From Leptonemataceae bacterium (GTDB taxonomy: Bacteria; Spirochaetota; Leptospiria; Leptospirales; Leptonemataceae), in contig OZ245742.1 in assembly GCA_965227295.1 (NCBI GenBank), positions 5,472,001 through 5,536,000 of the forward strand: a DNA stretch of 64,000 nucleotides, in the 5' to 3' direction. The translations under genes were made by a program, and so were the position numbers. Below the pieces are notes generated by a model. That model was not told where the DNA came from. It worked only from the letters and a program-made list of their open reading frames with translations, and searched no databases. Positions 1-64,000 of the stretch are shown piece after piece. Numbering within the stretch: position 1 is the stretch's first letter; each line of letters opens with the position of its first letter.

Positions 1-1
1 A

Positions 2-688
2 GTCGACGACGGCATGCAGGCGACATTGCGCTGCATCGTTGCCACAGACGGCACCAAAGAATATGCGATCTATCACTGGCTTGAATCGACCACCGGCCCT
101 CAGGACTTCGGCGTCTCCACCGGCGCCGCCGGAGCCGAAGAAATTTACGCTTCGGTACGCCTCCTCAAACTCACTCCACCGGGCAACACCGTAGCTTCCC
201 TTGCGGATGAGTTAGTCGGCACCGTCTCGGCCTTCGCCGGCACCACGCCGCCGAACGGATGGCTGGAGTGTGATGGGACGGCGATCAGCCGCACGAAGTA
301 CTCGCGTCTCTATGAACGCATCGGCGACGCCTACGGCTCCGGCGACGGGTCCACCACGTTCAACTTGCCGGATCTGCGCGGGGAATTCGTGCGCGGCTGG
401 GACAACAACCGCGGCGTGGACAGCGGGCGCGCCCTGGGTTCGACGCAGGACGACGCCTTTCAGGGACACTGGCACGATCTCGGCGAGAATAGCGACGGCA
501 CGAAGGTCAACTTCCAGGGCGGGAGCCCGATCAGCACGGGCGGCGGCACAGTAGCGCCGGCGATCGTCCTCTTCTCCGACAGCTATACCGTCGTCGATGC
601 CACGGAAGACCTGAGCAACGGCCCGCCGCGCACGGCCGCCGAAACCCGCCCGCGGAACTTGGCGATGATGTACTGCATCCGCTACTAA
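2..688 (+). CDS. Phage tail-collar domain protein (tail fibre-like), probably 5'-truncated by the window edge
   Basis: Tail-collar motif VGTVSAFAGTTPPNGWLECDG...TTFNLPDLRGEFVRGWD and C-terminal ETRPRNLAMMYCIRY; the frame is open back to position 2. Confidence 0.85.
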   Translation, partial: VDDGMQATLRCIVATDGTKEYAIYHWLESTTGPQDFGVSTGAAGAEEIYASVRLLKLTPPGNTVASLADELVGTVSAFAGTTPPNGWLECDGTAISRTKYSRLYERIGDAYGSGDGSTTFNLPDLRGEFVRGWDNNRGVDSGRALGSTQDDAFQGHWHDLGENSDGTKVNFQGGSPISTGGGTVAPAIVLFSDSYTVVDATEDLSNGPPRTAAETRPRNLAMMYCIRY

Positions 689-719
689 CCTGAGATCACG
701 GAAAATTACGGAGAAGACC

Positions 720-1046
720 ATGTACGTAGTCCTGGACCGCGAGACGAAAGAGATCGTGCACATCAACCGGGCGCCGCTATCCCAGGCGCTCAGCGAGAAA
801 GAGGTCTACTACCACTACGACCCGGAAAGCATGCTGATCGGTCGCACGGACGCGCGGGAACTTCCACCCCGCTGGAAACTGAACAACGACGGCGAGATCG
901 TCCCGGACTACCCGGAACCATCGGCCGATGTCGCGGCGGAGCAACCGGACGGGGCCGCGATGATTCTGAAAGAACTCGGTGAGCTACGTGAAAGGATCGA
1001 CGGCCTGGAAGAACGACTCAGTTTCCTGGAGGGGGCTCTGGAGTAG
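720..1046 (+). CDS. Hypothetical protein, possible tail-fibre assembly/chaperone-like protein with C-terminal coiled coil
   Basis: 108 aa ORF with GGAGA RBS, directly after the tail-collar gene; function inferred from position only. Confidence 0.55.
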   Translation: MYVVLDRETKEIVHINRAPLSQALSEKEVYYHYDPESMLIGRTDARELPPRWKLNNDGEIVPDYPEPSADVAAEQPDGAAMILKELGELRERIDGLEERLSFLEGALE

Positions 1047-1053
1047 AGACTTC

Positions 1054-2391
1054 TTAAAAAGGCAGCAGGGTTTTCTTGAGTTGTTCGAACACGCGCTCGG
1101 GCGAGATGAACTCCACACACGAAGCGAACGAACAGGCGGGGCAACTCTTCACGCACTCGTCCACGGACGGCATAATGTGCCGTTCCAGGGAGTCCGCTAA
1201 CTTAATAAAATACGAAGTCAGCGGATAGTCGGGATTCTGCCGGTTCAGCAAGGCACCGGGGGGCGCCAGGGCTTCCCGCAGGGTGTTCAGTTCTCGGGCT
1301 TCCGCCCCATCGCCGCGCTCGCTCTCCGGATGCAAACCAGGCGGGCGCACATGGCCGGGATGATTGCGATACGTCTTCATGTCGTGCAGCACGACGACGG
1401 GCACTTTCAAAATCGAAGCGAGGATCGTTTCCGGGCCGGCCGGGGCAATGACCGCCTTCGCCCGGGCCATGATGCCGGCGCGATCCCCCGGCAGACAATC
1501 GCGCAGCACGATCGCCTCGGAGTGCTTCTCAATGTAAGCCGTCTCTGCCGCGACGCGTTTTTCCCGGGCCTCGCGTTCCGCCGGCGGAAGATGGGCCGGC
1601 ACCGGCGGTACCGGAATGACGGCGGCGGCGTTCAGTTCGTCCATGCGCCGGACCAGACGCGCGGCATGGCCCACGGGCCAACCGCCGGTGAGGTCGTGGG
1701 CGTCGAAGAGAGAGATGACGACGTAGTCGCATTTCGGCGTACCCGGCGGCGGCGCGAATTCCGCGGACAGGGTAAGATCGGAAAGCTCCGGATAAAGATC
1801 GAAGCCGCGTTTCTTAAGACGATTGAGATCGTCTTCGTTGTGAACTTTGTAAAATCGCAGAATGCGCGCGAGCAAACGATTGCGCACGCCGCCGATGCGC
1901 ACACGAGCGCCGGCGAAGAAACCGGCGAGCTGCAAACGCAGATTGCCGTCGGGCATGTACAGAATGTCCGCGCCGAAGTCCAGCATGAGCCCGCGCAGAG
2001 CGCGGCGATCTTCGCGGCCGTCGTGCGTGCCCGGATTCCAGTCCAGGATCTCGTCGAAGACGCCGGTGCTTTCCATGAGCGCGCGGTTCTCCGGATGCAC
2101 CAGGGCGGCCGCGTATATACGCTCGCGTTCGTTGTTGTGCCGCTTCTGCAACAAACGCGCGGTGTAGAGACATTCGAGAAGCACCGCAAGATTGCCGGCG
2201 TCCGGAGCCACGGCCAGGAAACGCCGCTGCACGGGACCGCGGGGTTTGCGGAAACGCGCAAAGAAACCGGCGGCCTCCGGCTGTTCGAGATTCGCTTCGC
2301 GGGAGCGAGACGTGTCCGGAGATGATTCGACGTCCGGCTCCGGTTCGCCGGGCGCGTCGATCGACTCGCGGTGTAGTATGCGATCTTCCAT
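1054..2391 (-). CDS. Glycosyltransferase family 9 (heptosyltransferase-like) protein
   Basis: GT9-like layout (WP..A.L segment, ARAKAVIAP.GPETILASILKVPVVVL, C-terminal CxxxCxxCxxxxC-I-SPERV); start moved to MEDRIL. Confidence 0.6.
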   Translation of the reverse strand: MEDRILHRESIDAPGEPEPDVESSPDTSRSREANLEQPEAAGFFARFRKPRGPVQRRFLAVAPDAGNLAVLLECLYTARLLQKRHNNERERIYAAALVHPENRALMESTGVFDEILDWNPGTHDGREDRRALRGLMLDFGADILYMPDGNLRLQLAGFFAGARVRIGGVRNRLLARILRFYKVHNEDDLNRLKKRGFDLYPELSDLTLSAEFAPPPGTPKCDYVVISLFDAHDLTGGWPVGHAARLVRRMDELNAAAVIPVPPVPAHLPPAEREAREKRVAAETAYIEKHSEAIVLRDCLPGDRAGIMARAKAVIAPAGPETILASILKVPVVVLHDMKTYRNHPGHVRPPGLHPESERGDGAEARELNTLREALAPPGALLNRQNPDYPLTSYFIKLADSLERHIMPSVDECVKSCPACSFASCVEFISPERVFEQLKKTLLPF

Positions 2392-2473
2392 GAAAGAGGA
2401 AACGATGATACGCGGCCTGCCGTGAAAGTGAAAGCCGCCGTATGTGCTGTAAAGCCTTTTTATGTCGGCCGCT

Positions 2474-3427
2474 TCAGGGCCAGGGCAGGTCCGCCGCACC
2501 TGGCGGCGCCTGTTCGTTTATCGGAAAGGGAGGCTGAATCAATAAGCCCGCGGCCTCGGCCTGGCCGCGCAGCTCCGCGTTTCCGCGGTCAATGAGAATG
2601 CCGGTGCGCGCGTGTTGCAGCAGTTCAAAGTCCCCGATGGAATCGCCGACCATGAGGTCCGGCACATCCACGCCCTCGGCCCGCAGACGTGCGACCTTGC
2701 CCGCACGCACGGTCATAGGCTCCACGATGAACGGTTCCAGAATCGCCCGGTCCTCCGGTTCGCCGTCCGGTCGCCGGCGGCGCAGTACCATGCCGTGGAC
2801 TTTCTCCTCGGGAATGTTCCAGCGCGGGCTCACGGTCTGGATGATCTCCTGGGGCGACGCGGTGACGATACGTACGTCCCATTCACGTTCATGCAGGGCC
2901 GCAATCAATTCCTGGATTTCGGTGTAGATGCGCAGACCCCGGGGAAGACGCAGGCCGGAGGGCAGCTCCCACACACCGACGTCGAGCGTCTGCTCGTAAT
3001 CAAAGACATAACGCGAGATCGAACGCATCTCTTTCGCCGGCTGAAAGCCGAAGAGCGTACGCGTCCAGCGATACGCCTCTTCCATGCCCGCCCGCTCGTA
3101 GACCAGGCCGTAGATCGTTAACAGACGATCCGCGAAACTTAAGAACTCTCCCGTGTTCTCGCCGCCGCTTTCTTCGACGGTATCCCAGGACTTGCGCAGC
3201 CGATCGATGATCGCCGCGTCGATGGCGTCGTGCCGGAGTTCCTGCCAGAAATCCTCGAGGTCCGCACGCAGCAAACCCTGGAGCACGATGTAATACATCA
3301 CCGCCTCGCCGAGATCGTTCTTGATCAGGGTGTTGTCGAAGTCGAAGACGGCGGTTCCCGGAGAACCGGAGAGGAGTTTCTGAATGGCCGGGAAGACAGT
3401 AGCATCCCAACCGCGTTGTTCGATCAT
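2474..3427 (-). CDS. HAD-superfamily hydrolase (phosphoserine/phosphorylcholine phosphatase-like)
   Basis: Motif I AVFDFDNT, motif II IVTAS, conserved K, motif IV GDSIGD. Confidence 0.85.
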   Translation of the reverse strand: MIEQRGWDATVFPAIQKLLSGSPGTAVFDFDNTLIKNDLGEAVMYYIVLQGLLRADLEDFWQELRHDAIDAAIIDRLRKSWDTVEESGGENTGEFLSFADRLLTIYGLVYERAGMEEAYRWTRTLFGFQPAKEMRSISRYVFDYEQTLDVGVWELPSGLRLPRGLRIYTEIQELIAALHEREWDVRIVTASPQEIIQTVSPRWNIPEEKVHGMVLRRRRPDGEPEDRAILEPFIVEPMTVRAGKVARLRAEGVDVPDLMVGDSIGDFELLQHARTGILIDRGNAELRGQAEAAGLLIQPPFPINEQAPPGAADLPWP

Positions 3428-3452
3428 AAGAGGACGAGGGTGCGCGCCGGAA

Positions 3453-4286
3453 TCAGGGCTTCGCGCGTTCGTTCGGACGATCCGCCATCACGCTTTCTCC
3501 CACTCGAATGTTGGAGAAGTCCATGGGCGTGCTCTCACGGTAGACGACGCCCGGCTGCACGAGGCCGAGTTCCAGAAAATCTTCCGGGTTCATGGCGATG
3601 TTCTGGAAGCGCACTTCGAAGTGCACGTGCGGGCCGGTGGAGCGACCGGTGTTGCCGGAGAAGGCAATGGCCTGACCGCGCTTTACGGATTCGCCGACTT
3701 TCAAAAAGAGCATGTTGTTGTGCCCGTACCAGGTGACCAGGCCGTTCTCGTGACGGATGGCCACCGCCTGACCGAGGGCGCCGAACCAGGAAGAGTGCGT
3801 TACCACGCCGTCGTCCACCGCCAGCACAACGGTGTTCGGCGGGCAGGCCAGGTCCAGGCCGTTGTGGTTCTGACCGCGACGCATGCCGTAGCGCGAGGTG
3901 TACTTCGGATCGTCGACGGGCCAGAGCAGCCGGCGCGGATCGATTTTGAGAACGCGGCGACCTTTGCCTTCCTGGACCAGGTCGTTGTAGGTATCCAGAC
4001 CCATGGGGATGAAGAACATGGAACGAGCGCCCTCGAAGTCGTCGTTGATCTCACGGATTTCTTCGACGGAGGTCTGGAACTCTTCGGCCAGTGACTGCAT
4101 GGTCCCGGAGCCGGCCCGGACCCAGCGACCCAGGCGGCCGCGGTAGGACTGGATGAACTCATTGTCAATCGGCACGTCGATGAGACGCGGGACGTAGAGT
4201 TCATCGCGCTCGCCGGCCAGCAGAGTGCCGAAGGCGAGGCCGGGAAGGATGATGGCAAGAGAGAGAAGAATGCGAAAGTTATACAT
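3453..4286 (-). CDS. M23 family metallopeptidase with signal peptide and LysM-like segment
   Basis: HNGLD and STGPHVHFEVR zinc motifs. Confidence 0.9.
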   Translation of the reverse strand: MYNFRILLSLAIILPGLAFGTLLAGERDELYVPRLIDVPIDNEFIQSYRGRLGRWVRAGSGTMQSLAEEFQTSVEEIREINDDFEGARSMFFIPMGLDTYNDLVQEGKGRRVLKIDPRRLLWPVDDPKYTSRYGMRRGQNHNGLDLACPPNTVVLAVDDGVVTHSSWFGALGQAVAIRHENGLVTWYGHNNMLFLKVGESVKRGQAIAFSGNTGRSTGPHVHFEVRFQNIAMNPEDFLELGLVQPGVVYRESTPMDFSNIRVGESVMADRPNERAKP

Positions 4287-4531
4287 GGAAGGCGGATGTG
4301 AGGATATGTAAGATTTTTATTAAGATTTGCACCGAATATCCGGATCATAGCAGGAGATTCAATGCTTTTTTGTCCTACCGATCCGGTAGGATTGACTATT
4401 CGGCTCATTGTAATTATCGGCAGGACCATTCCGGGACTGGAGATACGGTTTGACAGTCGCTCGCGGCCTCCCGCAAACTGAGCGCGGTCGGCAATTTCTG
4501 GACAGTCGCCCGGCGGGCGGCACGAGCCCCG

Positions 4532-5422
4532 ATGTCGGATACCCTCCTGATCAAATCCTACACGCCCCAGGCCGCGGCCAACATCCGCGACGGCCTGAGC
4601 CTGTACCTGGGCGGCGACGGCGGCGGGACCTGGCTGGGCGCCTATCGAAATCAGATCTTTCAAATTTGCGATGAGCTGATCAAAAACGCGATTAAGTCAA
4701 ACTATAAGTTCTTGCTCATCTGGGCAAAGACCCGGGAACGCCTGCTCGCCGCGGACCCGGACCTCCAGGCCGAGGACATGAACGAGTGGCTGGGCGAAGT
4801 CTTTTTCTCCGGCGAGGATCAGCTCATCGAACGCCATCTTTCCCGGCTGCCGGAGCGCGAGGACATCCAGCGGGAAGTCCGCCGATTACTGGACCTGGAG
4901 AACCACTATCTCCGCGAGCGCGCGGACGCGGCCCGGGGCCATCTGCCGCCGGGTCGCGAGAACATCGCCGACTACGACGACTATGCCGCCGGCGATCCGG
5001 CCTTCGAATCCCTGGCGCGCATCAAGCGCATGTCCCGGGAGTTGAACATCTACGTACACTATCGCATCGAGCGTTCCAGCGACCAGGTGCTCATCACGGT
5101 GGCCAACGACTCGCCGATCCTGGACGAAGACGTGAAGCGCATCCATCGCGTGCGCAATCTTTTCAAGAAGTACCGCGACCAGGGTCGCCAGGAAGAATTC
5201 TTCATCGATCAACTGGACAACTCCGGCGGCGGACACGGCCTGGGTTATGCCATCATGGATTCGATATTGTTAGAGATGCACCTGGAACCGGAGGTGAGTT
5301 TGTATTTGATCAGCGCGACACGGACCATGGTGTTGCTCGTTCTGCCGCTGAGCCCGCCGGAAGGCCTTACGATACAGGAAAGTACTTTGCGCACCGAAGA
5401 GACCGCGCGGAGCGGATGGTGA
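4532..5422 (+). CDS. Hypothetical protein with degenerate GHKL/HATPase-like motifs
   Basis: ELIKNAIK (N-box-like) and GGGHGLG (G2-box-like); no HisKA His box seen. Confidence 0.55.
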   Translation: MSDTLLIKSYTPQAAANIRDGLSLYLGGDGGGTWLGAYRNQIFQICDELIKNAIKSNYKFLLIWAKTRERLLAADPDLQAEDMNEWLGEVFFSGEDQLIERHLSRLPEREDIQREVRRLLDLENHYLRERADAARGHLPPGRENIADYDDYAAGDPAFESLARIKRMSRELNIYVHYRIERSSDQVLITVANDSPILDEDVKRIHRVRNLFKKYRDQGRQEEFFIDQLDNSGGGHGLGYAIMDSILLEMHLEPEVSLYLISATRTMVLLVLPLSPPEGLTIQESTLRTEETARSGW

Positions 5423-5429
5423 AGGAATC

Positions 5430-5536
5430 ACTCCGAGGACCGGGGTATCGAGGTGCGACTTGAGAAGATATCGAATCAATCATCATCGCCGTGATGCGTG
5501 CTCGTTACAAGCCTCGGCCTCCTCGGTCCTCGGAGT
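5430..5536. repeat. CCGAGG hairpin element, copy 1 (107 bp)
   Basis: ACTCCGAGGACCGGGGTATCGAGG ... CCTCGGCCTCCTCGGTCCTCGGAGT. Confidence 0.85.
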
Positions 5537-6053
5537 TGGTCTTCTTTTGATTCTTTCGCTAACCTCTCATTGCCACATGACCGACTTCGTAGACTTCGAA
5601 ACCGCCGCCGCCGCGCTCTCGGCTCGCTTCAATGTCGCCGAGATCAGCGCGCCGGAATTTCTCGAACGGCACCAGGGCCGGCCGAACACCGTCCTGATCG
5701 ACGTGCGCACGCCGGAAGAACAGAGCGTGTCGGTCATACCCGGCGCGGTCCTCGCCACCCCGCAAACGAAGCTGAACGCGCTACCGGAAGTTCGGCACGC
5801 GGACGCCGACGCGACGATCGTCGTATACTGCGCCGGCGGCTATCGTTCCGCGCGCTCCATCTCACGGAGCGGCGAGACTATGGCAAAGCACATGGTGAAC
5901 CTGCGCGGCGGCATTGTCGGTTACGCGAACGCCGGCGGAAAGCTGGTGGATGCCCGGGGCGGCACGAGCCACAAGGTGCACGGATACAACAGCACCTGGG
6001 CCCGGTACGTCGAGGCGCCGAACGAGGGCGTCGTAGAACCACCGGTGCCGTAG
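5460..6053 (+). CDS. Rhodanese-like domain protein, possibly a lipoprotein (start uncertain: TTG 5460 or ATG 5577)
   Basis: LIDVRTPEE..SVIPGA, active-site VVYCAGGYRS, NLRGGI. Confidence 0.85.
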   Translation: MRRYRINHHRRDACSLQASASSVLGVGLLLILSLTSHCHMTDFVDFETAAAALSARFNVAEISAPEFLERHQGRPNTVLIDVRTPEEQSVSVIPGAVLATPQTKLNALPEVRHADADATIVVYCAGGYRSARSISRSGETMAKHMVNLRGGIVGYANAGGKLVDARGGTSHKVHGYNSTWARYVEAPNEGVVEPPVP

Positions 6054-6074
6054 GCCGCCATCATCAGGACCACC

Positions 6075-7241
6075 GTGACGAACTTCGATCTCAGCAACGA
6101 ACACTTTCCCATCAAGAACGAGTACATCTTCCTCGCGCACTGCGGCATCTCGGCCCAGTACGCCGGTGCCGACGCGGCCGCGGCGCGCTTCCAGCGCTTC
6201 CATACCGAACGAGCCGCCCTCGTGTTTCGCGAGTACCCGGACGTCCTCGGCGATCTGCGCAACGCCGCGGGTCGACTGCTCCGCACCGACGGCAGCAACG
6301 TTGCCTTCGTCAAAAACACCGCCGAGGGCCTGTCCATGATCGCCAACGGATATCCGTTCGAACCGGGCGATCGCATCGTCAGCTATGTGCACGAATATCC
6401 GTCGAACCACTATCCCTGGAAGATCCAGGAACGACGCGGCGCGGAACTCGTGCTGCTCCCCGACAGCGCGCCGGAAGATACAAAGCCCCGCGGCTTCACG
6501 TACGCGGACGTCGCACGCATCCTGGAGGACGATCGGGTCCGTGTCCTGGCTGTATCGCATGTGCAGTTTACGAGCGGTTACGCCGCCGACCTGAAGCGCC
6601 TGGGCGCGCTCTGCAAAGAACGCGGGGTGGACTTCATCGTGGACGCGGCCCAGAGCCTGGGCGGCCTGCCGCTGTTTCCGGAAGAGCACGGCATCAGCGC
6701 GATCGCCGCGTCCGGCTGGAAGTGGCTCATGGGTCCCATCGGCACGGGCCTCTTGTATACATCGCCGGAGTTGCGCGCAAAGATCGCGCCGACGATGGCC
6801 GGCCCCGAACTCATGCTGCAGGGCGACGACTACCTCGATCACACCTTCGCCCCGCATACGGACGCCCGGCGCTTCGAGTACAGCACCGGTTCGTTGGCGC
6901 TGTCGGTGGGCCTCCACGCCTGCATCAACGATCTGCACAACCGCTTCGGCATCGAGGCAATCCACGCACGCCTCTTAGAATTACAGGAACGCATGTTAGC
7001 GAAACTCGACCGTGAACGCTTTCGTTTCGTGGAGTGGCCCGCCGAAAATCGTTCGGGCATCCTGGCGTGCACGGTCCACGATGCTTCCGGCAAAGAGGAG
7101 GATCCGAACGCCTGCGTACGTCGCGCCCTGGACGCGGGCGTATTTGTTTCGAGTCGCGGCGGTTATCTGCGACTCGCGCCGCACTTCCCGAACAGTGACG
7201 ACGAGATCGACCGCGCGTGCGAAATCATGAACGGGCTGTAG
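6075..7241 (+). CDS. Class V PLP-dependent aminotransferase (cysteine desulfurase/selenocysteine lyase-like)
   Basis: FVKNTAEGL, VDAAQSLG, ASGWKWLMGP (PLP lysine), LRLAPH. Confidence 0.9.
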   Translation: MTNFDLSNEHFPIKNEYIFLAHCGISAQYAGADAAAARFQRFHTERAALVFREYPDVLGDLRNAAGRLLRTDGSNVAFVKNTAEGLSMIANGYPFEPGDRIVSYVHEYPSNHYPWKIQERRGAELVLLPDSAPEDTKPRGFTYADVARILEDDRVRVLAVSHVQFTSGYAADLKRLGALCKERGVDFIVDAAQSLGGLPLFPEEHGISAIAASGWKWLMGPIGTGLLYTSPELRAKIAPTMAGPELMLQGDDYLDHTFAPHTDARRFEYSTGSLALSVGLHACINDLHNRFGIEAIHARLLELQERMLAKLDRERFRFVEWPAENRSGILACTVHDASGKEEDPNACVRRALDAGVFVSSRGGYLRLAPHFPNSDDEIDRACEIMNGL

Positions 7242-7242
7242 C

Positions 7243-8205
7243 TTACGGCAAACCCGCGAGCCCGTGCACCGAAGCGGGGTTCTTGCGCTTGCCGTCCTTG
7301 CGCACTTCGAAATGCAGGTGCGGCCCCGTCGCCCGACCGGTGGCGCCCACCGCCCCGATAACCTGTCCCGGCCGAACCTTAGCGCCTTTACGCACGTCGA
7401 TGCGCGACAGATGACCGTAGTACGTATGATAACCGAAGTCGTGTTCGAGCACGATCAGCTTACCGTAACCGCGCGCATTCTTACTCACGCGCACGACCTT
7501 GCCGCCGCGGCTCGCGTACACCGAGGTTCCCTGCGGCGCCGCAATGTCCACGCCGCCGTGAAAGGTCCGCCGCCGCGTAAACGGATCGATGCGCGTGCCG
7601 AAGCTGCTGGACACACGACCGGTGCGCAACGGCGGCAGGAAACCCTCGCCGCGAAAGTAACGTTCCTCTTCCGGCAGATACTTGCGCCCGGGTAGAAAGT
7701 AACGATCGTCTTCTTCGGTGGGCAGCACGTAAGCCGTGGGGATTTCGTACTGTCGGGCAAGTTTGATGGTGGCCGCATCGCGCTCATCGGAACTGCGCAC
7801 GAACAGACCGCGGGCGTTGGGAATCACCAGCTCCTGGCCGGGCAACAGCGCGTTCGGATTCGCAAGTTCGTTGAGCGACGCCAGGGTATCGGCGTCCTGG
7901 GAAAGCCGCGCCATAATCTCATAAAAATTTTCTTCTTTGCCGACGGTGTAGCGAACGTAGCGCAGCCGGCGACACAGCCGGCCCTCGCGCATGGTACAAC
8001 GCAGGTTGTCGGCGATTTCTTTGCGCAGGCGCTGGAGATCGGCGTTGCCGTGATCCAGCGAGGCCAGCACGGGAATGGCAGATTCCGCCGGCATCGCGCG
8101 TGTGGTTTCAGAGTACGTCGGGCCGCCGAGCAACACGAACAGCACGAAGCCCAGGGCCGGCACCGGCGGACGAACGGAACGGGAACACGCGAACCACAAG
8201 AGCAT
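7243..8205 (-). CDS. LysM + M23 peptidase
   Basis: LysM-like YTVGKEENFYEI...LLPGQELVIP; HGGVD and ATGPHLHFEVR; start moved to MLLWF. Confidence 0.88.
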   Translation of the reverse strand: MLLWFACSRSVRPPVPALGFVLFVLLGGPTYSETTRAMPAESAIPVLASLDHGNADLQRLRKEIADNLRCTMREGRLCRRLRYVRYTVGKEENFYEIMARLSQDADTLASLNELANPNALLPGQELVIPNARGLFVRSSDERDAATIKLARQYEIPTAYVLPTEEDDRYFLPGRKYLPEEERYFRGEGFLPPLRTGRVSSSFGTRIDPFTRRRTFHGGVDIAAPQGTSVYASRGGKVVRVSKNARGYGKLIVLEHDFGYHTYYGHLSRIDVRKGAKVRPGQVIGAVGATGRATGPHLHFEVRKDGKRKNPASVHGLAGLP

Positions 8206-8283
8206 GCTGTTTCTAACATCGAAAAGATTCGCGACGATCCGCGAAAAAAATTTACCGCATCCACGGCTCGTGGATCGTACCGC

Positions 8284-9003
8284 ATGCGCTTCATGCAGAG
8301 TCTGTTGATCCTGGCGGCGGTCCTGCTCGGCTTTCTGTTGATCGAGTCGTTTCAGGCCGTAGCGCAAACCCGCCTCGCCGCAGTCCTCCAGAGCGCCGGC
8401 CTCGATCCGCTGCGTCATCCCCTGGCCGTCTGGGGCGATCGTCTGCGCTACGGCCTGGTGGCCGGCGGCCTCGGCGCGCTGATCTTCCAGGTTCTCCTGC
8501 CGTTTCGCGGCGACACGAATCACCCGCACGCAAACCGCGACGCCTTCTGGCTGCGCGGGAGCGCGGTGGTCGCCCCGGGGTGGGGATTGGCCGGCGGCGT
8601 GCTCTTGTTCGGTATGATGTTTGGAATCGAACGTTTGCTCCAGGGCCTGGGTCTCGCGGCGGTCCCCACCCGGGAAACCCTGGCAGCCGTCTTACGGGAG
8701 GACGCGCAGGTCTTCTTGCTCCACCTGATCGCCTCCGCCGGCTTCACCGCCGTCTTCGAAGAATTCTTTTTCCGCGGCTGCATGCAGAGATACCTCGAAC
8801 GAAACGGCTTCGGTCCTCGTCTGAGCATTGGCTATGTTGCGCTTCTCTTCGTCCTCGTGCATCCCATTGCCGCTGTTCCGGTCCTGCTTCCGGCCGGCCT
8901 GGTCTTCGGCTTTTTCTTCTGGCGTCAGGGACTCCTCCCCGCAATCCTGGCCCACGCGAGCTACAACGCATTGATTCTTACAGCCGTCCGGTACTTCCCC
9001 TGA
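8284..9003 (+). CDS. CPBP family intramembrane glutamic endopeptidase (CAAX/Abi-like)
   Basis: EEFFFRG, F..VH, H..YN motifs and multiple TM segments. Confidence 0.85.
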   Translation: MRFMQSLLILAAVLLGFLLIESFQAVAQTRLAAVLQSAGLDPLRHPLAVWGDRLRYGLVAGGLGALIFQVLLPFRGDTNHPHANRDAFWLRGSAVVAPGWGLAGGVLLFGMMFGIERLLQGLGLAAVPTRETLAAVLREDAQVFLLHLIASAGFTAVFEEFFFRGCMQRYLERNGFGPRLSIGYVALLFVLVHPIAAVPVLLPAGLVFGFFFWRQGLLPAILAHASYNALILTAVRYFP

Positions 9004-9014
9004 CACCTTCATCC

Positions 9015-9743
9015 GTGAGATTTTTCGCCCATTCGATTCTCAGATACACCGTCGCCGCTCTGGCCGCGACGGTCCTCGTGTTTCCCGCAAGCCTGCAGGC
9101 CCAGGTCGCCCACGAATCCGAGCTCACGATTGAGGAGGCGCGCTGGGCCCTCGATCGTTTCCTGTATGGTTTCGATCGCGGCTCCTACTTCAGCGACGAC
9201 GAGACCGAGGGCTTCCACTTTCTCTATAGCTCACATCCACTGTCGGCCTTCGACTACGACATCTACGGAACCACGGTCTCTTCCAGCATCGATCAGACCG
9301 TCATCCGCATCGAAGGCGGCACCGGGGATGCGGAAACCATGGCCCGCGTCCTGGAGTTGGAAGGCTTGCTTACGAAAGGTTCCACTGTGCCGGCCGACGC
9401 CAGCGGCGATCCGGTAGCGCTGAGTGAAAAGTCGCATCTCATCTCCCAATCGCTAAACCTGGCCGCTCCGTGGCTCGGCATCTGGTACAACACCTACAAT
9501 ACGCCGCGACTGAGCCTGGGGCAGACCTGGTTTCGCTTCGGCGCCTACTTTCTTGCGGACGGTCTGTTGCTCTGGGCCGGCGGCACGAAGCTCTGGTCCG
9601 GCAAGTTCGACGCCGGGGAAAACCAGGCCTACATCATCGGAGCGCTGGCCATCCCGCGGGCCGTCGGCGCGCTCCAATCCTTCAACCTGGTGCGCGGTCA
9701 CAACAAGCTCGCCGAACTCAAGTACACGTTTTATCTCGACTGA
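9015..9743 (+). CDS. Hypothetical exported/membrane protein
   Basis: GTG start, signal peptide ending SLQA, C-terminal hydrophobic segments; fits the operon. Confidence 0.65.
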   Translation: MRFFAHSILRYTVAALAATVLVFPASLQAQVAHESELTIEEARWALDRFLYGFDRGSYFSDDETEGFHFLYSSHPLSAFDYDIYGTTVSSSIDQTVIRIEGGTGDAETMARVLELEGLLTKGSTVPADASGDPVALSEKSHLISQSLNLAAPWLGIWYNTYNTPRLSLGQTWFRFGAYFLADGLLLWAGGTKLWSGKFDAGENQAYIIGALAIPRAVGALQSFNLVRGHNKLAELKYTFYLD

Positions 9744-9751
9744 GGCGGACG

Positions 9752-10252
9752 ATGGCCTACCGCTTCTCCACGTATCTCGTCGCGAGCCTGCTGGTGCATG
9801 CCCTCGTGCTCGGAGGCCTGGTGCTCACGGCCGGAGTTCCTACCAGCCTCACCCCGTTCCAGGTGGATGCCCGGGCCGGCTTCGCCGAACTGAATGCCCG
9901 CTTCGTTCCAGGCGTCCGCGGCCGGCAGACGGCCGAGCACGGAGACGGTAACACGGCCGGGTCAAACGCCGGTCAGGCCGCGGCCCGCGCGGGCCTGATC
10001 ACCCGCTCCGTTTCCGAACTCCGGCGGACGATTCCCTACCCCGCCCTCGCCCGGGAAATGAACATGCAGGGCCGACTGGTAATCACGTGCACGATCGATG
10101 CGCGCGGCCGGGTAAGCGCCGCCACGGTGAGCCGTTCCTCGGGACACGACCTCCTCGATCGCACGGCCCTGGAACACGTGCGCACCTGGACCTTTCCCGT
10201 CGGCGAAGATGAGACGAGCTTCGAAATTCCCGTACGTTTTCGACTGGAATGA
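9752..10252 (+). CDS. Energy transducer TonB family protein
   Basis: N-terminal TM SLLVH; C-terminal YPALAREMNMQG...SSGHDLLD..A....W.F..IPVRFRL. Confidence 0.85.
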   Translation: MAYRFSTYLVASLLVHALVLGGLVLTAGVPTSLTPFQVDARAGFAELNARFVPGVRGRQTAEHGDGNTAGSNAGQAAARAGLITRSVSELRRTIPYPALAREMNMQGRLVITCTIDARGRVSAATVSRSSGHDLLDRTALEHVRTWTFPVGEDETSFEIPVRFRLE

Positions 10253-10285
10253 TCGGCGGCCGTGTAAGAGTTCCTACAAATCGCC

Positions 10286-10975
10286 GTGCCCTCGTCCCCA
10301 CTCACCATCCTTTACGAAGACAACCATCTGCTCGTCATCGACAAGCCGGCGGGCCTGCTATCCCAGAGCGACCGCCCTGCCGACGACGATTCGCACGACG
10401 ACGTACTCGGCATCGGCAAGGCCTACATCGCCGAACGCTACGCGAAACCCGGGGCAGTCTACCTGGGCCTGGTGCATCGCCTGGATCGCAATGTCGGCGG
10501 CGTTATGATCCTCGCGCGAACCTCGAAGGCCGCGTCGCGGCTTTCGAAGGAAATCCGCGAAGGTCGCGTCCGCAAGCTCTACACCGCCGCCACCGAACGT
10601 TCGCTGCCTGCCGATTACGCCGACGAAGGTCGACTGGAAGATCATATGCGCAAAGACGAACGCCGCCGCCTGGCGCTGCCCGCGGATGCCGGAGGGGGTA
10701 AACTCGCAACGTTACGCTACCGGCGCCTCGCCAGCCCGCCGGACTTTGCAATATCCGAAGCAGCGATGTACGAAATCGAACTGGAAACCGGACGCTTTCA
10801 TCAGATCCGCTTTCAGTTTGCGCAACGCGGCGCGCCGATCCTCGGCGACCGGCGCTACGGTGCGAAGCAGGGTCTGCCGGGCACGGCCCTGGCGCTGCAC
10901 TGCATTTGCATGGAAGTCAAACATCCAACCCGCGACGAACGCCTGGCCTTTCACAGCTCCCCGCCCTTTCTATGA
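10286..10975 (+). CDS. RluA family pseudouridine synthase
   Basis: ILYEDNHLLVIDKPAGL, VHRLDR, TGRFHQIR, PILGDRRYG. Confidence 0.92.
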   Translation: MPSSPLTILYEDNHLLVIDKPAGLLSQSDRPADDDSHDDVLGIGKAYIAERYAKPGAVYLGLVHRLDRNVGGVMILARTSKAASRLSKEIREGRVRKLYTAATERSLPADYADEGRLEDHMRKDERRRLALPADAGGGKLATLRYRRLASPPDFAISEAAMYEIELETGRFHQIRFQFAQRGAPILGDRRYGAKQGLPGTALALHCICMEVKHPTRDERLAFHSSPPFL

Positions 10976-11032
10976 ACACGTACAATCGTTTTTGACTTGC
11001 GCTGAGAGGAATCCGGCGGCGATCCTCGGGCA

Positions 11033-12310
11033 ATGAATCAATTCATTCCCCCCGGCTTCAGCCTGCCCCTCGCCTGGACGGCGGATCTCATGCTGCCGCT
11101 CATTTTGAAGGGCGTTCAGAACATCGACGAAGTCGTCGTGCGTCCCGAGGACAAACGCATGCTGCGCAATCTGCGCAAGGATCGCCTGCTTTTTTTTACG
11201 AATCATCCGACGACCGCCGAACCGCCCATCACCTGGCACCTGGGCAATCTCATGGGCGCGCGCTTTCAGTTCATGGCTTCGCGCCAGGTCTTCGACTGGA
11301 ACTGGGGCATCGTGGGCCGCGTAATTTCGAACCTGGGCGCCTACTCGGTCATCGCCGGCATCAACGACCGCGAAGCCTTTAAGACCACGCGCCAGGCCCT
11401 GGCGAAACCGGAAGGCAAGCTGGTACTGTATCCGGAGGGCGAACCCACCAGCGGCGAGAACGATTCGCTCATGCCGTTCCAGCCCGGCGTCGCCCAGCTT
11501 TCATTCTGGGCCCTCGACGATGCCCGCAAAGTCGATCCGAAGGCGGACATCACCATCCTGCCGGGATTCATTAAGTACATCGTGCAGGGGACGGACGCGG
11601 AAATCCGCGATCAATTAGACCAGAGCCTGCGCAAACTGGAGAAACATCTCGGCATCGATCCGGGCGACAAGAATCTCCTGCGCCGGTTCTTAACAGTCGG
11701 TCGCGTGTTGTTAGAAGAAGCCGAGGGCGAGTACAGGATTCCGCGGGCTTCGGACCAGGACTTCGATTACCGCATCGGCCGACTGCGACACGCCATCCTG
11801 GACAACGTCGCCGAAAAAATCAACGCCCAGGGCTACGATCCCAAAGCCGACGCCATCATCAAGCTCCGCCAGCTTTTCGCCGTAGTGGAGATGATCATGA
11901 TCGACTACCCGGATCCGAAAGTTCCGAAGCTGAATGATCAGGAAAAAGAGTGGGCGCACAAGGAACTTTTGAAGGCCTTCGACTTCATCGTCATCAAACG
12001 CGAGTCTCTGGTATCGCGTCCCACGCCCGAACGTTTCTACGAATGGCTGGCCCGCTTCGAAAGCTACGCCTACGATAAGACACCCCGGGCCCTGGGCGGG
12101 GAGCCGTCCCCGGTCCCGCGCAAGGCTTACGTAAGCTTTGCCAGGCCGTTTAATTTAAGCGAGTACTGGCATCCCACGGACAAGGCTGCCCGCAAAAAGG
12201 GTGTCGAGAAAATGCTGAAACGCGTACGGGACGATATGCAGGGCCTCCTGGACGAGGCCCTGAACCTCAGCCAACCGCTGGTGAAACCGTACGACATCGG
12301 TGAGGAGTAA
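11033..12310 (+). CDS. Glycerolipid acyltransferase (PlsC-like)
   Basis: NHPTTAEP (HX4D-like) and LYPEG motifs. Confidence 0.82.
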   Translation: MNQFIPPGFSLPLAWTADLMLPLILKGVQNIDEVVVRPEDKRMLRNLRKDRLLFFTNHPTTAEPPITWHLGNLMGARFQFMASRQVFDWNWGIVGRVISNLGAYSVIAGINDREAFKTTRQALAKPEGKLVLYPEGEPTSGENDSLMPFQPGVAQLSFWALDDARKVDPKADITILPGFIKYIVQGTDAEIRDQLDQSLRKLEKHLGIDPGDKNLLRRFLTVGRVLLEEAEGEYRIPRASDQDFDYRIGRLRHAILDNVAEKINAQGYDPKADAIIKLRQLFAVVEMIMIDYPDPKVPKLNDQEKEWAHKELLKAFDFIVIKRESLVSRPTPERFYEWLARFESYAYDKTPRALGGEPSPVPRKAYVSFARPFNLSEYWHPTDKAARKKGVEKMLKRVRDDMQGLLDEALNLSQPLVKPYDIGEE

Positions 12311-12321
12311 AAGAGTTTCTT

Positions 12322-12434
12322 ACACCGAGGACCGAGGTACCGAGAATCAAATCCACAGAGCGCTCGTAGCCCGCATGCGTTCAGACTACGAACGCCTCCC
12401 CAAACATACTCGGGCCCTTCTCGGTCCTCGGAGT
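12322..12434. repeat. CCGAGG hairpin element, copy 2 (113 bp)
   Basis: ACACCGAGGACCGAGGTACCGAG ... CTCGGTCCTCGGAGT; inner TCGTAG/CTACGA stem. Confidence 0.85.
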
Positions 12435-12447
12435 CAATTCCTGCTGC

Positions 12448-13536
12448 TTATGCCGCAGCCTTCGCCTCGGCGTAGCTCAGCCACCGCCCCTCTTTCGCGT
12501 CAAAGAGTTTGCACATCTTCGTGCTTCGCAGGTAGTCCCGGAAGACCGTGCCGCGGCGTTCGATCACGTAATCGCCGTAAACGGACTTAATATCTTCCAG
12601 CGCCTTCGGTAGATGATAAAACGGAATGCGCACCTGCACGTGATGAGGCATGTGCACGTAAATGTTGTGTAAAAAGAAGTTAGCGAACGGATTCAGGTGA
12701 TAGTTCACCGTGCCGAAGAGCTGGCCGTAGGCCGGCGTCCACTCGCGGTGTCTCTTCCACGGGATGGTCTCGTGGATGTGATGCACGTAGACCGTGAAAC
12801 CCATGAAGTAGTTCCAGGCAATGAACGGCATGAGGCACATCTTCGCCCACATCCAGAAGCCGCCGGTATAGAACGCGGCGGCGCTAATGCCGACGGCAAA
12901 CAGCATCACGAGTACACGATCGCGGTTTACACCCTTCGCCGGCGCATTGTAGAGATACATGCTCTTTAGCCAGATCTCGATTAAGTAATAGGGACCGGCC
13001 CCCAGGGGCGACCAGTACAGACGGTGCATCATTTTACCGAACCAGGACTTACGCCGGTACTGCGCCGGGGAGACCGGACGCCATACGAAGTCGCCTTCGA
13101 GTTTGATCGTGTGACCGTGATGAATGCGATTGTGGCCGTAGACCCAGGCGCTGTAAGCATGCAGGCTCGGCAGCATGGCGATCTGGCCCACCCAGTACGC
13201 GAGCGTCTTGTTCTTAAATAGAGCGCCATGGGCGGCGTCGTGACCGACAATGAACAGCCCGCTGATGGCGAAGCCCGTGAGAACCCACAGAGGCAGGACA
13301 TAGTACCACGCGTCGACAAAATAGAGCGTCGTAAAGATCGCCGCGGTAACGATGAGATCCCGGGCGAAATAGACCAGGCCGAGCCAGGTCGGATTATCGT
13401 AGGCCTCCGGGGAAATCGTATCCCGGATGGATTTCCAGGTCAGGCGCTGCCCGGTGAAGCGTTCCGCCCGTTCGTCGTGGCGCTCTTCGGGATCGGCTGC
13501 GGCCTCCCGTGGTCTTGTAAGCGTCGCTTGCGTCAT
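12448..13536 (-). CDS. Membrane fatty acid desaturase (delta-12/omega-3-like)
   Basis: His boxes HDAAH, HNRIHH, HMPHH; GGAGG RBS before MTQATL. Confidence 0.92.
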   Translation of the reverse strand: MTQATLTRPREAAADPEERHDERAERFTGQRLTWKSIRDTISPEAYDNPTWLGLVYFARDLIVTAAIFTTLYFVDAWYYVLPLWVLTGFAISGLFIVGHDAAHGALFKNKTLAYWVGQIAMLPSLHAYSAWVYGHNRIHHGHTIKLEGDFVWRPVSPAQYRRKSWFGKMMHRLYWSPLGAGPYYLIEIWLKSMYLYNAPAKGVNRDRVLVMLFAVGISAAAFYTGGFWMWAKMCLMPFIAWNYFMGFTVYVHHIHETIPWKRHREWTPAYGQLFGTVNYHLNPFANFFLHNIYVHMPHHVQVRIPFYHLPKALEDIKSVYGDYVIERRGTVFRDYLRSTKMCKLFDAKEGRWLSYAEAKAAA

Positions 13537-13627
13537 GAAGATTCCTCCGTTGGGGCTGCTGTGCCCCGCGGCCCTGTTTTCGCCGCTTTCAGCCATTTCT
13601 GATGCACTGCAAAAATCTGTCAATCGG

Positions 13628-13657
13628 AACTAACGCCGTTAGTTAAGTGACTTAATT
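13628..13657. promoter_or_regulatory. Two abutting palindromes upstream of the desaturase (candidate operators)
   Basis: AACTAACG-C-CGTTAGTT (13628-13644) and TTAAGT-G-ACTTAA (13643-13655). Confidence 0.5.
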
Positions 13658-13703
13658 AAAATATTTAGATATAGCTTCGGCCTACCGGGGTGGCCGTGAG
13701 CAC

Positions 13704-13737
13704 AAAAAAGGCGCCCCTGAATCCAGGGACGCCTTTT
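13704..13737 (-). terminator. Intrinsic terminator after the acyl-CoA dehydrogenase gene
   Basis: AAAAAAGGCGCCCCTG-AATC-CAGGGACGCCTTTT hairpin with a T-run on the minus strand. Confidence 0.75.
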
Positions 13738-13774
13738 CGGCCGTGCCGGGCGCCCGGCACGTCTGTGTGAAATC

Positions 13775-14962
13775 TCAGCGCTTCGAGGCGGCTTCTTTGA
13801 TGAGGCCGGCCGCAATCTCGTTCCGCTGGATCTGCGAGGTGCCTTCATAGATCTGGAGGATCTTCGCGTCGCGGAACATTTTCTCCACCGGATACTCTTT
13901 CGTGAAACCGTAGCCGCCGTAGATCTGCACCGCGTCCGTGGACACGGCCATGGCGGTGTCCGCCGCGTAGCACTTCGCGATGGCCGAATACTTCGCCATG
14001 TCCTTCGCGCCGGCAATGCACATCCGTGCGGATTTGTAGGTCAGCAGGCGGGAGGCTTCGACCTTCATGGCCATGTCCGCCAGCATGTGCTGGATGGCCT
14101 GGAACGAAGCGATCTTCACACCGAACTGCTCACGCTCACGCGCATACTGGATGGCCGCATCGAACGCCGCCTGGGCAAGACCGACGGCCGAAGCCGCCAC
14201 GGCCGGACGTGAGAAGTTCAGGGTCTTGAGCGCGTGCAGGAAGCCGATGTTCTCCACGCCGCCGACCAGGTTCTCCGCCGGAACTTCGCAGTCCTCGAAG
14301 ATCAACTGGCGCGTTTCCGAGCAGCGAATGCCGAGCTTGTCTTCTTTTTTACCGAACGAAAAGCCCGGGGTGTCCTTCTCGACGACGATGCAGGAGATAC
14401 CGCGCGTGCCACGATCCTTGTTGGTCATGCAGAAGACCGTGTAAAGATCGGCAGTGCCGGCGCCGGAGATCCACTGCTTGGTTCCGTTCAGGATGTACTT
14501 GTCGCCCTTTTTCACGGCGGTGGTTGTGAGGGCCGGAACGTCCGAACCGGCGCCGGGTTCGGTGAGACCGAAGGCGCAGATTTTTTCGCCCGTGGCGAGC
14601 GGTTGCAGCCACTTCTGCTTTTGTTCTTCGGTACCGCCGACCTCGATGGGCAGCGCGCCGAGTTTCGTTGCCAGGAACGCCGTGCCCACGCCAAGGCAAC
14701 CGTAGGCAATTTCTTCCGAGAGAATGATGCTGGCCATGAGGCCCATACCGAGCCCGCCGTACTCGGCTTCGAAGAGGGCGCCGAAAAGACCGGCCTCGCG
14801 GAATTTATCGAATACTTTGTGGGGGTACTCGTTCTTCTCATCCAGTTCGCCGCGAATCGGAATCAAATCGTTTTTAACAATTTCCCGTACGAGTTCACGA
14901 AGCTGGAGTTCGTCTTCGTTTAGTGAAAGGACCAGTTCTACATCCTGGCTGGCTACGCTCAT
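13775..14962 (-). CDS. Acyl-CoA dehydrogenase
   Basis: AFGLTEPGAGSD, LNGTKQWIS, REQFG..I..FQAIQHMLADM, QIYGGYG, IYEGTSQIQR. Confidence 0.95.
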   Translation of the reverse strand: MSVASQDVELVLSLNEDELQLRELVREIVKNDLIPIRGELDEKNEYPHKVFDKFREAGLFGALFEAEYGGLGMGLMASIILSEEIAYGCLGVGTAFLATKLGALPIEVGGTEEQKQKWLQPLATGEKICAFGLTEPGAGSDVPALTTTAVKKGDKYILNGTKQWISGAGTADLYTVFCMTNKDRGTRGISCIVVEKDTPGFSFGKKEDKLGIRCSETRQLIFEDCEVPAENLVGGVENIGFLHALKTLNFSRPAVAASAVGLAQAAFDAAIQYAREREQFGVKIASFQAIQHMLADMAMKVEASRLLTYKSARMCIAGAKDMAKYSAIAKCYAADTAMAVSTDAVQIYGGYGFTKEYPVEKMFRDAKILQIYEGTSQIQRNEIAAGLIKEAASKR

Positions 14963-15091
14963 ATGAAATATCCCCTGGAGTAAAGTGATAGTGTTACTTT
15001 TGTTACGTTAAGATAAAATCTTGCGTTACAGTTAATCCACGGCACACCCACCGGACAACCAAAAATCTAACGGTGTCTGGATTCAATCGCC

Positions 15092-16465
15092 TCAGCTTTT
15101 TTCTTCGGCCTTGCCGTTCTTCCCATTTTTGCCGTTTTTCTCTGCTTCTTTTTCCGAGGGCGGCGGTCGTCTTACGACGCGGAACTGCACGAGCTTCTGT
15201 CGCACGCGTTTGTTCAGTTCCATTACCAGGTTGTCGATCTTCAGTTTTTCCCCGACCTCCGGAAAGCGACCGATCTTCTCGATCACGAACCCCGCCAGGC
15301 TGTTGTAGCTGTCCGACTCCGGGAGCTGGTGTTCCTTAAAGAACTCATTGAAGTCCGCAATGGGACAGGAGCCGGCGACAAGAAACGTATCCTCGGCCAC
15401 CTGCACGATCTCCTGGGGCTCGGGGTCCTCGGTGACGTCCTGGATCTCACCAACGATCTCTTCGAGCAGATCCTCCATGGTCAGCAGGCCGGCCGTGCCG
15501 CCGTACTCGTCCACAACGATGGCCATGTGGGTTCGACGCTTCTGCATCTCTTTCATGATCTTATCGATCTTCATGCTTTCGGGAACAAAGTAAGCCGGGC
15601 GCACGAGTTCACCGGGCTGGACCTGCCGGCCGCGGGCGACGTAGCGAAAGAGGTCCTTCACGTGTAAGATGCCGACGATGTGATCCAGGCTCTCCTTGAA
15701 GACCGGAATGCGACTGAAAGGCATGTCGACGATCTTCTGGATTTCCTCGTCGCCGAGTTCCGCCGGTACGGCCTGAACGTCCACGCGCGGCACCATGACC
15801 TCCCGGGCGGCGGTGTCATTGATCTCGAAGACGTTCTGAATGATTTCGTGTTCGTGATCCTCGATGGTCCCGGCCTGGACTCCCTCTTCGAGCAACTGGC
15901 GAATTTCTTCTTCAATAAGCTTCGTCTCACTGAAGCTGGTCTGGTCTTTAAAGAGTCTTAAGATTATGTTACTGGAGAAAGTGAGCAGCCCCGTAAACGC
16001 GTGAAAGATCTTCGAAACAAAATGCAGCGGATAAGCGACAATGAGCGCAAAACGTTCCGCGTGATTCAACGCCAGGGACTTCGGAATCAGTTCTCCGAAA
16101 ACGAGCGTAAGATACGTAATGGCGAGGACCAGGCCGCCGAAAGCCGCATCGGAGGCCGTGAGGCTGATGTACGGAATGCCGAGAGGAATTTCGGAAAGGC
16201 CGTAGAGCCGTTCCAGGTTGCCGAGGAGCCGCGAACCACCGAAGGCCGAGGCGAGAGTTCCGATCAAGGTTACGCCGATCTGGACCGTGGCGAAAAAATT
16301 GTCAGGATCGTCCTTGAGGCGCTGGATCAGCCGCGCGCGACCATCCCCCTCGTCCATGAGAACCTGCAAACGGCTCTTTTTAATGGAGATCAGGGCAATT
16401 TCCGAACCGGAGAAGAAACCATTCAGCAGGATCAGAAAAAGAATGATCAGTATTTCGATGACCAC
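15092..16465 (-). CDS. HlyC/CorC (CNNM-CBS-CorC) family transporter/hemolysin-like protein
   Basis: [23 protein letters not shown] pair ([25 protein letters not shown]), C-terminal CorC domain. Confidence 0.93.
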
Positions 16466-16601
16466 GATGCCTTAGCGACCAGACTCCCGGAAACTTCCGG
16501 CAATCGGGAGCTGTTGACCAGTACTTTTTTAGATGAACCCGGCCGATGATGCAAATAACGGAAGACGCACGCGGCCGATCCAAAAAGCAGGTAATAGAGC
16601 G

Positions 16602-17363
16602 ATGATCCACATCAAGAACAGGGCCGAGATCCAGAAAATGCGGAATGCCTGCAAACTCGCGGCCGAGGTTCTGCACGAAACCGGCCTGCGCGTGGCGCCC
16701 GGGGTTTCCACTCTGGAACTCAACGACTTTGCGGACAAGCTCACGCGCAAAAACGGCGCCACGAGCGCCCCGCTGAACTATCGGGGATTTCCGAAGAGCA
16801 TCTGCACCTCCATCAACGAGGTCGTCTGCCACGGCATCCCCGGTCCCGAGGACATCCTCAAAAACGGGGACATAATCAACATCGACATCACTGTCATTCT
16901 GGACGGCTTTCACGGGGATACGTCGCGCATGTTCGTTGTGGGCGGCGAAGAGCACTTAACGGAGGGTGCGAAGACGCTCATCACCGATACCCACCGCGCC
17001 ATGCACGTGGGCATCGAGGCGGTGGGCCCGGGCGGCCGCGTCTCCGACATCGGCGATGCCATCGACAGTTTTCTGACGCCGAAGGGCTACGGCATTGTGC
17101 GGGATCTGGCCGGGCACGGCATCGGCCGCAATTTCCACGAGGAGCCGTCGATCCCGCACTATCGCCAGAAGCGCGTCCGGGACCGGCTCCGTCCGGGCAT
17201 GACGTTTACGGTCGAGCCCATGGTGAACCAGGGCACCTGGGAAGTGGAATTCGATCAGGACGACGGCTGGACCGTGCGGACCAAAGATCGCCGGCTGTCG
17301 GCCCAGTACGAACACACGATCCTCGTGACCGACCACGGCACGGACATACTGACGGCACTTTGA
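16602..17363 (+). CDS. map: Type I methionine aminopeptidase
   Basis: CTSINEVVCHGIP, GFHGDTS, GHGIGRNFHEEP, FTVEPM, SAQYEHT. Confidence 0.96.
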   Translation: MIHIKNRAEIQKMRNACKLAAEVLHETGLRVAPGVSTLELNDFADKLTRKNGATSAPLNYRGFPKSICTSINEVVCHGIPGPEDILKNGDIINIDITVILDGFHGDTSRMFVVGGEEHLTEGAKTLITDTHRAMHVGIEAVGPGGRVSDIGDAIDSFLTPKGYGIVRDLAGHGIGRNFHEEPSIPHYRQKRVRDRLRPGMTFTVEPMVNQGTWEVEFDQDDGWTVRTKDRRLSAQYEHTILVTDHGTDILTAL

Positions 17364-17387
17364 TTCGCCGTCCCGCGTATACGAGAG

Positions 17388-18098
17388 ATGAACGACAACA
17401 GATCACAGGGCCAGGGAAGCCGCCGCTTTGCCGCGGCGTGTGTTGTTGCCGGCCTGTGTCTGCTTCTATTGGCCTGCCCCGGCCGTACCCGGAACCTCGA
17501 AGATCGCTCCCTGACCCGCAAGGATCTAACGGAGTTCGGGGCATCCCTCGTCTTTCCCTCGGACTGGGTGGTCAAGCGCGGGGAGTTCTTTCATCTGGAA
17601 GCGCGCTCCTCCGACGAGAATGAACCCCGGGCCCTCTTTGAATATCGCGGGCTGGAAAAGGTCAAGAAGGGACGCGAGAGCCGGCGTCAGTACGCGGCCG
17701 GCTGGTACCGCGCCATTGCCCTTTCGTACGAAGGCTGGGAGTACGAATCCCGGAGCACCGACCCGGCCGACCCGGAAGGCACCTGGCGTTTCGAAGGCGT
17801 TTATTTAGAAGAAACTCCGGGAAGCGACGGCCCTGTGCTCCTGCGTAAGATCGGATTATTGCGCTTTCGCGGCGAACGCGTGCACGCCCTCTATTATACC
17901 GCGCTCGCTTCGGACTTTGACGCCGTGCGCCCGCTATTCGAGAAAATGGATAGTCTGCACCGCTACTTTGATCCGGTGGACCTGGCCATGATGGAGGCTT
18001 CTTCGCGTTATTTGGTTGTCACCGGGCCTGATCGCAGCACTCCTGACAATCGAGCCGAACGTCTCCTTGAATTCGCGTCGGCATACGAGCGCCTATAG
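17388..18098 (+). CDS. Hypothetical lipoprotein
   Basis: Hydrophobic stretch ending LLLAC (lipobox-like); stop codon lies inside the tRNA gene. Confidence 0.65.
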   Translation: MNDNRSQGQGSRRFAAACVVAGLCLLLLACPGRTRNLEDRSLTRKDLTEFGASLVFPSDWVVKRGEFFHLEARSSDENEPRALFEYRGLEKVKKGRESRRQYAAGWYRAIALSYEGWEYESRSTDPADPEGTWRFEGVYLEETPGSDGPVLLRKIGLLRFRGERVHALYYTALASDFDAVRPLFEKMDSLHRYFDPVDLAMMEASSRYLVVTGPDRSTPDNRAERLLEFASAYERL

Positions 18099-18160
18099 CT
18101 CAATGGATAGAGCGCAGGTCTCCGGAACCTGAAATCGGGGTTCGAATCCCTGTAGGCGCA
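18089..18160 (+). tRNA. tRNA-Arg (anticodon CCG)
   Basis: GCGCCTA/TAGGCGC acceptor stem, TAGCTCAATGGATAGAGC D-arm, CAGGT-CTCCGGA-ACCTG anticodon arm, GGTTCGAATCC T-arm; CCA not encoded. Confidence 0.96.
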
Positions 18161-18173
18161 CAGTAGTTCTCTT

Positions 18174-18572
18174 ATGTACCAGGTTCTTGAGATCGCCGGA
18201 GTTGTAATAAGCCTCGTCCTCGCGGGCTGGGGCTTCTTTCATCAGTTAATCGTCGGTGGTGCCGCCACCATCTTCAAAAATGTCTCCGAAAAAGAAGCGC
18301 GCCTCTTCGTAATGAGCTGGGTCGCCCACGGCGCCTTTATGAGTTTCGTCGGCGTCATCTCGGCGGTGCTGCTGCTGTTCTTCGGTCTGCTCTCCGGTCC
18401 CGTGCAGATCGTGCTCATTCTCAGCGGAGTGGCCATGATCCTGCTCTCCGCCCACGTCTTTGTCACCGGCTACGGTACGCACATCGGCCCCGTTCGCACC
18501 GGCGCCGTCCTCGAACTCATCTACGGCGTGTATCTCATCGCCGCCACGCTCATCGCCAATCCCCCGGCGTAA
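18174..18572 (+). CDS. Small membrane protein with about 4 TM segments
   Basis: 132 aa strongly hydrophobic ORF. Confidence 0.7.
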   Translation: MYQVLEIAGVVISLVLAGWGFFHQLIVGGAATIFKNVSEKEARLFVMSWVAHGAFMSFVGVISAVLLLFFGLLSGPVQIVLILSGVAMILLSAHVFVTGYGTHIGPVRTGAVLELIYGVYLIAATLIANPPA

Positions 18573-18585
18573 AACCCCCGCGCAT

Positions 18586-18621
18586 AAAAAAACTCCGGCA
18601 CCCGCGGGCACCGGAGTTTTT
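18586..18621. terminator. Bidirectional intrinsic terminator
   Basis: AAAAAAACTCCGG...CCGGAGTTTTT between convergent genes. Confidence 0.82.
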
Positions 18622-18665
18622 ACGGCAACGCCTGCTCGCGCCGCCGTTGCTCTCTGGCGATAGAC

Positions 18666-20201
18666 TTACTCGATCGCCTCGTCCGGTTGCTCTTCGGCTT
18701 CCGGGTCTTCGTCGGTCATCGATTCGTCGTCCATGGTGTCGGAGTCGTCGGACATCGTTTCGTTCTCGTTGTCCTGAGCCGACTCGTCTTCCATCATGGA
18801 GTCTTCTTCCTCTTTCATGGGCGTCTCTTCCACTTGAGCCGGCGGCGTGAGGTCACCGGATTGCGGCGGAATCAGGAGTTTCTGTCCCGGGAAAATGAGG
18901 TTCGGATTGCGGATGGTTTTCTCGTTTGCCTGGTAGATGCGCTTCCAGAGACGGCCGTTGCCGTAGAACTCTTTGCGCGCGGCGATGCACCAGAGGCAAT
19001 CGGCCGGTTCTTGCTTCTTCACAACGTAAGCACGCCAGCCTTCCGGCGTTTCGGTTTCTTCGCCTTCGGAACCGTCGGTACCGCCCTCACCGATCTCACC
19101 GGCGTCACGCTTCTGCGCGGTGGCCAGCAGGTTGTACTGTTCGAAGATGATCTGCGAAAGGCGAATGGCGTCCTCGGATTCGCTGATGGACTGTTCGTAG
19201 TTGCCACTGTCGTACTCGGAAGACGCGGTATCGCGGGCTTCCTTCGCCGCGCCGAGTTGCGCGCCGATGGTATCGAGGACGTCGCCGGTCTCCTGATCTT
19301 TGCGATTGGCCGGCGTGTTGATTTCGCCGTAGTTCTTCTCAGCGTCCGAAACGGAGGTTTTTGCTTCGGCGAGTTTCTTCTCCGCGTATTGAGCTGCAAC
19401 GCGGGCCAGAAGTTGTTTCGAAGCCTCTTCGGCTTCTTTCATGGCGACGCTACCGTCTTTCAGTTTGCCGTCGTTGATCAGCGACTCGGCTTCGGAAAGT
19501 TTCGCTTTTGCCGCGGCCAGTCCGTCCGGATCCTCTTCACCGGCGCCCCACTGCTCGGCGCGCTGGAGATTCGAACGAATGCCGTCGAGAGAATCGAGCA
19601 TGTCGTCTTTCTGCGCGAGCGCGGTGTTCTTCGCGCGCTCGGCGGCCTGAGCCGCGTCGTCGAACTTACGTCCGGCGGTGCTGTAGGTGTTCAGCGCCTT
19701 TGCGCGTCCGCTGAGGTTGGCGGTAGGATCTTCGGCGGTGGAGCCGGCAGACTTTTGCTGCCCGGCATCGCTCTGCAGCTTGCTGCCTTCGCGATACAGA
19801 GTCTGGGCCGCTTCGTAGTCCTGCGCGGCGAGGACTTCGGCGTAAGCCTGCTCGGCTTCTTCCATAGTCTCTTCGGCGGTTTCTTTTTTAGAAGCGACCA
19901 TCTTCGGAGCCGAGGTCTCGCGCGCGTTCAGTGCCAGGCCGGTCGCCTGAAGGGCTGCCGTCTGTGCGCTTTCGTAGTCCTCATCCGCGAGGGCGCGGTG
20001 CGCGTTCAGCAACTGCAACCGGGCTTGTTCGTAGGTTTCGGTCGCGTACTGCGGCGCGCCGTCTTCCTGCGCCGCGTCGATCTGGATGCGCGCCTCGGCG
20101 AGTTCCTGAACGGGAATGGCTTTGCCGCAGTTTGCGCCCGTGGCGGCCACAACCGCCAACAGGGCCGCAATGACTACGACTCTGGGATGATAAAGATTCA
20201 T
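18666..20201 (-). CDS. lipL71: LipL71/LruA-like lipoprotein with coiled coils and a C-terminal LysM domain
   Basis: Lipobox GANC, helical repeats, LysM PADCLWCIA...LWKRIYQAN..IRNPNLIFPGQKLLIP; adjacent to STAS and tgt genes as I recall for Leptospira. Confidence 0.75.
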   Translation of the reverse strand: MNLYHPRVVVIAALLAVVAATGANCGKAIPVQELAEARIQIDAAQEDGAPQYATETYEQARLQLLNAHRALADEDYESAQTAALQATGLALNARETSAPKMVASKKETAEETMEEAEQAYAEVLAAQDYEAAQTLYREGSKLQSDAGQQKSAGSTAEDPTANLSGRAKALNTYSTAGRKFDDAAQAAERAKNTALAQKDDMLDSLDGIRSNLQRAEQWGAGEEDPDGLAAAKAKLSEAESLINDGKLKDGSVAMKEAEEASKQLLARVAAQYAEKKLAEAKTSVSDAEKNYGEINTPANRKDQETGDVLDTIGAQLGAAKEARDTASSEYDSGNYEQSISESEDAIRLSQIIFEQYNLLATAQKRDAGEIGEGGTDGSEGEETETPEGWRAYVVKKQEPADCLWCIAARKEFYGNGRLWKRIYQANEKTIRNPNLIFPGQKLLIPPQSGDLTPPAQVEETPMKEEEDSMMEDESAQDNENETMSDDSDTMDDESMTDEDPEAEEQPDEAIE

Positions 20202-20424
20202 GGCTTACTCCTGGTGCTCTCTTCTCTTGTTTCGATGCTGTGTTATGAATGCAAACGCGGTGCAGTAGCAATCGCACCGCGGAAGATCCGCGTGATTATG
20301 GCAGAACTACACAGGCCCCGCGCCCGGATCAAGGATTAATAGTGATGGTAATGGCAATGAGAGATGGGCCGTCGCCTCACCCGGACAGGAATGCCCGTCC
20401 CGGGAAAGACACGGCTCTGACGCG

Positions 20425-20760
20425 TCACTTGAACGCAGCGACCGCGTCACCTTCGGAGTCATAGATCTCAAAGAAGGAGGTGAGCTTCGTCAGCTCGAAG
20501 ACCTTGCGAACCGATCCAGAGACGTTGATGATCTTCAGGCCACCCTGGTATTTCTTCAGGTTCGAGAGACTGGAGATCAGAGCGCCGATTCCGGAAGAGT
20601 CGATGTAAGAGACCCGGTCGAGGTTGATGATGACGTTGTACTTTTGTTCTTCGATGAGCTTGTTGATCAGTTCTTTGATTTCGGGTGCGTTGTAGAGATC
20701 GATCTCACCGTTCACATCGAGGATGGTGATGTCGCCGTTTTCTCTTCTAGAGATTTCCAT
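20425..20760 (-). CDS. STAS-domain anti-sigma factor antagonist
   Basis: GEIDLYNAP, VSYIDSSGIGAL phospho-Ser motif. Confidence 0.93.
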   Translation of the reverse strand: MEISRRENGDITILDVNGEIDLYNAPEIKELINKLIEEQKYNVIINLDRVSYIDSSGIGALISSLSNLKKYQGGLKIINVSGSVRKVFELTKLTSFFEIYDSEGDAVAAFK

Positions 20761-20874
20761 AAATGTGTTCGACCCAGGTATGGTATCGGGGTCCCCCCGT
20801 AGCGCTGAGTATATCTATATAGACCGTCTTACAACAGTTATTTCCATCGTCTCTGTCAACAGAAAAAATTAAGT

Positions 20875-22026
20875 CTAAGCGGGGATTTTTTGCCAGTCCG
20901 CGTAAAAGCGGTCAAATTCTCCGGCAATGATGGCCGCGCGCATATCGTCCATGAAACTTCGCAGAAAATACAAATTATGAAACGTCGCCAGCATGGGCCC
21001 GAGCATTTCGCCGGCCTGGAAAAGATGACGGAGGTACGCGAGACTGTATCGACGGCAGGTCCGGCACCCACACGCCGGGTCCGGCGGGCCATCGTCCTCG
21101 GCGTGGACCCGATTGCGCACATTCACTTTGCCCCGGGAAGTGAAGAGCTGGCCGTTGCGCGCGTTCCGGGTGGGCAGGACGCAGTCAAACATGTCCACTC
21201 CGTGACGGACCGCCTCCAGAAGATCGGGAACGGCGCCGACCCCCATGAGGTAGCGCGGCCGGCGCGCGTCCAACTGCGGCCCCAGGAACTCGAGCATGGC
21301 GTGCATTTCTTCGCGACTTTCGCCGACGGAGAGCCCGCCGATGGCCACGCCGTCGAAATCCAGACCCGATATATATTCGAGGGATAATCGACGGCGCTCC
21401 TGGTCGAGGGCGCCCTGGAAGATACCGAACATACGCTGGCGCTCCGGGTCGAGCTCTCCAGCATCGATCAATCGGCGGCGATATGCGACGGCGCGGTCGG
21501 CCCAACGATGGGTCCGCGCCAGGGCCGCATCCACGCGCTCGGGAGTACCGTCCCCGGGTGGACAATCATCGAGCATCATCATGATGTTCGAACCTAATGC
21601 GCGTTGAATGTCGATGACCCGCTCCGGCGTGAACAGATGGCGACTGCCGTCGATGTGCGAGGCGAACTCGACACCGTCTTCATGAAACTTCACTCGATCC
21701 GCAAGGCTGAAGACCTGGTAACCGCCGCTATCCGTGAGAATGGCTCCGTTCCATCCCCCCATAAAGCGATGCAGTCCGCCCCGGCGTTCGATGAGTTCGT
21801 GTCCCGGGCGCAGAAAGAGATGATACGTATTGCCGAGGATGAGTTTGTATCCGATCTCTTCGAGATCTTCTAAATACAATCCCTTTACCGTACCCACGGT
21901 CCCCACGGGCATGAAGACCGGTGTAGGAACTTCGACACCACCGGCGAGGCGCAACCGTCCGGCGCGCGCGGTGTTATGCGGCCCGGAGTCTTCGGCTTCG
22001 ATCTGAAAAAATGGCGAGGATGTCAC
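20875..22026 (-). CDS. tgt: Queuine tRNA-ribosyltransferase
   Basis: TPVFMPVGT, LGNTYHL, TDSGGYQVFS, DMFDCVLPTRNAR, CxCxxC zinc site. Confidence 0.97.
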   Translation of the reverse strand: MTSSPFFQIEAEDSGPHNTARAGRLRLAGGVEVPTPVFMPVGTVGTVKGLYLEDLEEIGYKLILGNTYHLFLRPGHELIERRGGLHRFMGGWNGAILTDSGGYQVFSLADRVKFHEDGVEFASHIDGSRHLFTPERVIDIQRALGSNIMMMLDDCPPGDGTPERVDAALARTHRWADRAVAYRRRLIDAGELDPERQRMFGIFQGALDQERRRLSLEYISGLDFDGVAIGGLSVGESREEMHAMLEFLGPQLDARRPRYLMGVGAVPDLLEAVRHGVDMFDCVLPTRNARNGQLFTSRGKVNVRNRVHAEDDGPPDPACGCRTCRRYSLAYLRHLFQAGEMLGPMLATFHNLYFLRSFMDDMRAAIIAGEFDRFYADWQKIPA

Positions 22027-22034
22027 GGCGCTGT

Positions 22035-23273
22035 TCAGTTCGGCGCGGGCAGTCGTTCGATCATGCGCAGGATGCGCAGTTCGTCGGGGCCCGGCGGGCT
22101 ATCCTGATGATACCGTCGATACCAGGCCGCGAGATTGCGCAAACGTTTCTCCAGGGCGCGCTGTTTTTCCAGCTCCACCCCGGTGCGCGGTCCCTCGTGT
22201 TTGAGCACGGACATCTCGTAGACCCGACCGTAGTGCAGCAGGGCGATGCGATACAACTCGGCGCGCCGGTAGGCCGGTTCGCGTTCCAGGAGTTCCATCA
22301 GCAGTTTTTCGGCCTCGTCCCGTGATGCGTCATACCGCGCACGTTCGTCCGAACTACTCTGCGCAGCGTAGTAGATCGTGCGCAGATAGTGCGCGCGAGC
22401 CAGGCGCAGCAGGATGTCCGCGTGATCCATGCCGTCGTCGCGACCGAGCTGCCGCGCCACATCGCCGATTTCCACAATGCGATCCAGGTACGTAACCAGG
22501 TTCGCCCCGCGCGAGGCTTCGTTGCGCCGCAGTTCGTAGGCCAGGTATAGAGCGTCCATGTAGTTGCGGTAGTACTGGTAGGCCTCGTACTCGTAGCGGA
22601 AGTTCACGCGATTGCGCCAGGCCTTGCGGTACTCACCCAGAGCGCGCTCCGGTACCTCGCGACCGGAATCTCGCGCCATCGACAGAAAGAGATCACCCAG
22701 AGCGGCGTTGGCCTCGGGCAACGTCCGGTCCGCGACGAGCGCGGCGTTGTAACTGGAGATGGCGCGTTCGACGTCGCCGCGATTCGCAAAGTGATCGCCG
22801 CGTTTTTTCAGAACGTAAGCGCGTTCCAGATTCTCGGTATCCAGCGTGCGCGCGACGAACTGCCCTTCCCGCACGCGCAGCAGAATGCCGGTGCCGGTGA
22901 GTACCCAGCCGTAGAACGGATTATACAAAATGGAACGCACGCGGATCTCGCCGACGATGAGGCCGTTGCGGTACTGTTTGTGGTGCGGATTCTTATCGAC
23001 GATGTAGAGCAATTGCCCTTTCTTCAGGCCGCGCCGGTTCTGGACCTTGACGGTTACCTGATCTTCGCGGGTATCGTAGCCGCGGAATGGTTCCTTTTCC
23101 TGGGGCGTGGCGACCTTGGTCTTACTCTGGATCTCACCGACCAGGATCATCCGCTGCGGCGGCTCGGTCTTGAAGTTCCGGAAGGCGTAAATGATCTCGT
23201 TGCGCTGGGCGTGCCCCGCGGAAGGTACAAGCAGGATGAGCACGGCGATGATTGCGGCGAAGATCGAACGCAT
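22035..23273 (-). CDS. Exported TPR-containing hypothetical protein
   Basis: Signal peptide ending GHA; TPR-like RGDHF..RGDVERAISSYNAAL. Confidence 0.7.
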   Translation of the reverse strand: MRSIFAAIIAVLILLVPSAGHAQRNEIIYAFRNFKTEPPQRMILVGEIQSKTKVATPQEKEPFRGYDTREDQVTVKVQNRRGLKKGQLLYIVDKNPHHKQYRNGLIVGEIRVRSILYNPFYGWVLTGTGILLRVREGQFVARTLDTENLERAYVLKKRGDHFANRGDVERAISSYNAALVADRTLPEANAALGDLFLSMARDSGREVPERALGEYRKAWRNRVNFRYEYEAYQYYRNYMDALYLAYELRRNEASRGANLVTYLDRIVEIGDVARQLGRDDGMDHADILLRLARAHYLRTIYYAAQSSSDERARYDASRDEAEKLLMELLEREPAYRRAELYRIALLHYGRVYEMSVLKHEGPRTGVELEKQRALEKRLRNLAAWYRRYHQDSPPGPDELRILRMIERLPAPN

Positions 23274-23358
23274 ACTGTGTATCGTATCGGCAGATCGCGG
23301 CGGGGGCTCCAGGAAAGATTTACCACCGAGGCACAGCGTTCACTGGAAAGATTCGAGG

Positions 23359-24117
23359 TTACCGAAAGTACCAGCGCAACGGCTCCGGCAATTCGCGCGC
23401 GGCGAACTCCAGGTGTAACACGCGTCGGCGGCGGTCGTGGCCGGTTTGCGACGACCGCGACGAATGCAACAGCAGCGGCCTCATGGCCAACACGCTGCCG
23501 GCCGCGCCGGAGCACAGCACGCCGTCGCCGTCGGTAGTGAGTTCCGCGACGCGCTCCGGTCCGAGGCGCCCGTGGCGATGACTGCCGGGTTGTACGGTTA
23601 AGGCCCCGTTCCCGGCGTCGCAGTCGTCCAGACGGATGCGCAGTGTCAAAATCTGTTCGAGCAGATCACGCGGCGGCTCGACGTGACAGACCCCCGATTT
23701 TTTCGTCCACGCCTGGAAGCCGGCCGCATTAAGACCGGCTCGCTCTTCCGGGGCGATGTCGTGCACGGCGATGGTTTGATCCTGATGCCAGAGGACGTTC
23801 CAGTTGGCCTCGGGTGGTTTATCAAAGTAAATGCAACGCACGGCGAAGTACCCGGCTCCGAGGATCGGTTCTGCCAGCGTGCGCAACTCCGGCCCCGTCG
23901 CGACATCGCGCACGTAGTCCGAGTCCCGCAGGAGATTGCGAATGGCGTAGACATCCCGGCGCCGCCGCACGTCGGCGGTTTCCGCCCGGGCCCGGGCATC
24001 CAGATGCGCGCGCAGTTCGGTGACGCGTTCCGCGGAAAAGACGTCGCTCACCCGGGCGAAACCATCGCGCTCGATTTGCCGTGCATAGCCGTCGAGGTCG
24101 ACCGTCGTTCTCATCAT
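23359..24117 (-). CDS. Phytanoyl-CoA dioxygenase (PhyH) family Fe/2OG enzyme
   Basis: WHQD, NGAL.V.PGSH, LLLHSS, RRVLHLEF. Confidence 0.88.
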   Translation of the reverse strand: MMRTTVDLDGYARQIERDGFARVSDVFSAERVTELRAHLDARARAETADVRRRRDVYAIRNLLRDSDYVRDVATGPELRTLAEPILGAGYFAVRCIYFDKPPEANWNVLWHQDQTIAVHDIAPEERAGLNAAGFQAWTKKSGVCHVEPPRDLLEQILTLRIRLDDCDAGNGALTVQPGSHRHGRLGPERVAELTTDGDGVLCSGAAGSVLAMRPLLLHSSRSSQTGHDRRRRVLHLEFAARELPEPLRWYFR

Positions 24118-25487
24118 TTTAATTTATCGCCCAATTTACACTTCGGGTATTCCCCCGGCGGCAACTCGGCGCCGAGCCAGCCGAAGGCCGGCATGGCCTG
24201 CACGACGTGAATGCCCCACGATGAAATAAACAGCGGGCACTCCGTGATCTTGTTCCGGCAGATCATTTGCGCGGCGTCGAGGGGACGCGGGTAGGCCCAG
24301 GCACTCGGCGGATGCAGACACTCGTTTTCGACCCGGGCAATGGCTTCGACTCGCGCGGCCTCGCGTTGGTACTCGTGAAAGGTGGCGATGATCGAATGTG
24401 CAATGCTCCGATCGAAGACGCCCTTGCCGGAATAGTAGGCGATGTAATAGACACAGTCTTCGGCAAACTGTTCGCGATTGTGTCGGCGGCGCGAGATGTC
24501 GTCAACGTAACGAGCGATGCGCAGAATGTCCGTGATGCGCCGGGACCGTTCGCCGTCATACGGCGGCACGGCGATGCCGTCTTCCGGCGGTTCCTCTTTC
24601 TGCTGCGACTTCGCCTCCGCATCTTCCGCTTCATCTTCGCCGGGCGGATTCGATTCTGCCTCGTCTTCTTCGTCGGCGTCCAGCAGCGACGGGAGCGCCG
24701 CGCCCTCTTCTTCGGTTTCGTCGAGCAACGCGTCGAAGGCCGCCCCGGCAAATTGTGCCGGCAGCGATTCGTCCGCCGCCGCTTCGGAGGCGTCAGACCT
24801 TTCGTACTCCAGGTCCGCCGGATGTGCGGCCACGGCTTCGAGACATTCCTCGGGTAGGTCAAAGACTTTTGCGAACTCCGCGCACGTACGCGCCACGCGT
24901 CGCTTCTGTTCCCCGCCGATCACCGGAAAACGCCACGCCCCGGAATCCGCGAGCGCCAGGTCCGCACCGAGGCCGGCCAGAAAGGCGTGACGACGCAGGT
25001 ACTGCACGGGCGGCTTCACCCCGACCGCAATAAACAAACACAAGAGGCCCAGGCCCGTCACGTGCGCGAAGAACTGCGGATCGAGGACCGACGCCCGATA
25101 GAGGACCAGGATCAACGTGCGACTGCGCAGGGCGGACTCGACCAGGTCGCGATAGTTGTAGCTGCCCGCATCGCGCAGCACGCGGGTGAAACCGGCGGTG
25201 TTTTCCGGCAGGCGATGGAACATGCGTCCCGCCAGATGCGATCGCAAGCGGGCCAGCAACTCGCCCGTGATACGCACTCGAAAACGCTGGAGATAGCTGC
25301 CCTCCAGTTCCTTGAGGCGCGTCATCTGCGAGGCGCGCACGGGGACGTGTTTTTCGATGAGCGTGTGCCCGTTGTTGTCCCGTACGGCCCGATCAAACTC
25401 CAGCCGACCGAACATCTGAAAGTCCTCGCAGAACTGCGTGAGTTCGGCGTAGGCTTCGAATTCGATGACGTTCGTCCCGATCTTCAC
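24114..25487 (-). CDS. Hypothetical protein with acidic linker and C-terminal Cys-containing domain
   Basis: 457 aa ORF with a 4-nt overlap with the next gene. Confidence 0.7.
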   Translation of the reverse strand: MKIGTNVIEFEAYAELTQFCEDFQMFGRLEFDRAVRDNNGHTLIEKHVPVRASQMTRLKELEGSYLQRFRVRITGELLARLRSHLAGRMFHRLPENTAGFTRVLRDAGSYNYRDLVESALRSRTLILVLYRASVLDPQFFAHVTGLGLLCLFIAVGVKPPVQYLRRHAFLAGLGADLALADSGAWRFPVIGGEQKRRVARTCAEFAKVFDLPEECLEAVAAHPADLEYERSDASEAAADESLPAQFAGAAFDALLDETEEEGAALPSLLDADEEDEAESNPPGEDEAEDAEAKSQQKEEPPEDGIAVPPYDGERSRRITDILRIARYVDDISRRRHNREQFAEDCVYYIAYYSGKGVFDRSIAHSIIATFHEYQREAARVEAIARVENECLHPPSAWAYPRPLDAAQMICRNKITECPLFISSWGIHVVQAMPAFGWLGAELPPGEYPKCKLGDKLK

Positions 25488-25610
25488 GTGTGTAAAGCAT
25501 GATAGGCCGATTCACGTTCTGCAATCATAAAAGCGGACCACCGCAAGGAGCGAGGCGTCGCGGGGCAAAAACGACTGGTCACCACGCATCCTGGGAGCAT
25601 CCCGGTAAGC

Positions 25611-28343
<2,733 letters not shown>

Positions 28344-28397
28344 CTGTATCTGTCGGTTTTTTGTTGCCGTCTATCCGCGTTTACTGTAGAGACCGTC

Positions 28398-29081
28398 ATG
28401 CAAACGTTAAATTTTCTAAAGTGCGTGGCCGTGGCCACGGCCTTGCTGTTGTTCGGCGCCTGCCGATCGGCACCGCCGGTCCAGCCCATTGCGGACCAGG
28501 CGACGGTTCTCGTCGCTCAAATCCAGATCAACCCCATCATCAATCCAGGGGGCTTATTGTCGATCCGCGCCAGCCGCGCCTGGTTTGCCCGCCTGGACGG
28601 CAAGAAGGTCGACTCGATCAGTGAGGTGATTCCGGCGAACTGGGTGACCGACGACCGCGCCTATCTGTTGAATGCACCTCCGGGCGAATACGTCCTCGTG
28701 GCCGCGTACTATGAGCAACAGAAGCAGTCGAATTCCGCGAGCACCGGTGTCGGCGGCGGTACGCTCACCGTCACGGTCTCCCACACGCCGCGTTACCTGG
28801 TCCTTCTGGACGGGGACTCCATCGACGCCACCCGCACCACGTCCGAAAAAGGCAAGGTCACGATTATGGGGAAAGTCGAGTTGGGTCTTCAGATGGATCG
28901 CAATCTGACGCCGATTCATAACCGGGTTGCAAACCTCATCGGCAATGCCGGCTACCAGGGCGGCATCAACAAAACGAAGGGGCGACTGGAATCCGGCGCA
29001 ATGGCGGAAAGCGATCGCCTGGAGATCCTGGAAGAAGTCCAGAAAGACTTCGCGGATTCCGCGTGGGCCTCGTATCTTTAG
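28398..29081 (+). CDS. Hypothetical lipoprotein
   Basis: Lipobox LFGAC. Confidence 0.72.
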   Translation: MQTLNFLKCVAVATALLLFGACRSAPPVQPIADQATVLVAQIQINPIINPGGLLSIRASRAWFARLDGKKVDSISEVIPANWVTDDRAYLLNAPPGEYVLVAAYYEQQKQSNSASTGVGGGTLTVTVSHTPRYLVLLDGDSIDATRTTSEKGKVTIMGKVELGLQMDRNLTPIHNRVANLIGNAGYQGGINKTKGRLESGAMAESDRLEILEEVQKDFADSAWASYL

Positions 29082-29134
29082 AGTACTTTTTTTGGTTGTT
29101 TGATTCGAACGTGTTTCCGTTACTGACTGTATCT

Positions 29135-29260
29135 ATGTCCGATCCCCGGAACATCTTTCGCGCGCGCTTTTCGCGTTCGCTAACCGCTACCCGCGTGTGG
29201 TCCAAGCACGTTGTCGTACCGGTCATGCCCGGGGCTTCGGAGAGTGTGCGTAGTCTGTAA
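29135..29260 (+). other. Candidate 41-aa leader peptide (MSDPRNIF...KHVVVPVM...VRSL)
   Basis: Short ORF followed by a hairpin and an intrinsic terminator just upstream of the EamA gene. Confidence 0.3.
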
Positions 29261-29284
29261 CCAGTTACACACGATCACACCAGC

Positions 29285-29320
29285 AAGAGGCCGCGGGAAC
29301 CACCGCGGCCTTTTTTGTTT
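29285..29320 (+). terminator. Intrinsic terminator (possible attenuator)
   Basis: AAGAGGCCGCGG-GAACCA-CCGCGGCCTTTTTTGTTT. Confidence 0.82.
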
Positions 29321-29374
29321 CTTCCGGAAACAGAAGCCCGCGGCCCACGGCCGATGCGCAGGGAGGAAACCAAA

Positions 29375-30394
29375 ATGAACAGTGACGACGGCGGGGACGG
29401 CGGGCAAAGCGCCGCCGCGCAAAGAGCACGCTATCTCTGGGTGGGCACGATCATGGCGATCGTGGCCGCCTTCGGTTTTTCGTTTAAGTCGATCTTCGTG
29501 CGTCTGGGCTTTGAGGCCTACGGCAACGACGGTCTGGACACGGTAACGCTCATGCTCATGCGTTTCTCGCTGAGCGCGCCGGTTTTTCTGCTGCTTCTGT
29601 GGATCACCGAAGGAGCCGCCGGTTTTCGCCTTTCGAAGCGGGAACTGATCGTCTTTCCACTCCAGGGCGTCATCGGCTTTTGCGGTTCCATGTTCTTCTC
29701 GTTTCAGGCCATCGCGGCCCTCGGGGCGTCTCTCGCGACGTTGATTGTATTTTCGTATCCGGCGCTGGTGATTCTTACGTTAGGTTTACTCGATCGCAAG
29801 TTACACATGCGGCAGATATTCGCCGCGCTGCTGTCGTTCGGCGGCCTGGGGCTGATCGTGTTACCGACGAACGGGTCGGGCATTTCGGCGTTCTCCATGA
29901 ACGGTACCGCGCTCTGGCTCGGCGTGCTCTACGGCCTGGCCGCGGCGGGTTGCTTCGCGTTTTACAACGTGCTCACGGACCGCTGTTTGCCCGGCGTATC
30001 GCCGGTGAAGATGGCCACGGGCGCGCTCACGGCGGCGACCCTGTTCATGATGCTCGGTTTCGGCCGGCGCGAGTACCCCATGATCGCCGGCGCCTGGGGC
30101 GTGGCCGGCCTGCTCGCCATCGTTGCCGGGGTGGTGCCCTTTTTGTTTTTCCTGTACGCCATCCGGCGGCTTGGAGCCGGGCCGGTAACGATCATTAACT
30201 TACTCGGACCGGCATTTAACGTTCTGTGGGCGTTCCTGTTTTTCGATGAATCGAAAACGGCCCTGCAGTTCGGCGGCATCGCTTTGATCTTCGCCGGCGT
30301 CGTAAGTTTGCGACTGAATCCGTTGGAGCGGCTGCGGGGCTTCGCGAGGTACTGGAGGAAACCGGGCGTCTGCGCGCGCGTGGCGGGGAAGTAG
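29375..30394 (+). CDS. DMT/EamA family transporter
   Basis: About 10 TM segments in two EamA repeats; GGAGG RBS before ATG 29375. Confidence 0.9.
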   Translation: MNSDDGGDGGQSAAAQRARYLWVGTIMAIVAAFGFSFKSIFVRLGFEAYGNDGLDTVTLMLMRFSLSAPVFLLLLWITEGAAGFRLSKRELIVFPLQGVIGFCGSMFFSFQAIAALGASLATLIVFSYPALVILTLGLLDRKLHMRQIFAALLSFGGLGLIVLPTNGSGISAFSMNGTALWLGVLYGLAAAGCFAFYNVLTDRCLPGVSPVKMATGALTAATLFMMLGFGRREYPMIAGAWGVAGLLAIVAGVVPFLFFLYAIRRLGAGPVTIINLLGPAFNVLWAFLFFDESKTALQFGGIALIFAGVVSLRLNPLERLRGFARYWRKPGVCARVAGK

Positions 30395-30399
30395 GAAGT

Positions 30400-30565
30400 G
30401 ACTCCGAGGACCGAGGTTCCGAGGGAAGAGTTGGGAGAGGGATTGGAATCGTGAGAGTCGGTTACGTATGTATGGATGATTCAAAATTAGATCATCCATA
30501 GCCCGTAAACGACCGGACCACGAAAACCCTCCCTTCTTCCCCTCGGTACCTCGGTCCTCGGAGTC
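30400..30565. repeat. CCGAGG hairpin element, copy 3 (166 bp)
   Basis: GACTCCGAGGACCGAGGTTCCGAGGG ... CCCTCGGTACCTCGGTCCTCGGAGTC; inner TATGGATGAT/ATCATCCATA stem. Confidence 0.92.
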
Positions 30566-30615
30566 TATCCCCGCGCGCGTTTAATTTGGCCGGCACGCTC
30601 TCCGATACGATATCC

Positions 30616-32595
30616 GTGAAGCTTCGCGTTCTTTTGTTTTCGCTGGCGACTGTGTTGCCGCTCGCATCGCTCTCCGCACAGCCCGCCGGTGAGGCCGTGC
30701 ATCTTCTGAACACCGAGGTCTTTCGCCTGCACGCCGGCGATGAACTGACTTCCGTTGATGATCGCGTGCAGCTCGTCGAAGGCCGTCTGGAGCAGTTGCT
30801 GCACGCGGAGTTTGTACCGGAAGAGCTGGAGATTCGCGGCGGCGAAGACTTTGCGGATCTATACTACGGCGAGACCGTGCTCGTGCGTTTTTCGAAAGCC
30901 GACGCGGCGGCCTATGATCGCAGTCCGGACGCCGTCGCGCGCGATGCCGGTCGGGCCCTCGAAGCGTTCTTCGCGGAGCTGGAAGCGCAACGCCGCAACG
31001 CCGGCCCGCCCGTCGAGCAGGTGGATGTGCAAACGATCTCCGATCTCGCGTGGGAGTTTGTGCTGCGCGAGGACGTGGGTTTGATCCTGCGCACGTCGGG
31101 CATCACGCTGCTGCTGCTCGTCAGCCTCGGCACGGTCTTTTACCTGCTCACGAGATTTTTTAATTTTCTGTATGCCCGCCTGGAACATCTCGAAGGTTCT
31201 TTTCGTCGCTCATTGCGCGTACGCAACGTGGAGTTGATCAGCGCCGAAACTCTGCACGGTGTATTTCTTTCGTCTCTACGCACGGCGCACTTGATCGTCT
31301 CGTTGCTCACCGTACTCATCTTTGCGAACTTCGTGCTCGGTTTGTTTCCCGACTCGCAGGAACTCTCGGTAAAAGAGTACGTGCGCGGCGGTGTCTATGC
31401 AATCTTGATTACGATCTTCGCCGTGAACCTGACCGGTGCCGTCAGCCGCCTGTTCCGCTGGATTCGCGCAAGCCTGCCGGCCTGGCAGAAACGGCTGCTC
31501 CCCGATCTTAAGTTCCAGCGCATGGTCCTGCTCTCCTCGCAGCAGGCCCTGGCCTTCCTCCAGGGCGCAGTTCGATTTCTGCACGTACTTACGAATCTGT
31601 TGCTGGCCTATCTCTACTTCGCCGCCGTGTTCGGTCTTTTTCAAGCCACGCGCGACTGGGCCGGCGCGCTCTTAACGTACATTGCGCAACCGTTATACGG
31701 AGCCGCCGCGGCCTTTGCGGCGTATCTGCCGAACTTATTTTTCATTATCGTGGCAGTGCTCGTTACACGCACGATCATTCGCGTGACCGGCCTGCTCTTC
31801 AACGCGGCCGGCCGCGGACGCATTCAGATCGGTGGTTTTTATCCGGAATGGGCGCGGCCCACTCACAGGTTGGTTTCGGTCCTGTTGATCGTGTTTACCG
31901 CGGTTATCGTTTTTCCGTACCTGCCGGGCGCGGACTCGGAAGCCTTTCAGGGCATTTCGATTTTCCTGGGCTTTATGATATCTCTGGGGTCCTCGGCGTT
32001 GATCGCCAACATCATGGCGGGCATCGTCGTCACATACATGCGTCCGTTCCAGGTGGGCGATCGCGTGAAGATCGCCGACACGGTGGGCGACGTGGTGGAA
32101 AAGACCCTGCTCGTGACGCGCGTGCGCACGACGAAGAACGTGGACATCACGATTCCCAACGGCATGGTCCTCGCGTCACACATCATCAACTACAGTTCAT
32201 CCGCGCGAGACCCGGGCCTGTTGCTGCACACTACCGTGACCATCGGCTACGACGTGCCCCACGAAAAGGTGCGCGATCTGTTGATCGCCGCGGCGCGAGC
32301 GGTCCCCGAGGTTCGGGACGAGCCGGCCCCGTTCGTGTTGCAGACGAGCCTGGACGATTACTACGTGAGCTACGAACTGAACGCCTGCACCGAACACGCC
32401 GGCCGCATGGCGGCGATCTATTCGGACATTCACGCGCGCATTCTCGAAAGCTTTCACGCGGCGGGAGTCGAGATCATGTCGCCGCACTTCTACGCCCTGC
32501 GGGACGGCAGCCCGGCGAACATCCCGGCGGCTCATCTTCCGAAAGACTACAGTGCGCCGCCGTTTCAGGTAAACGTGCAGCGACACGGATCTTAA
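30616..32595 (+). CDS. MscS-family mechanosensitive channel with N-terminal periplasmic domain
   Basis: [17 protein letters not shown]...[19 protein letters not shown]. Confidence 0.92.
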
Positions 32596-32596
32596 G

Positions 32597-33412
32597 TTAA
32601 GATGGTCGCTTGTTAATGGGTTGCCACAGCCCGATCACTTTCAAGAACGCCGTCGTAAAGCGCGGCATCTTCATGTAGAACTTCACGAAGAACCAGAGCA
32701 GGAACGGGAAGATGTGCTCGCGTTTGTTTTTGCGGATGACGCGCACGGTTTCCCGCGCCACCCGCTCGGGCTTGAGGATGGGCAGCAGTTTCTGAATGCG
32801 CGGATACCAGCCCATGTCGGCGTCGTTGCGTTCGAAGTAGCCGGTATCCACCTGGGCCGGGCAGAGCAAGGTAACGCCGATCCCCCGGTGCGCGAACTCT
32901 TCGTACAGGGCGAAGGACAAACCGGTCATGGCAAATCTTCCGGCGGCGTACGGGAGCATGTAGGGCAACGAAAAGTATCCGGCCGGGCTGGTAAGATTGA
33001 CGATGTGTCCGCGACCGCGCGCAAGCATGCCGGGGATGACGTGATGGATGGCGACGATGGTCGCCGCGAATGGAAGCTGCACCGGCGCCAGGGCCTCGGC
33101 GGCGCTCATTTGTTCGAGGGGCTTGAACGTTCCGACGCCGGCGTTGTTGATGAGAATATCGATCGCGCCGTAACGTTGTTCGATTGCGATGAGCACCGGT
33201 GGTATTTTTTGATGGTCGCTGAGGTCGCAGGCGTGGGCCGAAGCACGGCCGCCCGCGCTTTCGATTTCCTGAACCACGGCATCCAGCTTCGATTGCGTGC
33301 GCGCGAGCACGGCGACGATGCAGCCTTCTTGTGCCAGTTGCAACGCAATGGCCCGGCCGATGCCCTGAGACGCGCCGGTGACCACGGCGACTTTTCCGTT
33401 AAGATCTTTCAT
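32597..33412 (-). CDS. Short-chain dehydrogenase/reductase
   Basis: [20 protein letters not shown] (YxxxK-like with Arg). Confidence 0.9.
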
Positions 33413-33520
33413 GGTTTCTCCTGTAACGCTCGATCATCCTCTACATGGAAATACGTCAGCATTGACATAAAGATTCGGATGGACAATCATTTTCAGCTGC
33501 ATACAAGAGGCTGTTCTTCT

Positions 33521-34777
33521 ATGAATAAAAGTTTTTTGAAGTTCCTGTATCCCCGCGTCGACGCACGCATCCTCGATGTGGTCCGCGCCGAGACGCGCCG
33601 CAACCTGGCCCAGCTCGCACGCATTCGCCTGTGGGCGGCGTTGGCCTGGCTCGTGATGTCCGTGGTCGCCAGCGCAATGACGAAAGCGCCGGACTGGTAC
33701 AACACGCTGCCGTACATCGTCGGTTACGTTCTGCTGGCGTTGTTCTTTCGTTTCGCGCCGCAGGAGCGCACGTTTTTTCGCCGGTTGAATCTGTGGGTCG
33801 TTCCGCTCGCGGATTTGCCGATCGTCTTTTTCGCCATGTACGAATCGCTCCAGGTGAATCCGCATCCGCAACTGGCGGCCATGTCGGCGACGATCGTCTT
33901 CGTCGTCTTCATTCTCGCGGCGCCATCCAGCATCTACATCGGCCCCACGGTCCTGGCTGTCGTCGAAAGCATCGTGTTTACGAGCATCTTACTACACAGC
34001 GCCGGCGTTACGTTTCCACAGTGGGTGCCCTCGTTCGCATTGATCCTGATCGTCGCTGGAGTGACGGCCACGATCATCTCCCGGCGCGTGTTGACGATCG
34101 CCGCGCAGTACGCCGAGGAACGGACGTTGCGCAATCGCATGGGCCGCTACTTTTCCCCGGCAGTGGCCGATCGCATCTTAACAAACCGCCACGATGACGA
34201 ACGCAGCGTGGTGGAGAGCCGCGTGGTCACCGTGCTCTTCGCCGACATCCGCGGCTTCACGTCCATGTCCGAAACGATGCGCGGCGAAGACGTCGCCGAT
34301 CTCTTAAACGATTATCTTTCGCGCATGGTAAACGTCATCTTCGCCCACGGCGGCACCCTGGATAAGTTCATGGGCGACGGCATCCTGGCCTACTTCGGCG
34401 CGCCCCTGGACCTGCCGGACCACGGCGCCCTGGGCGTACGCTGCGCGCTGTCGATGATCGAGAGCCTCGAAGATCTGAACAAAGAACGCCGGGCCCGCGG
34501 CGAAGGTGATCTCGCGATCGGCATCGGCCTGAATACGGGACCGGCCGTTCTCGGCGACATCGGCCCGGACATTCGCAAAGAGTATACCGTAATCGGTGAT
34601 ACGGTGAACTTAGCGTCGCGCATTGAATCGCTGACGAAGACCATCGGCGTGTCGATCCTGGCGAGCGAGGCGACGATGCGCGCGGCGGAGGACGACTTCG
34701 ATTGGGAGAAGCGAGAGGCGTTACCGGTCCGCGGCAAGAGCGAACCGGTGCTGACGTTTACTCCGCGGGCGCGGTGA
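33521..34777 (+). CDS. Membrane-bound class III adenylate/guanylate cyclase
   Basis: Several TM segments followed by [33 protein letters not shown]. Confidence 0.93.
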
Positions 34778-34788
34778 GAGAATTTTTT

Positions 34789-34955
34789 ACTCCGAGGACC
34801 GAGACACCGAGGGAAAGATGGGAGAGTTGTCGGGCGAAAGCAAGATGGTTCAGTATGATGGAATCATTTATAAAGAATAAACCATCCGTAACTCACAAAC
34901 GTTCATTATACGATTACCCTCACAATCTTCCCCTCGGCACCTCGGCCCTCGGAGT
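34789..34955. repeat. CCGAGG hairpin element, copy 4 (167 bp)
   Basis: ACTCCGAGGACCGAGACACCGAGGG ... CCCTCGGCACCTCGGCCCTCGGAGT; inner GATGGTT/AACCATC. Confidence 0.9.
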
Positions 34956-35053
34956 CCGACCTTCCCCGCCACGCACTCAAGTGCACCCGCCATCGCAGCG
35001 GCAGGCCTCATTTTCGGTTGACCCGGTCCGTTCCGCGTGTCGTCTAAGTCGCC

Positions 35054-36373
35054 ATGGAAGTTCTCGGCGGCGGTTTGGTTTTTTTCGGTGCGTGCCTCGT
35101 TCTCGCGGCGGCGGTCCTGGTTTCGGTGCGACTCTATCAGGAGCGGCCGGAGTTCGTGCTCAAAGTCATGAAATACGGCCTCATCGGCGTGTTTCTCTTA
35201 GGTTTCAGTGCGGCGTCATTAGTGATCGGCCTGCGTATTGACGAACGGCACTCGTCCAGCTACAGCCGCGGCCTCAAGTCCGTGAACGAGATCTGGGGCG
35301 GGCAAATGCAGCAGTACCCGCCGGCGTTTTACTATCGTGAGAACGTAACGCAAGAGTACACCAACGAAAAAACGGGCAAGATCGAACGGCGCACCGTCTC
35401 CGAATCCCGGGACATGGGCATGGACGCACAAAAGGTCCGCGTCAAAGTCGACGCCAATGTCCGCCGTAAAGGCCTCTTAGAATACGCCGGATACGACTTA
35501 GCCTTCGAGGGCACGTACACCGTGCGCAACTTTCAGAAACAGCGCCGGGAGTTCTATTTCGATTTCACGTTGCCCCAGGGTGCCGGCAATATCACGGGCA
35601 TCCAGGTGGAGCTGGACGGTAAACCGTATACCGGCGACTCCAACCTGGCGAACGGCATCAACTGGAACGGCGTGCTTGCTCCCGGCGAAGAGCGGGTCTT
35701 CAAGATCACCTACGCCGCGAAGGGCACCGAGCGTTTCGACTATCTACTCGGCAACACCACGCGAGAGCTGCGCAGCCTGGATTTCGTCGTGCTGACCGAT
35801 TACACTGACGTGCGCATTCCGGATACGTCCATGGCCCCGGTGGAGCGGGCCGGAGATTCCGAGGGCAGTCGCTTCGTGTGGCGCGGCGAAAACCTGGTGA
35901 CGGGGCAGAACATCGCGCTGCGCTTCGAACTGGAAGGGAACTACGGCTCCATCGCCGCGAAGCTGTTTTATTATTCGCCGCTGGCCCTGGCGCTCTTCAC
36001 GGGTTTTCTCTTGATCATGAACGCCGCGAAGCAATTGCGCCTGCATCCCATGCACTTTCTTTTTCTGCTCACGGGCTTTTTCATTTTTTATCTGTTCGGT
36101 TCTTACGTGATCTCGTTCGTGCACGTCATCCTGGGATTCGTCCTGGCGTTGCTGCTGTCCACGGGTGTAATGTTGTACTACGTGAAGTTAATCAAGAAAG
36201 ACGCCGTGCTCATGCAGACCATCGCCTTCGGAGCGGGCATGTTCCAGTGGGTGTTTTCGACGGCGTTCTTCTTTCCGGCCTATACCGGATTTCTCATTAC
36301 GATCGCCGCCATCCTGGCCTTTGTGGCCCTCATGCGCTCCACGGCGGACGTGGACTGGGAGAGCAAGTGGTGA
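35054..36373 (+). CDS. CreD-like inner membrane protein
   Basis: N-terminal TMs, ER..WGG.Q segment, soluble domain, C-terminal TM bundle with LHPMHF. Confidence 0.62.
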   Translation: MEVLGGGLVFFGACLVLAAAVLVSVRLYQERPEFVLKVMKYGLIGVFLLGFSAASLVIGLRIDERHSSSYSRGLKSVNEIWGGQMQQYPPAFYYRENVTQEYTNEKTGKIERRTVSESRDMGMDAQKVRVKVDANVRRKGLLEYAGYDLAFEGTYTVRNFQKQRREFYFDFTLPQGAGNITGIQVELDGKPYTGDSNLANGINWNGVLAPGEERVFKITYAAKGTERFDYLLGNTTRELRSLDFVVLTDYTDVRIPDTSMAPVERAGDSEGSRFVWRGENLVTGQNIALRFELEGNYGSIAAKLFYYSPLALALFTGFLLIMNAAKQLRLHPMHFLFLLTGFFIFYLFGSYVISFVHVILGFVLALLLSTGVMLYYVKLIKKDAVLMQTIAFGAGMFQWVFSTAFFFPAYTGFLITIAAILAFVALMRSTADVDWESKW

Positions 36374-36429
36374 ATCATCATTCCGTAAATGCTTGATCTC
36401 CAGGGCGGCGTCTGTAATATTCGCCGCCT

Positions 36430-37356
36430 ATGGGTGTCGATGAAGTCCAGTTGAATTTTAACCCCACGTCCCTGATGGTGCTGAACGTCATCCTGGGCCT
36501 GGTGATGTTCGGCATCGCCCTGGATTTACGGGTGGCCGACTTTCGCAACGTGCTGCGCACGCCGAAGGGCCCGCTCATCGGCGCGCTGGCGCAGTTTTTG
36601 TTACTGCCGGCCATTACCTATGGACTCACCCTCATCGTGGACCCGCTGCCGTCCATCGCTCTCGGCATGATGCTCGTCGCGGCCTGTCCGGGCGGCAACA
36701 TCTCGAATTTTATCACGCACATCAGCCGCGGAAACACGGCGCTGTCCGTGAGCATGACGGCGCTCTCCACCGCGGCGGCCATCATCTTCACGCCGATCAA
36801 CATTGCCTTCTGGGGCTCATTGAATCCGAAGACCAGCGCCATCCTCACGGAAGTCGAACTCGATCCGTTGCAGATTCTTCTGACGGTCTTTCTCTTGCTC
36901 GGCGTACCGTTGGTGTTGGGCATGGGCATCTCTCATCTCCGGCCGGCCATCGCGCACAAACTCAAGAAACCGTTTCGCATCTTTTCGATGGTGTTCTTCG
37001 GCATCTTCGTACTCGGCGCCCTGGCCGCGAACTGGCAGCACTTTCTAAATTACGTAGGCCTCGTCGCCATCGTCGTGGCGATTCACAACGCCATCGCCTT
37101 TACCATCGGCTACTCGTCCGCCCGCGCATCGGGGCTTTCGAAGTACGACAGCCGCGCCGTGTGCATTGAAACCGGCATTCAGAATTCCGGGCTCGGACTC
37201 ATTCTGATTTTCAACTTCTTCGGCGGCCTGGGCGGCATGGCGATCATCGCGGCCTGGTGGGGCGTGTGGCACATCATCGCCGGATTTTCGGTGGCGTGGA
37301 TGTTTTCGCGAAGATCACCCCACCCGCCGGGCAGCGAAATACCGGCGGGGACTTGA
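36430..37356 (+). CDS. Bile acid:sodium symporter family protein
   Basis: MFGIALDL, AQFLLLP, ACPGGNISN, IETGIQNSGLG. Confidence 0.93.
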   Translation: MGVDEVQLNFNPTSLMVLNVILGLVMFGIALDLRVADFRNVLRTPKGPLIGALAQFLLLPAITYGLTLIVDPLPSIALGMMLVAACPGGNISNFITHISRGNTALSVSMTALSTAAAIIFTPINIAFWGSLNPKTSAILTEVELDPLQILLTVFLLLGVPLVLGMGISHLRPAIAHKLKKPFRIFSMVFFGIFVLGALAANWQHFLNYVGLVAIVVAIHNAIAFTIGYSSARASGLSKYDSRAVCIETGIQNSGLGLILIFNFFGGLGGMAIIAAWWGVWHIIAGFSVAWMFSRRSPHPPGSEIPAGT

Positions 37357-37368
37357 GCATTCGGGAGG

Positions 37369-37556
37369 AGATTTACACCGAGGCTCCGAGGCGCCGAGGA
37401 TTTTGGGGAGGGTCATCGCAGGGGAGACGCGCGAAGGTAATTCGTGGTTAATCTTATTTTAGTTTAATCTAATGCAATATCAATTGCAGAACAGCGTAAA
37501 TCCCACCGCGACTCTCCCCGTCTTCCCTCGGCGCCTCGGAGCCTCGGTGTAAATCT
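37369..37556. repeat. CCGAGG hairpin element, copy 5 (188 bp, perfect 31-bp terminal inverted repeat)
   Basis: AGATTTACACCGAGGCTCCGAGGCGCCGAGG ... CCTCGGCGCCTCGGAGCCTCGGTGTAAATCT. Confidence 0.93.
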
Positions 37557-37566
37557 TCGTTCTTGC

Positions 37567-40059
37567 CTACCCCGCGTTCCTCGCGATCGCTTCCCAGAGC
37601 GGCTTCTTCAGGATCGGCTTCGTTAAGTGCTCGTTGCAACCGACCGCCCGGCTCTTCTCGATGTCCTCTTTCCGCGCGTGGGCCGTGAGTGCGAGGATCG
37701 GCACAGGAGCGAGACCCTGGCTCTCCTCCCATTCCCGGATGTGCCGGGTGGCCGTGTAACCGTCCATGACCGGCATCTGAATATCCATGAGCACCAGGTC
37801 GTAACGTTTGTCTTTGGCCCGGTCCACGGCCTCGGCGCCGTTGCGGGCGTAGTCAAGATGCGCATTCGCCTTCTTAAGATATGCTGTAATCAAGTTAAGA
37901 TTGTCTTCGTTGTCGTCGGCGAGCAAAATATTCAGGCCCTCGGGAAACGGCAGGGGTTGCGGGTGCGCGGTTTTTTGATCGCGCAGGCTGGTGCCGGGCA
38001 GTGTGGCGTCGCTGCTTTCCAGCGGCACGCTGAAACGGAACGTGCTGCCCCGGTCCGGCTCGCTCTCCACCCCGATCTCGCCGCCCATGAGTCGGACCAG
38101 TTGCCTGGAGATGGCGAGCCCCAGGCCCGTGCCGCCGTAACGACGCGTCGTCGAAGAGTCCACCTGCGTAAAACTCTCGAAGATTTCGCCGTGTTTCGCA
38201 GCGGGAATGCCGATGCCGGTGTCGCTGACCGAAAACTCGATCACCACCCGAGCGTCGTCCCGTTGCTCCAAAAGCCGCACCTCGATGCGCACCGCCCCCC
38301 CGGACGTAAACTTCACCGCATTACCGGTTAAGTTCGTCAGCACCTGGTCGATACGATTCACGTCGCCGATCAACCTGAGGGGCACATCTTCCGCCACGTG
38401 AAAGTGCAAGTGCAGATCCTTCTCTTTCGCCGCCGGCGCAAAGACGTCGCAAGTATCCGCCACTAACCGCTGCGGATCGAAAACCAGGCGATCCAGTACC
38501 AGGCCGCCGGCTTCGATTTTCGAAAGATCGAGTACGTCGTTCACGAGGCGCAACAGACCATCGCCGCTTCGCATGAGCACACGGACATAGTCGCGTTGTT
38601 CCTGATCCAGACGTTCTCCGGCGCCCTCGTTTAAGAGATCCGCGGCGCCCAGAATCGAGTTCAGCGGCGTCCGCATCTCGTGGGACATCACGGCGAGGAA
38701 CTCGGACTTCGCCCGGCTGCCGGCCTCGGCCCGTTCCCGCGCCGCGGCCAGATCGTTGCGCGACTCTTCCAGTTCCCGCGTGCGTTCACGCACCCGGCGC
38801 TCCAACTCCACGGCGAATCGTTCCTGGGTCCGATACGCCCGCGCAAAACGCACGGCCAGGTACGCGGCCTGGGAAAAGATGAACAGGAAAAATCCGAACG
38901 GCGTGAGATAGACCGTTTGTAAGATCTCCAGGTTGTAGAGGACGTCGTTGACCGCGGTCGCGAAAAAAACGGACCACCCGATCATAAACAACACCGCCCC
39001 GTCTCGACCGCGGTAACAGGCGATTCCGAATACGCCGAACAGACACGCCCCGAGCACCACCACGGCAATCTGGAAGAAACCCATGGTCGCCGTAAACCAT
39101 TGAGACGGGAGCACCAGCGTCGCCAGGCTTAACAGCAACACAGGAATACTTACCAGGAGATGAATCCACCGCGGCATTTCGACGGGAAAGATCCGATGAA
39201 TGAACGCCGCCCACGCCGGCACCGCCAGATAAAATCCCAGGTACTGCAACCGAACATAAAATGTCCAGTCGATGGACGGCCAGATTCTCGACAGAAAATG
39301 CTCACCGGTGGTTAAGGATCGACTGGCCATCAAAAGACAGAAGAGCGCGAAGTACATGAGGTAACGCTCGGACGGGCGCAACGCAAAAAACATGAGATGA
39401 TAAAGCCCCATGGCAATCAGCGCGCCGAAGAGGGACAGTTCCAGGATGCGACGGTTGTCAGTGGACGAACGCAGGCGCTCGAAGTCACCCAGCAGCAGAC
39501 TCGTCCAGGTACCGCCCTTCGCGTGATGAAAATTCGAAATGTGCAGTACAAGCTCGTTCTCGCCGCGTTGCAGCGGAAAGGCCAGCACCTCCGGCCGGTA
39601 GAGCGGTCGCGAGCTCGCCTGATTCTTGCCCGGCTCGCCCTGGGAAAGCAACTCCCGTCCGTTCAGGAAGAGCCGGTAAGCCGTATGCACGGTGGGCGCG
39701 TAGACCGCCGCGGAAATGTTCCGGTCGGCCAGGATCCTTAATCGATAACTGGCGTAACCTTCGCCGGAGAGAGGTTTATCGACACCCGGCGGGGTACTGC
39801 CGTTCCACATGCCCGGCACGGAAATCAACATCGCGGCTTCGCCGTCGGCCGGAGGGTTCGCCGGATCCAGGAAACGACGCCAGTAGAACTCCCACTGCCC
39901 GTCCAGGGCGACGGTACCATCGGACGGTTGCCAGCCGCGCAAATCGAGGACGCCGCTCGCCGGAGCCGGTAGCCCTTCCGGAGCCTGCGCCGTGCAGCCG
40001 ACAAATACTGCCAGCAACAACAGCGCAGACACGAATATTCGTGCAGGGGACGGCGACAT
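37567..40059 (-). CDS. 7TM-DISM hybrid sensor histidine kinase/response regulator
   Basis: GVLDLRGW...LDGQWEFYW extracellular domain, 7TM region, SHEMRTPLN, NAVKFT, GGTGLGL, receiver LMDIQMPVMDG. Confidence 0.94.
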   Translation of the reverse strand: MSPSPARIFVSALLLLAVFVGCTAQAPEGLPAPASGVLDLRGWQPSDGTVALDGQWEFYWRRFLDPANPPADGEAAMLISVPGMWNGSTPPGVDKPLSGEGYASYRLRILADRNISAAVYAPTVHTAYRLFLNGRELLSQGEPGKNQASSRPLYRPEVLAFPLQRGENELVLHISNFHHAKGGTWTSLLLGDFERLRSSTDNRRILELSLFGALIAMGLYHLMFFALRPSERYLMYFALFCLLMASRSLTTGEHFLSRIWPSIDWTFYVRLQYLGFYLAVPAWAAFIHRIFPVEMPRWIHLLVSIPVLLLSLATLVLPSQWFTATMGFFQIAVVVLGACLFGVFGIACYRGRDGAVLFMIGWSVFFATAVNDVLYNLEILQTVYLTPFGFFLFIFSQAAYLAVRFARAYRTQERFAVELERRVRERTRELEESRNDLAAARERAEAGSRAKSEFLAVMSHEMRTPLNSILGAADLLNEGAGERLDQEQRDYVRVLMRSGDGLLRLVNDVLDLSKIEAGGLVLDRLVFDPQRLVADTCDVFAPAAKEKDLHLHFHVAEDVPLRLIGDVNRIDQVLTNLTGNAVKFTSGGAVRIEVRLLEQRDDARVVIEFSVSDTGIGIPAAKHGEIFESFTQVDSSTTRRYGGTGLGLAISRQLVRLMGGEIGVESEPDRGSTFRFSVPLESSDATLPGTSLRDQKTAHPQPLPFPEGLNILLADDNEDNLNLITAYLKKANAHLDYARNGAEAVDRAKDKRYDLVLMDIQMPVMDGYTATRHIREWEESQGLAPVPILALTAHARKEDIEKSRAVGCNEHLTKPILKKPLWEAIARNAG

Positions 40060-40685
40060 CAGGACGACTTCTTTGCCCGGCGACTTTGCGTCGTTTGCTT
40101 ATCCCGCGCCTGCTCCTGCGCGCGCGCTTCCGGCTTGAACCGGCGCATCATACGTGAGTCGAGCAACAGATGCGTGTAATGACCGATAACGCACGCCGCC
40201 GTGTAGATCCAGTTTTCCACCCACCATTCAAAGACGTTCTCCAGTTCAAAGCCCCAGAACCAGGAATCACGCGCGCGTAAGTACTCGTGCGTCACCGCAA
40301 TCAAGAAACCGAAGATCCAGGGCGTGATCAGCCAGTGCGTCCACCCGCGATGTTTGTGCAACATCGGTGCGAAGCCGGCGATGGCCACGAACGCAAGCAC
40401 TTCCAGGTCGCCAATAATGTACAGGCCGATCAGGAAAACGAACATAATGCGAAAGTAGTACTTCTGCGGCGTGGAACCGGTATCGAGGTCCGGAAAGAGT
40501 CCCATGAACCAGGCCAGGAACGAAGCCGTGATGAGCCGGCGCAGATCGCCGCCTTCTTCCATGGGATTGCGGACGAACTCTTCGAGTTCCGCCATGGTCG
40601 GTTCCACCTGGCCGGTGACGACTGCCAGCGCGCCCACCGCGGCACCGGCAACGATGGCTCCCTGGATGTGCTGGGGGAAATTCAC
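40059..40685 (-). CDS. Membrane metal-dependent hydrolase (YdjM/DUF2227-like)
   Basis: N-terminal H, FPDLD, HRGWTH, HLLLD motifs; GTG start chosen. Confidence 0.8.
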   Translation of the reverse strand: MNFPQHIQGAIVAGAAVGALAVVTGQVEPTMAELEEFVRNPMEEGGDLRRLITASFLAWFMGLFPDLDTGSTPQKYYFRIMFVFLIGLYIIGDLEVLAFVAIAGFAPMLHKHRGWTHWLITPWIFGFLIAVTHEYLRARDSWFWGFELENVFEWWVENWIYTAACVIGHYTHLLLDSRMMRRFKPEARAQEQARDKQTTQSRRAKKSS

Positions 40686-40763
40686 ACGTACGTCATAGAA
40701 CGGATTGTGCCAGGTGTAAAGTTGGAATCGAACACAACAGTTTGGATAAAAATGCGGCACGAC

Positions 40764-40886
40764 TTTTTTGGGCGCCCCCTTTCGCTACGCGAAAGGTCGG
40801 GCTACTCCGGGCTCCGCTGTCGCTGCGGTCTCGCTACGCGAGACTGGCGGCTGCGCCGCCACCCTGCGTATCCCTGGCGCGAAGAA
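40764..40886. repeat. Multi-stem structured intergenic element with GCTACGC/GCTGCGC-tipped hairpins
   Basis: CCTTTCGCTACGCGAAAGG, GTCTCGCTACGCGAGAC and TGGCGGCTGCGCCGCCA, enclosed by GCGCC...GGCGC. Confidence 0.65.
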
Positions 40887-40977
40887 TCGCAGACCGGAAT
40901 CTTTTTTTCTATTGAAGCCAGCACGCGCCTCTGGTTGATTAGGTGCAGCACTTCGCCGGAGTTTTCATTATCCCACT

Positions 40978-43671
40978 ATGAGCGATCCCGAACTTTCGAA
41001 AGAAGATCTCGAAATCATCCAGACCGAGCGTGACGAATGGCTCGACTCCCTGGATTATGTCATTAAGAACGGCGGGCCCGAGCGGGTAAAACGCCTGCTG
41101 CGCTTGCTACAGAATCGCGCTGCCGAGTTCGGCATCCATCTTCCGTACGCCGCCAACACACCGTACATAAACACCATCGCCCGCGGCGAACAACCGCGCT
41201 TCCCGGGCAACCATGAACTGGAATGGCGCATCCGTTCGCTCATTCGCTGGAACGCCATGGCCATGGTCGTGCGCGCGAACCGCGAGAGCGACGGCATCGG
41301 CGGGCACATCTCCACTTACGGTTCGGCGGCAACACTTTACGAAGTCGCATACAATCACTTCTTTCACGGCAAAGACCACGAAGACGGCGGCGACCTCATC
41401 TACTTCCAGGGCCACGCGGCGCCGGGCATCTACGCCCGCGCCTTTCTGGAAGGCCGCCTCAGCGAACAGCAGTTACAGAACTTCCGCCGCGAAAACAAAC
41501 CGGGCGGCGGCCTGTCCTCGTATCCGCACCCGTACCTCATGCCGGACTTCTGGCAATTCCCGACGGTGTCCATGGGCCTCGGCCCGATCATGTCCATCTA
41601 CCAGGCGCGCTTCAATCGTTACTTAGAAGATCGCGGCTTAAAAGAAAAAACCGGTCGCGTGTGGGCCTTTTTAGGCGACGGCGAAACGGATGAGCCGGAA
41701 AGCCTGGGCGCCATCACCCTCGCGGCGCGGGAGAAACTCGACAATCTCGTCTTCGTCATCAACTGCAACCTGCAACGTCTCGACGGGCCGGTGCGCGGGA
41801 ACTACAAAATCATTCAAGAACTCGAAGCGATATTTCGCGGCGCCGGCTGGAACGTCATCAAGGTGATCTGGGGGGCGCAGTGGGACCCGCTGCTCGAACA
41901 CGACGACAGCGGCCTGCTCGTCGATCGCATGGACGAGGTCGTGGACGGCGAGTACCAGAAGTACAGCGCCGCGGGAGCGAAGTACATTCGCGAACACTTC
42001 TTCGGCAAACATCCGCAACTGCAAAAGATGGTTGAGAACATGTCCGACTCGGACATCGAAAAGCTGAACCGCGGCGGCCACGACCCCGAGAAAGTCTACG
42101 CCGCCTACCAGGCCGCCATGGAACACGAGGGCGCGCCGACGGTTATCCTCGCGAAGACCATCAAGGGCTACGGCCTGGGTGAAGCCGGCGAGGGTCGCAA
42201 CGTAACTCACCAACAAAAGAAGTTAAATGAGGACGAGTTGCGCGCCTTTCGCCAGCGGTTCGCCATTCCCATCGAAGACGAGCACGTGGGTGAGGCCCCG
42301 CTGTACCGCCCCGACGACGATTCCCGGGAAATGAAGTATCTGCGCGAACAGCGCGAAAAACTGGGCGGCCCCGTTCCCTACCGCGCCGACCGCGCCGAGG
42401 CCCATCCGGAACCGGACCCGGAAATCTTTTCGGAATTCACCGACGGCAGCGACGGCCGCGAGGCCTCCACGACCATGGTGGTCGTAAGATTACTCGGCAA
42501 ACTGTTACGCGATAAAAGCTTCGGGAAGTACGTCGTGCCGATCATCCCGGACGAGGCCCGTACTTTCGGCATGGAGTCGCTCTTTCGCCAGGTGGGCATC
42601 TACTCCCACGTCGGCCAGCGCTACGAACCGGTGGATCGGGACACCCTGCTCTACTACCGCGAGGCCCAGGACGGACAGATCCTCGAAGAAGGCATTACCG
42701 AGGCCGGTTCCATTTCTTCATTTATAGCGGCAGGCACGGCCTACGCCTCCCACGGCGTGAACATGATTCCGTTCTTTCTCTTTTATTCGATGTTCGGCTT
42801 TCAGCGCATCGGCGATCTCATCTGGGCGGCGGGCGACATGGGCTGCCGCGGCTTTCTCATCGGCGGCACGGCCGGACGCACGACCCTGGCCGGCGAAGGG
42901 CTGCAACACCAGGACGGTCACTCACACATCCTGGCGTCGCCCTATCCCCACGTCATCACCTACGATCCGGCCTTCGCCTACGAAATCGCCGTGATTATTC
43001 AGTCGGGCATGAAGCACATGTTCACCGAACAAAAGAACGTCATCTACTACTTAACGGTGGGCAACGAAAACTACGAGATGCCGCCGGTACCGGAGCCGGG
43101 CCTGGAAAAACTGCGTGAGCCGATCCTCAAAGGCATGTATCTCTTCCGCAAGAGCGAGAAGGGTGATGCGAGTGCGCGCGTGCAATTGCTGGGCTCGGGC
43201 TCGTTGATGCAGGAAACCCTGGAAGGCGCAAAGATGCTCGAAGAAAAATACGGCATCGCCGCGGACGTCTGGAGCGTAACTTCGTATAATCGTCTGTTTG
43301 CGGACGCCCTGGAGACGGAGCGCACGAATCATTTGAACGGTACAGACGAAAAGGCCTACGTCGAAACGTGCATCGGCGAGGCCGGGGACGCGGTCGTCGC
43401 GGTCTCGGATTACGTGAAGCTACAGGGTTACTCCCTCGCGCGCTGGTTGAAGGCTCCTTTGACGGCCCTCGGCACCGACGGCTTCGGCCGCAGCGAAAGT
43501 CGCGAAAGCCTGCGGGACTGGTTCGAGGTGGACCGCCGCTACGTTGTTTCCGCCGTGCTGTTCACCCTGGCCCGGGCGGGCAAGTTCGATCAAAGCAAAG
43601 CGAAGGCCGCAGTCCAGGAACTCGGCATCGACGCGAGCAAGAGCAGTCCGATGACGACGCATTGGAGCTGA
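40978..43671 (+). CDS. aceE: Pyruvate dehydrogenase E1, homodimeric AceE type
   Basis: IRWNAMAMV, GGHIS, FPTVSMGLGP, GDGETDEPES, NLQRLDGPVRGN, GEGLQHQDGHS. Confidence 0.97.
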   Translation: MSDPELSKEDLEIIQTERDEWLDSLDYVIKNGGPERVKRLLRLLQNRAAEFGIHLPYAANTPYINTIARGEQPRFPGNHELEWRIRSLIRWNAMAMVVRANRESDGIGGHISTYGSAATLYEVAYNHFFHGKDHEDGGDLIYFQGHAAPGIYARAFLEGRLSEQQLQNFRRENKPGGGLSSYPHPYLMPDFWQFPTVSMGLGPIMSIYQARFNRYLEDRGLKEKTGRVWAFLGDGETDEPESLGAITLAAREKLDNLVFVINCNLQRLDGPVRGNYKIIQELEAIFRGAGWNVIKVIWGAQWDPLLEHDDSGLLVDRMDEVVDGEYQKYSAAGAKYIREHFFGKHPQLQKMVENMSDSDIEKLNRGGHDPEKVYAAYQAAMEHEGAPTVILAKTIKGYGLGEAGEGRNVTHQQKKLNEDELRAFRQRFAIPIEDEHVGEAPLYRPDDDSREMKYLREQREKLGGPVPYRADRAEAHPEPDPEIFSEFTDGSDGREASTTMVVVRLLGKLLRDKSFGKYVVPIIPDEARTFGMESLFRQVGIYSHVGQRYEPVDRDTLLYYREAQDGQILEEGITEAGSISSFIAAGTAYASHGVNMIPFFLFYSMFGFQRIGDLIWAAGDMGCRGFLIGGTAGRTTLAGEGLQHQDGHSHILASPYPHVITYDPAFAYEIAVIIQSGMKHMFTEQKNVIYYLTVGNENYEMPPVPEPGLEKLREPILKGMYLFRKSEKGDASARVQLLGSGSLMQETLEGAKMLEEKYGIAADVWSVTSYNRLFADALETERTNHLNGTDEKAYVETCIGEAGDAVVAVSDYVKLQGYSLARWLKAPLTALGTDGFGRSESRESLRDWFEVDRRYVVSAVLFTLARAGKFDQSKAKAAVQELGIDASKSSPMTTHWS

Positions 43672-43695
43672 AGAAATCTTCCGGATAATAAGTAC

Positions 43696-45051
43696 ATGGC
43701 AGAAGAAGTTAAGGTTCCAGAATTAGGCGAAAACATCGATAAGGCCGAGGTGGCCCAGGTCCTGGTGGCGAAGGGCGACTCCGTCACCGCGGAACAGCCG
43801 CTCATCGAAGTCGAAAGCGACAAGGCCTCCGTGGAAATCCCGGCCCCCTTCGCCGGCACCGTAGCCGACATTCGCGTGAAAACCGGGCAGACGATCAAGA
43901 TCGGCCAGGTCATCCTCACCCTCGATAAAGAAGGCGAAGGCCGGGCGGCGAAATCCGAGGACTCCGACGACAGCGACAGCGCCGCGGAACAAGAGCCCGC
44001 CCAGGCCGGCAAAAAAGAATCGAAGTCCGAAGCGCCGCAGCCCGAGAAGTCCCCGGAAGAACGCGCAAAGGAAGCCGCACAGAAGTACGACGTCTCCGAT
44101 CGCGTCGGCAAGGTATCGAAGCCGGACCTGGGCGATCCCGCCCCGGCGGCGCCGTCGGTGCGGCGTTTCGCCCGGGAACTGGGTGTGGACGTACAACGCC
44201 TGAAAGACCAGGGCAGCGGCCCCGGCGGTAGAATTACTTTTGATGATATTAAGGGATTCGTAAAAAACGTCGTGCAGCGCCGGGACGGCGGCGGAGGCGT
44301 AAGCGGGCCCGCACCGGCCGCGATGGAACTGCCGGACTTCGAACAGTACGGCAACGTGCGCCGCGAGCACATGAGCGGCATTCGTCGTAAGATCGGCGAG
44401 AAGATGTCCATGTCCTGGACGACGATTCCCCACGTCACGCAGTTCGACGAGGCGGACATCACGGCCCTGGAAGAGTTTCGCAAAGCAAAGGCCAAAATCG
44501 CCGAAAAGCGCGGCGCCAAACTTACGGTCACCGCCATCTTACTGAAAGTCCTCGCCGAGGCTCTGAAACGCTTCCCGCAATTCAACGCCAGCCTGGATCT
44601 ACGCAACGACGAGATCATTTACAAAGAGTACATTCACATCGGCGTCGCCGTGGATACGGACCGCGGCCTGCTCGTGCCCGTCCTCCGGGACGTGGATACG
44701 AAGAGCGTCATCGACCTGGCGCTGGAGTTGAACGACGTCGCCGGGCGGGCCCGGGATCGCAAGACGAAGCCCGACGAACTCCAGGGCGGCAACATCTCGC
44801 TCACGAACCTGGGCGGCCTCGGTACGACGCACTTCACGCCCATCATCAACTGGCCCGACGTCGCCGTGCTCGGGGTGGGCCGCGCTAAGATTCAGCCGGT
44901 GTATTCTAAGGAAAGCGGCGAATTCGAGCCGCGGCAGATCATGCCGCTGTCGATTTCGTACGACCACCGCATCATAGACGGCGCCGACGCGGCCAGGTTC
45001 TTGAGGTGGATCTGCGAGGTGCTGGAACAGCCGCTGACGATGTTATTATAA
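43696..45051 (+). CDS. aceF: Dihydrolipoamide acetyltransferase (E2) with one lipoyl domain
   Basis: VESDKASVEIP lipoyl-Lys, AAPSVRRFARELGV E3-binding motif, DHRIIDG. Confidence 0.93.
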   Translation: MAEEVKVPELGENIDKAEVAQVLVAKGDSVTAEQPLIEVESDKASVEIPAPFAGTVADIRVKTGQTIKIGQVILTLDKEGEGRAAKSEDSDDSDSAAEQEPAQAGKKESKSEAPQPEKSPEERAKEAAQKYDVSDRVGKVSKPDLGDPAPAAPSVRRFARELGVDVQRLKDQGSGPGGRITFDDIKGFVKNVVQRRDGGGGVSGPAPAAMELPDFEQYGNVRREHMSGIRRKIGEKMSMSWTTIPHVTQFDEADITALEEFRKAKAKIAEKRGAKLTVTAILLKVLAEALKRFPQFNASLDLRNDEIIYKEYIHIGVAVDTDRGLLVPVLRDVDTKSVIDLALELNDVAGRARDRKTKPDELQGGNISLTNLGGLGTTHFTPIINWPDVAVLGVGRAKIQPVYSKESGEFEPRQIMPLSISYDHRIIDGADAARFLRWICEVLEQPLTMLL

Positions 45052-45057
45052 GAAGTA

Positions 45058-45224
45058 ACTCCGAGGACCGAGGGAACGAGGTGTTTTGGGAGGGTCTTCG
45101 CAGGACAAACGTCGTCGGGCTATGAGCTGCAATTTATTCAATATAGACAAGACGGACATAGCTCAACAATCCTCATTTTACAATCCCTCTCCCATCTTAT
45201 TCTCGGCCCCTCGGTCCTCGGTGT
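45058..45224. repeat. CCGAGG hairpin element, copy 6 (167 bp), inside the PDH operon
   Basis: ACTCCGAGGACCGAGGGAACGAGG ... CTCGGCCCCTCGGTCCTCGGTGT; inner TGAGCT/AGCTCA. Confidence 0.9.
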
Positions 45225-45248
45225 GGAAAAAGGTTTTAGATAGCACTT

Positions 45249-46664
45249 ATGAGTAACAAAACACAGGTAGTAGTCATCGGCGGCGGGCCGGGAGGTTATG
45301 CCGCGGCCTTTCTTGCGGCGGATCTCGGCCTCGACGTCACCCTTGTCGAAAAACGCGAGAATCCCGGCGGGGTGTGTCTCTATGAAGGCTGCATCCCGTC
45401 GAAGGCATACCTTCACATCGCGAAGGTCATCGGCGAGGCGAAACACGTGGCCGACTTCGGCATTTCCTTCGGCGAACCGAAGATCGACGTCGATAAACTG
45501 CGCGCGTTCAAAGAGGACGTCGTAAAAAAACTTACCGGCGGCACCGGCCAGCTCGGCAAACGCCGCGGCGTCAAACATCTGCGCGGCACGGCGAAGTTTC
45601 AGAACGCGCACACGCTGAGCATCAGCACCCACGAGGGCGACGAAGAGAGCCTGGAGTTCGAGCATGCCGTCATCGCCACGGGTTCGTTGCCCACGCGCAT
45701 TCCCGGCATGCCGGACGACGAGCGCATCATGGACAGCACCGGCGCCCTCGCCTTAAAAGACGTTCCGAAGAAGTTACTGGTCGTCGGCGGCGGCTACATC
45801 GGTCTGGAAATGACCACGGTGTATGCAAGCCTGGGCTCCGAGGTTACCGTCGTGGAGATGGCGGACTCCCTCATGGCCGGCACCGACGCCGACCTCGTGA
45901 AACCCCTGGCGTCGCGCCTGGAAGAGATCACCGAAGAAATCCTGCTCAACACGAAAGTCTCATCGGCAAAGATCGACGGCAACGGCGTGCGCGTTAACTT
46001 AGATGGACCGAACATTAAGAATCCCGAGCGTGTCTTCGATCGCGTGCTGGTCAGCGCCGGGCGCAAACCCGTCACCGACGGCCTGGGCCTCGAAAACACG
46101 GCGGTGCGCGTGGGCGAACACGGTTTCATTCACACGGACGAACAGATGCGCACCACCGAGCGGCACATCTTCGCCATCGGCGACGTGGCGGGCCAGCCCA
46201 TGCTCGCGCACAAAGCGTCGCATGAAGGTCGCACCGCCGTCGAGGTGATCGCCGGTCATAAGGCCGCGTTCGAACCGTACGCCATCCCGGCGGTGGTGTT
46301 TACCGATCCGGAGATCGCCTACTGCGGTCTCACTGAAAATCGTGCGAAAGAGATCGGCAAAGAAGTGCAGGTCGCGAAGTTTCCCTGGGCCGCCTCCGGG
46401 CGTGCGCTGACCCTGGGCCGCAGCGACGGCATGACGAAACTCATCATCGATCCGGAGACGGAGCGTGTGCTCGGCGCGGGCATTGTCGGCCCCGGCGCGG
46501 GCGAGTTGATTGCGGAGTGCGTGCTCGCCGTGGAGATGGGTGCGCTCGCGAAGGACATCGCGCTATCGATTCACCCGCACCCGACGTTAAGCGAAACGGT
46601 CATGGAATCGGCGGAGGTGTTCTTCGGTTTGTCGACGCATGTGTATAAGCCGAAGCGGGGGTGA
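45249..46664 (+). CDS. lpdA: Dihydrolipoamide dehydrogenase (E3)
   Basis: IGGGPGGY, GGVCLYEGCIPSK, GGGYIGLE, HPHPTLSE. Confidence 0.97.
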   Translation: MSNKTQVVVIGGGPGGYAAAFLAADLGLDVTLVEKRENPGGVCLYEGCIPSKAYLHIAKVIGEAKHVADFGISFGEPKIDVDKLRAFKEDVVKKLTGGTGQLGKRRGVKHLRGTAKFQNAHTLSISTHEGDEESLEFEHAVIATGSLPTRIPGMPDDERIMDSTGALALKDVPKKLLVVGGGYIGLEMTTVYASLGSEVTVVEMADSLMAGTDADLVKPLASRLEEITEEILLNTKVSSAKIDGNGVRVNLDGPNIKNPERVFDRVLVSAGRKPVTDGLGLENTAVRVGEHGFIHTDEQMRTTERHIFAIGDVAGQPMLAHKASHEGRTAVEVIAGHKAAFEPYAIPAVVFTDPEIAYCGLTENRAKEIGKEVQVAKFPWAASGRALTLGRSDGMTKLIIDPETERVLGAGIVGPGAGELIAECVLAVEMGALAKDIALSIHPHPTLSETVMESAEVFFGLSTHVYKPKRG

Positions 46665-46775
46665 GATTTCACCCAGGGCCTACAACGAAGCCGAACAGCC
46701 GCTATTTTCGAAGACCCCGAAATTTGATTGATTGTCTGAAGCGGATTGTCTGAATGCCTCCCCCGGGCAATCCGC

Positions 46776-48508
46776 ATGAAAGGCTTAGCTTCCCATCGCA
46801 AACTTCTTGTTCTAATCACCTTGCTGGTCGCGTGCTCGCACAGACCTTCCCCGGAGAAGGGATCCGCAGCAGCCATGGCACGCTTGCACCTGGCCAGCCT
46901 GGAATACCGGAACGTAAGTCACATCGAACGAGCCGCTCAGGATCTGCCCCCCGCTGAACTGGATCTTCCGCGGAACCATTGGCCCCTGCTGCTTTTATAC
47001 AGATCCGCTATCACATGCGGGAACTCCGGGACTCCTGGAAAGACGTCGAGCATATTATAGAACCGGAAGACTCGTTGGAGTATCGATTCTGGGAACGGGC
47101 CGAGAGATGGCGCGAAGCGAAAGTTCGTATCAACGGCCAGGGCATCCAGGCTGTTGATACGATTCAGACTAGCGATCTGGTCTTAAGTAGCCTATATCTC
47201 GCAAGCAGAACGAAAGAATCGTTAAGTGAACTTTCCCTGTTAGTATACCGGCAAGTCCAGGATTCAGCGGCCTTCCTCCGCTTCCAGAAAAATCCGGATC
47301 CGGCCGGGGTCCCTGGCCACATCCGCCACTTCCATCAGGAACTATCCCACCTCATCTACAAACAGGAATACCACCTTCGCGATCACCTGCATCTACGAGC
47401 ACAACTCCTGTTCAGCCGGGCGCGTCTCGGTCTTATCGCTCACGATCTCAAATTTACACGCGGCTCGATTCGTACAATACGCGATGCCCGTCATTGCAAC
47501 GATCGCCTGGATAACGATTTCGGCCGGGATTGTTGCCTGGCATTGGAGGCGGAGTTGTGGCATCACCTCGGAAAGATTGTGTATGACACATTCGGACATC
47601 ATCGGCGACAGGACCGGTACCCCTACCGGAGCTATACACGTCGCGCCGCCGATCGCCTCGAAGAAACGCTTGCGAACTATTGTACGCACTTGCGCCGCCG
47701 CCGAAAGCGTCTCCTGCGCGCCGTTGAATTCGATCTTCGCGCCAGCCACTATTTTCAGTGGGAACTACATGAGATCATTGTCGCTTCGGATTCTAACACG
47801 AAAGACGATCTTCAAAAACTCTGGGATGCGCTGAAATATCAATCCGAGGTGTACTACTCAAAGAGGCATCGTAAGTACTTCTGTCAGCGACTATGGTACT
47901 CGATTCGCTGTGTCAACGAACGGAAAAATCGAACATTGGCGAAACAAGTCGAGAGGTTTTTTGAAGCAATCAAACCCGAGACTGCTTTTTCAGACCATAC
48001 ACTTCGGCAGCGCTTTCGGACCCTTCGAAGTGCATTCCGGTACTTCTTGCAGAACGGAGAGCACAAATACATACAACGTCATCAAGACTCACCCTATCCA
48101 CCCCGGCTGAGCCCGGCCTGGCGCCTGCCCGGGAACGCCGAGATTCGCGCCACGCTCCGCGAACGCATGGCGGACAATTTCCGTGCCGTTCACAATAATA
48201 TGAGCGAAATTCAAAACAGTTCACTGACTGCGGATCGATACAAACAAGAACTGAGCTAATCCACGCTCGGAGAATGGATCGTAGAAAACGTAACCTACGA
48301 TAGTGCGTCCAACTGCTTTCGGTGCTCTTGCCGCATCCTCCACTACTATTACTACGGCCAGTTCACACCTTACGAAACAGCCAGCATCATCGACAAAGAT
48401 AAGGGCAAAGACATGACTCGTACGCTCGACACACAAGCCTGGGAAGCCGGCTCCGGAGAGGTCCGCGCAATCCTCGATAACTACTGCACTATACTGCGCG
48501 ATGGGTAG
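46776..48508 (+). pseudogene. Probable pseudogene of a lower-GC lipoprotein (frameshift near 46960-47060, in-frame TAA at 48257)
   Basis: The lipobox ORF (LLVAC) overlaps a second long ORF in another frame; after TAA 48257-48259 that frame stays open for 82 more codons to TAG 48506-48508. Confidence 0.55.
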
Positions 48509-48602
48509 CTCTCTAACCCTCGCTCAATTGGTATATCGCGCCTATAATCCCGGCGCTTCCGGCCTCGGCAAGCAACCGCTTACGCCTCGGTGGTTCGTAT
48601 CT

Positions 48603-49259
48603 TCACCCGCCGAAATTCTGCACCCAGTAATGCCCGTAGCGACTCTCGCCGTGCGCAAAGTACCCCACACCGAGATACTTCGCGTTCTCCCGCAAGATGT
48701 TCGCCTTATGCCCGGGACTGTTCATCCACTGTTGCATCACGCCTTCCGCCGTCGACGAACCCGCGGCGATGTTTTCACTGAAACCATTCGGCGCAAACTT
48801 ACGAATGCGATCAAACGTACCGCAAGATGTACTTAACGAATCGCCGCTGCGATCCTGAGAATCGTGGCTGAAGTAGTCATCGGTTGCCATGTCCGCGGCA
48901 TGAAAGCGTGCCGCGAGTTCAAGGCGCGGATCGCGCTCCACCGGATTCAATCCCAGGCGTTCGCGTTCGGCGTTTACCAGACGCAACACGTCCGCTTCCT
49001 TTTCGGCGCCGTCCGGCGCGGCAATGAACTCCGTACCTGTCGGACAACCGCGATACGGCGGTTCCGTGGGTTGCACGCGTCGTTCGACGACCGGGTTCTG
49101 ATCCTTAAACTCCGGCGGCAGAGCACGCAGCTTCCCCCCGGTCGGAGATTCGAGGCTGACGGCTTCGCCGATGTGCACGGCTGTGCCGGCATCCCCGGGA
49201 GCCTGGCCGCAGGCGATCATGCAGGCCGACACAAGAAAAATCATCGCATATCTGTTCAT
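48603..49259 (-). CDS. CAP/SCP domain lipoprotein
   Basis: Lipobox MIAC; LVNAER, H..DM..YFSH, ENIAAG, WMNSPGHKANIL, YWVQNF. Confidence 0.92.
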   Translation of the reverse strand: MNRYAMIFLVSACMIACGQAPGDAGTAVHIGEAVSLESPTGGKLRALPPEFKDQNPVVERRVQPTEPPYRGCPTGTEFIAAPDGAEKEADVLRLVNAERERLGLNPVERDPRLELAARFHAADMATDDYFSHDSQDRSGDSLSTSCGTFDRIRKFAPNGFSENIAAGSSTAEGVMQQWMNSPGHKANILRENAKYLGVGYFAHGESRYGHYWVQNFGG

Positions 49260-49262
49260 AGC

Positions 49263-49862
49263 TTACTCCGCTCGTTCCAGAGGCACGTTGCGCTCGTAGT
49301 CCCAGTTGTCCGGCAGCGCGTCGGGGGAGTACTCCCCGTCCGTAAAGTAACCGCGCACGAACGTGCCCGTCCACTTGCGGTCGTCCGGCGCCACTAAGGT
49401 ACCCTCGCCATGCATTAAGTTATCTTTCCAGTAGCCGTCGTACTCGAAGCCGTCGGCGAACTTCATGTTCCCGAGACCGTGTCGTTGCCCGTTCACGAAT
49501 TCGCCCTGATAAACACCGCCGTTCGCAAAACGATAGATGCCCGGCCCCGAGATCACGCCGTCGCGCCATTCGCCCTCGTAGACGTCGCCGTTGGCAAAGG
49601 TACACGTACCGTCGCCGTGCAGTTGGCCGTCCTTCCACTCGCCTTCGCAGGTGGTGCCGGTGAGATAGATCATCGCGCCGCGGCCGTTCGGGGCCTGGTT
49701 CGCAAACGCGCCGGCGTAGCGCCCGCCGCCCTTCCAGACGTAAACGCCCTCGCCGTTCTCACAATCGCCTTCGAGGCAGCCGACGGTTTTCTGCGAAGCA
49801 GTGCAGGCCCAGGCAAGCAGTAAGATGAAAACTCCGGCAAAGATACGGAGGAATGATCCCAT
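49263..49862 (-). CDS. MORN-repeat lipoprotein
   Basis: Lipobox AWAC; repeated Y.G.W.dG...G.G units. Confidence 0.88.
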   Translation of the reverse strand: MGSFLRIFAGVFILLLAWACTASQKTVGCLEGDCENGEGVYVWKGGGRYAGAFANQAPNGRGAMIYLTGTTCEGEWKDGQLHGDGTCTFANGDVYEGEWRDGVISGPGIYRFANGGVYQGEFVNGQRHGLGNMKFADGFEYDGYWKDNLMHGEGTLVAPDDRKWTGTFVRGYFTDGEYSPDALPDNWDYERNVPLERAE

Positions 49863-49973
49863 AAACGAAGAATTCGCGAAGCGCCCGGGCGTGCAAGCAG
49901 AGAACGCCGCGTACATGCGAAACCGCCGGCGCCATGAGTGACACCCGCGGTTCGTTGGAATTCCGGCGGCGAG

Positions 49974-50171
49974 TTAGCCGGCCTTCTGTAAGTCTACCGG
50001 CTGGTTTTTATCATTGGCGAACGTGCACCGGCCTTCACCGTGAAGTTGACCGTTCCGCCACTGCCCCTCGCACACGGAGTTCGAAGCGAAGATCATTTTA
50101 CCGGAACCGTTGGGAACGCCGGTTTTCAAACTGCCCTCCTGCGATGTGATTCGCGTACCGGAGAGAAGCAA
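49974..50171 (-). pseudogene. MORN-repeat gene fragment (partial paralogue of the adjacent gene)
   Basis: PNGSGKMIF...CEGQWRNGQLHGEGRCTFAN matches the neighbour's PNGRGAMIY...CEGEWKDGQLHGDGTCTFAN. Confidence 0.65.
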
Positions 50172-50186
50172 CGATGCACGGCAGCG

Positions 50187-51221
50187 TCAAGGGCGCGCCG
50201 GAATGCTTAAGTTCTGCCCGCGGATGATTAGATTCGGATTCGCCACGAGACCGCGGTTCGCTTCATAGATGCGGCGCCAGTGGCGGTCGTCTCCGTAGGC
50301 ACGGCGGCTGAGGCTGTAAAGCGTGTCCCCGTCCTGCACGGCGTAGCTGCTGCCCGGCTGGATGGACGATTCACTCGCCGGCATGGCGTCGGAAGCAGAT
50401 TCGCCCGGCGACGTGCCGTCCGCGACGACATCCGACGCTGTCGCTTCGTCCGCCGCCGCTTCATTGTCCGCCGGCGCGTCGTCGCTGGCGGTCGGCTCAG
50501 TCGCGCTTTCGCTCGTTTGCGCATCGTCTTCCATGCGATCCGCGTCGTCCCCGTTACCGCAGCCGCGAAAGAGAAAGTAGATCATCACGAGCATTAGAAT
50601 TACAAAGAGAACCGCGAACAGGATGCGCAGCCAGCGCGGGCCGCCGACGCCTTCGCCGGTATTCGCCGGCGGTGAAGAGACGGACTGCGCCGCCATGCCG
50701 GTAGTCGGTGCCGGTCCGGGCGCCTGCTCCGGAGCAGGCGTCGCCGCTGCCGGTGCGGCCGCGGGAGTGCTGAGCGCGCCGTAGGCCTCGCGCAGAATCT
50801 CCTGGGCCCAGCGCGCGTGTTTCATTTTCGCAAAGTTCCGCACCGACTTCACGCCGAGTTCGCGCATGCGCTCTTCGTCGGCCTCGCTCACGCCCTGGAG
50901 CACCGAGATGGGCAGGTCCAGCAGCGACTTGATGGGCGTCGCCTCGTACTGTTTGATGAGCTTGTCCTCAAAGCCGTGCATGTCGATTTTCGACTGCGGC
51001 ACCTTTTCCAGGGCCAGGATCTCCTGGGCCCAGAGGATGTACTTGAGGTCGGCAAGATCGCGGACCGTCCTTACGTAGAACGATTCGTACAGCAACTCCG
51101 CGGCGCGATCGCCGACGCCCTTCAGCACCGTGATGGGCGACTCGGGCAGATCGTTGAGCGGGATGTTGCGATGCGCCTTCACGACGCGTTGATTCAGGAA
51201 TGTTTCTCGTTTTGTGGCCAT
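50187..51221 (-). CDS. Membrane-anchored LysM protein with two N-terminal HhH-like repeats
   Basis: Two ~65-aa repeats (PITVLKGVG...WAQEIL / PISVLQGVS...WAQEIL), one TM, C-terminal LysM YAVQDGDTL...WRRIYEANR..NPNLI. Confidence 0.85.
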   Translation of the reverse strand: MATKRETFLNQRVVKAHRNIPLNDLPESPITVLKGVGDRAAELLYESFYVRTVRDLADLKYILWAQEILALEKVPQSKIDMHGFEDKLIKQYEATPIKSLLDLPISVLQGVSEADEERMRELGVKSVRNFAKMKHARWAQEILREAYGALSTPAAAPAAATPAPEQAPGPAPTTGMAAQSVSSPPANTGEGVGGPRWLRILFAVLFVILMLVMIYFLFRGCGNGDDADRMEDDAQTSESATEPTASDDAPADNEAAADEATASDVVADGTSPGESASDAMPASESSIQPGSSYAVQDGDTLYSLSRRAYGDDRHWRRIYEANRGLVANPNLIIRGQNLSIPARP

Positions 51222-51504
51222 AGGTTCTGTTCAGTAAATGTTTATCCGCTGCTACTGCGGGCGGCGAGGTCTTCGATGAGATCGTGGATTTCATACCGGA
51301 CCGGCCGGCATCCCCTGCTCCAGGCCGCCCGCCCATCATCCTGTGGCATTCCCAACCCACCGCAACCCTTTTTCCCTGCCTCCACCTGATTCCATGCGCT
51401 CTTTTTCTAAGCTGTCGCCGAAAAACTGGACAGCATCACACGATCGTCATCCTCCTGGCCGTGCTCGCAATTCTTCGCTATACTTAAAAGATAAGGACTC
51501 CCTC

Positions 51505-53475
51505 ATGCCATCATCACAACCACTCAACGTCGCACAAAAATTGATCCACTCCCATCTCGTCGACGGCGAAATGCAACCGGGCCGTGAGATCGGTATTCGC
51601 ATCGATCAAACGCTGACGCAGGACGCCACCGGCACACTCGTAATGCTCGAACTGGAGGCCATGGGCGTGGATCGCGTGCAAACCGAGCTGTCCGTCCAGT
51701 ATGTCGATCACAATCTCCTGCAGACCGACTACAAGAACGCCGACGACCACGTCTTTCTAAAGTCCGCGTGCGAAAAATTCGGTGTGTGGTACTCACGACC
51801 CGGCAACGGCGTGAGCCATCCCGTGCATCAGGAACGTTTCGGCAAACCCGGCAAGACCCTCGTGGGTTCGGACTCGCACACGCCGGCGGCGGGAGCGCTG
51901 GGCATGCTCGCCCTCGGCGCCGGCGGGCTCGACGTCGCCTTCGCCATGGCCGGCAAACCGCTCTACTTCAAGATGCCCGAGATCCTCGGCGTAAAACTCA
52001 CCGGTAAGCTGCCCGATTGGGTCAGCGCCAAAGACGTCATCCTGGAAATGTTGCGTCGTTACGACGTAAAGGGCTGCGTCGGTAAGATCGTCGAATACTA
52101 CGGGCCGGGCCTCGCGTCGTTGAGCGCCATGGACCGCCACGTCATTGCGAACATGGGCACGGAGCTCGGCGCGACGACGACGGTCTTTCCCGCGGACGAC
52201 GAAGTGCGTCGATTCTTAAAGTCCCAGGAGCGCGAGGATGATTATACCGAACTGCTCGCCGACGAGGGCGCACAGTACGACGCGAACGACGAGATCGATC
52301 TATCGCAACTGGTACCGCTCATCGCGAAGCCCGGCAGTCCCGGGGACGTCGTTAAGGTACGCGAAGTAGAAGGTAAGGACGTCCACCAGGTGGTCGTCGG
52401 TTCGTCGGCGAACCCCGGTCTGCGCGACTTCTGGACCCTGGCGAAGATCATGAAGGACGAGGCCGCCGATCCCCGGGTATCCTTCGACGTGAATCCGACG
52501 TCGCGCCAGGTCATCGAGAATCTTACAAATGACGGCGCCTTCCAGGAATTGATCCACTCCGGCGCCCGCTTTCACCAGGCCGGTTGTCTGGGCTGCATCG
52601 GCATGGGTCAGGCGCCCGCGTCGAATAAGATCAGCCTGCGCACCATGCCGCGCAACTTTCCCGGCCGCTCCGGCACGCTGGACGACCAGGTCTATCTCTG
52701 CTCGCCGGAAACCGCGGCCGCCGCGGCCCTCACCGGCAAAATCACCGACCCGCGCGACATCGAAGCACGCTTCGGCAAAACATATCCGCGCTACGAGTAC
52801 CCGAACAAAGAAATCATCAATCGCAAGCACCTGATCGCGCCGCCGGAAAGCGGAGACACGAAACTCGTGAAGGGACCGAACGTAAAGTCCCTCCCGGACT
52901 TCACAGACCTGCAGGACGAGTACGAATTTCCGGTGCTCCTCAAAATGAAAGACAACATCTCCACCGACGAAATTCTGCGCGCCGGGGCCGAGGTGCTGCC
53001 GCTCCGTTCGAACATCCCCGAGATCAGCAAGTGGTCGTTCTACATCGTCGACCGCGACTTCTACGATCGTGCGCGCGCGACGCAGGACGAACACGGCGGC
53101 CACTTCGTCGTCGCCGGCGAAAACTACGCCCAGGGATCGTCCCGCGAACACGCCGCCATCGCCCCGCGTTATCTCGGCCAGGTCGCCGTGATTGCGAAGA
53201 GCTACGCCCGCATCGGCTGGCAGAACCTGGTGAACTTCGGCATCGTACCGCTGGAGTTCGTGAACGACGGCGACTACGATCGCATCGAACAAAACGACAT
53301 CCTGCGCCTGGAAGAGCTGCGCGCGAGCATCCGGGACGGCAAACCGGTGCGCGTTCGTAACATCACGAAAGATGAAGTTTACGAAACAAAGACGGACCTC
53401 AGCGAACGCCAGCGCGAGGTCGTCCTGGCGGGGGGCGTCATCAATCTCTACCGCAAAGAAACCGCCGCGGCTTGA
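51505..53475 (+). CDS. Aconitate hydratase (short bacterial type)
   Basis: TQDATGT, YVDHN, GSDSHT, GCLGCIGMG, RNFPGRSG, STDEI, NYAQGSSREHAA; the first cluster Cys position reads GSSAN. Confidence 0.9.
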   Translation: MPSSQPLNVAQKLIHSHLVDGEMQPGREIGIRIDQTLTQDATGTLVMLELEAMGVDRVQTELSVQYVDHNLLQTDYKNADDHVFLKSACEKFGVWYSRPGNGVSHPVHQERFGKPGKTLVGSDSHTPAAGALGMLALGAGGLDVAFAMAGKPLYFKMPEILGVKLTGKLPDWVSAKDVILEMLRRYDVKGCVGKIVEYYGPGLASLSAMDRHVIANMGTELGATTTVFPADDEVRRFLKSQEREDDYTELLADEGAQYDANDEIDLSQLVPLIAKPGSPGDVVKVREVEGKDVHQVVVGSSANPGLRDFWTLAKIMKDEAADPRVSFDVNPTSRQVIENLTNDGAFQELIHSGARFHQAGCLGCIGMGQAPASNKISLRTMPRNFPGRSGTLDDQVYLCSPETAAAAALTGKITDPRDIEARFGKTYPRYEYPNKEIINRKHLIAPPESGDTKLVKGPNVKSLPDFTDLQDEYEFPVLLKMKDNISTDEILRAGAEVLPLRSNIPEISKWSFYIVDRDFYDRARATQDEHGGHFVVAGENYAQGSSREHAAIAPRYLGQVAVIAKSYARIGWQNLVNFGIVPLEFVNDGDYDRIEQNDILRLEELRASIRDGKPVRVRNITKDEVYETKTDLSERQREVVLAGGVINLYRKETAAA

Positions 53476-53492
53476 GTTCGGGAGACGGGATT

Positions 53493-53668
53493 GACTCCGA
53501 GGACCGAGGTACCGAGAGAAGAATGTGGAGGCGGGTTTGACTTGCGTGCGAGCAGGCTATGAAAGCTGTCTTAAGCATTGAGAAAATTAAAATTCATTAG
53601 CTTTGCCTGTCCGCATTCACACCAGGCAGGCTCTCCCAAAAACCCTCGGCCCCTCGGCCCTCGGAGTC
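53493..53668. repeat. CCGAGG hairpin element, copy 7 (176 bp)
   Basis: GACTCCGAGGACCGAGGTACCGAG ... CCTCGGCCCCTCGGCCCTCGGAGTC; inner CAGGC..AAAGCT/AGCTTTGCCTG. Confidence 0.9.
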
Positions 53669-53676
53669 CGCAACTG

Positions 53677-54756
53677 CTAACTCACATTCACAACAAGTTT
53701 ACCGAAACGCTCGCCCTCGCCCTGCTCCCGGATTGCCCGCGGTCCCTCCGCAAATGCAAACGAGCCGTGAATCACCGGCCTCAGCTCCGCCGCCTCGAAG
53801 GCCCGGCACATGGCGATGAGTCCGGCGCGGTGCCCCAGGAAGATGCCCTGCAATCGAATGTTCCGCATGATCGCCGGCAGTAAGATCGACGCATCGAACT
53901 GACCGCGGCCCATGGCGCCGATCAGCGCGATGGTTCCCCCCGGGCGCACGCACTTCAACGAACGCTCGAGCGTTCCGGGCCCGCCGATTTCCAGGATCAG
54001 ATCCGCGCCGCCGCCGTTTGTGCGTTCGCGCACGGCAAGTTCCCAGTCCGGTTGTTTGCGATAGTTGATGCAGTCGTCCGCGGCGACGCCGAACTCCGCG
54101 ACGCAGCGCGCGAGTTTTTCATCGTCGCCGGACGTAACGAGAGCGCGGGCACCGAGCAAACGCGCGAGTTGCATGGCAAAGATCGAAACCGCCGACGTCC
54201 CCTGGATCACCACGGTAGAACCGGCACGCAAAGTCCCGGCCACGTCGCCGCCGGTGCCGCGCATATCGCCGTTCTGCGCTCCGTAAGTAACGAACGCGCT
54301 CCAGGCGGGCAGCCCCGCTCCCTGGAGCGCCGCGGCTTCGGCAAAAGATAAATGATCCGGCGCGCGAACCAACGCCGTCTCCGGCACGACGAGCAATTCC
54401 GCCAGCGTACCGGGGAGCGGGCCGCCCAGCGTAAACTTCAACGTGTCCCGATCCGGCGGTCCGCTCATCCAGCGCGTGGCGGTGAGCGGGATGACTCGAT
54501 CTCCCGCTTTGAACGCCGGACGCGCGCCGGCGAACGGACCGTACTCGACGACCGTACCGGCGCCGTCCGAACCCGGAATGAGCGGGATGGGATAGCGCGG
54601 ATTGTATTTGCCCTGCACGGCGAGAAAATCCCGAAAATTCAGCGCCGCCGCTTCGATTCGAATCAGCACTTCTCCGGGACCGGGCCGCGGATCGGGAACT
54701 TCCTTCACGCGAACGTTGTCGAGGCCCCAGGCCTCTTCGAGAAGAATTGCTTTCAT
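53677..54756 (-). CDS. NAD(P)-dependent MDR-family alcohol dehydrogenase/quinone oxidoreductase-like protein
   Basis: P.PGPGEVLIR..AAALNFRD, PLIPGSDGAG, GADLILEIGG, FGKLVV. Confidence 0.9.
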   Translation of the reverse strand: MKAILLEEAWGLDNVRVKEVPDPRPGPGEVLIRIEAAALNFRDFLAVQGKYNPRYPIPLIPGSDGAGTVVEYGPFAGARPAFKAGDRVIPLTATRWMSGPPDRDTLKFTLGGPLPGTLAELLVVPETALVRAPDHLSFAEAAALQGAGLPAWSAFVTYGAQNGDMRGTGGDVAGTLRAGSTVVIQGTSAVSIFAMQLARLLGARALVTSGDDEKLARCVAEFGVAADDCINYRKQPDWELAVRERTNGGGADLILEIGGPGTLERSLKCVRPGGTIALIGAMGRGQFDASILLPAIMRNIRLQGIFLGHRAGLIAMCRAFEAAELRPVIHGSFAFAEGPRAIREQGEGERFGKLVVNVS

Positions 54757-54786
54757 AAAATCCGAAGATGCAGCGCCGTGTGTATC

Positions 54787-56298
54787 ATGCAAGTCATCGG
54801 CGCCGCGTTCGGCGCAACCCGCGCATCCCTGGGCGCTGTTCTCCGATCCCTCACCGAAGAACGGCGCGGCGAGTTGCCGGCGTTGAACGGCTTTCGCACG
54901 TATGCGATTCTACTTGTCCCGATGTATCACACCTGGGCCGGCCTGTACCAGCAGGGCCTCGCGCCGGTGCGCCCGGAATGGTACCCGGGGCTCATGATCA
55001 ACCTGCAGTCGGTGCTGGATCTCTTTTTCATTCTCTCGGGCTTCCTGATCTCCGGCGCCCTGCTGAACGAGTACGAACGACGGCGCGCCGAAACCGGCAC
55101 CGGCCGCATCGATCTCCGGCGTTTCTTCCGGCGCCGGCACCTGCGCATCTGGCCGGCCTACTACTTCTTTCTCGCGACGTTTCTGCCCGTGGCCGTCGGC
55201 TTCGCGGTCGCTAACAATAATCCACAAGAACTTAACGAACTACACGCTCTCATCTACGAACAGAGCGGCGCCCTGTTGCACGAGGCGCTCTACATCATGA
55301 ACTACAGCCGCGGCGGCAACCTGCTGCATACCTGGTCGCTGGCCATCGAACAGCACTTTTATTTGATCTTCCCCTTTGCCGCGCACTATGTGCTCTTTCG
55401 TCTGAGCACCGGCCGGCGCATCGCCGTTCTGCTGTTGCTCTATGCGTTGCCGTTTTTCTTTCGCTGGTGGACCTACGCGCACTACGTCCACACCATGACC
55501 GACCACGATCTGTACATCTATCGCGTCTCGCACTGCCGCGCCGACTCGCTGATCGCCGGCATACTCTTAATGGAAGTCTACCGGTTGCGCCCCCGGCTCA
55601 CGTCGGCACTGGCGCGCCTCGGCCTCGGCGTCATCGGCGCTGCGATGTTTGCGTACAGTTATACGCTGCGCTTCGAAGACGGCCTCGTCTTCAACGCCGG
55701 TCGCTACAATTTTTTCGCAATCAGCCAGTGTCTGTTGATATACGTCGCGCTGCAACCCGGCTCGGTCCTCGGTCGGCTGCCGGCCCTGCCGATCTTCCGC
55801 CCCATCGCACGCATCAGCTATAGCACGTACCTCTGGCACCTGATGGCCGTGGGCTGGGGCATCAAAGAAGCAGCGAAGATCGTTACCCCGGTACCGGGAA
55901 ACGATCCCGCGTTCGTAGTCACCGCGGCGCTGATTGCCACGGCCGCTTCGTTCGTGCTCGGCCTGCTTGCGTACGCGTTGACGGAGTTTCCCTGGTTCCA
56001 ACTGCGCGACTCCGCACCCCGCGCAAAAGACAGCGCCGACGGCTGGCCGGCCGGACGGTCGCTGCCCGCCGACCCCGCCCGCCGATTCGCCGCGTTCGTC
56101 TTCGATCTGTATCTGCTGTTTCCGGTGCTGCTGCTGTACCGGTTTCACCGCGCACTGCCCGACTTCGGCCGGGAGGCGTACGTCGTTCCTCTAAGTTTGA
56201 TTGGATGTGTGTTAGTGCTCGCTGCGGCAATGACGCAGATCGTTTACTGGAAGCGCTACGGTTGCACGTTCGGCACAAGGATCCTGAAGATTTCGTAA
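54787..56298 (+). CDS. Acyltransferase_3 (OafA-like O-acyltransferase) with a C-terminal RDD-like extension
   Basis: LNGFR..A, DLFFILSGFLI, RR.LRIWP.YY, HTWSLAIEQHFY, ISYSTYLWH; tail ARRFAAFVFD...GCTFG.RILKI. Confidence 0.85.
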   Translation: MQVIGAAFGATRASLGAVLRSLTEERRGELPALNGFRTYAILLVPMYHTWAGLYQQGLAPVRPEWYPGLMINLQSVLDLFFILSGFLISGALLNEYERRRAETGTGRIDLRRFFRRRHLRIWPAYYFFLATFLPVAVGFAVANNNPQELNELHALIYEQSGALLHEALYIMNYSRGGNLLHTWSLAIEQHFYLIFPFAAHYVLFRLSTGRRIAVLLLLYALPFFFRWWTYAHYVHTMTDHDLYIYRVSHCRADSLIAGILLMEVYRLRPRLTSALARLGLGVIGAAMFAYSYTLRFEDGLVFNAGRYNFFAISQCLLIYVALQPGSVLGRLPALPIFRPIARISYSTYLWHLMAVGWGIKEAAKIVTPVPGNDPAFVVTAALIATAASFVLGLLAYALTEFPWFQLRDSAPRAKDSADGWPAGRSLPADPARRFAAFVFDLYLLFPVLLLYRFHRALPDFGREAYVVPLSLIGCVLVLAAAMTQIVYWKRYGCTFGTRILKIS

Positions 56299-56417
56299 GA
56301 TCTTTTTGCGCGCGGGCGTACCCGGCTTCCCGACGCCTCCGGAGCGCTTACGCCGGCATTCCCTTTCGCCTAAAAACTGATTGCCGGGAGAGGCTCGTAC
56401 ATAATATCAAAGAACGG

Positions 56418-57839
56418 ATGCTCCGGCCGGCGTTGGTTTTGTTCGTACTGCTCGCCGTGCCCGTGTTCTGCTTTCAAAAGTGGCGCTGCGGCCTGGAATC
56501 GCCGGGCGCGCGCTCCGGCGACGAACCGCATTACCTGGTCCTCCTGCACAGCATCGTCAAAGACGGCGATCTCGCAACGGCGAACAACTACGCGAGCCAC
56601 GACTATGCCCGCGGCATACACTTCGCCCATGTACCACCGGCGGCGCTGGACCACCACGCCATGTACGTAAACACCGAGAATCCGCGGGACTTTGTGCGCT
56701 GGGAAACGATACACGAGTTTCAGGTGGATCCCGAACGCCCGAACGATCCGGTCGGTTTTCGTTTCGTCCAACGCGAAGAGTACCGCGACTTCGACAAGAG
56801 CCGCTATCGCGAGATCGGCTGGCACCCGCCCGGTTATCCCATGCTCATGGCCATCGTGAGTTTTCCGCTGGTACTTGCGGATTCCTACTACGTCGAGGCC
56901 TGGATCGTACTCATCCAACTAGTGCTGTACGCCTGGGCCTGGATCTATGCCGTACAGGAAATCCGCACCGTCGTAACCGGCACGGAGTCGATGTTAAGCA
57001 CGGCGGCGTTTTTCTGGACGATCCTGCTGGCCGTGGCCCTGCCGGCCTATCACTACAACGCCGGTTTTTATACCGAGGGCCTCGCCTCGTCCCTGTGTCT
57101 GCTGGCCACCGCGGCCTGCCTCGGCCGGCGTCCCCTCGAACTCTCGCTCTACCTGGGCCTTTTGTTTTTCGTAAAGGAAAGCTACGCCCCTTTCGCTCTG
57201 TTCTTCACGGCGGCCTACGCCTTTGAAACCTATCGCCATCTCGGAGACCTGCGCACGGCGATCTATGACGCCGTCGCCCTGGCCGTTTTTCCGGTGCTGG
57301 CCTTTCTCATTTTCGCCGCACGTTCCTATCTCATCTACGGCTCGCCGCTTCAGACGTATCTCCCCTGGCAATCGAACCCGGATCCCCTCGGCGCCGCGTC
57401 CGCATTGTTATTGGGAACGAAGACAGGCCTGCTCGTCTTCACACCCGTGGTGCTGGTCTTCCTGGCCGGCCTCGTGGTGTTGTTCCCCGCGCGGCCCGGC
57501 ACGGCCCTGGCCCTGGGCGCGGCCTTTGCCTATCAGTTCGTGCTCACGGCGGCGACGGTCCACTGGTCCGGCGGACCATCGTTCGCCACCCGACTCCTGG
57601 CCCCGGCCGTGGCCCTCATCGCCCCGGCGTTCTTCGCCTGGCGTGAATCCACGCACGGTTCCCGGCTCTCGGTGGCCATCCTTACCGGGATGTTCGCCCT
57701 GGGAACACTCTCCGGGCTCAACGGCTTTTTCGGCGCGACGCATCTGAGCTATGCCTACGATACGGTTCCGTACGTGAACGCGGTATCTCCGCGACAATCG
57801 CAATTATATAGAAGAATCAAGATGGAACTGCAACAATGA
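56418..57839 (+). CDS. Polytopic membrane protein, GT-C glycosyltransferase-like
   Basis: SGDEPHYL after the first TM, HPPGYP, GLLVFTP, W.GG.S...R. Confidence 0.6.
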   Translation: MLRPALVLFVLLAVPVFCFQKWRCGLESPGARSGDEPHYLVLLHSIVKDGDLATANNYASHDYARGIHFAHVPPAALDHHAMYVNTENPRDFVRWETIHEFQVDPERPNDPVGFRFVQREEYRDFDKSRYREIGWHPPGYPMLMAIVSFPLVLADSYYVEAWIVLIQLVLYAWAWIYAVQEIRTVVTGTESMLSTAAFFWTILLAVALPAYHYNAGFYTEGLASSLCLLATAACLGRRPLELSLYLGLLFFVKESYAPFALFFTAAYAFETYRHLGDLRTAIYDAVALAVFPVLAFLIFAARSYLIYGSPLQTYLPWQSNPDPLGAASALLLGTKTGLLVFTPVVLVFLAGLVVLFPARPGTALALGAAFAYQFVLTAATVHWSGGPSFATRLLAPAVALIAPAFFAWRESTHGSRLSVAILTGMFALGTLSGLNGFFGATHLSYAYDTVPYVNAVSPRQSQLYRRIKMELQQ

Positions 57840-58252
57840 ACACCAGTGTGATCCGCCTCTACTGCGACGGAGCCAGCCGCGGCAATCCCGGGCCGGCCGC
57901 GATCGGTGCCGTCCTCTATCCGGAGGACAGCGACGAAGCCCTCCGCGAAATCTCCGAGGCCATCGGCAACGCGACCAACAACGTCGCCGAGTACACCTCA
58001 CTCATTCGCGGCCTGGAAGCCGCGGCGGACCTGGCCGGCGAGGCGGCGGCCGGGACCACCGTACATATTTGCATGGATTCCGAACTCGTGATCCGCCAGA
58101 TGCAGGGACGATACAAAGTGAAAAACGCCGGCCTGCGTCCTCTCTACGAACGCGCGAAGGCATTGTGCACCGCGTTCGCGGAATGTCGCCTGGATCATAT
58201 CCCCCGCGCCCGGAACGCGCACGCCGACGCCCTGGCCAATGCCGCGTTCTGA
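57836..58252 (+). CDS. rnhA: Ribonuclease HI family protein
   Basis: DGASRGNPG, ATNNVAEY, DSELV..Q..G.YKVK, HIPR..N..AD.LAN. Confidence 0.92.
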   Translation: MNTSVIRLYCDGASRGNPGPAAIGAVLYPEDSDEALREISEAIGNATNNVAEYTSLIRGLEAAADLAGEAAAGTTVHICMDSELVIRQMQGRYKVKNAGLRPLYERAKALCTAFAECRLDHIPRARNAHADALANAAF

Positions 58253-58560
58253 CTTCGGATCATCAGTACTTAAAGTTTACGCATCCTGGTTCGGCGGGGA
58301 CGGACATGATGCGCAGCAAAAAAAATGATGCGCGGCAACATAAAGGACGCCCAAAAATCAATTCATTCTATAAACATGACGTAGTTTCGTAAAAAAGAAA
58401 CCCTGTCTCCTTTTTGTGATTGACTCCCCTCTCGTACCATCTCATATCAAGGCCGGATTTTTGATCCTTCCGATAGCTGGAAGAGTCTTGATCCAAAAAA
58501 ACAAAAACGTTTCTCAATCAACTCAACTTGAGTGAATACAAACGGAGGAAAGCTATACTC

Positions 58561-59526
58561 ATGAGAAGTTTCAAACACCTTCTCCTGTCTGCCGTCTTCA
58601 TGACTGCGTTTAGCGGTGTTTATGCGCAGGGCAGCTACATCGGCTTCGGTCTTGGCTTGCAGGATGACCTCGGCCAGCTTACCAATACGATCGTCGTTGA
58701 CGGTCTCAGCTCCGGAGCGAGCTACCCGACCTATGTAGGTCGTTCGGCTCCGTTCGGATGCGGTGCAAACCTGGTAACCAGCGGTCAGGCCAACCCGTGT
58801 TTCATTGAGGGAACCGGTGGCACGCAGGATGCCATCATTTCTGAAAACACCCTCATCGGCCTGGAAAAAAACACGGCCGGCCTCGTTCGTAGCGATACGA
58901 GCGGCGGCATGATTGGTGGCGTGCTGGCAGTCTTCTACGAAGGCGAAACCGAAGGCGGTTTCTTCTATCGTGCCGGTATCAACTACACCAAAAAAATCCT
59001 CGGCGGTGACAGCCAGTCGTACCTGTTCAAAGGTTCTCCCATTGAGATCAAATGGTACGACATCAAGTGGGACTACTACTCCTGGCACGTCCCGCTGTAC
59101 TTCGGCCTGAAAGCCGGCATCGGTGAAACGGCCTCCGTCTACGGCGGCGCCGGTATCAACTACGCAGCTGGTGGTTGGAACCTCGGCGGCACCAACAACG
59201 GGGACTACCTGGGCGCAATCCTGGGCCTGAATGTTGGTCTGCAAACGACCGTCAGCCAGTCCGGTGCCATCGTCCAGCGCCCGGCTTACAACGAATCCGC
59301 AAAATTCCGTGTTCAAGGCTACGGATACCAGTTCATGATCGGTATCGAGAACAAACTCGAAAGCGGGAACAAGATCTTCTTCGAAATCGAAACGATCAAA
59401 GCCGGTGCTCAGGGTTCAACCCCGACGTCTTCCGACGGTGGCCAGCAGGCCCTCGCCGACATCGCGGTTTACCCCATCAGCTTGAGCGGCACGAACTTCA
59501 AGTTCGGCTACAAGCTGGCACTCTAA
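58561..59526 (+). CDS. ompL1: OmpL1-like outer membrane porin
   Basis: GLQDDLGQL..TI..DGL, I..ENTLIGLE, beta-barrel-like C-terminus; followed by a strong terminator. Confidence 0.8.
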   Translation: MRSFKHLLLSAVFMTAFSGVYAQGSYIGFGLGLQDDLGQLTNTIVVDGLSSGASYPTYVGRSAPFGCGANLVTSGQANPCFIEGTGGTQDAIISENTLIGLEKNTAGLVRSDTSGGMIGGVLAVFYEGETEGGFFYRAGINYTKKILGGDSQSYLFKGSPIEIKWYDIKWDYYSWHVPLYFGLKAGIGETASVYGGAGINYAAGGWNLGGTNNGDYLGAILGLNVGLQTTVSQSGAIVQRPAYNESAKFRVQGYGYQFMIGIENKLESGNKIFFEIETIKAGAQGSTPTSSDGGQQALADIAVYPISLSGTNFKFGYKLAL

Positions 59527-59549
59527 ATCGCACGATCCCTTTCGTGACG

Positions 59550-59586
59550 AAAACCGCCCGCGGCTTCCAACCCGGGCGGTTTTTTT
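59550..59586 (+). terminator. Intrinsic terminator after ompL1
   Basis: AAAACCGCCCG...CGGGCGGTTTTTTT. Confidence 0.85.
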
Positions 59587-59599
59587 GTACCCGCCCGCC

Positions 59600-60160
59600 T
59601 CAGTCCATCAGCAAGCGCTCTTCGAGCATGAGATCCAGCGCGAAGTCTCCGGGCAGTTCTTCCATGTCCACGCTCACCCGACGCAGATGTTTGGAACGAT
59701 ACAGGTCCGTAACGCAGACGATCTCGTGGACCGGATGCCGTCGATCGCGATGGTTGTCGCGTTCCACGTAGATGCCGTCCTCGTGCACCCAGCCGGTGGC
59801 CAGGTGCGACCCGCCGTTGTGCAACTCGGCGACGATGTAGTACATAAACGCGCCCATGTCGCAAAAGTAGACACGCAGGTTTTCCGGACGGGCCGCGGCC
59901 AGCGCCCGGCGTAGATAGTGCATCTCCGGTTCGCCGTAACGATTGTAGCGATCCGTGCGCTCGTCGAAGTCCACAAGCAAGCGGAGGATTTCCTGGAAGT
60001 CCTCCTTGCGACTGACCAGTTCCATCCAGGGACCGGAGTCCTCGTCCGCCTCGGTGATCGGCCCATCATCATGAGAGCGAGGTGGGTCCTCCTTCTTGCG
60101 GCGACCGGTTTTCTTTCGTAACGGAGCGGTTTTCGGGCGCTCGAATTTCAGTTTCTGCAT
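59600..60160 (-). CDS. Hypothetical protein
   Basis: 186 aa ORF with GGAGG RBS. Confidence 0.72.
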   Translation of the reverse strand: MQKLKFERPKTAPLRKKTGRRKKEDPPRSHDDGPITEADEDSGPWMELVSRKEDFQEILRLLVDFDERTDRYNRYGEPEMHYLRRALAAARPENLRVYFCDMGAFMYYIVAELHNGGSHLATGWVHEDGIYVERDNHRDRRHPVHEIVCVTDLYRSKHLRRVSVDMEELPGDFALDLMLEERLLMD

Positions 60161-60240
60161 GACGTCCTCCCGTCGTAAGCGCTGCGTCTCGTAGCAGCGG
60201 AACGGCGGAGGAAGATGGGGCAGGATGGATCAAACGTTGC

Positions 60241-60270
60241 ACGTTTTTCGGGGTGCCGGCCGAAAAACGT
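60241..60270. other. 11-bp perfect hairpin just after the AAA ATPase stop codon
   Basis: ACGTTTTTCGG-GGTGCCGG-CCGAAAAACGT. Confidence 0.55.
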
Positions 60271-60279
60271 AACCGCGGA

Positions 60280-61725
60280 TTAGATGGAAGAACGGGAGTT
60301 GTTCAGATAGCGCAGGACTTCGTCGTAGATGCCGCCGGGCTCCGCGAGGGCAGCGTGCTGGCGAACCGCCGCAAACCACTCGCGACATGAAGGCAGCACG
60401 CGACTCACCGCGTCGAGAAGATCGTTGGTGTTGAGCGGTTCGGCGCGGCCGCTCTGAATGGCCGTGCCCAGCTTCCGTTCGACGGCGGTATCCACCACGG
60501 CGGAGAGGTCCGCCCCGGAGAACTCCGCCGTGCGCGCGGCCACCTCCTCCAGGTCGATCAGCAAACGGCCGTCCTCATCGATATCCACCGGCCGGTCGCG
60601 CAGCAGGATTTCCAGGATGTTGCGCCTGGCCGCCAGGTCCGGCGGCGGTACAAACAGAAAACGATCGAAACGTCCCGGGCGGCGCAGCGCCGGGTCCAGG
60701 TGCCAGGGCGCGCTCGTGGCGCCGAGAATGAGAATGCCTTCGTTGTCCGAGTCCACCCCGTCCAGTTCGGTAAGGAACTGCGATACCACCGGCCGCAAAC
60801 CGGAACGGCGCAGACCGCTACGGCTGGCGCCCAGGGCTTCGACTTCGTCAAAAAAGAGGACACAGGGACGATGGATGCGGGCCTGCTCGAAGAGATCGTG
60901 CAGATTGCGTTCGCTCTGCCCCATCCACATATCGAGGACATCGCCCGGCCCCACGCTGATAAATCCGCCGCGCACTTCCCCGGCCGTCGCGCGCGCGAGC
61001 AGCGTTTTGCCGCAGCCGGGCGGCCCGAAGAGCAACAAGCCGCCACCGGCCTTTTTGCCGTAGGCCTCGTACAGATCCGCATGCAGCGCGGGATATACGA
61101 TCTTCAGACGGATGGCTTCTTTGAGATCGTCCATGCCGCCGACGTCCTGGAAATCCACGCTGGATCGCGCGATATCGGCTTCGTCCAGGTCCTGGTTTTC
61201 CTCGGCCGGAAAGAGACGCGTTACCGGCGGACTTTCCGCGGCAAAGAACGACGCCATATCTCCGGCTTGCTCCGAAAAAACGTCCGAGGCAAGATCCTCC
61301 GGCGATACAAAGGGACTCTCCGCCAGCTCCGTTTCCACCAGCGAAGGATAACGACGCAGGGCGCGACGAAAGGCCAGTCGCGCCGCTTCGAATTGATTCG
61401 TGACGATTAACAGACGAATGTGCAGAATCTCCACACGCTGCGACGCCTCGCCCGGACGCTCCAGGAGATCCTCCACGAGCACGAGGGATTCCGGATAGCG
61501 CTTTTGTACGTAAAAGCACTGAGCCAGGCCGAGCTTCAGGCGTTCGTGATGTGAGTCCAGGTCGAGTCCCGCGCGGTACTCGCGCTCCGCTTCTTCCACC
61601 CGATGATGTGTAAGCAGAGTTTCCGCAAGATGGAGACGTAATTCCGGATTCTTCGGAGAACGTCGTACGGCATCAAGCAGAACAACGATGGAGTCCGGTT
61701 CGGGATAACGTGCAGAAGAGTCCAT
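60280..61725 (-). CDS. TPR-AAA+ ATPase (single AAA module)
   Basis: N-terminal TPRs; GPPGCGKT, FFDEVE, SRH LDPALRRPGRFDR. Confidence 0.92.
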   Translation of the reverse strand: MDSSARYPEPDSIVVLLDAVRRSPKNPELRLHLAETLLTHHRVEEAEREYRAGLDLDSHHERLKLGLAQCFYVQKRYPESLVLVEDLLERPGEASQRVEILHIRLLIVTNQFEAARLAFRRALRRYPSLVETELAESPFVSPEDLASDVFSEQAGDMASFFAAESPPVTRLFPAEENQDLDEADIARSSVDFQDVGGMDDLKEAIRLKIVYPALHADLYEAYGKKAGGGLLLFGPPGCGKTLLARATAGEVRGGFISVGPGDVLDMWMGQSERNLHDLFEQARIHRPCVLFFDEVEALGASRSGLRRSGLRPVVSQFLTELDGVDSDNEGILILGATSAPWHLDPALRRPGRFDRFLFVPPPDLAARRNILEILLRDRPVDIDEDGRLLIDLEEVAARTAEFSGADLSAVVDTAVERKLGTAIQSGRAEPLNTNDLLDAVSRVLPSCREWFAAVRQHAALAEPGGIYDEVLRYLNNSRSSI

Positions 61726-61860
61726 GCAGGATAGAAACGATGCGCGGATGGTGTTGCAGTGTCAAGCGGGTTGAAGGTTTTCCAAAAAGAAATCACCTTA
61801 CAACATGTTTGCGGCTTTACCGGAGCGAAAACTTTTCTTTATGTGAAGAACGCATTGTTT

Positions 61861-62844
61861 ATGTCGCGCGAAACAAAGACAATCCTCGTACGCAACTCGT
61901 TCGTTGTGGACAAGCACGAAGACGGCAACCGCATCGATGCAGTTCTCACGGGGCGTTTTCCGCAGTTTACGCGCTCGCAGTGGCAGGAACGCATTCGCGC
62001 CGGCGACGTAAGTGTGGCGGAACGTCGCATTCGGCCGTCGCGCCGCCTCGCCGTGGGCGAAATCGTGCAATACGAATTCCGGCGGCGGCCGGAGCCCAAT
62101 GTAAACCGCAACTTCGCAGTCATCTATGAAGACGAGAGTCTACTGGTAGTGGATAAGCCGGGTGATCTTCCGGTGCATCCCTCGGGAGTGTATCACGAAA
62201 ACACGCTCTATGTTCTACTCAAAGAACGTTACGGCCCGGACTTCGTTGTGCACCTGGTGCATCGCCTGGATCGTGAAACCAGCGGCCTGTTGCTGCTCGC
62301 CAAACACGCCCGGGCCGCTCGCGAACTCCAGGCGGCTTTCATCGAACGACGCGTGGAAAAAATCTATCTCAGCATCGTCGAAGATTCGCGGTCGAGTTTT
62401 CCGGGGTATCTGGACGCGAACGGATGGATCTTTGCAGGCCGCGCCGGTGCGGTGCGCAAAAAACGCAGCTTCGCGTACGAACGCCCCGCGTCACCGGACA
62501 CCGAATTCGTGCAGGCCGCGCGTACGGAATTTCATCTGGAGCGTCGTTCCGGCGGATTGTCTTTGATACGAGCGACTCTGCACAGTGGACGCATGCATCA
62601 AATCCGCGCGACGTTATGTTCCCTCGGCTATCCAGTGGTCGGCGATCGAATCTACGGCGTCGATGAATCGCTCTACTTAAAGATGATCGACGACCTGGAG
62701 GACGAAGCGGATCGCCGACGGCTGCGTCTGTCGCGCACGGCCCTGCACGCACACGAGTTGCGACTCAAACATCCGGACAACGGACGGGACCTGGCGTTTG
62801 CCTCGGACCTGCCGGCGGAAATGGCCGCCCTGATGCAAACCTAA
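61861..62844 (+). CDS. RluA/RluD family pseudouridine synthase with S4 domain
   Basis: RID..L...TRSQWQ S4 domain; DKPGDLPVHP, VHRLDRETSG, GRMHQIR, VGDRIYG. Confidence 0.93.
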   Translation: MSRETKTILVRNSFVVDKHEDGNRIDAVLTGRFPQFTRSQWQERIRAGDVSVAERRIRPSRRLAVGEIVQYEFRRRPEPNVNRNFAVIYEDESLLVVDKPGDLPVHPSGVYHENTLYVLLKERYGPDFVVHLVHRLDRETSGLLLLAKHARAARELQAAFIERRVEKIYLSIVEDSRSSFPGYLDANGWIFAGRAGAVRKKRSFAYERPASPDTEFVQAARTEFHLERRSGGLSLIRATLHSGRMHQIRATLCSLGYPVVGDRIYGVDESLYLKMIDDLEDEADRRRLRLSRTALHAHELRLKHPDNGRDLAFASDLPAEMAALMQT

Positions 62845-62849
62845 AACGC

Positions 62850-63662
62850 TCAGGAATCGCGCACGAATACGCAGAACAGCGCCCCGCTGCGTTCTTGAAA
62901 CTTCGAACGGCCGGCATCCGCATAGGTCTCCCGCAAACGCCATCCACCGGCGGCGGCCAGGTCGGCCAGTTCCTCCCGGTGAAAGACACGCATGACGTGC
63001 TCTTCCCGAAACCGCGCGCCGCCCGGGCTTAGCTTATACTCATGTGATATTACCGTGAACGCGGCACTGCCGTCCCGGCGCATGCCGTACATGCGCCGCT
63101 CCCGCTCCAGGCGGCGGCCGTCGGCAAGCTGCACGGCAACCCTGCGCGCCGGAGTCTCCGGCGCCGAAGATCCCAGGCGCTCGTACGGACCGCGATGCCA
63201 GACCTCGCAGGCGAAGATCCCTCCGGGAACGATGACTTCCGCAAGAGAGACAAAGGCCGCGCAAATGGCCGGGTCGTCGTGCAGGTAACCCAGGGTTCCG
63301 AAGAGACTGAAGCCGGCATGGTACGCCGCCGCATGAGTGGAAGTGTTCAGGGTGCGGATGTCGGCAACGTGAAAGGTACGTTCCGGAAAACTACGTCGCG
63401 CGAGCGCAATCATTTCCGGCGAGAGGTCCGCACCCTCGCAGTCGAAGCCGGCCCGGCCCAACGCGCCCACGTGCTCGCCGCCGGCACAGCCTGCATCCAG
63501 GATTTGGTACTGATGACGTTCGACGGAACGGCGACGACTCCGCTGCTGGACCGCACGCTCCTCGTCAAACAACGCGGCCAGGCCGGCCGCGTCCCTGCGC
63601 AAAGATGCGGTGCGATTTTCCAGCGCGAAGTAGTGGGTCGCCAGTTCGTGAAAGAGGCGCAC
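62850..63662 (-). CDS. Class I SAM-dependent methyltransferase
   Basis: ILDAGCAGG, GADLSPEM, PGGIF; GTG start chosen. Confidence 0.85.
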   Translation of the reverse strand: MRLFHELATHYFALENRTASLRRDAAGLAALFDEERAVQQRSRRRSVERHQYQILDAGCAGGEHVGALGRAGFDCEGADLSPEMIALARRSFPERTFHVADIRTLNTSTHAAAYHAGFSLFGTLGYLHDDPAICAAFVSLAEVIVPGGIFACEVWHRGPYERLGSSAPETPARRVAVQLADGRRLERERRMYGMRRDGSAAFTVISHEYKLSPGGARFREEHVMRVFHREELADLAAAGGWRLRETYADAGRSKFQERSGALFCVFVRDS

Positions 63663-63679
63663 GCTCCGGCGTACTGTGA

Positions 63680-64000
63680 TTACTCGTCGTCGTCGAGAAG
63701 AATCTCTATGCCGCGGTGCGTCAGCTCTCGATGTCGGCGTACGGTGGCAATGATGCCTTCGCGTGTCCGCCATTCCGAGAAGTGTTCTCCGGCATGAACG
63801 TAACTCTGATGGAAGGTCCAGTCGTGATAGCCCGCGCGGACCAGACGCAGGGCGTCTCTGAGAACGGCGATGTGTTCGACGGCGCGCGACAACGCTTCGT
63901 AAGTACTCACGTCCCGCTCCAGGGGACGCACCGGTTGCTCCCGCAGCAGTTCGTACAGAAAGACTTCGAAGCTCAGCGCGTGAGTGCGCCGGTCGAAGCC
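63680..64000 (-). CDS. Hypothetical protein, 5'-truncated by the window edge
   Basis: Frame is open from 64000 to the stop at 63680. Confidence 0.6.
   Translation of the reverse strand, partial: GFDRRTHALSFEVFLYELLREQPVRPLERDVSTYEALSRAVEHIAVLRDALRLVRAGYHDWTFHQSYVHAGEHFSEWRTREGIIATVRRHRELTHRGIEILLDDDE

Follow-up and report, generated by a model that had tools for sequence, protein, structure and literature searches.

Tandem-unit hairpins dispersed behind stop codons in a Leptonemataceae genome and their pairing with GxxExxY genes

The window, a 64,000-nt stretch of a Leptonemataceae genome, contains seven hairpin elements that an earlier note had described from the letters alone. All seven were present at the coordinates claimed, and they are as follows (no strand is assigned to any of them):

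5430..5536, gene-less hairpin of about 107 nt, recognised by its arm pair and by reading the sequence
12322..12434, gene-less hairpin of the ~105-nt class between convergent genes, recognised by its arm pair
30400..30565, gene-less hairpin of the ~165-nt class, recognised by its arm pair and inverted repeat
34789..34955, gene-less hairpin of the ~165-nt class, recognised by its arm pair and inverted repeat
37369..37556, variant-arm copy (ACACCGAGGCTCCGAGGCGCCGAGG) between convergent genes, recognised by its inverted repeat
45058..45224, gene-less hairpin between ORFs 43696..45051 and 45249..46664, recognised by its arm pair and inverted repeat
53493..53668, gene-less hairpin, recognised by its arm pair and inverted repeat

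The starts of all seven elements lie 6–18 nt past a stop codon, in agreement with the placement reported by the same note. The ORF upstream of the first element (4532..5422) ends 7 nt ahead of it, its left arm is slightly degenerate (CCGAGGACCGGGG), and the second element has one stop 11 nt upstream (ORF 11033..12310) and another 13 nt downstream (ORF 12448..13623, minus strand). ORF calls and Pfam placed the element at 30400..30565 between genes for an EamA transporter and an MscS-type channel on the same strand. By Pfam, the element at 34789..34955 follows the stop of an adenylate/guanylate cyclase-domain gene by 11 nt, that at 45058..45224 lies within an operon with an E2 acyltransferase gene and an E3 dihydrolipoamide dehydrogenase gene on either side, and that at 53493..53668 separates convergent aconitase and zinc alcohol dehydrogenase genes. 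The arms of the variant copy are 31 nt long and 100% complementary, and its perfect inverted repeat takes in six flank bases (AGATTT). RNA folding gave -44.9 kcal/mol (z -4.6) for 12322..12434 and -98.4 kcal/mol (z -11.3) for 30400..30565. The spacer syntenic to 34789..34955 is ~210–230 nt long in both same-genus genomes, unrelated in sequence and without the element.

A search of the window for CCGAGGACCGAGG with at most one mismatch returned 13 matches against 0.14 expected, a number reached by none of 100 shuffles. Twelve of these were the arms of inverted pairs, one pair apiece at six of the seven sites. The thirteenth (55760-55772) was rejected as a chance match, being partnerless and lying within ORF 54352..56298. 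Across the source genome (G000), the CCGAGG family comprised 302 arm matches, that is, 119 complete hairpins and 64 lone arms. The pattern CCGAGG-N(1-2)-CCGAGG occurred 312 times (145+167), compared with 1+0 in each of the two same-genus genomes (G001 and G002). The 16-mer ACTCCGAGGACCGAGG was found 76 times forward and 82 times in reverse (control 0) and in none of 40 relatives. These counts bear out a dispersed, lineage-specific family with inverted arms.

In each arm, three tandem (N)CCGAGG units come after a weak purine box and a T-run and are themselves followed by a linker and a GGGAGAG box. The element ends read ACTCCGAGG / CCTCGGAGT, with positions 0–8 conserved at 87–99%. The flanks on both sides are C-poor, carrying the purine box at -12..-7 and the T-run at -6..-2, and the element probably reaches ~12 nt past ACT. 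Element sizes in the family range from ~50 to ~190 nt. The two linker subtypes noticed earlier, GAAGA-like and T-run, both proved real: among the 119 complete elements, 46 had one of each, 28 had GAAGA on both sides, three had the T-run on both sides, and 42 were unclassified or mixed. Mean pairwise identity falls from 93% in the outer two units to 71–75% in the third and 54% in the core. The strong conservation of the arms is equally compatible with a host protein that binds them.

By our own ORF calls, 109 of the 119 complete elements were intergenic, and stop-side distances fell between -1 and 21 nt in 104 of the 119. Between same-strand genes, often within operons, the median element sat 11 nt behind the upstream stop codon; the upstream stop was nearer than the following start for 51 of 69 such elements (p 9e-5), with start distances that are rough since genes were called by a crude ORF filter. 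Target-site duplications were sought at offsets from 0 to 15, and none turned up; exact direct repeats at the element flanks reached 4 nt once (0.42 expected) and 5 nt or more in no case. Comparison with the same-genus genomes, which are only 68–76% identical even in matched gene segments, and with the available sequence runs, all of them contigs of the source organism itself, revealed neither a transposition event nor an empty site or strain polymorphism.

The cores had been said to share little sequence; the ~105-nt class, however, has a recognisable palindromic core consensus with the 54% mean pairwise identity given above, and cores of the ~165-nt class are likewise alignable. Watson-Crick pairing in the cores amounted to 54.9% within elements, whereas joining halves from different elements gave 57.0%; the within-element value was equalled or exceeded in 1923 of 2000 shuffles, and chimeric cores folded as well as native ones. 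The cores thus lack covariation and share a palindromic consensus that is in decay, contrary to the idea that structure is conserved rather than core sequence. A 3′-UTR structured RNA, as had also been suggested, found no support, and nothing pointed to selection acting on the transcribed strand: there was no excess of G-U-compatible mismatches on the sense strand (206 vs 238 overall, 14 vs 30 in the outer arms) and no significant bias of orientation with respect to transcription (16 vs 7). An intrinsic (Rho-independent) terminator was rejected, as each arm has its T-run on the 5′ side in its own strand; a transcript of either strand reads U-run, hairpin, A-run, the reverse of an intrinsic terminator.

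Among the lone arms of G000, only one forward–reverse pair lay within 6 kb, and it encloses an ORF for a GxxExxY protein. This 600-bp full-length copy (G000:C1:1864366-1864965, outside the window) shares its arms and inner boxes with the rest of the family and encodes a 147-aa protein that matched PF13366 at E 2.8e-42 and TIGR04256, a PD-(D/E)XK nuclease fold family, at E 2e-44. It resembles the gene-less copies over its first ~60 and last ~60 nt, including the linker and the GGGAGAG box, and starts, like them, ~10 nt past the upstream stop; its interior matches itself alone, save for a second match at positions 181-260. The earlier note had named GxxExxY-type PD-(D/E)XK nuclease genes as a candidate mobiliser, and the sole cargo-bearing CCGAGG copy in G000 carries such a gene. 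The lead held in a second case. A GxxExxY paralog at 978919-979284, 45–47% identical, is bracketed by GCCACAGAGGCACAGAGGACACGGAG-type arms, and this CACAGAGG-unit arm type occurs 18 times forward and 16 times in reverse (~34) in G000, two of them at the gene itself. This paralog therefore comes with a separate arm type and a separate set of gene-less copies. In the GxxExxY protein, D89, E99, K101 and the G..E..Y motif were invariant in 32 sequences; with its catalytic residues invariant in these homologs, the protein is under selection. An AlphaFold2 model (pLDDT 83.6) had its best structural matches among PD-(D/E)XK nucleases (BpuSI, 3ijm, Cas4 SSO0001, BglII and Hjc; Z 6–7.7), and these matches of middling Z suggest a putative PD-(D/E)XK nuclease.

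In the relatives, the sole GxxExxY gene of G001 adjoins an array of CACGGAT-unit hairpins, which lies on one side of the gene only. CACGGAT unit pairs numbered 148 (71+77) in G001, 0 in G000 and 4+5 in G002, and the GxxExxY gene of G002 had no detectable arms. Three independent times, twice in G000 and once in G001, the amplified arm type thus matches the arms at a GxxExxY gene, a coincidence that chance would hardly produce. Across the order, 21 of 81 genomes had the gene; inverted arms surrounded it at no fewer than 17 of 28 assessable loci, and ~13 of the bracketing arms were visibly made of tandem units. The gene was present in 8 of the 11 genomes with at least five CACRGAG unit pairs versus 13 of the 70 others (Fisher p 6e-4, relatedness ignored). 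We found no description of a pairing between such arms and a GxxExxY nuclease in the literature searched.

We compared the family with four known kinds of element. In the available portion of the source (Bertels & Rainey 2011, PMC3116915), REPIN-RAYT systems combine doublets of REP sequences with a REP-associated tyrosine transposase encoded in single copy, and a GTAG (or CGTC) tag conserved at the REP end is named in the title of another paper (PMC3733652). To the extent that these sources describe them, the systems resemble the present family in several ways: the repeats are short, palindromic, intergenic and non-autonomous and number from tens to hundreds; a small gene, itself bracketed by the repeats, accompanies them in one or two copies; and repeat and gene form matched, lineage-specific pairs, without target-site duplication. 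Two inverted units forming a hairpin in many intergenic copies were likewise found here (119 pairs, 109 intergenic). In contrast, the partner here has a PD-(D/E)XK nuclease fold (GxxExxY) instead of being a HUH/Y1 transposase, each arm has three tandem 7–9-nt units in place of a single REP and no GTAG tag, and elements lie a median of 11 nt from stop codons. The lack of a GTAG end and of a target-site duplication had already been noted, and both observations stood.

ORF-bearing intervening sequences (IVS) of bacterial 23S rRNA, as in Coxiella and Leptospira, are regarded as selfish in the available text of one source (PMC4990558). As described there, they share with our elements a long stem from terminal inverted repeats, an optional small ORF in the loop and toleration inside transcripts; excision from the transcript by RNase III is a further IVS trait. 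Unlike them, the present elements lie between protein genes rather than in rRNA, exceed 100 copies, and have GxxExxY as their cargo gene and not S23p (PF05635, which was not found in G000). The single LSU rRNA gene (2823700-2826614) spans 2915 nt against 2925 model positions, with no arm match inside it. The GGGAATC / GGGGAYT heptamer repeats of Xanthomonas and Nostoc (Rehm et al. 2015, PMC4692102) come close in layout. According to the portion of that paper available, Xanthomonas has 70–75 sites at which two convergent heptamer arrays form inverted repeats, and the repeats are enriched between same-direction ORFs, at most 50 bp from stops and sometimes overlapping the stop. Tandem 7-nt units and inverted arrays near stop codons are thus common to both, whereas the heptamers have a different unit sequence and are interpreted there as forming G-quadruplexes, four being the preferred number of units; in the same portion, the authors describe no connection with mobile elements, nor do they mention a nuclease gene. 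MITEs, the fourth kind, resemble our elements in having terminal inverted repeats, many non-coding copies and an origin from a longer gene-bearing form by internal deletion, but differ in that our elements lack a target-site duplication and have arms of tandem units.

Taken together, these results make it reasonably probable that the window's seven elements represent REPIN-like copies of a palindromic, selfish GxxExxY hairpin cassette, copies which lack the gene and are non-autonomous. The features of such a cassette were found at both levels: a TIGR04256/PF13366 gene between tandem-unit inverted arms, at two G000 loci and at least 17 of 28 across the order, and dispersed gene-less hairpins with the same arms (302 CCGAGG-type and 34 CACAGAGG-type arms in G000). 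Under this model, the nuclease would read the tandem units as an address and mobilise its own cassette and, in trans, the gene-less copies. After insertion the palindromic core would decay freely while the arms would be kept, since, as we propose, an element needs intact arms to be copied once more. PD-(D/E)XK nucleases cut DNA and do not join it, and the nuclease alone would therefore be insufficient for copying. Copying might start from a DNA break that the host repairs, or pass through a hairpin or cruciform intermediate.

Other origins were weighed against the same data. The hairpins might be mobile or duplicative by other means, such as host replication and repair acting on palindromes or another factor, with GxxExxY as a passenger, addiction or homing module in one loop, much as the S23p ORF sits in 23S rRNA intervening sequences. 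We consider this rather unlikely, even though a GxxExxY match is absent from 3 of the 11 genomes rich in CACRGAG pairs, the G002 gene is armless, the G001 array resembles a local tandem duplication, and the wide size spread suggests slippage and deletion inside palindromes. A passenger sits poorly with three independent matches between amplified arms and gene arms, with the invariant catalytic residues, and with arms that bracket GxxExxY in most loci examined across the order. A lower probability goes to structures kept by host selection, for instance RNase III processing sites, elements that stabilise the mRNA of operons, or targets of a host DNA-binding protein. Very regular placement behind stops, with many copies inside operons, very stable hairpins, and arms conserved at 93% over cores diverged to 54% would all suit such a role, and in the available part of the heptamer study most inverted pairs near stops were conserved between two Xanthomonas species (PMC4692102). 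The cores nevertheless show no compensatory change, G-U mismatches do not exceed A-C mismatches on the sense strand, orientation bias is not significant, and both strands read in the order opposite to an intrinsic terminator. Moreover, neither of the two same-genus genomes has the family, and in one of them another unit has been amplified; this fits a parasite better.

Two conventional origins with a missed or lost parent gene, an ordinary MITE derived from a DDE insertion sequence and a REPIN moved by a RAYT, are in our view very improbable. Either would agree with the intergenic location, the inverted terminal arms and the high copy number, and a REPIN also with the absence of target-site duplications. 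Most DDE elements, however, produce a target-site duplication, the GTAG end is lacking, and PF01797 (Y1/RAYT) had no match at E <= 0.01 in G000 (genome completeness 93.55%), a search that was positive in 6 of 14 control genomes. No parent transposase was found between the arms: just one arm pair has a spacing of 400 bp to 6 kb, and it surrounds the GxxExxY gene, this copy being the only longer repeat found bounded by these arms.

The GxxExxY hairpin cassette may have a wider meaning, which we put forward tentatively and as somewhat short of an even chance. GxxExxY proteins could be the enzymes behind a phylum-spanning class of mobile DNA that has not been described so far. Its PD-(D/E)XK nuclease would use arrays of 7–9-nt units as a changeable address and would spread its own hairpin cassette, along with swarms of gene-less hairpins, to positions immediately behind stop codons and without target duplication. 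Such a class, if real, would add a third way to those of DDE-type MITEs and HUH-type REPINs. The GxxExxY family itself is very large, with 7,976 of 8,000 scored candidates at E <= 1e-10.

The earlier note placed seven hairpin elements in the window, each starting shortly after a stop codon, and our search recovered all seven. Across the window, CCGAGGACCGAGG was matched 13 times with at most one mismatch, against 0.14 matches expected, and 12 of the 13 formed six inverted pairs. The remaining match (55760) lay inside an ORF, had no partner and was set aside as a chance match. The distance from the stop codon to the element start was 6-18 nt in every one of the seven, located as follows:

5430-5536, element with an inverted CCGAGGACCGAGG pair
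12322-12434, element with an inverted CCGAGGACCGAGG pair
30400-30565, element with an inverted CCGAGGACCGAGG pair
34789-34955, element with an inverted CCGAGGACCGAGG pair
37369-37556, element with variant arms of 31 nt that are 100% complementary
45058-45224, element with an inverted CCGAGGACCGAGG pair
53493-53668, element with an inverted CCGAGGACCGAGG pair
18089-18160, tRNA gene

Window hairpins were very stable on folding (-98.4 kcal/mol, z -11.3, and -44.9 kcal/mol, z -4.6). A structured 3′-UTR RNA had also been proposed for them, and Rfam, searched with the whole window at gathering thresholds, gave nothing at the elements, its sole match being the tRNA gene.

The window belongs to a single contig (C1) of 5.94 Mb with 59.8% G+C in the source genome (G000). 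A profile search of this genome returned 302 arm matches, which resolved into 119 forward-reverse pairs less than 400 nt apart, our definition of a complete element, and 64 unpaired arms. Five of the 119 elements were shorter than 60 nt, 4 measured 60-94 nt, 45 measured 95-118 nt, 44 measured 119-149 nt and 21 measured 150-199 nt. Identity between copies was 93% in the outer two units of the arm, 71-75% in the third unit and 54% in the core. The cores had been described as sharing little sequence between copies; this description did not hold, as the ~105-nt class has a clear common layout of arm ACTCCGAGGACCGAGGnaCCGAG, linker (GAAGA-like or a T-run), GGGAGAG box and palindromic core, followed by the mirror image of all these parts, and the ~165-nt class can be aligned as well. 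Mini-hairpins of 50-63 nt, consisting of nearly the arms alone, occurred at G000:C1 126214-126266, 320593-320643, 4802061-4802111 and similar sites, and appear to have arisen from longer copies by internal deletion. Arms ACCACCGAGGCnCCGAGGnCACCGAGG and ACACCGAGGCTCCGAGGCGCCGAGG, with units that fall between CCGAGG and CACAGAGG, mark sub-families found for example at G000:C1 1707488-1707593, 3602525-3602630 and 3953421-3953527 and at 37369-37556 in the window; for these sub-families, a copy bearing a gene was not seen in this genome.

We then related the elements to 4,525 gene calls from a crude ORF filter, which covered 86% of the genome. Ten of the 119 elements fell within an ORF call. Of the 109 that were intergenic, 69 had same-strand neighbours, 25 convergent and 15 divergent ones; given how much of the intergenic sequence they make up, divergent spacers held fewer elements than expected (chi-square p 0.005). 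The stop-side distance was -1 to 21 nt in 104/119 and 5 to 21 nt in 88/119. Between same-strand genes the stop codon was a median 11 nt away (IQR 9-17) and the next start a median 21 nt, as measured on these crude ORF calls, and 51 of the 69 elements were nearer to the stop than to the next start (p 9e-5). The flanking genes were ordinary; in a 2-oxoacid dehydrogenase operon, for example, one copy separates the E2 gene from the E3 gene. For annotation, the occupant of these intergenic sites, which number well over 100 and often fall within operons, is better taken as a parasite-like repeat than as a regulatory RNA. An intrinsic terminator was rejected on the order of parts, which is U-run, hairpin, A-run on either strand. 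Integron attC sites were considered because they too lie behind stop codons, and were rejected since the copies lie scattered across the entire chromosome, form no cassette array and have ends that read ACTCCGAGG.

C is scarce in both flanks of the elements, where a purine box occupies -12..-7 and a T-run -6..-2. Of 106 stop codons next to elements, 25 were followed by AGA or GAA, compared with 4% in the genome as a whole; other arm families adjoin the same kind of flank, and in the variant copy at 37369-37556 the flank is part of a perfect inverted repeat. For these three reasons we think that the flank probably belongs to the element. No target-site duplication was found at boundary offsets from 0 to 15.

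The earlier note further proposed that the elements conserve structure over core sequence, which our tests refuted. RNAalifold on a MAFFT alignment gave the outer arm pairs alone, and explicit column pairing and chimera folding were used instead. Over 18 core pairs in 42 aligned copies, pairing within an element was 54.9% Watson-Crick, compared with 57.0% when partners were shuffled between elements, and 1923 of 2000 shuffles reached the observed value. An alignment-free test with DNA folding parameters agreed, native cores folding no better than two-element chimeras in the 105-nt class (-7.3 vs -7.5 kcal/mol), the 120-145-nt class (-7.8 vs -8.1 kcal/mol) and the 165-nt class (-14.9 vs -13.9 kcal/mol, p 0.07). 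These results therefore indicate that the palindrome is inherited and decaying, and that compensatory change does not maintain it. We saw no sign that selection acts on one RNA strand: would-be G-U mismatches numbered 206 in the sense and 238 in the antisense transcript (14 vs 30 in the outer arms), and the linker asymmetry was 16 "same" to 7 "opposite" orientations.

A GxxExxY nuclease had been named as a candidate mobiliser, and this lead gained support from two genes in the source genome, each with arms of its own type. The first of them is enclosed by the sole forward-reverse pair that the unpaired arms form within 6 kb:

G000:C1:1864366-1864965, same strand as its neighbours, CCGAGG-armed cassette with a 147-aa ORF, ~10 nt past the upstream stop codon
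G000:C1:978888-979340, second GxxExxY gene, 8 nt after a stop codon, with arms of three 8-nt units (GCCACAGAGGCACAGAGGACACGGAG)

The ORF of the cassette matched PF13366 (E 2.8e-42) and TIGR04256, "GxxExxY protein" (E 2e-44). Its arms, linker and GGGAGAG box are as in the gene-less copies, and the outer ~60 nt at each end match dozens of these; the interior is unmatched elsewhere in the genome except for a second match at positions 181-260. The second gene is 45-47% identical to the first, and two of the CACAGAGG-type arms of the genome (18 forward and 16 reverse) are located at it. A tblastn search of the genome for pseudogene remnants gave the two intact genes and, after them, nothing better than E 0.48. 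Close to one lone CCGAGG arm whose partner is missing (outer end 4314241), a ~1.2-kb repeat of about six copies (4312967-4314173), possibly an insertion sequence, ends at a distance of 68 nt.

The GxxExxY family is very large, with 7,976 of 8,000 scored candidates at E <= 1e-10, and the best non-self match to the cassette protein was 66% identical. In 32 aligned sequences the residues of the name motif (G44, E49, Y52) and a PD-(D/E)XK-type triad (D89, E99, K101) were invariant. The AlphaFold2 model had a pLDDT of 83.6, with residues 1-21 disordered. The PDB contained no match by sequence at E <= 1 and none by Foldseek at E <= 0.001; the weak Foldseek matches were all nucleases of the PD-(D/E)XK fold, and VIA-align gave Z values of 7.7-6.0 for BpuSI, the restriction-endonuclease-like 3ijm, Cas4 SSO0001, BglII, CinB and Hjc. 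Since these Z values are middling, the fold assignment is based mainly on Pfam and the motif.

When we examined relatives, the CCGAGG-arm 16-mer was absent from the 40 searched, and a looser two-unit pattern occurred 145+167 times in G000, compared with 1+0 in each of two same-genus genomes (G001 and G002). In G001 the sole GxxExxY gene adjoins an array of at least 7 hairpins built of CACGGAT units, and pairs of this unit numbered 71+77 in G001, 0 in G000 and 4+5 in G002, whose own GxxExxY gene had no detectable arms. The G001 array (G001:C2:2144889-2148233, locus positions ~700-1490) runs head to tail, repeating every ~113 nt, directly beside the 3′ end of the gene. Within one genus, the copy number of an arm type tracks the arm type found at the gene, and three nuclease genes with three arm alphabets provide a clean natural experiment. 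Across the order, the gene was present in 21 of 81 genomes, and inverted arms bracket it at no fewer than 17 of 28 assessable loci (2 further loci are at contig ends), about 13 of these arm sets being visibly built of tandem units. Eight of 11 genomes with at least 5 CACRGAG unit pairs carried the gene, compared with 13 of 70 others (odds ratio 11.7, Fisher p 6e-4), an association that is overstated because related genomes are not independent; three arm-rich genomes had no GxxExxY gene.

Same-genus genomes were too distant to fix the element ends: identity in matched gene segments was 68-76%, and the single syntenic spacer compared held unrelated sequence. A search of sequencing runs yielded no RNA run with the stretch and two runs of one study in which it is present as contigs of the source organism. 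These two contained no empty site; their contigs break at the arms, and apparent "skips" bear the cores of other copies. Scans of two collections yielded no close relative. Among genome contigs, in a scan that may leave out records of the window's own genome, the 16-mer matched at least 78 loci, all single and with an inverted partner within 400 nt in 0 of the 78 listed, and these were judged chance matches. A 21-base arm pattern matched three metagenome contigs, none resembling G000, two of which look like chance matches in apparently coding DNA. The third, Ga0190265_10331643 (L131), comes from an unrelated organism; six (G)CCGAGG-type units form a lone array at its positions 88-135, with no inverted partner in the 1.6 kb of sequence covered. 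No mobility event was observed in this material, that is, in the distant same-genus genomes, the contigs of the source organism and the two collection scans.

Taken together, the data support the mobile-element reading of the earlier note and are consistent with a system akin to REPINs but served by another enzyme, in which one or two gene-bearing cassettes accompany many gene-less derivatives; no Y1/RAYT (PF01797) gene is present in the genome. Arm types correspond to the resident nuclease gene and vary between species of one genus. The mechanism is inferred: the gradient from conserved arms to decaying cores fits selection for copies that can be recognised and duplicated, and would also arise if a host factor bound the arms. 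IVS elements, which according to PMC4990558 have terminal inverted repeats, carry an S23p ORF and are excised by RNase III, offer another comparison. An IVS in the strict sense was rejected, since the single 23S rRNA gene carries no insert, and the IVS protein PF05635 had no match in the genome. We regard the element as one of the REPIN/IVS kind, new as a variant.

In the literature, no paper among those listed linked GxxExxY, PF13366, PDDEXK_3 or TIGR04256 to repeats, and no such repeat family was found among the matches listed for Leptospir* with MITE, REP or REPIN. A search for heptamer or octamer repeats matched PMC4692102 alone, which describes heptamer repeats in Xanthomonas arranged as convergent inverted pairs close to stop codons; its authors interpret these as forming G-quadruplexes and report no link with mobile elements. 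GxxExxY/PF13366 stands among large families with function given as "Unknown" in a listing within PMC3424549, and our observations suggest a possible role for it. If the nuclease mobilises the arms, it would define a new class of enzymes serving non-autonomous repeats in bacteria, would be a small protein (~125 aa) with a target seemingly set by short tandem units, and would account for isolated descriptions of inverted heptamer or octamer repeats close to stop codons.

Two further kinds of repeated sequence were noted in G000. An unrelated dispersed repeat of ~331-bp units, 78-89% identical to one another, forms short tandem arrays at dozens of loci, with none within the window:

G000:C1:5264012-5265395, array of the ~331-bp repeat
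G000:C1:2836411-2837565, a further example
G000:C1:4198861-4200263, a further example

In a self-comparison, segments of 12-23 kb near both contig ends (1-12567, 29553-42428, 5896415-5910816 and 5915634-5938550) matched other parts of the genome, and may be duplications or assembly overlap.
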